Source: Magallana gigas
Taxonomy: Eukaryota
Reading direction: 5' to 3'
Assembly: GCF_963853765.1 (NCBI RefSeq)
Contig: NC_088858.1
Location: 33,728,001-33,792,000 of the forward strand
Length of the DNA: 64,000 bases
The position numbers were made by a program, and so were the translations under genes. The notes below the pieces were generated by a model. It worked only from the letters and a program-made list of their open reading frames with translations, had not been told where the DNA came from and did no database searches. This document shows positions 1-64,000 of the stretch, in pieces. The first letter of the stretch is position 1. Each line of letters begins with the position of its first letter.

Positions 1-761
1 TTTCGACACCAGTTTCCCTGAATTTTCGTAACAGACCTACTATTTCTACATTTTAAACATAAATGCATCCATATATCACAAAAAATCAACACTAACCCGC
101 TGTCAAATCATTTTCGCAACTTCTACATCCCGGGTTTAAATTTTGTGTATCACATTGTTTATCCAGGTCAGCGCAGATTAAATGTTATGTTTCGGATAAA
201 ATTGGAAACCTATTTAAGACAATAATGTCGAAAACATAACTGAATCAACTTAATCTTACGATGTACAAACAAATACTGAGTCAAAAAATTACAAAGTGGT
301 ATTTCTTCCCTTTTTAACTATCTCTTATGGTGACAAATTTTGTTCTACATCTTTTTTAACAATAAAACGAACATTGATTAATAAAGAAAGCATACAAGAA
401 AGACTAGAATAAAGAGTTTTCATTGTTTTATGTGACAAAGTTATTATTTTATCGTATGCATTTTGTTAATTTGTCTTAAATTGTAAAACCGTTCTATATA
501 GCTTTGTAAATTTTAAGAAAAATACCTTTAATCTAAAGTCTACAATCGGAACATAATTTTCCGTTTTTCCGACTCTAAATTTTCTACTTTTTAAACCACC
601 TATAGCGAATGATCTCATAATTTAACATCGGAATGTAGAAGTTGCAAAAATGATTTAAAAGCGGGTTAGTGGTGATTTGTTTGTAATATATGGATGCATT
701 TATGTTTAAAATGTAGAAATAATAGGTCTGTTACGAAAATTCAGGGAAACTGGAGTCGAAA
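1..761. mobile_element. Foldback/MITE-like element with long inverted arms, truncated by the window start
   Basis: 1-~133 is the reverse complement of ~629-761 with few mismatches (TTTCGACACCAGTTTCCCTGAATTTTCGTAACAGACCTA vs TAGGTCTGTTACGAAAATTCAGGGAAACTGGAGTCGAAA); ~500 bp AT-rich spacer; no ORF. Confidence 0.7.
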
Positions 762-1476
762 CATGGGTCAAAGCGTCAACCGTCTTTGGTTCTGACATTT
801 ACACGTTTTCCAGAATCAAAATATGGGGGCTTGCGAAGAGAAGTGGATGTAGGCTATGCCTGTCCACTTCTCAAAAGAGAATAGCAGAGTATGCAGTTCT
901 TGGAATGTAAACCGAAGATAAATCACTGTAACCTAATCATCTTGTCATAGATGTATTGGACGATTAAGTCGAAAGGGTTGCGCGTGAACATAATTATCTT
1001 AGATACAGTATCTATATTGGTAACCTTATCGATATTTTTTACAGAATGAATACATACATATATGACTACAGATTCTAAATTAACAATGAACATGGAATTT
1101 CTGAAAGAATATTTCTAATACATAAAAATCATTTTAAATAGTTTGAAATTTTTTAGTTGCTATAAATTGACAAGAGTTTCTGCTAGCCTTGAATTTCATT
1201 TATAATAAAAATAATGGCGCCATCTGATATTGATATAAACAAAACAACATATCCCAGAGCCCCTGACTGACCCGATTTACATTGAATTACACGTGTTTTA
1301 TATCCTGAAAGAAAACAGATATCACTTAGGAACACTTTCGCTCTCAATACAACTCCCTCCAAACCTTCTTTAAATACAAAGTACAATACAAAGATCCACA
1401 CGAGGGCTATTGGATATACAAGTGGTTCCAAACAAATCAATGGTGTGTGTTTTCATGATCTGGGGGCGAAGCAACG

Positions 1477-1608
1477 NNNNNNNNNNNNNNNNNNNNNNNN
1501 NNNNNNNNNNNNNNNNNNNNNNNNNNNNNNNNNNNNNNNNNNNNNNNNNNNNNNNNNNNNNNNNNNNNNNNNNNNNNNNNNNNNNNNNNNNNNNNNNNNN
1601 NNNNNNNN
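1477..1608. other. Assembly gap
   Basis: Run of 132 N. Confidence 0.98.
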
Positions 1609-1837
1609 AGAAGAAAAATATATTAACAATTCCATAGCGATCAAAAAGCAGATCGACGTGTGCCTTAATCGTTACATGTAGCAAATGAAACGAGGGCCAA
1701 TCTTAAAGTAAGTATTACAAATTTTGTTCAAAAATGAATTGGAATCAGATCAAGATACCGTGATTTTTTTGATTTACTGTAGGTTAACCTTCCAATGGAT
1801 AAGAATCTACCAGCTGTTAAAGGTCGGGGTCACCTCA

Positions 1838-2290
1838 TTAAAAATCGTTTTCCTCCCAGCCATCCTCTTCTTCTTCCGGTACAAGCTGGATCATGCGCTC
1901 CGTGTATGTTCGGGGATCCTTTTCATAACGTTATATAAAATCTGATAGCATTTTGATTATCCAATTGTTAAATGTTTGACAATTTTAAAGCTGAATGGAG
2001 TAAATCGAATTATCCGGTGTCCGATCAAATATTTCTGATTGATTGTAAAATTCAGCAAACAGAAACTGAATTTCGTTTTTAATTTGATCAAAGAGGATGA
2101 TAAACACAATTCTTTTGAGATAGCCGAGAAATATTTGATAAACCCTAAAATTGATTGGCTAAGTTTGCATTTTCTGGACGCTGCCCAAACTTGCATGTAC
2201 CCATGCTTTCGCTTTTATCAGCATCTTCTCTTTAACCCATCTCGATAAATTTACCTTGAATGCAAAGTTACACACCTGGCTTCCAATACA
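1838..2290 (-). pseudogene. Unidentified decayed intronless ORF fragment
   Basis: One frame of 151 codons with only three isolated internal stops, ending ...RYEKDPRTYTERMIQLVPEEEEDGWEENDF*; family not recognised. Confidence 0.3.
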
Positions 2291-2549
2291 TACATGTACA
2301 TTATTTTTGTCATTGAAAGTTTTTATTTAAAAAAAAAATCGATGATATTAAATAGCAATATTATTTTAAATGAAAAAAAAAAACCCTAGAGAAATAAGAG
2401 ACAACAAACATATGCTGCGAAATATGGCTAATTGCTAAACATCTAGATAGTTGACAAAGGTTTAAGTAAATAGTTTCAAACCATTTGCTGTTTGAAAAAT
2501 GAATTTTAATGGCGATTATGTGAAAAAAAGTGCCATTTTGATAGAATGT

Positions 2550-2830
2550 GTCCCGGTTTATAGATCGAGGCGGGTATCTTTTAAGTATGTATAGCGAAAG
2601 TATGAGGGTCTTTTTTTAAAAGCGTAGGCGGTACAAGGGCAATTTCAGATATAGCGATTTGAGAAGCAATCGATAGAGGGTAGAAACAGAGCGAAGTTGG
2701 AGAATTTCCGGATACAAGGTGTACGCTCGTGGAAGACGCTAAGCAGGTGCGAGAGCAGTGTTTACATCTCCGAGTGTTTATTCATGACAAGTGATGTCTT
2801 CCTTCGGACACTTATTTCCGGGATTTTGAG
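2550..2830 (+). promoter_or_regulatory. Candidate promoter and non-coding first exon of globin A
   Basis: Locally CpG/GC-enriched block with GGCGGG at 2569-2574, ending in a strong donor GAG|GTAAGC (GT at 2831); upstream of the unpaired acceptor at 21300; exon start unknown. Confidence 0.35.
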
Positions 2831-3450
2831 GTAAGCGGTTTACACATACGGTATTTTGTAAATTTTAGAAGTTCGTCTTTATTCTCTTGTCTTTACTTAT
2901 GAATGCAAAAATATTTCCTGAATTAAAAAAAACATACAAACAAACTAGACGATTAAAAACATAATGTGCTTATGGTATTTTAACGCGGGTTTCAAAAATA
3001 TCTTCTGCAGAATTTTTCGCAAATAATGAGGAATGAAAAAAAAAAACCCATAAAGCACTCTTTAGAATCCAAAAATCGCATCAAACTTTAAATAGTATCA
3101 ATGATGGTATTTGCATTCGTATTTATTTGAAGAGCCTTTAAGCGGTGTCTCAATCTTTAAAACTATGTTGAAGTTGCATGTATGGTTCACCTTTGGAGCA
3201 TTCAAGGAAGTTTATCACGTGTATATATGCATACAAATATTTGAGAGAGAACAATTTTATCTCATACAAACCAGAGAATGCGACTCTCCTCCGGCGAATA
3301 TCGACGTGTGATTACTTTCAATCATTCACATACATGTAGCAAACTGATGTATGAGGTTGTTTCTTCTGGGCGGGAGAGGTATGTGAAGTATAATATCGAA
3401 CAAGTGTACATGGTTTTGGCAAAATTAATCTTCAGCGTGTAAGTGAAAGA

Positions 3451-3608
3451 NNNNNNNNNNNNNNNNNNNNNNNNNNNNNNNNNNNNNNNNNNNNNNNNNN
3501 NNNNNNNNNNNNNNNNNNNNNNNNNNNNNNNNNNNNNNNNNNNNNNNNNNNNNNNNNNNNNNNNNNNNNNNNNNNNNNNNNNNNNNNNNNNNNNNNNNNN
3601 NNNNNNNN
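3451..3608. other. Assembly gap
   Basis: Run of 158 N. Confidence 0.98.
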
Positions 3609-3972
3609 ACACCCTTAGCTTGTAAAATTCATTATAAAATATAGTAAAATTACAAAATGCAAACATGCAGCGCTAGATTTCATCAGAACAACACAATAGA
3701 TTTGTGTCGATTTATTATAGTTTGTTTGATGCGAGTTTCTAAAAATTGATTAAATGTATTATGACGAACCCTTGCTCTAATAGGCCGATTTAAAACGTCG
3801 TTATGAAGAAGACTAAAAGCATCGTGATGCAGTTTTGTCATGGTGACCCAAAGCTTCGTTTACGGGCGGATAAATCGGGCATGGTATTTTTTATTATTAT
3901 GATAAAATGTGACAGCATGAGGATATCAATCAATGCAACTATTTGATTCTTTACGATTAAAACAAAATGCAG

Positions 3973-3973
<1 letters not shown>

Positions 3974-4010
<37 letters not shown>
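3974..4010. repeat. (CT)n microsatellite
   Basis: Perfect dinucleotide run, 37 nt. Confidence 0.97.
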
Positions 4011-4013
<3 letters not shown>

Positions 4014-4281
4014 AGACTTTGGTAATGAAACCTTATCATCAACTTTCCATACCGAGCTTTTGATGATTTGATTTAAATCCCCACAAAACTCTTAATCTAA
4101 GAGGTAGTTTGATCAGATAACGGAATTTAAAGCTAACTTTCTATCATAATCATTTATGCAAACACAAAAGCTATAATGTTAAGGCATGGAATAAAGGTTT
4201 GATATTTGACAACTTTAAATATTGAAAATTCGCTCGATTGTTTTGAAATTCAACGGGTTTGTTTAGTCCCATTAGATAATT

Positions 4282-4284
<3 letters not shown>

Positions 4285-4350
<66 letters not shown>
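4285..4350. repeat. (TC)n microsatellite
   Basis: Perfect dinucleotide run, 66 nt; explains the ER-repeat ORF 4171-4389. Confidence 0.97.
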
Positions 4351-4356
<6 letters not shown>

Positions 4357-7178
4357 CTTTATAAGATTTTTGATATGCATCGATATCAATATTTATAGTC
4401 CTTTTTGCACAATAAAGGGCTTTTATTTTAAGAAGTAGTATTGATTGGAATGCAATTTGCTATTTTGGCATGAAGTACTGATATTGTCTCTAAAACAATA
4501 TTCTGCAATAACGTTATCAAAAAAGGGTATATTTATTCTACGAAAATTGAACTTTAAAGTCTGATAACATCTCAAGTAGTATGCAAATGGAAATGCATTA
4601 GCAACTGAAATGAATGGTCAATAGATAATAGTGGCGATATTACCGCGATAAGCAAATAACTACATGTATACGAAGGAAATATATTTGTTATCTTTGAAAA
4701 GTAAATTTATCTAAGGTTGTAACAACGTCAACAAATAAATTTGTAGTCACTTCCGAGCGGAAATATTGTCCTCCATTCAAGTCAACGAAAAGATTTTTTG
4801 TCTTTATCTCTAAAACATTCAAAAAGAAAACCTGTTTTAAAAACCTCAAACATATAAGATTATGATCAATATCTGAGATGAATAAAAAATACAATGCACA
4901 TGTTTTGACACCTATTCCCTTCACAATAGGCCTAACTTGAATGCAATAAGAAGCCTTGTTGGTCATCAGCATAATGCATTTACAATAATTGCATCACAAT
5001 TGAAACAGGCATTACTGCAGCATGTCTAAATCTTAGAATTTAAACTCATGGCATGGGGGAATCAATGGTTTCGGCACCATCAAGATGTGATAGATAAAAA
5101 AGCTCTGACGATGTTTAAAGGAAATCGGTACATGTATTTAAGTGTTAAAAGTTTCGAAAGGTCAAAACACGCTGTTTGTTGCAAAAGAGACAATTTTACA
5201 TCAATAATGGAGTATGGCGGATGATTGTAGTTAAACCACATGTTTATGTTATTTTTACACCTGCTGTTAATTATTTCTGTTTTTTTTTTATTTTGATTAC
5301 AACTGGCGTGGTCCAAAACCTGGTCCAAATAACGACCAAATAACCGCTACTATCAAAGGGAGTGCTGGCGTATGGATGGTTATGTATAATCAATTCTGCT
5401 GGAAATAAGATGCCTAGAACAAAATAGTTTGATAGACATCTGCAACAGGCTTAAGCAAGCATTTACTGAATGGGTACAGCTTTAATACTGAGGATAAAAC
5501 GCTACTGAATATGCGGCATTTGGAGGGGAAGATTTTTTTATAATAAAAATACATATCTGTGTTCAACATCACATCAATTAGATAGTGATTTAATCAATTA
5601 ACGGTGTAGAAAAACTGATTAAATGATCCCCGTAAGGAAATGGGGCTCAAGATATTGCAATTTGGATCGTGGCTAATGGATTTTTTCTCTCTCCCTAGAT
5701 ATTCTTTATTCAGAGATGTGAATTGCATCTCGGAGATAAATTGACCCATGCAGTTTTAACCACTTTAATGGGATTTCAGTGTTTATTTTCGAGAACCGTG
5801 GATTAGGCCATAAACCCATATCTGTTTTGTCTCCTGGTGAAAAATACTCTAATTAGAGCTGACTTCACAACGTTGCGTTTGCAACGAGAAATAAAACGCT
5901 AAATTCATTTTAAATCCATTTTATGTCTCAAAGCAATTTGAATGAAATTGCAGGTCAAATTAATTTAAACGCTACCAAGAGTATAATATATATCAAGAAC
6001 CCTGCTCATTTCCGTCCATGTTTTCTTAGCCGTTAACGTTGCATTAGTAGTTCAGTATGTCCGTAAAATCTTTAAAGGCAGTCGGTGCAATATCGATATT
6101 ATTTGTCTCGTCAAAATAAACATGCAAGCTAATTTCCGTATTGTACTAAAAAGATAAGAAACTTGGTTAATCACGGAGAAGGATTTTTAACTTCAATGCT
6201 ATGTTGATTTTTGACTTTTTATTAGATTTGTACTGTTGTTTAACTGACTTTCAAAATAAAAACAAGAAGGATATTTTTAAAATATCATTAGAATATGGCT
6301 ACAAATATTGACATGTTGAAACTAGCAGCAGTTTGATTTGAAGTTGTTCAAGACAGTCGGTGCAATATTGATATTTGTCCAATCAAAGTAAACAACCTAA
6401 CTAATTTTTGTGTAATAAAAAGAACAGGAATCAACAGAAATTAAAGTATCCTTTAGATACAATGAATGACAGGGCATCATAGAGTAGGAAAATATTAAAA
6501 TATTAACAACTTATACGTCATGTCGAATCTGTATTTTATATTGGATTTTATCATCACTGTAGCGTAAATGACCTTCAAAACAATCTTCATGAATATAAAT
6601 ATATTAAGTTAATAAAGAAAAATCCTTGGGGTTCTTCCAATAAATACTGACGCGCCGAAACTCACAGCAGTTTGATTTGAAAACTGCAAAATGCCAAATT
6701 TATAAATTGCAGAAAAGCTGCTAAAAACTGACAAGAATTTGTATCTGGTATTTGTCAGAGAGAAGTATTTGTTCTGAGTCTTACTGGTACTTGAGAACCA
6801 TTAATATTTACATAATTCTGTTATTGCATGTCTAACGGTATATCGTCGCTTAAGTAATTAACAAACATACAAAACACTACCAGGCACGGGGTATTAATGT
6901 GAACATGAAAATGCATGACGGATAATATAATCTATTGTTTTGTAATTGTCCAGCTCGCTTATGAGCTCAGAATTCTTATTGTAATAAACTTTTGGCACTA
7001 TCCCAAAACCAAAAGCTTAAATTATAACTCGACGTACTTTTCTTCACCTATGGGTGACTCGATATAGGAAAGACGCAAAATTGTTTTACCATTGGGAAAA
7101 TACAATACCCTTTTTTACCAATGAGAAAGGATATAATTGGAAAATCTGACATCTCTGATCAATTCTCAACTTAGAATA

Positions 7179-7428
7179 GAACCATTTTAACCTTGGACTT
7201 TCGGTTGGACGTTGCTATTTATTTCTTGCGTCAAAAAAAGTTAAAAATGACGCGGTTTAACAGTGTTTAAAGCAAAATGTGCACCGATTGCGTAGTATTA
7301 GCCCAAAAGCAAGACAAATCTTGTTGATTTCAAAGAGCCATGACTGAGTGGCAAGCAATGAAATAAACAGGCCTAAAATTGCTGTTTGGCACAACTACCC
7401 AAAGTCCAAGCTCTTGATAAAATGGTTC
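7179..7428 (-). mobile_element. TA-flanked MITE family 1, copy A (Tc1/mariner-type, non-autonomous)
   Basis: TA|GAACCATTTTAAC..TTGGACTTT ... AAAGTCCAAGCTCTTGATAAAATGGTTC|TA; ~30 bp TIRs; alignable to five other copies in the window. Confidence 0.88.
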
Positions 7429-10299
7429 TAAATCCATGTTTTGTACACAGTACAATACAGACCCTTTAAATCTGTATTTTTAGCTATGTCTTTCCTTCAA
7501 CATGGTGAAACTGATCGTGGATGAAATATAAAAACACCTCACGCTATATAAAAATCATTCTGTTATGATATAATGTAAATTAGATACGTTATTAACATCT
7601 GGTCATTCAAGCTCATGTGATTTCTCTATGTGAAAATACAGTAAACAGTTCTAATCAACATCAACGAATAATGGGATCCTTCCCCGAAAAATCCGACTTA
7701 TTTAGAAAGAATACTGAGTAGACCATAACAACTTATAAACCCCCTCAAAGAGTAATAAAATAAAAACAGGGGAAACCAAGAAATATTGTGGTTTGATTAA
7801 TATTCATGGGCATTAATTTTCGTGGATTAAGTGAAACTCGCAGTTTCAAGGATACGTTTGAGGTCGTTGCCAGTGATCCTATCAATACAATGAGCTGTTA
7901 GATTTTGCACTTGATAGTAAACACCAATTTTCTTGAATCAATATATCAACGAAATTGGCATTTAGCGCATATTGACAAAACCAATTTACTTAGTGTTTTG
8001 GGTTTTTTTTCTATTACAAAGGAATTTCTACTTTTAATTATCCTATTCCCAACAAAGTTCATGTTTTCAATTAATATATGGAAATATAATATCGGTCTGA
8101 GTAGGGCCCAATGTAGACATCCAAGTTCAATTAATCAAAAATCATACAAAGAAACATGTAACACATTGTATTGACCGTAGGACGAACAAGATGACCCCGG
8201 TCACTTGTACGAGTCCTAATTATTTTGATTCTTTTTGTCCCCTTTCTGATCTAAGCGTCTGGCCTGACCCTGGCCTTGATATGAACTGTATATACTACTG
8301 TACGTAAACTGAATCTATTTAGATATAGAATCAATAGCTATCTAATTTTACTGGCATTGCTCACACATATATACCGTCAAAACAAATTTGCTACATAGAG
8401 CATGCGTGCGTTCAGTTCCAAAAAAGGGCCACGACTCCTAGTCCTCTTACTGAACCCAGTCAAGTACTCAATTAAAATCTATACATGTAGGTCGAATACT
8501 GTAAAATGATTTATGTTTCTAAATAAAATTTTGTTCTCATCTCCCACCGGGGGAAGGATCATAAAAGAAGTTTAAAGATGGGGAAGTAGGGTGGTCATTG
8601 ATGTTCAGGATAAGCGTGGCCTCGAAATTTATAGACACTTCTGTGGAAAGTTCCATCTTTTACATACAAGTAATTACCCTCATAATTTTAATCTTGACCA
8701 AAGATGATGATATATACTTCAATCAAAAAGTCAAACAAGAAGAAAGATATTTCAAAACCCTTTGAACTCAGATTTGTAGAAACAAACACTCGCAACTTCT
8801 ATGGCATTTCCGGTAGAACCCGGAAGGTTTCTGCTACATGTAACAAACGAAAGGCCCGAGAAGTTACGATTTTATAGTGTGCCTCGGTCATGACCATTGG
8901 ATGACCTATTACTCACGCAATGCTGATGTCAGGCACTCTCCAACAAATATGTTGAAATCTATACGCCACGCGCCTTCACTCTTTATAAACGTGATGATCA
9001 TCTATGTATATGTCTCTTATTCTTTTACTCTGACTAATGTTACCCAGATTAATTGAACCGTACTTATGGTACTTATGATTAATATTACATCTAAAATTTG
9101 TCTTAATTGTCATAAAAGTATCTGTCTACCTTCCCTCTTCTCTACAAACCGTTGACGCAGAGTTTCATAATGGCTTATTTTGTACGTAGCAATGTATCAA
9201 GTTAGTGTAACAGTTGTAAAAAGCCTAGTTTAATACAGAGGCTCCCTAAACCTCTCTGTGCCGACTTTGTGTCTTATCTCACTCTCCGCAGCACTATCTG
9301 TCTCCGTGGCTGAGAGCCGGATACTCCGACAACTTGAATCAATTTGACCGAGATTTGAAGAGTTCGTAATAAGAATCATTTTCTAATATTCCTTTTATCT
9401 CCTCATGGATAATGATATAATCTTTTTTTCATAAACTTGAAAAAATGAAGATAATTAATATGGCTACTTTACGAGATACATTAGGTTTATTTTTATTTTA
9501 ACAAATGCAACCTGTAAATGGCGCACAGTTTTCGAGTTCCGAAGTAGAGCAAAAATGATTCGTATATTACTCAATGATAAGTAAAACAGCAAAACTTGCG
9601 CCTTTCAAATATCGACATTCCCGTTTCAAAGAAACGGAGATTTCCGTTTTTTAATCAGGCATGTAACTATCTGGGTCCATCAACTATCTATTTTTGCGGA
9701 AAACCGACCTTTTTTCGTAAATTTATGTACATGATATGTAATAAAAATGTTTTTTTTAACGACTTAGCCCCTCAACTTTTTGTCAGAGTATTAAGAATAT
9801 GAGGAAAGGTTACATGTAGATCAAATTTCTAGGTAATGATTCCCACCTCAAACCCCCCCTCCCCGGATTTTAGGATATTTTTTTTAAGGGTGAAAGGGGG
9901 TGGGTGGGTCTGGGACGCTTTAAAAATGAACGATGTTCCGTGCTTGTTTAGTTGTCTGCTCGTGAAAATGATGTTACACGAAATGACTGCTTTTTGTAAC
10001 GTCTCAAGAACAGCCCGAGACAGACAACAGTTGACAAAAGGAAATTGACATGTTTCTCTGCCACGGTTCAAAATGAATTACTGTCAAAAAAGATTTCCTG
10101 TTTAATAACAGATCACATCATATTACGAGGCTCTCGGCGGCGAGAAATGAACTCCTTCAAGAGCTATATTACTGTGTGCGAAATGTCGACCACTCGCCCG
10201 TCAATTGTAAGATGCTCCAGCAAATTAGATAGGTCGAAAAGGTTATTTTCTGCACCAGACGCATGACATGCAAGATACCCCCCTCCCTTAGTCGATTCC

Positions 10300-10442
10300 C
10301 TCATAGACACAGTTCATGCTAACGTAGATGGATCAATCCCTCAAGTAATGTTGCTCTTTCTTAGACCATTTTTACTCCTCCACGTGCTACTTCGAATCGT
10401 TTCTTGGGATATAGCGTAATTACGTTATTTCAATCGTCGACG
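10300..10442 (+). other. Candidate non-coding (alternative first) exon of globin A
   Basis: Strong donor CG|GTAAGT (GT at 10443); CpG-rich upstream block 9900-10440; E-box CACGTG at 10381-10386; start coordinate approximate. Confidence 0.4.
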
Positions 10443-10538
10443 GTAAGTATGTATTTCAATTTTCATATCGTAACTCGATTAAGTGTATCGAGATGGGGTT
10501 TTACTTGAATCAATAGATTCACAATTTCTTCTGTCTAG

Positions 10539-10686
10539 ATGCAAGATAATCAAACCGAAGTCTGAGCTAAGAGTCGAAATAAGTGGGAAAACTATTATGG
10601 GTTGCATGCACTGCTGCTATAAAAAATGGGATCAATAACCTTAACTTTGAGTATCACGACTTTTCTTTCTATGGAATTTTGTGTAG
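10539..10686 (+). other. Candidate 5' UTR exon after a 96-nt intron
   Basis: Pyrimidine tract plus AG acceptor (TTTCTTCTGTCTAG, AG 10537-10538); possible donors AG|GTTAAT at 10687 or AT|GTAAGT at 10717; contains short ORF MGCMHCCYKKWDQ* from 10597. Confidence 0.3.
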
Positions 10687-13223
10687 GTTAATATTTTGAA
10701 ATTTTTGATGATATATGTAAGTTACATTTATAAAGTAATTGATCATTATATCGAACTTCTGAAAATTGTTTTTTTAATGTCTTTTCTTTAAATGACACAA
10801 TTTACTGATTAGTGTTAGTTTACTTAAGCAATTTTGTAAAGATGTGACAGTTGGTGCAGGGGTTAGTTGGCGGTGAGTTGTTTTAAAAATCCTGCAAATT
10901 AGAGATAAAAACTTCAAATTCAAGATTAGCGGAAAATAATTAAACTTCTTTTTTGTGGGGGTTGAGGGTGCTCTCTTTCGCTACCGCACAGGCCTATGTA
11001 GGATTTGCATTTAACGTAATTCATTGCGCAGTAATGATGTACAGTGAATTCCAGACAACGCGAAAATTGGAAAATCGTTGTTTGTACATGTATGTTAAGT
11101 GGGCTATGTATTTCACAATAGCCTGTCAGAAGCTCATGAATAAATTTAGTTTCATACTGAGCAAAAGGAAAATGCAATGAATTTGGCGAGGGAGCCAGAG
11201 ATGGGGGCAGATGTCTACCGTGCTCCAGCTGTTCAGTGCTATATAAAAAACTCCCATGTTCGTAAAACTGTTTTACGATTATAGATAGGTTAATGGTTGC
11301 TTTTATAGTGCTCCTGATGGGGGTGTTGCATGAAATGCAACGTTTCATTTTCATGGTATCAACAAAAAAAGAAAGGCTGAAAAGATCGTTCGAAGAGCGG
11401 AGACTGTGTGACTTTTTCTAATTTAATTTTAAAACATATCCTTCATTTTAAAAAGTATGAGTTAGATTTGTAATAAATGATAAATACGACAAATTTTCAC
11501 TCGAATGACTAATAGGGCTTTTGTTATAAACCAATCTTACTATCATCAAATGAAACACATGCTTCCTTGTATTAAAGCAACGATGAATTTGTACTTATTA
11601 CTTTTTTAAGTCGATTTGCTTTTTAACATTTGCCCAAACATTGGCCGGACTGGCCGTCAATTTATCGCCTTATAACTCTTTTGATCCCATTGTTTAGTTT
11701 TCGGTTTTATTGATTTAAAAAATAGATGTTTGTCTAATTAAGGATAATACATGTAGCAATTAAACCTAAATATATTTCTTCCAAAAAAAAAGCTTAGTTG
11801 TGTTTATATAGAAAAAAAATGGATTTATAACTCACTGCGGTGTTATGACGGATTAAAACGTATTTCATTCTACATGTGAATAATAGTGCTATTTTGGGTT
11901 TTATTTAAGGAATAGAGGACTGTTATGGGGATAAAAACACGAGTCATGATTCCTTATTACCAATATGTACATTTTAAAATCGTACTTATCATTAAAATCA
12001 TAAACAATTACAAACCAATCACGTGATGCTTTGGACAAACCAATTTAAGGCCTCGTGCCAGTCATCGTTCTGTTGAACCATAGAACAAAATTTTATTTGA
12101 AGTTCATGATGGACACTTTTCAAGCGAAAAAGAAAAAAAGAGGACTTTTTTGTATTTAGTATTCTTATGTGGGGTTAGACAAGAATACAATTCAATCAAT
12201 ATAAAAGATTCGTAAAGAAATAATCAGAGGTCAAAACGAGGTTGCATTGATACCAGTCCAGATTTTAAAATATGCCCTTAAAGTGCAGCATCTGAGGTTC
12301 AGACCACAAACCACATTAACCACCACATAGATTTCAATTAACCAACACTAAACCAACAATAGCAACACTATTTCAGGAATTTCTTGGCTTTTCTTACTCT
12401 TTATTTTATCAATAAGACCGAAATAATAATGTTTTCATACACCATTCTAGCTGAACATGTATTATTCTTTAGATAACTAAGGTTATCGGGATGTCTGTTG
12501 GTAGCAGGAAGCAATGAGATAACCTTGATCCGCGTTCAAGTACAAGTATTACATGTAAATATTAGGCTCAAAGAGAGAAAGAGAGAGACGGAGGATTATG
12601 AAGGTGACGACATTTGTTTTACTTCCTGTCAAAAAACCTTTACTTTTAAAATCAAAACATCCTTATCAAACATATCTTCTAAAGAAAAAAACATTAATTC
12701 AGTCATGTTTTGACAGCATGGAAATAATAACTTCCGGAATAGAATTAGCAATATGGATTTTATCCTTCACCATTCATGTTACCAACATTCATTCCGTTCT
12801 TACTTCCGATGTATATTAATTTAGCTGTTACTCCAACTTACGCGGTTGCAATTGCCTTTCTTTCAATTCTGTTTTTCAACAGAGGGGCCTTTCTGGTCCA
12901 GTAATTGTTATCGATTTTGGTGTTATAGACAGAAAGATTTTGTAAATTCCATCTGAGCACCATTTTTTGTGCCAAGCGTCATTAATTGGAGGTTTTAGCT
13001 CTTTAGAACAACGGATTTCTTGCCAAAGTAAAGTCTTGGATCAATAGAAACTTAAAACTTACTGGTGATCTGCTAACTGAGGCATTTTATTGCACGTACA
13101 ATTTTTATATTTTTTTTTTGTCAGCCAAGTAGACGCATATCTATATTGCATCGACGCAAGCATTTCGTTTTACATTATCATTACTTATCCATCCATCTTT
13201 TACTCTGAAAACAACTTGTTTTA

Positions 13224-13409
13224 GAACCATTTTAACATAGTTTGGACTTTCGGTAGTTGTGTCAAACAGCAATGTGACGTAGGTCTGTCTATTTCATTGC
13301 TGACCACTCAACCAAAGCTCTGTGAAATCAACAAGATTTGTCTGGCTTTTGAACTACGCAATCTGTGACGCAAGGGTCCTATCGAAAGTCCAAGGTCTTG
13401 TTAAAATGG
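13224..13409 (+). mobile_element. MITE family 1, copy B (internally deleted)
   Basis: TA|GAACCATTTTAACATAGTTTGGACTTT ... AAAGTCCAAGGTCTTGTTAAAATGG; ~60 bp shorter than full copies. Confidence 0.82.
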
Positions 13410-14064
13410 GGGTGGGGGTGGGGGTTTCAATAAAGAATAGTTTTTATTATAATATTACTTTTCTTCAAACATCATCCGGGCTTTTTCATCCAGTTATAAT
13501 TACAAGTCACGAAAGTGCTATTACTGATTCCATCTACTGACAGCTGTAACTTTACCATTAAGCTGTTGCCTTAATGGGATCAAAGAGAATGGTGGCTACT
13601 GTACTGATTTATATTGTCGGGTGATTATCTAAATAAAGGAAAGTGTTCGGGTCAAAGAATTGATCAAAACTATCCCCATCATTGAAACTTCCGGAAGAAG
13701 TGGGGATTACTCGTCTTCTCCGACCGGTTAGAATCGATTTCTTTCTTTCAACATATTTTGTACACTTGTTATTCCAAATTGAGACACGATCGGCTTCGTT
13801 TAGTTGTACGTCAAAACGACATTATTTTGAGTTTTCCTCATGTGTTCATATAAATCAATCAATACACCTTTGAACTTTAAATTTCTTTACTTTGGAATTA
13901 AAAATATATGGACTGGGGTTTTTTTTCAAGCAAAATTTAGTATGTCATGTGACAACTCCCGGTTTCTGACATTTATTTTTTACCTTGATACATGTAGCTC
14001 ATCCCGGTATCCATGATTTGACTATAATTGTTAACATCAATTATATTCATTCGATTTCTAACAT

Positions 14065-27377: not shown

Positions 27378-28527
27378 AAATATCAGAAATGAATGTTGTA
27401 CGGCTAAATTTAATTCAAACAATCAATAACATTCAATAACAATTAAAACACACATGTGATTTAGACACATTTGTAAATACGAATGAAAAAAAGATAGGCC
27501 TACACATGACAGAAATTGAAACAAGATGGGGGGTAACGCTTACCTACAAAATATTTTCCCGTGTTTGACCAAAAATATATGAAAAATCAAAATAATTAGA
27601 CTTGATATGAAGTTGTATAGTTCATTTAAAATGAAGATGAAATTTATAAAAAAAAATAAATAAATAAATATGCGCCACAAAAACGAACCTTTGCTTTTCT
27701 TACTCAATTTGATATTGAATATCCAATTTCTTTCATGCATTCTTACATAGATTCTTTCGCAATTTTAGCTGAACATAATTATTATTTCTCGATTCGGAAA
27801 CATATTTTTCGATTTTGGTTTCTTGTATACAGAAAGTTAAACTCGGGGAAAGTTTCCTCGTAAAATGCACGTACATGTACATCTACGAAAGCCCAGAATT
27901 GATTCAAAATTCGAAATTAAATATCCCCAGTGAGTGTTCTGGCCTTTCAATGATATCATTGGAATCGGTTTACTTTGTGAAACTTGATTGGTGAATCAGA
28001 CTGCTTATATGACATGTTATGGATCAAAGTAGCAATTCAAAGACAAGGGATGGCCTAACAAGAGGTTGTTTTAGCTCTTTTTGTACATATACATGTAAAA
28101 GGTCCTTTCAGCATCCATTTTTAAAAATTTTTTAAACAAGCCAAGAATCCAAAAGCAATAGATTGTGGAAGCTTTTACGATTGGAGAGTGTATATTTAAG
28201 ATTGTGTGTCCTTGGTTCAGGAAACGAGCGAATGATTGGATAATGCAAAAAGAAAAAAATAGAAACTTGTCAATACTAGGAAACGACATGTCAATTTGAG
28301 GACACAATTACAACGTAAGTTAACAGCAGGAGGAAATGATAATTAAACTATATACCTCGAAAATAATGAGCCATATTCTGAATAAATATTTTAACATTTT
28401 CTATTGCCTTCTCACTTCATGTTTTTGTTTTAAATAATGTACTTTCTATTCAGCAACCTAAATATATAAAACCAATAATAACATGAGCCGTGTTTACATA
28501 ACAAAGAATTGTGAGTTACAGTATATA

Positions 28528-28778
28528 GAACCATTTTAACAGGAGCTTGGACTTTGGGTAGTTGGTGTCAGACAGCAATGTGACGTAGACCTGTCTATTT
28601 CATTGAAGGCCACTCGGCGATTGCTCTTTGAAATCAACAAGATTTGTCTGGTTTTTGAGCTAAGACTACGCAATCGGTGTATATTTCGCTTGAAACCAGC
28701 GTCATTTTTAACTTGTTTTGACGCAAGAAATAGATAGTAACGTTCTACTGAAAGTCCAAGGTCTTGTTAAAATGGTTC
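28528..28778 (+). mobile_element. MITE family 1, copy D
   Basis: TA|GAACCATTTTAACAGGAGCTTGGACTTT ... AAAGTCCAAGGTCTTGTTAAAATGGTTC|TA; 251 bp. Confidence 0.9.
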
Positions 28779-29818
28779 TATCTCGCTTACTACTTGACAC
28801 CTGGCATTCAAATTTTGGCTGATAATTGGCAGGTATACTTGTATATTAACAAAGCATTCATTTGTAAATATGATAATTTGAAAAGTTAAATTTGAGCAAA
28901 TTCGTGACCACGCCTCTTGAATAAGAGCTAGAGACATATTTTTGCATGGAATCGGTTTTTTTTTAGAAGTTCCGTTATTTTAGCTGGTGGAAAGGTAAAA
29001 CTGATTCATCGATTAATGCCATATTTGGATGCGTTATGATTACATTTTGTATACATATGTAAGTTGACACATTTCCAACTGTTTTTGAACGTCTTTTGCT
29101 TTGGCATATAACTGTTTCTTAATCTATAAAATACCTCTTTTTGTTCCGTTATTCAATTAAAATACAACAGCCTACATTTTTACGTCATTCAATAAGATTC
29201 CTTAACAACCACAGGCGTAATGTGTTTCCTTGTCTAGATATTCAGTAATGTCAATCTTTGGTGATGACTACTGTGTACTAAGAACACACGTGGTGTGATG
29301 TCTCATTTTGGATGAAAATGACGCAAGCATTAAATAATATAGATAAAACAGGTTGTAATTGTAACCACAGGCAGGTTGAGTATGAGGTTATTGCTAACCT
29401 CTTAATTATAGAGACTATGTTTATTATGTAATAAGGCAAACATTTGCGATGAGTGTTACGAAATTGTAGAATGTTTGAAATAAAAACAGTCTATACATTC
29501 TAGATATTGTAAAAGACCAACTGTTTTATAGTTTGTTGAACTCATTTAAACTCTTAGGTGTAATGTTTGAGAAATATACGTGCATTTATTACAAATATGT
29601 TCTATTCTTTGTGTTCCCCTTAATTGTTTTTCCATCTACTCCTTTATGTTTTCCGCCTACTCCTTTATGTCCAGTTGCTACATGTATGCATACATGTCTT
29701 CCAATACCATTCGTGCAGGGGAATGATTCGTAAATTTAACCATCAAAAACTAAACTCGGTGTCAAATGCATAACATGAAAATAATTAAGATATATAACTT
29801 ATGATGATTCTTTTGCAG

Positions 29819-30050
29819 AATGTTTAGAGCAAATGAAGACATTAGAACTATGTTTGTGCGGTTTCGCCATCTAAAGACTGAGGACGAAATTCGTGTTAGT
29901 GAACTTGTGGAAAAACATGCTATTTCTGTGATGGGAACTCTCGATGAACTCATTTCTAACATTGATAATGTAGACTATGTGTTCGATGTGCTCAAAGCCA
30001 CTGGACAAAGTCATATGAAATTCCCTGGTTTTCGAACAGAACTAATATGG
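29819..30050 (+). CDS. GbXL: Globin A coding exon 2 (helices B-G; CD1 Phe, distal E7 His, proximal F8 His)
   Basis: TTTTGCAG|A ATG TTT; MFRANEDIRTMFVRF...EKHAISVM...TGQSHMKFPGFRTELIW|GTAGGT; 232 nt, phase 2 in, phase 0 out (G7.0); His codons at 29916 and 30012. Confidence 0.97.
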
Positions 30051-30231
30051 GTAGGTGTCAGGATTTCATATTTAAATTTGTATCTGTAGTATACCGTTAT
30101 TAGAATAATTATCCAGATTTTGAATTGATCATATATGGAAAGCAATATGCATATTTGCAAAGTTCGAAAACTTCACCATTTAAAATTTGATAAAAATGTA
30201 TACTGACTAGGTGACCATGTTTTTCTATTAA

Positions 30232-30760
30232 AGGGACTTGGACACGATTTTAGATCAAAATTTTCTTTTTCTTTTTTTTATATATAAAATGGTTTACTTG
30301 GTAATTTTGAATGATTAACCAAAATTTGAATGTTAAAAGTCAAGTTATAAGAGAGATGCAGATGAAAGAAATTATTGATATGTAAAAAAAAAAAAAAGAA
30401 GCTAGAGTCTTATATTTGTTTACAAATAATGTAAAGTATGGATTTACTATTTTTTGACCAAATGACTCGTGGCAAACAAGATAAACTGATTTAATGTTTT
30501 CATAGATAATATGATAACCAGAAAAACGCAACATTTGATTGAGACTTGTATACCAATAAAACACATTATGTAAACCATAACAAAGCTCGGGCTTTGTTTA
30601 CTAAACAAAAATTTCCAACTCTGTATCTTGCATATAACTCTATATTTGACTTTCAAAATTTGACAAAGCATTAAAAGTACCCATATTAACCCTTCTAAAC
30701 ATTAAAATTGGAAAAATAAAATCTTATTAAATTTTGAGCTCAAATCGTGTCTTAGTTACT
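30232..30760. mobile_element. Non-autonomous element, Kolobok-like
   Basis: TTAA|AGGGACTTGGACACGATTTTAGATCAAAATTT pairs with AAATTTTGAGCTCAAATCGTGTCTTAGTTACT (26/32); TTAA plus purine-purine terminus fits Kolobok; right target duplication degraded. Confidence 0.6.
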
Positions 30761-32044
30761 TGTTTTCCTTATATTAATGTCAAATGCTAGATTCCACACT
30801 AAAAGCCCGTAATGCAAAATAAGGCCCATAGGCCTTAATGGTTACATGTATCTGACCACATTACAGCTCTGTAAACATCTTGAGTCCACAAAATGAGAAT
30901 TCTTATATGTATACATGATTATTCAAGATTTATAATCTAAAGGAAAGAAAAAAACCCAATGATTAAAAAGAAGATCCAAAACGGTGACCAGGTAGCAACA
31001 AAAAGTTAAAACTGGTAGTAATTTTAGAATTATATTTATTTCTGTTCAATGTTGTGATTAGATGACCATCGCGGTACAAACCGTAAACCGATATTATTTG
31101 AACTGGATATAATTTCTGATTATTCAAGAAATCATTGTACAAGTCATGGTCTGCATTAAAAAAAATTTGAAAAATGAAGTTGTTAGGCTAAGAATCTAAG
31201 GAACGCGGTGATTTTCCGATACATTACTACATGTAGCATCTAGTTGATTGTGACCATAATCAAAACAACATTAGCGGATATGACGTACAGATACATGTAC
31301 ATCGGAAGATCTGAACTGAAGAATTAATTGAAATCCGATTTTGTTTCACTATAAATCTTAATTTCATCATTAGATTATCAGACGTTATGAAGAAAGATAA
31401 GGCCACCTTAATGTTGTAAAATGGTTTTCATTCCGTTTCATTGGGAAGAAAAAATAGTCCTTTCTCAACGAATTTATATTAAAATTTACAAACTTTTTCA
31501 AATAGGAAACAAATGTGAAAGACAAATCTATTACGTGAATTTTGCTATTGAACGAGCATAATGAACAATATAAATCTGTTTTTGATCTGACAGTAATCGA
31601 AGCGTTTGTAAGAATGTACAGCCCAGGAACACGCTATTTTCCTGAGGGCATATACAACTGCCGGGTTAATCTTGAAAATCGCTATGGATGTGGTACTTAG
31701 GAAATAATGAATTCCTTGTTGTCTTGAAATACCATTTTGCCTGATCTGAGTTGTTCTGAAGTGAAAAATAATAAAATAAAACACAATTATTGTATTGTAT
31801 TATATTATAACAGTTGCCTTAATAAATAAACGATAGATATATTTAACGATCTTAGGTCTTCAATCAATTCTGACATAAATACGTACCATTCCATATCTTT
31901 TACATGTTCTTGCTTGCAACGGAGTTTTATTGTCTGTTTCCTTTGATCGTATGTAGATGTAATGTATGTATATGGTGCTGGCTATTAGCTTCAAGCAGCA
32001 AAGCAATATACTTCATTAGTTAAACTTTGATTGAACTTTTTCAG

Positions 32045-32197
32045 GATATGGAGAAGCCATTCTTGGAAGCCGTGAAAATCACACTAGGAGATCGTTACAG
32101 TGACAATATGGACACGATATACCGAATTACAATTAAATTTATTCTTGACAGTGTTATAAAATCAAGCACCGCTCCAACCAATAACTCGGTCTCCTGA
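32045..32197 (+). CDS. GbXL: Globin A coding exon 3 (helices G-H), ends at TGA
   Basis: CTTTTTCAG|GAT ATG GAG; DMEKPFLEAVKITLGDRYSDNMDTIYRITIKFILDSVIKSSTAPTNNSVS*; spliced CDS totals 201 aa in frame. Confidence 0.96.
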   Translation, partial: DMEKPFLEAVKITLGDRYSDNMDTIYRITIKFILDSVIKSSTAPTNNSVS

Positions 32198-32402
32198 GAG
32201 CGTCATTATTAAAAATTATATTTTGCGCATGTGTACATGTATGTATTGCATAAGTTATGTCTGGTGCTCCGGAAAAGGTTAAAAAGAGTAAGCGAAGGAG
32301 CGAAAAAAGGATAGAGAGAAAAAGGAATCAAAGAAGAAAATGTGGGAACATTTGCGTGCGCCTGATATTTTGTGGAAACATTGCGGTCCAAAAATCCGTA
32401 GA

Positions 32403-32442
32403 TCACGTGACAGCATATTGTCGTCTGAAGCTAATCACGTGA
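32403..32442. promoter_or_regulatory. Pair of ATCACGTGA E-box palindromes just 3' of the globin A stop
   Basis: TCACGTGA at 32403-32410 and 32435-32442. Confidence 0.35.
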
Positions 32443-35163
32443 TTCGGCGGCGGAGACTCGCTTACTTTTATTCTTTTTATACGTCACTGAAGATGAAGAA
32501 ATGAATTGCCTCCTGCGATGTAGCTGCTGAACATTTGAGGAACATATGAGTGTTGTGTCGATTCATATTTGATGTTTGAGTATCTGCCTTATGTTCATGT
32601 GTATTCTTTATTGCCATTTAAATTGCATGGACGACCCTTCGTCAGGTTGTGTAATCTTTGATCATTTTCTGGAAATCAAATTTGTACTTCTTTACCCCTT
32701 AAAAATCACTCGTGTCCAGTAATAAAATTTACAGGAAAACAAACCGCTCTTGCTTTCTACATATTTTCCCCCGAGTTTCTTTAGCAAAACATTTTTGGTA
32801 TGATATAATTGAAACCATGCAACGCATGTTTATGTAACATCATATGCTTAAATTCAAAATAAAAAAAAAATGAGCGTGTGTACTTACTACTTATTCACAA
32901 AAACACCTGTTTTCAAAGTCAAATGTTAATTATCATAATTACAGTTTCATTATCAATGAATGCCAAATATTTAACTTGTTTCAAATTGATAGAACATTTT
33001 TCATTTTAATCCAATTCAAGATTGAACGTACATGTGTGTGATCACAGTACACACTATTCTTCATTTTAAATCGCAAATGACACACGTGTTTTTCTTGGTC
33101 ATTGTTCCGTTGTTTTTATGAAAATATTTTTTTTTATCAATTAATAATATATTTTTATCAACGATTGAAAAATTGAAGACTTTTTTTTCTACTATTCTAA
33201 TGTACATTTCTTTTGGGGAGATGTGTTCCAGATCTATTTTACCATTTTTCCGGAAATATTGATTAAATATGAAGTTATTTTTTTAGCAATGTTATGATGT
33301 AGTGCACACCTACAATACACATTTCTTTCATTTCAATGATGAAACTTACCCACTGAATCAGTATACGGAGTTGATACATGCGCTTTACGCACCAAACTGT
33401 ATTGTTCCACTGAACGCCGACCAACATTGTGATCTTCAAACACCTCCATGAAGTTGATGATTTAGGCTGGTGTGAAAAGTGTTTCGTCTATTGATTTTTC
33501 TATTGTTTTATCATTATCTTGCACATATCAGGTTGTGGTGGACACAGGACAAAAATCATTTTCCTTAAAAATCGATAACATTTCGTAACTATGATAAAAA
33601 TGCATACACCTTAATTGAAATATAAGAGAAGAAAAGCAGAGAAGTGGGGAAAGAATTCTTAGATAGATAATGAAAATTTAAATCATTAATTAAGGATCAT
33701 ACACTTTCATTTTTTTTTTTTAAATCGTTTTTGTTAATTTCAGTGTAGTTTAACAATAACCTCATTAAATTATTTTTTTTTCTTTCTTAATTTTCTCTCT
33801 GAGTCTCTCTACATATTATATGATTTGATCTATTTTAATTGTCTCTATTAATAAATTTTCAAATGTGAAAATTTTGTTCACGTCATGGTCACGTGGTAAC
33901 ATAAAGTCTGTCACGTTTTGAATAAATCAAAATTGTATAAACTGATTTATTCCTTTTTTTTTTAAAAAAATCAGATGAATGATAGATCGAACTTTGTTCA
34001 AGTTTAAGTACCATAATGATAAAGCCACCTCTTACGAGATTTGTAAACATTATTTTGTACAAGCTACATGCATATTTACATGTATAGACGTTTGCAAAAG
34101 TGTTTGTACCAGTAATAAACTGTTTTCATTTTACTGATAAAACAAAAGAAATAAAATAAGTATATACAAAACCCAACCAGCAAATGTATTGCCTTGGTTT
34201 TGTTTTCTATTTCTCCATTCGTCTGGAAAAAAATTGGGTTGATTAAATACAATGTATCTTGGAGCGCTTACATATAATCCTGAATGAAAACCAATGACAG
34301 TCACAAAAAGAAGATATCCATCACGACCTTTTTAGTCTAATTCCTGATATTAGCAAGACTCATCTCACGCTATACTTGTAGATGCATTTTCTCTACCAAA
34401 TCAATAAAACTTTTGCCTAAGGTGATGGAAACTTGTCATCTTAGAACGGTAATTAATTGTACCGAAAACGATCCTATGTCGTGAGATTTGTCATCGATTT
34501 CCTAGCCGTCCACTCAAAAGTGTTCTTCGATCATCGATTTTTAGCTAACCAGAACCGCACGTGCATTTAAGAAATTCTTATCACGTCCACTCGGCCTTTG
34601 TCAGTTTACATTTTAAAGACTTCTTATGAACCACTAAATGTGATTGATTAAAAATTAACTTTGCTAAAAGCAATATGAGCTGCAATTTTCATGTTGAATT
34701 TTTTTTTGAAGAAAATGTTATTTTCTACTAAAATGACAAAAAATATCATAGTTTTAAAATTTCTGTTAGCTCTGTTTTTGTGGGGAAAAGCCATTAAGAA
34801 GCCTTAATTGGAGCAAAATTGAATTATTGTCGTCCTGTACAAATATTGATATAATCTGCTATACATTCCTTATAAGTGAAATCTTTCTCCTGACAAAAAT
34901 TAATGATTTTTTCAAATCTTATTTATCATAAAAGTTTAAGTTACAGGGAGACTTATCACACTGGCAGGTTTTTGCAGCAAAATAAAATTCTAAAAAATAC
35001 AGCTCACTCATATTACTTTAATTATAGAGGAAAGTAAGGAAGATGCATGTACTCATTATGTACATGTACATAAAGAAGCACAATTAAAATCAAAGTACTG
35101 AAGTACTGAAAGCCGGGCTCTTTCGGTGTGTCTTTATGCATATTGTGTAGTAAAGACTGAAAA

Positions 35164-35165
<2 letters not shown>

Positions 35166-35213
<48 letters not shown>
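35166..35213. repeat. (TC)n microsatellite
   Basis: Perfect run, 48 nt. Confidence 0.97.
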
Positions 35214-35215
<2 letters not shown>

Positions 35216-36020
35216 GCTTTTAATGTCGGCAAAGCATCAGAGAGCGACCAAATTTTGTAAGCGGCTATAAACAAAAAATATGTCTGTCCAGTAGAAGTTA
35301 AAAAGTTCAACAGTTGCTGCCTTGAATTTTGCAACAAGCATTATATATTCAATCCCCATTTCTTCATCGCGCAGCAAAGTAGTTCATGGAAATTCATGCG
35401 CATTGTATGTGTCCAAAATGCATAGTAATGTTTTAAAAATACGTTATTAATAAAAAACTAAAAAAGATAGACAATTCATTCGAAATTAAAAAAAAAGAAA
35501 CAAAATGCCAACACTTTTGACAAAACGTGGCTCTTTGTGTAACTATTTGGTATAGCGGAAGATTTACCTTGACGCTGTTTGGTTTTTTGTTTACTTGTGC
35601 TATTTATAGTAACATTGGCGATTTGCCTGCCTATAGCCAGGACTCTGCTTTCAGCAGAGCCCGGCTAAAAATGGAAATAATGCATACATACTATTATGTT
35701 ATAACTCTTATTTTTCTTCTACTTCTTCTGAACCTTTGGACAAGCAAAATCAGCACGTTTTCCTAAGTTCACAATGAGGGTTCAAGTCTAAAGTTCAGAT
35801 ATGCAAACAAATAAAATCGCCACAATTACCTAGATTAAGGAGAATGTGGTTAATGAAAATCTTAAGGAAGCGTTCTAGTAAGTTGAAATTTCAAAACAGT
35901 AATCAAACTTTCGACTGTTGTCCCAGTAAATCCCCACTATGTTGCAAGATGGTTTAAAATTTAGAAATAACATGTAAAAAAAATACATGATAAACAAATC
36001 AAGTTCTGAACAAGATAAAA

Positions 36021-36047
36021 GGCCGTTTTAACAAGAGCTTGGACTTT
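36021..36047. mobile_element. Isolated terminal fragment of MITE family 1
   Basis: GGCCGTTTTAACAAGAGCTTGGACTTT matches the family TIR. Confidence 0.55.
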
Positions 36048-37199
36048 AGGCAATACGTGATAAACTCTAATTTAACGAAGGAAGGGTCTACTATATAATT
36101 GCCGTCTTCCTTTGCAAATACAAATTCATATGAATATTGTACGCATTGATATTTGCCCGACTTCATCCAGGGTTATAAACTTCATTTAAAACAGCGTCAT
36201 TTTCACACAACCTTTGGAAAACTCTAACAATTTCGACAGTATAAGAATATTTGTGAATCTCTCTTAGCAAATCAGAAGAAATATCAATATTTGACAGCTT
36301 GGTTTGATGAACAAACTAGATAGTTACATCCCACCCAATGTGTTCTTCATGACCACTCTTGTTCATAAATTAGTGCAATAAAGACCTTTGAAGGGAAGTT
36401 AGTATTAGGAAATATTAAGTTTGATGATGATCTCCAGGGTCCAAAGTTACTTTATCTGGCATTTAAAACATTGGTTCACTGAACTAAGTACTTTTCTCAT
36501 ATTCATCAACCAATACCAGGCATCAGAAGTTCTAGTCTAGCTTCATAAATGTGCTTTTATTATTAATGAAATGCATGAAATTGGCATGTAACAGAAGCCT
36601 TAAACATAAATTTTATGAAAAATAGAATTGAAATGAACCGCTGCTATCATAAGAAAAGATTTTGTATCATGAGAATTATACATGAATCAAACCGAGCCGA
36701 ATTCGACAATTATAATAATTATGCCTCAATTTCATATTCTAAGATCCTAATGATTCATTTGCCAAGTCTCTAAATAGCTCTTCTACACAACCTAATGACT
36801 ACAATACAAGTGTACACACCATAGTTTACAATGTCATTGAGATAAATATGACGTCAACAATCATCAATGACTAGTTATTTTAAGTCATTAAAGCGGCTCG
36901 ATAGCGAACTGTCGCGAACACGGAGTACATCAAACTTTGACCGATTTAAAAAAACAAAAAGAACAACAATAGTTACATGTACCATGTACTATAATTGAAC
37001 GAACGTTATGTAATGTATGAAAATCTATTTCTTCATCTTTGATGAAATTTAATTACCGGAATTGTCCATGTCCATGTCCTTGGCCATGTCCATGTCCTTG
37101 TCCATGAATTGTCCACGTGCTCACCGGATACGAGGAAAACATCCAGACAACGCTTAGATTGCAGATAGAGGTAGAGGACCATCGAACTGATTACAGGTA

Positions 37200-37593
37200 C
37201 AGTGCCGATCAGACCCAACCTAACACCAGAGCAGACCCCAACTACATATAAACCCCATGTTTACTTCGGGGTTAACTTAGCGTTTACTGTCGGTCTGCTT
37301 TTTGAAAATTTGCCTCCACTTGGGGTTTACTTTGGGTTTACTTTGTGTTAAATCGGGGTTTTGCTTTTGGGGTCCACTGTACGAACTGAAGTGTGAAGCA
37401 GACCCGCCTTTTATCTTCCAAATACACATGTAGCGTCTGCTTTCATTCTGATTGGGGTTTACTTTCTGTGTCTACTCTGGGTTTACTTTGGGTTTACTAT
37501 GCGTCCACTCTAGTAAACCCGGAGTAAACCCAAAAGTAAACCCAGAGTTTAGTTGGGGTTTACTTTCCGTTAGGTTGGGTCTGATTGGTGCTG
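37200..37593. mobile_element. TA-flanked MITE with CAG...CTG termini and internal GGGTTTAC repeats
   Basis: TA|CAGTGCCGATCAGACCCAACCTAAC ... GTTAGGTTGGGTCTGATTGGTGCTG|TA; at least 9 exact GGGTTTAC/GTAAACCC motifs. Confidence 0.88.
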
Positions 37594-37649
37594 TACATTG
37601 TGAGGGGTCTCGGGTAAATATTTCATTATTAGCGGAAGATACATGAATA

Positions 37650-37912
37650 TGGAACGCCTCAATTGCCTAATGTGATTATCTTCATTATTTGATGATACAT
37701 GTACTTCAACATTACATGCTGATACTTTAACATTACATGCTAATATTTTAACATTGTATGGGGATACTTCTTCATTTATATATGATACTTTATCATGAAG
37801 TATCATCATGTAATGTTAAAGTATAAGCATGTAATATTAAAATATCAGCGTGTAATGTTGAATTATCATCATATTATGAAGATTATCTACATTAGGCAGT
37901 TGAGGCGTTCCA
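37650..37912. mobile_element. TA-flanked foldback MITE with ~125-bp arms and ~22-bp sub-repeats
   Basis: TA|TGGAACGCCTCAATTGCCTAATGT ... ACATTAGGCAGTTGAGGCGTTCCA|TA; the arms align along their length. Confidence 0.88.
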
Positions 37913-38593
37913 TACATGAAGATTAAGAATAGAGTACAATCATGTATTTTTGAAATATCGGTCAAAAGGGGTTATCAGAGGTACATATGTTACCTCCCCT
38001 TCCCCCTCAGAAAGCTTGTACAGTTCTTCATAGCCAATGGTCTTCGTAAATGAATTTGAATCACGTGCGTCTCTTTGAGCACACCTGAAATATAGAGTTT
38101 TTAAGTATACATTGTTTCATTATATGCATATAATTTACATTTTACATACTATACAATTGTTTTAAAAAAATATGAAATTATTATTTGAACATATGCATAA
38201 CAATCGATTTTGATATGGTATTTGTATTTAATACATAAAGGCACTTACGTGCATTACATGTACGCGTCCACTCGAGTTCTCCTGCAGTTATGGTTCATTT
38301 TGAATTTTCCCTTTCTTGTCTCCTCTCGCTTTTTAACAGTAATGAATGTACTGACCATCCATGTGATGAGGTGCTAGCGTCAGACTCACTGCTTCACAAA
38401 TGCCCTCTTTCTCGTGCCGTTAGAGCCTTTTTTTGTTCCAGTTTTAATATGAAGTCTCTCTATTTTTACATTTTTTAAAAATATACTTTTGACCATCAGT
38501 TGTCGTTTAGTATCTGAATTGAAAGTAGATGTAAGGTTTATTATAGAAAGAGATTCCGCTTATGCAGACATGTATTATGCTGTATTTTTCTAA

Positions 38594-38716
38594 TATTTAA
38601 GCATCGAATGCTTATTTGTGGATGTCGTCAGTCCTATAGCACACCGAGGCTGTGCAGACAAATTGATTACCGCGCGTTAGCCGACGACATTCAAAACTAA
38701 GCATTCATTGCTTATA
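38594..38716. repeat. Short hairpin element (~35-bp arms, GC-rich loop)
   Basis: TAAGCATCGAATGCTTATTTGTGGATGTCGTC pairs with GACGACATTCAAAACTAAGCATTCATTGCTTA. Confidence 0.55.
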
Positions 38717-40977
38717 TTTTTATTCATATTGATGTTTATTTGTATGAAGTATTTATGTATCTACGCCTCAAAGCCGTTATATATGCTCTTTGTCAGGGAT
38801 ATGAATCATACAAGGAACAGCCATGTTCACATCAATTCTCTGTATGGACCAAAACTTCATGGCCACGCACTTTTTAATTTCTCTGCCTTGAAAGAGTGTT
38901 CAATATAAAGATTCTCTGTGGGTACAATCTCAGTTACCATAGCAACGACATTGAAACATTTTGCGCATGGCCAAAATTACATAACTCTTTATTATAGAGT
39001 GCCATCATATAAATAAATGGGATGCTTTCTAAATGTATGAAGGTTTGATCCTAATATTGATTTAATTTTATAAGTAAGTAATCAATTTATTTGTGCACTT
39101 AAATTGATTTCAGTGAAATGTATAAAAAACAATACCGTCGGTTTGTGTTTCATAGATTTAGCAAATAAAATAGATAAAAAGAGACACACTAAATAATACC
39201 AATTTAATTTTAAGCAAGCAATTGAAAGCTGGAATAAACATTTTTTTTTTTTAAAGATGAGACCTTGGTCTACTAAATACAACCGAATTTGGCTTGGGTT
39301 TAATTAATTTAACCAAAAGTTACTTCCCTTTGTTGATTCTTTTGTATTGAAGTGCGAAAAAGACGTCACAACAACATGGCAAAATCAGACGTTGGAAAAA
39401 CAGAGTTCTAATAGGAGGAGAAAGCATTTGATTCATTAAAGTTTTAGTGAATTTAGAGTAAGTCTTTTATGAATTGGTGAATATGAAATGAACAATGCTC
39501 TATAGGAATTCCGCTATATAAAACAATTCTGATCAAACGTACCAGAAAGATATGTCCTTTACTTGAATTTCGATAATCTGACTTACGAATCCAGCATTCA
39601 ACCAATGAAGCTAACGAGCTACCAACCTGCAACACTTAGTGGAATTTGTACATTTAAACCTGGGGTGTATTTTTTGAGAAATTCAACTATAGTTTGTCCC
39701 ATCACTTTTTGACGATTTTTAATAAAAATGCACATACCTGTGAAAGAAGTACAGTTCAAACGATGAAATGGAATATATCCAAGCTAATTCATTGACAAAT
39801 TATGACCCCTTTTCACTCATAAAAGTTTACAGGAACGAAATAAATATCTTACGAAGATTTATAATGGGAAATGTTTACATCCTTTCTCCATTCGGAAGTA
39901 CTTGGGACACCTCGCGCAATTTTTAAACGTTATCATCCGGGCTTATTAATGGCTGATGCATTGCAAATTCCCCGTAGACTTTCTATTTTGGGATATGTAT
40001 TGAAACCTGAAGCGGTAGAGGGGGTGTTTCAAAACAGATACTCTGGACATTTTTCATATTAGTGGATGAACATAGTTTGAGCACAAAGGTATTTATTATT
40101 ATCGAAACATCAAGCAAAAATTGGTGGAAGCAAAACCTCGGGACAGAGTAAAGGAGCATACTACTTGTACACTACTTTTCATCATGTTATATTTCATACC
40201 CAACTCGTTTTTCTGATGAATAGAGATTCTTTTAAAGTATAATAAGCCATCTTAATTAAGCAAGAAGTGATGTTAGTAGAAATTGTTCTAAATTAATGAG
40301 ATTGGGTACCATGACAACCAAGGAAAAATGCCTTATTTTGATGGATGGTGGGTAATATCATACCTTTTGCGTATCAATCACCTGAGAAATTTTCATGAAA
40401 ATCTGAGATGGTGTGTGCCATGGACCTACAGTAATATTTTGGTCTTTACAGAGAATTGATGTTAACATTTTATTTAGTTATTTCCATGACTAAAAAAATA
40501 GTGCCAGAAAGTTTGCCAAAAAGAAAAAAATTATCAACAAATATAACGGTTTAACGATTATTTTTTCAAAGTTACGTAAATACCAAATTGTTTATGTAAG
40601 TTTGAACGTTTCATCGAATCTAACAATATTTAATGGAATATTTAAAACGCGTGATGACGTATATGTTTGTGCTCTTTCGCCTTGAAAATGCTAACTAAAG
40701 TGTATTCACAGGAAATTGAACGTTGCAAGCATAAAGGGAAATATACAATGAATGTAAATAAAATAAATTATTATGGCTAAATGATATAATCTGCTAATTT
40801 TGTGTCATTTACTTTTAAATCATATGAAAAAAATTTAAGTGAAGTATACAGCAATGGTAAGTTATTTAACGAGGCCGGGTCTAATTTGTTCTGCCCCAGA
40901 TTTTTGAATGAAATTTTTTACATGAATTTCTACTGATATAATTTATTTATTATTTTAAGATAAAAAAATAACACATT

Positions 40978-41215
40978 TACCACACTGTTTGTTTAAGGGG
41001 TCATCTCAAAGTTTATTAATTTTTAACATAGGACTCTATGGGATTTTGCTTGAAATGTATCTATTTTGCAAATTTTTAACATTTTTTTTAAACTTCTGCC
41101 CTAGAGATTTCTTTTACGTTCTACATATCAAATTTGTTGCTAAAAGGCATCAAATGGTCAAATAAAAAACCCTTTTACCACCTGGTTTGTTCAAGGGGTC
41201 TTATCAAAGTTGGTT
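40978..41215. repeat. Degenerate tandem repeat, period ~197 bp
   Basis: TACCACACTGTTTGTTTAAGGGGTCATCTCAAAGTT recurs as TACCACCTGGTTTGTTCAAGGGGTCTTATCAAAGTT. Confidence 0.45.
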
Positions 41216-41401
41216 TTTGTATGCCCAATTTCCCAGATTTGTCGGATAATGGCTATTTTTTATTTGACAAAGGCGGAAATGGTGATTTTTATTGTATTAT
41301 TAAAACATTCAGACATATTTAGGTAATAAATAAATATATAACATTACATATTAAGGGTCATAAATATAAAATACATGGTTACTGTCTTGAAATATATTAA
41401 T

Positions 41402-41494
41402 TAAGCTATATTTAGGCGGGTGAAGAAAACGTGACATAGGGCTAGGCTTGCTGAACCCTCTTCACGTTTTCGACCCGAGCCCAAATATAGCTTA
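41402..41494. repeat. Short hairpin element (~35-bp arms, GC-rich loop)
   Basis: TAAGCTATATTTAGGCGGGTGAAGAAAACGTGA pairs with TCACGTTTTCGACCCGAGCCCAAATATAGCTTA. Confidence 0.6.
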
Positions 41495-44202
41495 TATAAT
41501 TCGAGACATTTATGTTTATTCCACAATATAATTATCAATTTTACGCACCAAACGTGCTATTTTCAACAAATTTCGCTGAATATCTGCAGTTGAAACTATC
41601 ACGCCATGGCGTCAACCAAGCAAAAAGATGACTTCACAATACAAATGAAATGCTGCGCGAAAGCATGCGTACTCGATCTGTACTCGGCCTCGTTAAATTA
41701 ATTACTTCAAAACTCAAGATATCTGTGTATTTGGCTTCCTGTTTCTAAGCTCATCAACATTCATGAGAGAATTCAGATTTCAATTTTTATTGACTGAAAA
41801 CCGATCGCTATGCCTCCTCTTTCAGCTTCATGGGGATCGGACAAGTGAGTAGTTCAGTTAAGTAAATTGAACCAATCACAAAGAATCCCCGCAAAGGACG
41901 GCAAATGTTTAAGTTATACTTGTTTAGAAAATATCTGTCACTGGCAAACGTATTGCTTTATATGACGATTTTGTAGCGTTGACTACACAATGCATCTTAA
42001 TCATCTTTCTCTCTCTCTCTCTCTGAACTCTCTGAACTTCTTTACCGCTTTCACCATGTCTGAGCTTTTGATGTTAAGCAAATCGATAGCAAACTCTATG
42101 TTATTACTAATAATATATTTGCTCAATACATACAGCGCATACATAAAGGTGTCGAGAAGGATTCATATTAAGATCTCGTCGATCATTCGATGACGCCATC
42201 CTTTGCTTTGAACTGTACAATGAAATATCAAAATACTAATAAATACTAATAATTCATTTCTGTCAAAACAAAACTAATGATACTGTATTTTGGTCTACCA
42301 AACAATAAAATTCACCAGGACTGATTTTTTCATACTCCAACTTAACAAACATCTTTCAATTTGTATTCAAAATGCAAACATTGCCAAATAAAATCGATCC
42401 TTTTTCCTGTCCCAAGTTTGAGTTTGCCATAATCTCTAACACAGTAAAATTGCAAATAGGATGCCACATAAACTATAGTAAAACCAAATTCCGAATATAA
42501 CCGAAACCTCGTTTGGCTTTAAAGTTTTAACTGACCCATATTCACACACTGGACACATCATAAAGGATAGAGAACCTAAACATTCTGGCACTTTGCCATC
42601 CTTACCTATTATGAACCTAGTTTGTCTACTATATGCACAGCATTAGAGAAATTTTATTGTATTACTCTATCTAAACAGTTGTCAGTCTCTTGTCCCAGTT
42701 AAAATCGGGACACTTGATTGCTTCAGTTTTTGCAGCTCAAAATAAACATTTACTGTTTAATCTGGTATATGTAGCTATTTGAAAGAAGCATCTGATAAAT
42801 CAAATCCATTAACAAATGACAGTATATATATATATCATAAATAGATGTCTTAGGAAATTCGTGAACTCAGATCCATACTTGTTGAAAAACCAATTTATCT
42901 AGCTGTTGTATTTATTTATTTATTTTTTTAAACTGCCATTAATATTCCTTTTTAACGATAGAATCTTTCAAAAAGAGTCACTTGAGAGCTTTTCATTAAT
43001 CTTCACTACAAACTTCCCGTGGATATCGATGAACAAAACAAGACAAAAATAAATAAATAATTCATACCAGCTTGGAAAATTGCAATGTGGGGGGGGGGGG
43101 GGGGTCTCTACGTAAAGGGGTAGGACTGCAATAAACAGAATGGTGTTTTAATTAATTCGAAACAAAGACATACAATATTATCCCCATGTTAACTGCAATA
43201 AGCAATTACACTTTGCATTGAATTCAAAAGTGATTTTAATTCAAACATTAGTGCTAAAAAATAAGTATATTAAGTATAGGAATTGATCCTCTGAGACAAC
43301 ATGCTCACGGCAGATACCCTCTCACATCGCTGGGACTTTTTGTGTTTGCAGGTCATCTTGCTCATTTTCTGTGTAAGAAGTTCTCTAGATCTGGACTCAA
43401 TTAATCGTTTGAGTGTCAACGATGAAAGTAAACTGACTGTAGTTTTTAATATCCGGAAAATGAATTTCCCAATCAAATGAATGAAATTATAAGTAATACA
43501 GTATATTTCGCGATCGTCTCCGCTGCGGCTCCGTACTTCCAATGTTCATCCTAACGAATTCTTAGGCCACATTGGACTGTTTGCAGCTGAATACACCCAC
43601 CCCTCCGCCGGAAATATTCGATCACTTCTTTAATTAGAACGTAATGGTGATAAAGAAATGTTTCAACTGAGCTAAAATTTCGTATAGGACATTTATTTTA
43701 ATGATTTCTTTTTTTTGGTCCTTCTCAAATTAACCCACTGCCATGTTTAAAACTACATTACATACTTATGCCACAGCCATCTCGATATATCCGCTCTTTG
43801 GCATATCCGACAACCCATTTGCAAGCAAGATAACGATTATTTATATTAATAGCATCTTAATGGCTGTTTTTTCGGGGCTTTTCCACTCGTGAAAAATGTC
43901 TAATCAGGAATTGCAGTGATGATTGGACAAGGAATTAATAAGTGTATTCACCGACCACCAGTAAATGGTTTTTGTTTTCAATTTTTTTAAAGATATTAAA
44001 ATAAATGCCAATCTTTCATAGTTGACAGTCATCGTGATATCATACATCTATCTGGTCCACGGATATTTACTACAAGGTACAGTTGGTATCTTTTTACTTC
44101 TTGAGAAAAATTACTCTTATAACATATGACTATTAGCAGTTAGCACCACACAAAATTGTGAAATTCAAAATTGTCCTGAACTCAGTCGAAAATAGAAATA
44201 GA

Positions 44203-44205
<3 letters not shown>

Positions 44206-44263
<58 letters not shown>
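44206..44263. repeat. (TC)n microsatellite
   Basis: Perfect run, 58 nt. Confidence 0.97.
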
Positions 44264-44265
<2 letters not shown>

Positions 44266-47200
44266 GATTTATAATTCAGAAAAACTGCAGCTGGGAGGAC
44301 AAGTCAAAGAAACAAAATCTTAAATCTATCTAAGAGTTGTCTCTCTTTATCTGTTATATTTGCTCAGGTCTTGGGGGGGGGGGGGGGGGTCGCTATCTTA
44401 CATACTGTGTACTGGGCCTATATATCATTATCATCCAATTCCCTTCCTATCTTATTTGTTCTGTTTAAATATGACGATGTGCTTGCACGTTTACATTGAT
44501 AAGTAATGTGATTTTTTAACAGGAAAAATCTTGACAAGCGAAAAAAAAGTATAATTCAAAACTCATAAAAACCCCAATCCGTGGAAGGAGGGAGGGAGAG
44601 GTAAGATACATATTACTTTTATTTCACAGTTATTTTGAATTTATTATTTTCACTTTAATTTTATACTTGCTTCCAAAAAAGTCTGGGTTGGGGACCTTCA
44701 TTATATTTAAACTTTCTATATGTGAATTTAAGAAAATTTTGCCTGCGAGAAAAAGTGATGCTACATGTACATGCCTGCTTAAAATCTAGATCTACTTGCA
44801 TTTTATTTTTACTAATGTGTGTTCAGGCATGAAAATGTACATTTGTTCTTGAAAAATAAGTAAAATTTGAGAGAAAAAAAGGAAATTCATTAAATAAATG
44901 AATCACAAATGAGTTAATTCTTTTTAATTCATGAATCAATGGATCTATATTTCCTCTTCACAAAGAAAAATCAAAAAAGATAATTTATGAGCCTTGGAAC
45001 AAGATATATCATCGGGCACGGCCTTCCAGACCTTTTCAGTGTGTTTGGGTAAAATTGTTTTATCCCATATGCTGTACCACTTTGTCACCTTCTCTCTGTT
45101 TTTTTCTCTTTCTTTATCATAACGCCTGTTTTGTGACAGTCTGTAATTTCAACAACTAGTAGAATACATCATGCCACTAATAATGTAATTATAGCCTCCC
45201 CTGGAGCCTAGCACGTCTAAAAATCTGACATTAATTTTACGCATTTACTTTCCTTTTTTGCAGCTCTGGAAAGGATAAAGCTGTGAGTAAATTTTACTAT
45301 ATTGTTGATCTGAAAAGAGAGAATGAAATACGAATATTGATTATGAGAATGATTATGACGTGATTATCCGCCGTCTTATTCGCACTAACAAGGTTTCATT
45401 TGCAAACTTCTTCGTGGAACGAAAGGCCTAATTACAAGTTGGTGAGGCTCTTCAAGACTACAGACGCAATTTAAAATTTTAAATAAACGTCTATTTTATA
45501 TGATTTACAATGTTTAAGTTCGAAAATGGGAGTAATTCTATACACGATTTCATCATCTTAATTCAATGTCTTCTATATTCTTTGAACACAGTCAAATACT
45601 CCTGAATTCTTTTTTGTTGAGCATATTCATGAAATCAGCAGTTTATTGAATCAAGAGAACGTATCCTCGAAATTGTGAATTACAAGAAATCCTTGAATGT
45701 TGCTGCCGTTGAATAACAAAATGAAATCGTACACAAACTATTGTATAGAAAGAATCCAAAATATATAAAATTTCGAATTTGAATAATTTCTTAAATCTTT
45801 GATTAATATAGTCTAATAGTCTAAAACTGGACACTAAACAGCTGCTTAACGGCCACCCATCCCTCTTTATCGTAACGGTTACACGTTCATATGCAATTAA
45901 TACTCTATAGAGTATTACATATACCTAAAATCTTCTTACTTTGTTCTAAAAATGATAAAGATTTGTCATAAGGAGTGAAAAAGATCTGAAAAAACCATTG
46001 ACAGAATTAAATAAATGCCTTTCTATTTTGGAGGCGCGCCAGATTGTGACGCACATGACAATATCATACATATTCCATGTGTGCAATACTTGTCCAATCA
46101 AACTGAAATTTCTCTCAAAGATATGGACTCAAGGGAGTGAAAATAAATATAGATATGGCGGTGCAAATCAAGGAATGTCTCCTATAATCTTTCTTCCCTT
46201 TTATGAATTTTCTTCTTTCGTTAATTGATAAAATCTCTAGAGAGAAGCAAATAATGAAATTGACAATGAAATGTACCCCCTCCACACACACACTTAAACA
46301 CTTGTCTATTATAATTATGGTTATTCCGACCAAACTACCTGACCCAACGGTTAAAGAAATTCTGCCCACATCGACTTTTTATTATATGTTTAAGATTATA
46401 GGGTGTCCACATAATGTTGAAAATTCCATACCATTAACAAAGGGCTTCATTTGGGCCATCTTCGCTAGCCAATGGATTACATTACTATCCAAAGTAAACC
46501 CTTGGCCAGTTAAAACATTTTTGGATAATCAGTGTTGTAATAGCCATCGATATTGTGCATAAAAAGTATTGCCTATTGATTGTATCCGAGTGTTTTGATG
46601 CATACACTTGAAACATGTATGCATTAACATACTTGACGAGAAGAAAACTTGCAATGCAGGAATCCAAATTGCGTTACACAGAATCTACCATGCTTAGCAC
46701 TGCAAGACTTGAGAGGATTTTGTTCGTAACATTGGCCAAAGTGAACTGATCAATTTCTATGTTTCTCTTGGGAGTCAGTTGACTACGTAATTGGATGAAC
46801 GCTATAAAATGAAGATTTGTTTCTCGCCATTACAATGCAATTGCGTGAAAATAAGAAAATTGAACGTTCTCGTCCGCCGCTTCTTTTTTATCCAAATCAA
46901 ATGCGAGATAATATTTCATGATTTTTTCTCTCTTTATGCACACCTTTAGTAGATATTGCAACTTTAATGTGTTCTGTCACGTTGATCGGTTTCTCTTCGG
47001 TGCACGTGATGCCGGGGTATTTGAATTTTGGTTTACTCGATATTTAAAAAAGGTCATTCTGCTACAACAAAACGGGTTCTCATTTTATGATCAGAATTAA
47101 TTCATTTGTCGACACGTTTGAATACACCAATTGATAAAAACGGAATGACTTTGCGATTGAAGTGCTTGAAAAACCTTTTTTTCCTCCGTTACAATTGAAT

Positions 47201-49874
47201 CTTTCATAAGCTCATTTAAAAAAGTGTATAGGGCTGAGTATCTTCGATTCCTTGGCAGAGAAATTACAGCAGAGAACGACCGTTAAGCAATTGTGTGTGC
47301 TAACATTTATCGAATCCAGCAATTAGAAATAAAAGATGCATTCATCAGTGGAATAAGGATAATGCCACAAATGACCAAAATGGAATTAAAGTTAAATACT
47401 CTATTACATTCATTATATTACTGAATTCTGCCTTGTTAACCAGAAGAAAACATGCATTTGATTGAGCTCATGTTATAATGAGGGCATTCTTCATCTGTGC
47501 GTTACATGTACGTCTGATGTCCATTGACCACGCGGTACTCTTACAATTTGTATGGCACAGTCGCGAAGGATTAACGCAGAGAGAAAGAGAACAAGATGTG
47601 GTCGATCCCTTTGTTGAACACGTACACTCGAACTTGGCCAGAGTATGCTAAGACCTTGAACTAGATTTGACTGGATGGTCAACAATTTGTGCCTATCAGA
47701 TTTACTGTAGAATTTAAAAAACGATGTTTTTAGTCATAAACAATTGTTACATTAGTATTTAGAAAAGAAAAAATCCATTTTTTTAATTTCAGTGTAAGAT
47801 TTTTCTCTATTATCTTTATACAAAAATCTTCTTCATAAGGAGATCAATGTATAATCATGTTTGGTAATAGGATTTATAAAGACTCCATCTGTCTAGAGAT
47901 TAATTAAAGGCGGATAACGTTATAAATAGAACGTCAGAAAGGACGGAAAAGACGACAAACCAACAATTGATTGACTACATAAACATTCTACCAAACTACT
48001 AATTCTGACATACAGAGTGAATATTATCACCTTATTCCAGGAATATTCGTCCAAATCGTTTGAAGGAAAAAAGATTAAACATGCAAAGCCTTAATCTTTC
48101 CGAAGATGGGCACTAACAGCTTTCATTGTTTGCTATCTACATATTGTACATGTAGATATAATCGATCCCAGACGCTGTGGGTACGTGAAGTATCTGAACA
48201 CGAACCCTGGAAACATGACTTTTTACTTGGTTCTCAGAATATTAAAAAAATTGTATACAAAAAACTGTATGTCAGTATTTTTTACAGGAGGATCTGATGG
48301 TTAATCCGAGGACCACCCATCCTCGAGCTCCTGATTTATTTTTTGCATGCATCCTAGCCTTGCTCTGTTTTTAACAAAGCAGTCCGACATTTCCGTAGCC
48401 CCCCCCCCCCCTTCTTCAGGAGACTCATATTCAAGGTCTTTGTTAGCCTTGTATTTGTGGTTCTGCTAGATGTGACATGCTCCTGCTTGCATTCTGCATG
48501 AAAGTACTTTCTTTTCCTCGGAACAATCCAAAACATCTGATAAACACATTTATTCTTATAAACAAGCAGAATTACCTTACTTCTATTTTTACAAAAATGA
48601 ATTCAAATTTCGTATCTCAAGTCATGACCATGCCTCTTAAACAGTTGGAGAATAATTACTAGTAAATGACATCAAAGACTACCAAATATGAGCGTCGGAA
48701 CAGTCTTGCATAAACACATGTACGTACGGACCGTGGGTAAACTAGCTGAATTTTGCTCGTTCACATGAATAATTCATGCTTTACTCGGTAGCATCTTTAC
48801 ACTTTTGTTAAGGAAATCACAACTATCGCGTTAATGCTTCTATAATGCATTTATCAACAACTGCATGTTTTCATAATTTGGCTTTCATTTTCATACAATG
48901 ACCTTCGGAAAACTACTAAAAGGTTTTCGCTTTCTCATTTGGAAATTGAGAATAAAAAAATATTCAAGAAAAAACGAGAAAAGTTATCACCGTAAATAAA
49001 TCGACACTCGGTCATTAAGAGTATCCCTGGAATTCCGACATTGAAATTTGTATCACCTGCATGTTATTAGTTTTTAAGATATCGATATAGATACATACAA
49101 ATAAAAGAAGGATAAGAGAAAGATTTTAATTTTTTCAACTCTAAATGTTCCTTTAAGTGATATCAAATTTCAAGTTATTGTTCCGAATTAAGCTTAATTT
49201 TTTTTTTTAATAACATAACTCCAAGTCAAAAAAAATATCCAAAAGATCTTGTAAACAGCATTATGTAAAATCAACTTTGCATGCGTTATGTTCAGCGAAC
49301 ATATCTCCGAGTCACTTAACCCTGAATGATAAAAAGTCTACTTTAAACAGGAAATCCATAGAGTAAGCCGTCTTAAAATAAACAAGATGCAAGATTTACT
49401 GCAAAGATACTCAAGAACAACATGTTGTCTAAACAACAAAACAAATTTCTTTTGACGCAGACTCTTGACAATTTATTGGGATATAAAGAAAGTTGCGGAA
49501 GAGGTGGGCTACCTCCACTTTATTTGTTCTAAAGGAGAAGGATTTCTCCTGATTAAACAGCGGAGAATAACACGGATTAGACAAAATGCACCAGACAACA
49601 GCAATTCTACTTAACGACCAAGTTATCTTCAGCATAAGCGTATAAACCTAATAGTGACATTTGCACTCCGAATGTTTTTACATTATACTGGTGTATTTGG
49701 TTTCTCTCGGTCATTCAGTTCCATAGATCGATAGAACCGAGACCTGCGACATAATCGCTATCCGACTGTCTTTAGATATGAAAATGTCTCTTAAAACTAT
49801 TTTTTCGATGACACTTTAACGGCTTCTAAGCGCTTAAATAAAAAACCATCTGTTCACGAGGGAAAGATCGTTAT

Positions 49875-49875
<1 letters not shown>

Positions 49876-49908
<33 letters not shown>
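49876..49908 (+). repeat. Poly(A) tract, 33 nt
   Basis: Direct inspection. Confidence 0.95.
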
Positions 49909-49912
<4 letters not shown>

Positions 49913-51482
49913 CAGAGATACGAAAGATAACATATATTGCGTAAGAATGAGTGTTTATGGCTGTTCTCCTAAGTGCTGTATATTGAACATGTGTGGCGTA
50001 CTTGAATTGCTCGAAAATTGTTTTGTTATTGAAATATAATAAAAGATTTGCGTTTGCATCAATGTCAATACAATACGCAGATGCTGGCGAGGTGAACAAA
50101 TACATCATAATATAGGAAAAGCCCTACTGTCGTCCTTCTATATATGAGACTAATGGGGCTGGTTGCGTAATACTTGCACACATAATTCAATTTTAAATTT
50201 TACTTTCATTCATATAAATGATTGTACTACAGTGATATGGCTTATATCACATTCAGAATGCAGAGGCAAAACTTCTATTTCGAAAATCATGACAACGAAG
50301 ACCGAAAAGTGAATAAAAGCTGCGAAATGCGGCCATTAATCTCCCAATATTTGATTGTCATCTTTCGTTAAAATGGGTTTTCTTTCCTATGCTTAACGAT
50401 TAATTGAAAGAGAACGGAAGTTCCGCGGTAACGAGACCAGAAAATGTGTCGAGGGATCCAGTGGCTTCGTAAACCATGCAGGAACAAAACTATCAAATGT
50501 GTGTTGCCTGCTCATAAATCAAAATTACACGATAGAGAAGTGTGCTGTGGGTTGACGGTTTAATGAAAAGGGTTTGGTTTGTTGGACGCAATTGGAAATT
50601 ATTTCGACAAAAATACATTTATCTGCTATAAAACAATTGACATCATTATGTAATATAGAAAGTTTTTTTTGAAAACGGTTTGATATTTCAAACTCCTCGT
50701 TGCAATGATCTTAAGCCATGATCACTGTGGAATAGATACACGTTTTCATAAAGCCATTGCTTTTGCATCGTTTCTTCAATGTTATCAATGTCAGACCAAA
50801 TAAAAAAACAGAAAACCAAAGGAAACGGACTGGGGAAAAAGATAATTTTGTATGATTTTGGTTAATTGATAACGGTGTATGTATCTTTCTTCAATGGTAA
50901 CTGGAAATGAAATAATACATGTTTACAATATGCGTCCATTAAAACGGATTGCAATCATACGGAAGCCATTTAATGGCAGGTGAAAAAAATGATTTACCTG
51001 TCGGAAGCCAGATAAGTACATGTGCTTTATACCCTAAAACCATATACACTATTTCTTCTGGAACTCGATTATACTCGATTTGATATCTAGTTCATACCCG
51101 AGTTTGAATCGAGTTCGACTCTCGCTCTTAGGTGGGTCAAAACTCTTCAACATTGAGGCGAAGGTATTGTTGTATCAAAATTACAAATTGGCAACAAGTG
51201 GGAGTGATGAAAACTGTAAAATTAAGTACAATACACATACTTTAACAATTTTGAAGTACATGTATTGAGTTATCAGTCAAATTTACGAAAATTAAGCTTC
51301 AACTATAGATGAATGTCAACAATCGAACACGAGGAACAGATTTAAAAAAAAGATTTGGCATTTCACAATTTTCTTTAAAAATGTTTGCGTGCAAAATGGA
51401 CAAGACGTCTAGATAAGATTTATATTTCTCTCGGGTGTTGACAATTATGACTAATAAAAGTTTTTGACAGTCAATAATTTAT

Positions 51483-51848
51483 TTATCCATCAATTAATAA
51501 TGTTTGCATGCTCTTAAAAATCGTTTGTAATTCAATCATACACTGTAATAATATACTTGCATCAATTAGATTTCTTTTAACAGCCGTCAAAACTTTTGCA
51601 ACTATCTCATGTACTGTTGTCACACCAACAGCAAACGTATTCCGAACTTCTCGCAAGCTTTCCTGGGTTGCCATATACCAAAGGAAAACGAGCAACTGTT
51701 TTCCGTTACAACTGGTTCAGAACCACCTAGTCGTAGATTTTTGTGAAACACGTAATATTTCATTTCATATGAGGTTAAAAATTTCAGTACTTGCCCAAAA
51801 GTGTCTCAATAATTGTTTGCTATAAAGTTCAGGGACATAACTTCTGAA
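51483..51848 (-). pseudogene. Decayed PIF/Harbinger (HARBI1-like) transposase, N-terminal HTH region
   Basis: SYVPELYSKQLLRHF...FNLI*...GGSEPVVTE/KQLLVFLWYMATQESLREVRNTFAVGVTTVHEIVAKVLTAV matches the Harbinger pattern P.Y...F..HFR...GG...I..EKQLL.FLWYLA..ES.R....F.V..STV..IV; stops and frameshifts present. Confidence 0.8.
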
Positions 51849-52214
51849 AAACCGATTAACCTCGGGTTAAGACACCACTTTTGAAGAAAAAGGTGAACAC
51901 ATGCTTTGACATTGATTGTTTCACTAAAAGGGTTCACATTTATCGGAAATAAATAATTCATGAATTGAGTGTTTATAAACGTTACTTGAGGCAATGAATT
52001 GTTTTTGTCTTTAGTTAGATTATGCGCGCGCATCAAGAGTTAGGTGTCTATAGAGTTACAATAGAAAAAAATATCATTAAAAACAAACCGTACCGTTCCA
52101 TGCAAAACTCGAGCCAAACCGTTCACAAAACGAACAGTTATTATAATGTTTCGTCCAAAAATACGTACCTTTCCGTTCAAGAACCATACCGCAACGTCCC
52201 GTTAAGAAGCTTTT

Positions 52215-52960
52215 AAATCTTCGTCCCTCACCGTCCATCATCCGTCAATATTTAATAATTTAAATTTTTTTAACTTCCACTTGAAAACTACAAGGCCAAT
52301 GGTTACTGTTTTTGTTGTGAAGCATCTCTACATGTATGATAAGAGGAATCTAAATTGTGAAATTCATGACCGTACCAACCCACCGACCTCAGCATGGGCT
52401 AGACCAAATTAAAAAAAAAAGGCAAAATTTTCAAAAAACTTCTTCTGTACTTCCACACATGTGGGAAAAAACCCTAAATGCATGGTTATGATGTCCTTGA
52501 ACCCTTTAATTAATTTAATAAAATGAAAATTTTTTTAGCCCCATGGTCAAAGGCTAACTTGAAGACTTTTACAGCGGAGCCAAATGGCTACACATTTGTA
52601 TGATAAAATGTATCAAATCTTAGAAAATCTTCTCTACGCTTATAAATTATGAGGTCCAAAAAGCCCTCTACCTAAATTGTAAAATTCATGGCCTCAGAAT
52701 CATGAGTTCAGGCTGTATGGGGTGGGGCTACAAGGCCATATAGCGAAAATGAGTTTAATGTTAGAAATCTTCTCTCTTATGATATCTATTTGAGAAAACA
52801 CTTGATGCATGATTATAATGGCCATGAAGCAATGGCCAATATGCCCAAAAGTAAAAAATGTTTGAAATTTTTCTTCTGTACTTTCATAGCAATGGGAGAT
52901 AAAGTAAATTTTTTTATGTCTTTAATGTCCTCTTCTTAAATTGTGAAATTCACTGTCCAA
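52215..52960 (+). repeat. Degenerate ~150-170 bp tandem array, Helentron/HINE-type internal repeats
   Basis: CGTC-type microsatellite remnant at the start; recurring anchors AAATTGT(G/A)AAATTC (52352, 52673, 52939), AAA(T)CTTCT and GCATG.TTAT.ATG.CC. Confidence 0.55.
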
Positions 52961-53020
52961 GGGGGGGGGGGGGGGGGGTTGACGATAAACATGGCCATAT
53001 TATTATTAATAAACATGTAG

Positions 53021-53556
53021 TTTATTAGGTCACTTGAGTCGCTCGGGTAACCTTTTGCCGTTGGATGAGCGTTGTCTGTAAACTATTTTGCATTTCTAGC
53101 TTCATCTTGAAATCTACAAGGTAAATTGTCACTTGGTCATATTAAATTAAATATATGTTTTATTTTTTGGAATCTTCTTTAATTTACTGTGCATTGTTTT
53201 TTTACTTGTAGCAATAACTTTACGCACGATTTGTGCGTTATAAATGAAATACTAGTAAGTATGAATATTTTAAAAGATTGACCAATAAAGGTCTGCATGT
53301 CTCTTTCTACCAAAAGTTTACAGTTTTTGCCCCTGGAGCTATGGTGCAGATAATCCAAGATTTCTCCGATTACTCCCCATCCAACCCCTTTATAAATTAA
53401 TGCTTGCAAACATCAAATAATAAATTAAAGCAGGCTAACAGTCAGTGTAGTTTCGAATAAGTGTTTAGACTCCTAAATAATGCATGAGACTCCCTGGCAG
53501 GTCCATCTCAGGGCTTTGGTACTAAGGTGATCATCAAGGCCTACGGGCCTCTTGTT
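53021..53556 (+). mobile_element. Helentron-associated non-autonomous element (HINE/DINE-like)
   Basis: 5' TTTATTAGGTCACTTGAGTCGCTCGGGTAACC hairpin, 3' subterminal AGGTGATC, terminal hairpin AGGCCTACGGGCCT followed by CTTGTT; this architecture is typical of HINEs. Confidence 0.75.
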
Positions 53557-55523
53557 CATGAAGACTGCTAAGTAAATGTAACGGAAGTAGTCATGTTACA
53601 TGACGTAATGTACACTGGGGCGGTAACAACCAATTAATTTATATACCATAGATATATTAATCAATTTTCTCGGATGTTATCGTACCACAGTGGCTGAAAG
53701 ATGTTTACTTTTATTACGGTTACCTAGGCTAGGCAAGTCTTCGGAAAATTGGAAAGCATGAAAAGAAAGCAATACATCTACTGCGATTATTGCCAACCGG
53801 TGTTTGTTGGTCTATGGCGAGCATGCTGGTTGAAGATAGAATTGCCATGTTAATAGAAATGTCTGTATCTATCTGAAAATGCGCGCTTATTATTGACTCT
53901 TAATGAAATGAATAAAGTTATCTTTTGTGCAAAATTATCGTGTATGTTTAAAAGATACATGTATTTCACAGATACCTGTTATATGCTGGCTCTTCAATAA
54001 AGGTAGATATATGGGTGTGTAGTAAATCGAGAGTAAAATAATTTTATGGGATGATTCAAGTACACCAATTTCTTTTTGAAAGTGTTGAAAAATGTAAAAG
54101 TAAATAATTTCCATTTGCCCTTATGGGAATACCTTGTTTCTAAACTTATTTTCAATTCTTTCAACCATTCAATGAATCTTAAAACACTAGTTAGTAATTT
54201 GATATCTATTTGAGAAAACATCCATGCAAGAAATTCTAAAGTTTTCAAAGAGAAAAAACTATTGGAGTTAATATCAACGTCTTTGATTCAAGATTCGTTT
54301 ATTAAAGCCTACCTATACGTAACATTTTATAAATGCACAATACAGTCAAATGTCTTTCATCAAACAGTATACTTGAAGAACTGTAGCTCAACGGGAAATT
54401 TGGGTTGACAACACGTCAACACAAATATCTCGTGATGCTACAGTTCTGTGGCTAGTCAAACAGCCACATGTAGTAACATTAATTTTGAATGTGAATAACT
54501 CTACATTCGGTTTCTATCTCGTTTCAGATATAGTCTTTAACTTGGATGTTTATAATATTGATGGTATATTTAAATATTAAAATATTTTATGACGAATTAA
54601 ATTTAACAAAAATCGTTTATTTTTTAATGGTTTGAAACTCATACGTAATAGTTTTATTGCGAGAGAGAATTAGCACGATGGTTCTAAAATTTATACTAGC
54701 ATACATATATATATAAGTATGTACTATAATGTAATGAATTGCTTATATTTCTCATTTTTCAAGTATAAAGTAACGTTTAGAAAACAAAATTAATTGGCGA
54801 TATTTTTGTTGTTAAATTTGTGCCTTGATTGAGTTTTTTGCCCCCCTACACAATATTAGAAACGTCTACGGTACCGAGTCAAATGATACACGTTTGCTCC
54901 TGAATAAAATGTTCTTTTAGATGCAGTACAGTTGTTAAAATAGCTATTAGGTTGTCTACCTTTTAATCTACTGATTTTTGATAAAGGTCGAGATTATTTT
55001 TTTTTGGTGTATCCTTGAGTGCGAACAGGGCAAATAGCAGGGATTCTTGGCCAACAGCAAAGTAAACAATCTTAGATTAAAACATTACGGCCACAGTGTA
55101 TCACTTTTCCAGCATTTCACCTCGAGTGTTAGAGGGGAATTCCGTTAAACAAAAGTTAAAAGATAAAAACTAATTAACACTGTTATACATGTATTTTAAG
55201 ACGTCTTTGCATTGAATACAATAAGAACAATTTGGTGCATACGTAAATGTATAAAGTCCGCCATGACACATAGATATTATACACAATTTAATCCCTCAAA
55301 TAACACATGGTAATTATAACCAAATTACTTAATCGCTATGTGTATACCACTGAGATATATTCCTTAATTCCAGGTCTTCGGGGGATGCCAATGATGATAA
55401 TGATGAGTTTTTACATTAGACAACGCATTCATGGGCAAACCCGAGTTTCCTCAATAAAAGAAGAATTAGCATCCAGAATCGGACACGAGTTCCGTTGTTA
55501 GTCGTGTTAGGACTCGTTTTTTT

Positions 55524-55820
55524 TTACTCCGGTTTTGTGCTATTTTCGATTTTTGGAACGCCGCTTTGGTCTGACGACGGAACTCCGTTAACTTGATCAG
55601 GTTGTTCGTTTTTTCCAGGTGATTTTGTGGACTGTTGATCGGAGCTCGTTACAGGTGATTTTGTGGACTGCAGTTCGTAACACTGATTCTTGTCCAGATA
55701 GCCGTGACTCAACGCCGAGAGTATGAAGTCGATTGTCTTAGTGTAGACGTTCGCCATGTAATCTGTGTAGCGATCTCCGAGAGTAATTTTCACAGCTTCC
55801 AGAAACGGTTCTTTGATTTT
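55524..55820 (-). CDS. GbXL: Globin B (globin X-like paralog), last coding exon: helices G-H plus ~55 aa disordered tail
   Basis: TTCTTTCTCCCTCCAG|AAA ATC; KIKEPFLEAVKITLGDRYTDYMANVYTKTIDFILSALSHGY...KPE*; phase 0; shares PFLEAVKITLGDRY with globin A. Confidence 0.95.
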   Translation of the reverse strand, partial: KIKEPFLEAVKITLGDRYTDYMANVYTKTIDFILSALSHGYLDKNQCYELQSTKSPVTSSDQQSTKSPGKNEQPDQVNGVPSSDQSGVPKIENSTKPE

Positions 55821-58800
55821 CTGGAGGGAGAAAGAAGAAAAGATTGGTAGATAAAGATTGTTAGAGTTGCAATAGCAATGGTGATGCATATTTGAACTCT
55901 CTATAGGGAATCAATAATGTTTGATCTTTCAGAATTTTAATGCTTCAAATGACAGGCACATCACAATATCTCTGACTTCGTTAACAGTACATAATTCAAT
56001 ATTTAACCTTTGTAACATTTCGCTGAACATGAACTATTAAATCATATATGAGATATTTCCCAACGCCTCTCTCCCCCCCCCCCCCCCCAAAAAAATGGAA
56101 TGAGAAAATATGGCATTATAAGCTATATAGATGCACTAATTGAATTCTTTTGTTATTGTTGAATGCATGCTATTGCATGATATACATACGTAATTGACTT
56201 TGATACAAGAAGGGCGGAAAGCGACGACACCAACCCTTTGAGCATAAATGTTTCACAAATTAAAACATTTAAAGTAAATCGAATCAACTTTAATGGCCAT
56301 GCAAATCATTAACAAAGATCAGTTTTAGAAAGTGTACTCTCTGATGTATGCGTTCGTTTTTTCACACCAGAAACGAATGAAATACCGTATGACGTCAACC
56401 CAACTAAAATAAATTGAAATAATTTACTTGATTGGTTGCTAAATATTTTTTATATCAAACAGAACAAAGATGTTTCCTTTGGAGAATGATACTTCAAACG
56501 AGTTCCCAATTTTCCTTTAGCTAAATAGTTCAGAAAGTTTTATAGCCAATTTCAAATAACTGGGCTAAGTAGTAAAACGACGTCATTGTAGAGACTTTAT
56601 AATCTTTCATTGTACTATACAATAAAATTCATGAATTTTTTCGGATAAAAAAATGAAAGCTTTAAGCAATACATGGAAACGCCAAGTATTGTTTTTAACA
56701 GTGAACACTTAAGTAAAGTATGTACACACAACATTTCTCTCCTTTTGATATAAAACTGAATGTACAACTTGTAAAAAAAAAACCAAGATTGGAGGCACAA
56801 TTGTGAAGGGTGATTTTATCATCGGAATTTCTTTTCAAGAATAAAATTCCACTGGAAATGAGTATGAGTATATTGTTACATGTTTTATTGTTTCATTAAA
56901 AAAAAAACCTTTGAATGGATGGTCGATTTTTTTTTTTATAGAAAAAACGTTGTTATTGGTCCAGTTATTGGCTATTGATAAAATAGGATCGACGAAGCAA
57001 ACGTTTTCACAGATAATATCTTTTTTTGGGGGGTCATTTCGTTGGAAGAATTGATTAAATCAGAGTCGTAATTATCCCTCACGAACCGTGATCAAATTTT
57101 TTTCCTCGCCAAAAATGACGAACTCCGGTAAAACAGATGCACGTCTGTCCTCGGTCGACTGCGCGATCGGTTTAAGAGAGTGTCCACCAATCGACCCTTA
57201 TAAACACTAATCTCATTGACCAGGATCGAAGCTCCTCACTTTATTGCATTTATTAATGAGATTTTGTCTATTTCCCATTTTCTTATATGACCGAAAATGA
57301 ATAGGAGTAGCTTCAAATTGACTCGAGCAATGAATATGTGAACATAGAAAATTGATGATGGTTGTAGCGTTGACACTCGCCAATACCATTTCGCGATCGG
57401 GAAGAAAAGTTCTAAATAGGAATCAATAACAGACCAGACCAGGAATTCTTTCCTCTTTTTCCAGAATAAGAGGTTGAAGAAAGGGACAATTAACCTCCAT
57501 GATCAAACGGATGAACAAATTTCTATTAGGGCAATATTTCATATTATTTTAATTGTATGGTTTACTAAACAATTAAAATTTTCAAAGCATTTATGGAATC
57601 AACATGATCTTTTTAAACGAAAATGTGGGCTTTCGGGCTGTGGCGTAAATGTACTCTTTTGTGTGTTGTTATTTTAAACGATTTTTACCAATTGATTAGA
57701 ATCAAATCATAGCGCAATGTCTTGCCCGCCTCATGAAGCGAGGCTTAATGGTAACACGTAAAAAAAAAATCGGTGAAAAATGAAAGTTGAATCAGGGTGC
57801 TAAGTGCTAAAAATTTTCTTCCAGCTCATTGGCACCGCTTGTCGATATATATTGCCCCTAAATTCTATTAAAAAACTTTCCAATGTTTCAAGCTAACTTT
57901 AAAGTAATTTAAATGAAAATGATTGACTGTGCAAATCAGTGCTTTAACCAGGAGATACGACTTGTTTCACGTATGTTCTATCGGATTGTTATGTTGAAAT
58001 GAAAAAAAACCAAAAACATTAAGAAATCGATCTTTTAGATATTAAATAGACTAGTTAGCGAATTTTAATTCACAATTAATATGCTTCTGATTAGACAAGC
58101 GGATTCAAATAAATGTATGTGTTTCAAACTTTTTATTTTTTCTGTTTTGTACTGTCTCTGATTTCATCAAATAATTTGCGCTTGGTCACATCATTTACAT
58201 ATTATAACTAACTCTATTTTTGGGGGGGGGGGGGGGGAGGGGGGGGGGTCTGGTGTACCTGTAATGCTGCAGCTTTTGTCAATACTATTAGTCATCCTAA
58301 TCATTAACAGTTTGTATAAAAGTCACGAAAATTTCAATTGACAAACAGAGATGAAAACACAGTGCTTTAAATTCAAACAAACTTAATCAAATTGAACCTT
58401 TTCAAAAATTCATGGTAAAAAAGGTCATTACTGTATATTGAGCGCTACTTTGCGACATTTTAACCATTAATAAAACAAATTTGTTGATCATCCTGCACGT
58501 TGATGTACGGGTGAATAAGTTTTGCTTTGTGAGCCCTTTTACAAAGAAAAAACATGTTATGGTCCTCTAACTCAATAAACCATCTTTGAAATCGATTCAT
58601 CGACTCTCTTGCTCCAAGACTGTTGCCCCAACTCTTTTAAATTATTTACTTAACATGCTTCATGAGATTCATCACAGCTATTTGAGGGGAAAACATAATG
58701 CAGGGGTAATGTTTTTCTCATTCATCGCTCAATATAGACTATCCATTTACCAATGTCGAATAAAGATAACCGTTAGAGAGCTTCGCATCAATTTACAGTT

Positions 58801-59624
58801 TTATTGACCATTAATCTGTGACATATACAACATCAAACAATATTTTCTTTTTTTTAATTCAACAGAAAAGCGACATTTTCAAAAGTTATTTTCAATCGAT
58901 TTCAAATCTTTGAAGAATTGCAATTATCGTTCTGATGAAAACTTGTCGTCAGCGAAGTGCTAAATTGTGTAGTTCTTCGAGATCAAATCGGATTTTATTT
59001 TCGCTGGTGTTGTTCAAGTGATAATAAATCTATCATTTTTACAACTCTATTGGGTGTTTAAGGTTCGTTAAGTAACTAAATTCTGATCAATTAGAGATCT
59101 AGCTACTCCTTTAAAAACTTGTTTTTAGGGAATTTTCTCTTTAATTTTTGAGCAGTGTTATCTTAGTGATGCGACTTTATATAAATAGTGCTTGTTTCGG
59201 AGGATAACAGCATCGGTTGACAATGGTTTTCTCGGGGTGTCAATTTCAATTGTTACCCTCCCAAACAGGCACTATTTATAATATAATACTGAATGTCTTC
59301 TTAATTTTAGAGAAAAATTTATTTCTTTTATATAGAAATGACGTGAATTCTAAGGCGAACCGTACGCGCATGTAATAATTCGTTGTGTTACCCGTTGCTA
59401 AGTGTGTTGCTTACGCTGAGTGTAATAGAACGGATTATAATAATCATAAACTGCGTTTAAACCAATCAGATTTCAGTATTCATCATGAAAGTATAATAAT
59501 ACACTTTACCGAGTACACATTTAATTTCGTTCAGTACATGCACGTACTTTTTAAAATTTTTGCAAATTTAAGCTTACTGGAATCAGGTCGACAGTCATAG
59601 TCTTATCCATTCGCTAGGGAAACA

Positions 59625-59857
59625 AAACCATATTAACAAGGCCTTGGACTTTCAGTAGGACGTAACTGTCTATTTCTTCTGTCAAAACAAGTTTAAGATG
59701 AAGCTGCCGCTTGTTTTAAGCGAAATATACACCGATAGCTCAAAATTGTTGATTTCAAAGAGCCATAGCCGAGTGGCCTACGATAAAATATATAGGCCTA
59801 AGTCACATTGTCGTTTGGCACAACTACCCAAAGTCCAAGCTGTTGTTAAAATGGTCC
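59625..59857 (-). mobile_element. MITE family 1, copy E
   Basis: AACCATATTAACAAGGCCTTGGACTTT ... AAAGTCCAAGCTGTTGTTAAAATGGTCC|TA. Confidence 0.85.
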
Positions 59858-60049
59858 TAGTGTACTGTCTTTGCTAATGAATTCTAATCACACGAAACAC
59901 TGTCAAACTAAACGAGTTGTGAACGCGATGTATGCAAAACATGGATGATAAAATTAATATGTTACAAGTATAACTTAAAATACTTTCGCGCCCTCTTCCG
60001 TGTCAGCCCTGGTTTCCCATATTCCTTTGCATAGCGCCATTCCTATATA

Positions 60050-60298
60050 GAACCATTTTAACATGAGCTTGGACTTTGGGTAGTTGGTGTCAAACAGCAT
60101 TGTGACGTAGGCCTGTCTATTTTATTGCTGGCCACTCAGCCATTGTTCTTTGAAATCAACAAGATTTGTCTGGCTTTTGAGCTAAAACTACGCAAGTGGT
60201 TATATTTCACTTGAAATCAGTGTCATTTTCAACCTCTTTGACGCAAGAAATAGATAGTTACGTCCTACTGAAAGTCCAAGGCCATGTTAAAATGGTTC
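60050..60298 (+). mobile_element. MITE family 1, copy F
   Basis: TA|GAACCATTTTAACATGAGCTTGGACTTT ... AAAGTCCAAGGCCATGTTAAAATGGTTC|TA; inverted relative to copy E. Confidence 0.9.
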
Positions 60299-63200
60299 TA
60301 TCATTGTAAAATTTCGAATATAAAATTGACCAGAAATACATGTATGTACTTGATGATCAAAGAGTGTTCGCGCTTGTTAGTTTGTTATGTAACAATTACT
60401 CTTGTTATTGTGTTAGATGTCTGCTTTTGTCCATAAATAAGTATTGATAAAGGATCATTCTTGATGGAACGTTAATGCTGAGTGGATTTGACCCAGGGCC
60501 AAATTAATCGGGGAACGTCTTGGCGGAAACAGTAAAATAAATGTCAATAACTTGATACTCTTTGATGGAAATCCTTGCGGATGGACACACACGCCTTTGT
60601 AACATAATTCGCGCCAAAGTTGTGGGTAATGGTAATGGAATGGCAGCTATAACTGATCGATCATCTATATACATGTAGTATTCATTTATATAAGTCTTGC
60701 GTAAACACAAAAAAGTCTTACAATAATATTCCTTTTTGACTGGCCCTCTTTTGTTCTATATGGCGCATTTCAAAACATGCTGGCACAGTGTTATGTACAA
60801 AGAGTCCAAAGAACTATCTTCCCTAGTAAGGGATTACAAGCAGATCGTATAATTATGTAAATCCGTGGGTGGCCAAGCTACCAAAGAACAATCCCGTTAA
60901 TGTTATGTCTACCTTGAATCTGACTACATCTTAGGTTACCTTGGTCTCAAATTACCAATTTATGTGGATTAATAAAAATTAGTTGAAATGATGCGCAAAT
61001 TCTAGATCAACGATCCTTTTAATAAAAACTTTCATCAAATATATTTTTTGGATGGACATGTAATTTTAAATATCTCTTAAAGAACAATACCTCCGAAAAT
61101 GGATGGAACTTCGGTATCTAAAAGACCAAGCATATAGGTGCTTGAGAACAAGACCCCCTCTCTAATGTTAACTCACGGGGTACATGACTTGCATGTCTTT
61201 TTATACGCTGGTTGGGGGTGTTTTCACAACAAGTAATTCAATTTCCCTTATTGATTTTAAGATATTTTGGAAGGGACATGTTGGGTATACATGATTAAAA
61301 ACGAATTTCTATCAAAGGGAGAATCAACTGCCCCTGGAATCAAAACCTTTGAGGAGAGGGGGGGGGGGGGGGGGTGGTGCCCTTTCCTCAAGCACCTGTG
61401 GGACCAACAGAATAACAAGGAACGTGTTTTACTCCCTCTTATGTCAAACATTTCTCCACAAAACAATCACTTGTTTTGTTTTAAACCCCAAAGCAGACAA
61501 TTTAACGTATCCATGTATAGTGGGTGCGGAGGATGACAGCATTACAGCCAGTAATCACTATAAACATGCAAGGTCTTATAGTGCTGCGTTGGATTTTCTC
61601 CTTTTTTATCTACAATTAGTGCCTTGGTATCGTCTTCAGAATTTTCACCAACGACTTCTGCAAAATAGAGCCTTGCGTTTGGAATAGAATTATTTTATAG
61701 AATTATTTTTTTTTAAAGAACTTCATTTGGGGACCATTGAGTAAGATAATCAATAAAAACCAATAATGTAATAATTAGGCTTTCCACAGTCAGGAATTAC
61801 ATCTCCAGCATCGTTCGCTAACTTAGTAGAGTAAAAAAAAATCTGATCAATGACATATTAAGCTTTGGTCCCAATAAAACCTAGAGATGCGGTATAGAAT
61901 TCTGTGGCAGACTCTACTAACTTAAGTGCTGCAAAGCTTATGAAAACCCTACATTTGTGTTCTTAACTAGGTTTTATAGAATACGTTTTGTATACAAATT
62001 GAATTTCTTAGGCATCCATAATCCACCCATTCCTACAGGATGTGCTGAAAGCGTGAAGTGATACTCGTTGAGAGGAAAAAAAACGGAACTTTTTCCTGGG
62101 TATAAATGGCTTTATTGTAGCTTTAGCGTCAAGTCTTATTATAGTTCGAAACTAAGGAATTGGATAAAACTGAAGAAGAATTGGAAATGTTGACTTTTGA
62201 TGTATAGACATTATCCTCTAAAGATTTGCTATTGCACAATACCGTTAACTAAGATTTTTTATTCGGGGAATGGTAAGTTTAAAAAAAAAGTTTATCGCAG
62301 TTTTTTCCCCACATAGATGATGATGGCAAATTCATCCTTCGGAGACATCAGCTTCATGAGAAAAAAAATCACTAGATAGTTAATTAGCTAACATCATTCT
62401 AAAATGTCTATCTTAAAGGTCACTGATGCAACACCGATACAGTATTACAACAAACACAAACAATTGTGAAATACAACACACATAAGAATTTCACAGCCTA
62501 AAATATCGGAAATGCAGTAATCCTTGTATGTAGATCGTGCTTGTAACATTCTTGCATTATTGTTCCACGATAATTGAAAAAAAAATAATCAATTGATTCA
62601 AATTAAGGAGGAACAGAAAGGTATGTTAAATTTTCATGAAACGAAGGAAAGATCGCGAGCAAAAAACCGATCAAAACTCGATCTATGGATAGAAAAAAAA
62701 TTTACAATAGCGTCTGTTAGCATACTGTTGAAATATTTATTTAGTAGATTTGAGTTATTCATTATTATGCGAATTTTAAGAGCGATAAAAACAAAGGGGG
62801 GGGGGGGGGGTAAATCAATACAGAACCTGATGGCGAAGTTCATTGTGAGGAAGGAGTGTATTGCCTTAAGGTTTGAAACTAAGTTTTCGTGACTTTACAG
62901 TTAGTCATACGCTGGTTTATGCTGAGCTTTAGTTCTGCAAAGATCTGCCTCGTTGTCTCTTGACGAATTAATTACAAATCAGGAAAGGAGTTTTTTTTTT
63001 AATTGATTCTGCTTTCACAAAAGACTTTGTAAGATTTGGGCATCGTACTACGAAAAAATAAGTACCACGAGAGGCTAAGTATACCAAATTATTTATTTTC
63101 CAAATAGATAATCTTTATTTCGCCACACAATCAGCAAAAAATTTGAAGCCATATTAGGTATGTTTATTTCCATTCTTTGAATCACCGACTGGAAATGACT

Positions 63201-63392
63201 TGTAAGCGTGCTTCGAAAAAATCGACAGAACATTCCCTCTACGCTACGAGGAAGCCGTTAATAAATGCGATCAGAGAGAAAAAAAAAACAACTTTAAATA
63301 AACGTCTGGAACATTGTACATTTAATATACATCATCGGGTAAAAAAAAAAATCAACTCCCTGTAGGACCATTGTTCCTCATCGAGCACTTAC

Positions 63393-63624
63393 CCCAAAAT
63401 TTTCCGAACTAAAGTCGATAAAACGCTGATGTGTGGCCCCCGTGCGGTGGAGGTGGTCAATGACGTAGTTATAGTTGTCAATGTTGGAAATAGCTTCATC
63501 TAATGTTGTCATTACGAACGTAGCGTGATGTTCTAAGGCCTCATTCTCTCTCATGTCGTCCTCCGTTTCAAGCTTACTGAAGTGTGCAAATATGTACTTA
63601 AGGTTGGCGTTGGTTTTGAAGAGT
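63393..63624 (-). CDS. GbXL: Globin B coding exon 2 (absent from the ORF track)
   Basis: TTTTTTGACAG|A CTC TTC; LFKTNANLKYIFAHF...EHHATFVM...TGATHQRFIDFSSENFG|GTAAGT; 232 nt, same length and phases as globin A exon 2; 35/77 aa identical; E7 and F8 His conserved. Confidence 0.96.
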
Positions 63625-64000
63625 CTGTCAAAAAAAAATAGGATAAATAAAATAAAATGTAATTTTCATTATATTGATAAGGTTCTATTTTGGCGTCTTT
63701 GATTTAAATAAATGTTCTTCAATAAGACTAAGAGTCCGATAGCTCTAACCTTAGATGCTGCTGCGAACGAATGCAAGCTTTTATTTCATTGTGGCAATAT
63801 TGCCCCGAAGATCTATAACCGCTAACGATAAAAATCTAGTAGTTCTGTCTCAGCGAATTTGATTAAGATACGTAACTAAGAACCTGGTATTACAAATTGT
63901 CTTGTAATAATAATAATCTTTTTTTTGCAACAGAGTCAGAAAATTGCGACTTTTACCAAGTAATGTTGTCTTTAAATGTCTGAGTATTCAGTTAATTGTA

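Follow-up and report, generated by a model that had tools for sequence, protein, structure and literature searches.

The over-represented octamer TACATGTA of the oyster genome as a probable excision footprint of Tc1/mariner-type transposons

The octamer TACATGTA, which occurs in the oyster genome in roughly 10-fold excess, originates as a 6-bp insertion exactly at a TA dinucleotide. Most of its copies are probably (probability about 0.8) scars left at the donor sites of Tc1/mariner-type transposons, cut-and-paste elements that target TA. The first-pass annotation of this DNA had proposed such an interpretation, and it is supported by insertions at TA in repeats, by a haplotype indel and by polymorphic variant scars.

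Abundance and distribution of TACATGTA

The window, by which we mean the whole 64,000-nt stretch of DNA analysed, contains exactly 39 copies of TACATGTA, the first at 1673 and the last at 60670-60677, in agreement with the earlier estimate of about 39 octamers against some 2-3 expected. Dinucleotide-preserving shuffles of the window gave a mean of 1.73 copies and never more than 6, and the Markov expectation was 1.6 (order 1), 2.8 (order 2) or 4.3 (order 3). Both in the window and in 200 kb drawn at fixed positions from chromosomes C1-C4, TACATGTA was the top over-represented non-simple 8-mer, the 200-kb sample holding 82 copies, distributed over 19 of 20 loci, compared to 8 expected. The whole genome (564 Mb) has 225,258 copies, a rate of about 0.44% per TA dinucleotide; the control word with reversed letters has 75,442. 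The count for TACATGTA overstates the number of independent events since some copies were inherited within repeats and satellites. The excess of CATG and ACATGT is fully explained by the whole 8-mer, and TACA-N0-TGTA was found 121 times, compared to 8-29 times for each spacer of 1-15 bases. One-mismatch neighbours of TACATGTA are also enriched (82 vs 54 and 238 vs 167).

The window sites are located in introns and intergenic DNA of two globin genes, with a spacing near Poisson (CV 0.95). Their flanks are mutually unrelated, and only the site at 37696 falls in a repeat detectable within 350 kb of comparison sequence. The octamer was absent from the four globin exon segments located (29820-30050, 32039-32155, 55527-55830 and 63381-63623; the first exons lay outside this check), consistent with an earlier remark that the globin coding exons are free of it. 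The assembly gaps (N runs at 1477-1608 and 3451-3608) overlap no copy, the closest sites being those at 1673 and 3331, and because the finding consists of dispersed 8-mers, gap continuity has no effect on it. The sites and related features are as follows (no strand assigned to any; every TACATGTA site is an exact match).

1673..1680, TACATGTA, unique flanks
2291..2298, TACATGTA, followed by CA
3331..3338, TACATGTA
4661..4668, TACATGTA
5129..5136, TACATGTA
8482..8489, TACATGTA
8835..8842, TACATGTA
9811..9818, TACATGTA
11085..11092, TACATGTA, TG just before
11748..11755, TACATGTA
12550..12557, TACATGTA
13989..13996, TACATGTA
14374..14381, TACATGTA
15509..15516, TACATGTA
18068..18075, TACATGTA
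19001..19008, TACATGTA
24848..24855, TACATGTA
27116..27123, TACATGTA, single-copy depth
27872..27879, TACATGTA, within the 6-letter-indel region 27676-28518
28090..28097, TACATGTA, within the same indel region
29679..29686, TACATGTA, found in 11 of 11 haplotypes compared
30843..30850, TACATGTA, no indel in contigs of four runs
31228..31235, TACATGTA, no indel in contigs of four runs
31292..31299, TACATGTA, no indel in contigs of four runs
32234..32241, TACATGTA, 40 bp beyond globin exon 3
34077..34084, TACATGTA
35061..35068, TACATGTA within the compound TATGTACATGTACATA (putative half + full + half scar)
36974..36981, TACATGTA
37696..37703, TACATGTA, 6 bp inserted where sister copies of the foldback (about 25) have TA
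38255..38262, TACATGTA
44762..44769, TACATGTA
47503..47510, TACATGTA
48147..48154, TACATGTA
51257..51264, TACATGTA
52329..52336, TACATGTA
53956..53963, TACATGTA
55186..55193, TACATGTA
60337..60344, TACATGTA
60670..60677, TACATGTA, found in 5 of 5 haplotype contigs covering the site
37199..37594, Tc1-like MITE TA|CAGTGCC...GGTGCTG|TA, whose excision would leave TACATGTA
37648..37914, foldback repeat bearing the putative scar at 37696
28517..28523, TACAGTA, polymorphic variant (comparison with haplotype L059)
29173..29182, TACATTTTTA, putative filler-type variant, polymorphic (haplotype comparison)
28836..28843, TACTTGTA, one mismatch from TACATGTA; haplotype L059 has the exact TACATGTA
61225..61236, decayed motif CACA-ACAAGTAA (haplotype comparison)
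26478..26485, TACCGGTA, putative sibling scar class
20430..20437, TACTAGTA, putative sibling scar class
48657..48664, TACTAGTA, putative sibling scar class
53250..53257, TACTAGTA, putative sibling scar class

Origin at TA and subsequent drift

Six independent insertions converting TA to TACATGTA were found relative to repeat-family consensus sequences, in the foldback and at sites a, b and e of an abundant MITE family with GAACC...GGTTC ends. At 37696, the foldback has GATGATACATGTACTTCAAC in its window copy and GATGATAC------TTCAAC in about 25 further copies of the genome. The first-pass annotation had described this as a CATGTA insertion at a TA, seen as an exact 6-nt difference between the two arms; the sister copies bear out the insertion, but the two arms of the window copy differ by one substitution more, in the right arm, so that the arm-to-arm difference is not exactly 6 nt.

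For the GAACC...GGTTC family, we listed every copy in which a conserved TA is followed by 1-12 additional bases, and this gave 29 insertion events over four sites. Eight of the 11 six-base insertions were perfect TA-C.-.G-TA palindromes, namely TACATGTA (CATG) four times and TACCGGTA (CCGG) and TACTAGTA (CTAG) twice each, and two more were one base off a palindrome; the chance that a random hexamer gives one of the three palindromes is 3/4096. One further TACATGTA copy of this family lies beyond the 11 insertions listed, and a non-TA control site yielded two duplication-like events and no scars. At site e, three TACATGTA in about 340 copies with two TAs each correspond to 0.44% per TA, which equals the genome-wide rate. 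The inner bases of all three recurrent six-base insertions are palindromic (TA-CA-TG-TA, TA-CC-GG-TA and TA-CT-AG-TA), with TA at both ends where the unscarred allele or consensus has one TA, as expected of a footprint.

The comparison of TA with TACATGTA among repeat copies and haplotypes, recommended in the first-pass annotation, added to these six insertions one haplotype indel, some 0.5 kb beyond the end of the window, where haplotype L062 has TA and five other oyster haplotypes have TACATGTA; this and the other population indels were compared among haplotypes only, so that their polarity may run either way. A 6-letter indel polymorphism lies within 27676-28518, records 11 and 18 being shorter by 6 and record 1 not. 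Variant forms are polymorphic as well: TACAGTA at 28517 has 5 bp (CAGTA) inserted at TA in comparison with haplotype L059 (the 3-nt-overhang scar type), and at 29173 other haplotypes have TACATTTGTA (TACA+TT+TGTA), the 8 extra bases being missing in L060 (TA) and L059 (TT). The variant at 29173 would be a scar with filler.

Two alleles occur at 28836, TACATGTA (L059) and TACTTGTA, and three at 61228, TACATGTA in five haplotypes, GACATGTA in two and A-ACAAGTA in the window copy. These observations support the conclusion that existing TACATGTA motifs drift by substitution and are not kept like a binding site. Two contrary outcomes had been named at the outset, that orthologous sites differ by substitutions rather than 6-bp indels and that the motif is conserved like a transcription-factor site; neither was seen, presence and absence taking the form of 6-bp indels and substitution drift being found near 28836 and 61228.

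In 264 kb, the sibling forms TACCGGTA and TACTAGTA occur 8 and 11 times, compared to 1.5 and 3.0 expected, with 23,286 and 26,930 copies, respectively, genome-wide. The flanks of 121 TACATGTA sites, both sides pooled, differ from those of all TA sites at position +1 (T 0.44 vs 0.36, A 0.16 vs 0.34; chi-square 36) and at position +3 (T 0.45 vs 0.36, G 0.07 vs 0.16; chi-square 18), the pattern being A.A-TA-T.T. The target preference of Tc1 and Sleeping Beauty is an AT-rich palindromic A.A-TA-T.T, which the flank preference of TACATGTA sites resembles.

Transposon excision and alternative explanations

The TA indels, the polymorphism, the decay and the flanks therefore support the reading of TACATGTA as an excision footprint. 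Such a footprint could form in four steps: (i) an element with CA...TG termini would enter a TA and duplicate it (TA-element-TA); (ii) transposase cuts would fall at the element boundary for the 3' ends and 2 nt into the element for the 5' ends, leaving each flank with TA and a 2-nt 3' overhang; (iii) end joining that retains both overhangs would yield TA-CA-TG-TA, a net gain of 6 bp at the old TA; and (iv) the neutral scar would drift by substitution, be copied with its host repeat and open its own TAs to new insertion. Likewise, CC...GG ends would give TACCGGTA and CT...AG ends TACTAGTA, both rarer. The 2-nt staggered cleavage is suggested by the 2+2 retained bases. What we infer rather than observe is this stagger, the end-joining route and the prior presence of a transposon at each scarred TA, the last because no site came to light that is occupied in one allele and a scar in another. 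Such a pair of alleles was absent from about 6 kb of 10-11 haplotype contigs, a very small sample, and none of the copies with C after TA at MITE site e was occupied.

A candidate source element lies in the window itself. The TA|CAG...CTG|TA element placed earlier at 37200-37593 proved to be real, spanning 37199-37594 as a non-autonomous Tc1-like MITE with a 28-nt inverted repeat at 89% and unrelated outer flanks; it has at least 1,424 candidate genomic copies of 70-78% identity. The commonest TA-flanked MITE family seen has GA...TC ends (five window copies), and its matching scar, TAGATCTA, is not in excess (4 vs 3.3 expected). No element with CC...GG or CT...AG ends was identified; two candidates were rejected as interior parts of longer inverted repeats.

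The hexamer could instead be added at TA by break and repair that involves no transposon, for example through a lesion by a TA-specific nuclease or topoisomerase followed by stereotyped fill-in. We consider this improbable. It would accommodate the facts that insertion at TA is observed whereas the transposon intermediate is deduced, that small insertions at the same MITE TA sites most often turn TA into TATA, and that the most abundant TA-flanked MITE comes without a matching scar. We know of no process, however, by which a TA would acquire CATG, CCGG or CTAG together with a second TA, while a duplicated target with inverted-repeat termini predicts precisely the structure TA + xy + y'x' + TA. 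Moreover, all three scar classes start with C, as the termini of Tc1 and mariner do, the TACAGTA and TACA-TT-TGTA variants agree with known footprint types, and the flanks are like the Tc1/Sleeping Beauty target.

That the excess mainly reflects copying inside amplified repeats and satellites is very unlikely: satellite arrays on C1 with periods of ~31 and ~76 bp do contain TACATGTA, and at least 13 members of a ~3-kb repeat have each inherited two copies, but 38 of the 39 window sites have unrelated, single-copy flanks, and the sites of the C1-C4 sample are spread across its loci. A functional role for TACATGTA in cis, as a palindromic site that a dimeric factor binds and selection maintains at high frequency, is still less probable. 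The perfect palindrome and the sharp specificity for the exact 8-mer would suit it, as would the promoter motif identical to TACATGTA that a MYB-related factor is reported to bind in Phytophthora (PMC11134190). Against it, TACATGTA occurs as a private 6-bp insertion within transposon copies, TACCGGTA and TACTAGTA arise likewise at the same TA sites, haplotypes differ in it (61228 has three alleles, 28836 shows a substitution, and one indel sets presence against absence), the spacing is Poisson-like, and one-mismatch neighbours are enriched as neutral decay predicts. The least probable explanation is a substitution bias, such as context-dependent mutation or the loss of CpG from TACGTGTA or TACACGTA: oyster DNA is CpG-depleted and CATG is mildly over-represented (340 vs 289), but shuffles that preserve dinucleotides give 1.7 copies, the CpG precursors are unenriched (TACGTGTA 1, TACACGTA 1), and what separates repeat copies or haplotypes with and without the octamer is one 6-bp indel rather than several substitutions.

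Known excision systems and the scale of scarring

Excision of Tc1 and Tc3 leaves 2-bp overhang footprints (bioRxiv 10.1101/659086). C. elegans and the oyster have in common the TA target duplication and the terminal CA/TG bases left at the donor site, and the window contains an element with CAGTG termini. The commonest footprints reported for Tc3 are TACATA and TATGTA, which keep one overhang, whereas TACATGTA keeps both, and these half forms show little excess in the oyster (379 vs 326 in 264 kb). Worm footprints were studied locus by locus, in contrast to ~2 x 10^5 germline scars, fixed or segregating, in the oyster, if so read. Sleeping Beauty sites combine the TA duplication and end nucleotides with non-homologous end joining (PMC7827188); the canonical footprint, TAC(A/T)GTA, has 3-nt overhangs, while oyster scars have mainly 2+2 retained bases. 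The Sleeping Beauty-type form is represented in the oyster by the one polymorphic TACAGTA vs TA at 28517, and TACAGTA and TACTGTA together are barely enriched (63 vs 54 in 264 kb). Between Asian and African rice, 94 putative DNA-transposon excisions were catalogued, mostly with deletions or filler and 8 of them 'perfect' (PMC4423477). Excision sites are recognised genome-wide by comparing related sequences in both cases; unlike those of rice, the oyster scars are uniform, one 8-mer being the most over-represented non-simple word, so that a single genome suffices.

The excision mechanism is already known, and it is the scale and uniformity here that appear to be undescribed. At 0.44% of TAs, TACATGTA would imply very many germline excisions, uniformly repaired, which counts against the excision-footprint reading, and we know of no report, from any organism, of excision on such a scale with such uniform repair. 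If the reading is true, the genome retains a readable record of departed transposons. We suggest only tentatively, as a possibility open to considerable doubt, that germline excision was sustained on a scale unreported elsewhere, with almost always the same repair route, which retains both 2-nt overhangs, and with scars as preferred re-insertion sites. In that case a single genome would carry a record of excisions that is dated and resolved by family (CA/TG, CC/GG and CT/AG classes), and both the ratio of excisions to insertions and the way in which MITEs amplify would be directly measurable from it. Re-insertion into scars would give rise to compound forms such as TATGTACATGTACATA, and the compounds TATGTACATGTA (n = 5) and TACATGTACATA (n = 3) total 8, compared to about 1.5 by chance on a rough estimate.

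Abundance and anatomy of the octamer

The octamer TACATGTA, read as TA+CA+TG+TA, occurs exactly 39 times in the window (the first-pass annotation had counted about 39), against a mean of 1.73 and a maximum of 6 in dinucleotide-preserving shuffles and an expectation of 1.6 to 4.3 under Markov models of order 1 to 3, and is the top over-represented 8-mer there once homopolymer and dinucleotide runs are set aside. With the same runs set aside, it is also the top 8-mer in a 200-kb comparison sample taken at fixed positions from chromosomes C1-C4 (82 versus 8 expected; present in 19 of 20 loci). Across the assembly (564 Mb in 29 contigs, the window being C6:33,728,001-33,792,000) it was found 225,258 times, versus 75,442 for its letters reversed, ATGTACAT; as TA makes up 9.0% of positions, about 0.44% of all TA dinucleotides bear the word. 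Some of the genome copies are inherited within repeats and satellites. The flanks of the 39 window sites are unrelated to one another, and their spacing is near Poisson (coefficient of variation, 0.95). The assembly N runs at 1477-1608 and 3451-3608 touch none of the sites and are without bearing on the finding, the word being a dispersed 8-mer. The window also holds two globin genes with long introns; Pfam Globin matches on ORFs, and tblastn of one paralogue against the other (46-59% identity), identified segments of their exons 2 and 3:

29820-30050 and 32039-32155, plus strand, globin gene exon 2 and 3 segments
63381-63623 and 55527-55830, minus strand, globin gene exon segments

None of the 39 sites lies within these four segments, in agreement with the earlier claim that the globin coding exons are free of the word.

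When the 39 full words are subtracted, the window counts of CATG, ACATGT, TACATG and both 7-mers fall to expectation, so that the excess is a property of the exact 8-mer. In 264 kb, TACA and TGTA joined without a spacer were seen 121 times, versus 8 to 29 times for each spacer length from 1 to 15 bases. One-mismatch neighbours are moderately raised (82 versus 54 in the window, 238 versus 167 in the 200-kb sample); the resulting neighbour-to-exact excess ratio of about 0.8-1.0 suggests, if decay is neutral, that the copies have on average gained roughly 0.1 substitutions per site. Of the 16 TA-xy-y'x'-TA palindromes, three are enriched in the 264 kb: TACATGTA (121 versus 14.3), TACCGGTA (TA-CC-GG-TA, 8 versus 1.5; 23,286 in the genome) and TACTAGTA (TA-CT-AG-TA, 11 versus 3.0; 26,930 in the genome). 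The initial base within the TAs is C in all three classes, and Tc1 and mariner termini likewise start with C. The half forms TACATA and TATGTA together show a small excess (379 versus 326). Relative to all TA dinucleotides, with both sides pooled, T is up and A down at flank base +1 (chi-square of 36), and T is up and G down at +3 (chi-square of 18); this pattern, A.A-TA-T.T, resembles the target preference known for Tc1 and Sleeping Beauty.

Compound forms TATGTACATGTA and TACATGTACATA total 8 versus a rough chance estimate of 1.5, and the window site at 35061 lies within a compound TATGTACATGTACATA (the double scar is TACATGTACATGTA); such forms are compatible with renewed targeting of a scar's TAs or with variant repair. 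Enrichment extends to the reversed word (11 versus 3.4 in the window); compound scars, in which CAT follows the motif (TACATGTACAT), account for at least some of it. A further palindrome, ACTATAGT, appeared enriched in the 200-kb sample (24 versus 3.2) and was rejected as a scar, since its excess is due to a nested inverted and tandem repeat block rich in AACTATAGTT (L034:740-2090; G000:C1:30000001-30010000) that carries the word.

Insertion at TA in repeat copies and haplotypes

The origin of the word by insertion at TA is supported by three independent lines of evidence: a foldback repeat, a MITE family and haplotype contigs. The first of these is

37648-37914, foldback repeat carrying a scar

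in which the first-pass annotation had noted a CATGTA insertion. About 25 other genomic copies read plain TA, with GATGATAC followed, after a six-column gap, by TTCAAC, whereas the window copy reads GATGATACATGTACTTCAAC and is thus a clean change of TA to TACATGTA relative to its family. The foldback sits in a larger repeat of about 3 kb, the members of which share two TACATGTA sites (loci L003-L030), so an element that carries a scar can pass it on and raise its copy number; at one of the two sites, a single member has plain TA (13 versus 1).

The second line comes from a very abundant MITE of about 260 bp, TA-GAACCATTTTAAC...GTTAAAATGGTTC-TA, counted five times in the window, with these intervals noted:

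7176-7436, MITE
13221-13367, MITE
17767-18017, MITE
28522-28781, MITE
59626-59868, MITE
60045-60302, MITE

An all-against-all BLAST of 350 kb gave 21 "private" insertions, too few for use, and was replaced by genome-wide pattern searches that allowed a gap of variable length behind each conserved TA; these listed all copies of the MITE that have 1 to 12 additional bases immediately behind such a TA.

Insertions after conserved TA sites of the MITE
GGGTA^GTTGTG: 10 events, including CATGTA, CTAGTA, CCGGTT and four TA duplications
GTCTA^TTTC: CATGTA and GTA
GTGTA^TA^TTTC: 12 events, including TACATGTA twice, TACCGGTA twice, TACTAGTA once, TACTATTA and TACCTGGTA
GACTA^CGCAATC: five events, no hexamers

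Perfect TA-C.-.G-TA palindromes make up 8 of the 11 six-base insertions at TA, two more being one base off, while the chance of a match per random hexamer is 3/4096. At a control junction that lacks TA, the two insertions seen were duplication-like and scars were absent. At GTGTA^TA^TTTC, where 326 copies are intact and a third TACATGTA copy occurs in a diverged member, the TACATGTA rate of about 0.44% per TA equals the genome-wide rate. One copy at this site has TTATAA inserted between the two TAs, yielding the 10-nt palindrome TATTATAATA, and several sites have +CA right behind TA; either could represent a further class of scar.

The third line comes from contigs of other oysters' haplotypes, found through two globin exons. 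About 0.5 kb past the window end, one contig has TA and five have TACATGTA, so that the TA/TACATGTA indels foreseen by the first-pass annotation are seen among haplotypes as well as repeat copies. At 29173, other contigs read TACATTTGTA (TACA+TT+TGTA) and the window TACATTTTTA, while contigs L060 (TA) and L059 (TT) both lack the 8 extra bases; at 28517, TACAGTA in the window corresponds to TA in a contig from which the adjacent MITE is missing as well. These population indels are unpolarised. Contig pieces from three of four runs have a 6-letter net deficit somewhere within 27676-28518, which adjoins the sites at 27872 and 28090. TACATGTA is fixed at 29679 (11/11 haplotypes) and present at 60670 in 5/5, and no indels were found at 30843, 31228, 31292 and 32234 in four runs. 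The TACATGTA sites are not a conserved element, the contrary outcome named beforehand, as alleles vary at two loci: at 61228, TACATGTA is the reading of five contigs and GACATGTA that of two, the window differing by a deletion plus a substitution; at 28836, TACTTGTA is shared by the window and all contigs but one, which reads TACATGTA. No locus with an occupied and a scarred allele was found among the haplotypes and repeat copies compared. Elsewhere, long G runs at about 61240-61380 and 62800 differ in length in every haplotype contig, and indels segregate among individuals at 62814 (34 bp) and 63149.

Excision as the probable origin

We consider it probable (about 0.8) that most TACATGTA copies are Tc1/mariner donor-site footprints, as the first-pass annotation had proposed. 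Insertion would duplicate the target TA, staggered excision would leave each flank with a 3' overhang made of the two terminal bases of the element, and end joining would retain both overhangs. Enrichment, insertion at TA, palindromic C-initial classes, polymorphism, decay and flank preference are what we observe; that elements formerly occupied the sites, that cuts were staggered by 2 nt and that repair took this route is what we infer. A 2-bp geometry is found for Tc1 and Tc3, whose common Tc3 footprints, TACATA and TATGTA (bioRxiv 10.1101/659086), differ from the form dominant here, and an analogous footprint is left by Sleeping Beauty (PMC7827188). Other origins were rejected: (i) hAT-type hairpin footprints would yield site-specific palindromes, not one word; (ii) under a strict 8-bp target-site duplication the sites would pair around elements, and site pairs do not bracket elements; and (iii) CpG decay was considered as the source of the word and discarded.

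Tc1/mariner footprints are well known; what seems new is their scale and uniformity, which let a scar rank first among the 8-mers of a genome. In rice, cataloguing across the genome yielded 94 excisions, mostly untidy (PMC4423477), and we found no literature linking TACATGTA to bivalves. Of the two halves of cut-and-paste transposition, excision is the one usually hidden in genomes, insertions being tallied and departures not. Should some 2 x 10^5 uniform scars be legible here, (i) former element positions could be mapped; (ii) scars could be dated from their decay; (iii) scar classes could be compared with extant families, the most abundant MITE, without a scar, bearing on MITE amplification; and (iv) the share of small-indel polymorphism due to transposons could be measured in a highly polymorphic bivalve. 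For motif discovery, this genome's top over-represented 8-mer is not to be taken as a regulatory word.

Candidate source elements

A Tc1-like element with CA...TG ends, placed by the first-pass annotation at 37200-37593, is real with slightly wider bounds:

37199-37594, Tc1-like element TA-CAGTGCC...GGTGCTG-TA, outside flanks unrelated

It has at least 1,424 candidate relatives at 70-78% identity. Scans of terminal inverted repeats for TA-flanked CA, CC and CT elements gave no CC...GG or CT...AG element and many nested or false pairs; two candidates (L037, L038) were rejected as their inverted repeat runs beyond the TA, and an "element" at 49-713 was not used, its inverted repeat reaching further out (31-731).

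The scar expected from the GA...TC ends of the 260-bp MITE, TAGATCTA, is not enriched (4 versus 3.3), which suggests that this MITE rarely excises or that its repair differs. Contig depth at its copies is thousands of times that of single-copy sequence. The copy at 28528-28778 is missing from haplotype contig L059 and is therefore polymorphic. Relative to L059, two TA-targeted events hit the TATATA stretch at 28517-28527 in the window haplotype: CAGTA was inserted, and the MITE lies 4 bp away. The stretch looks like a local hotspot.
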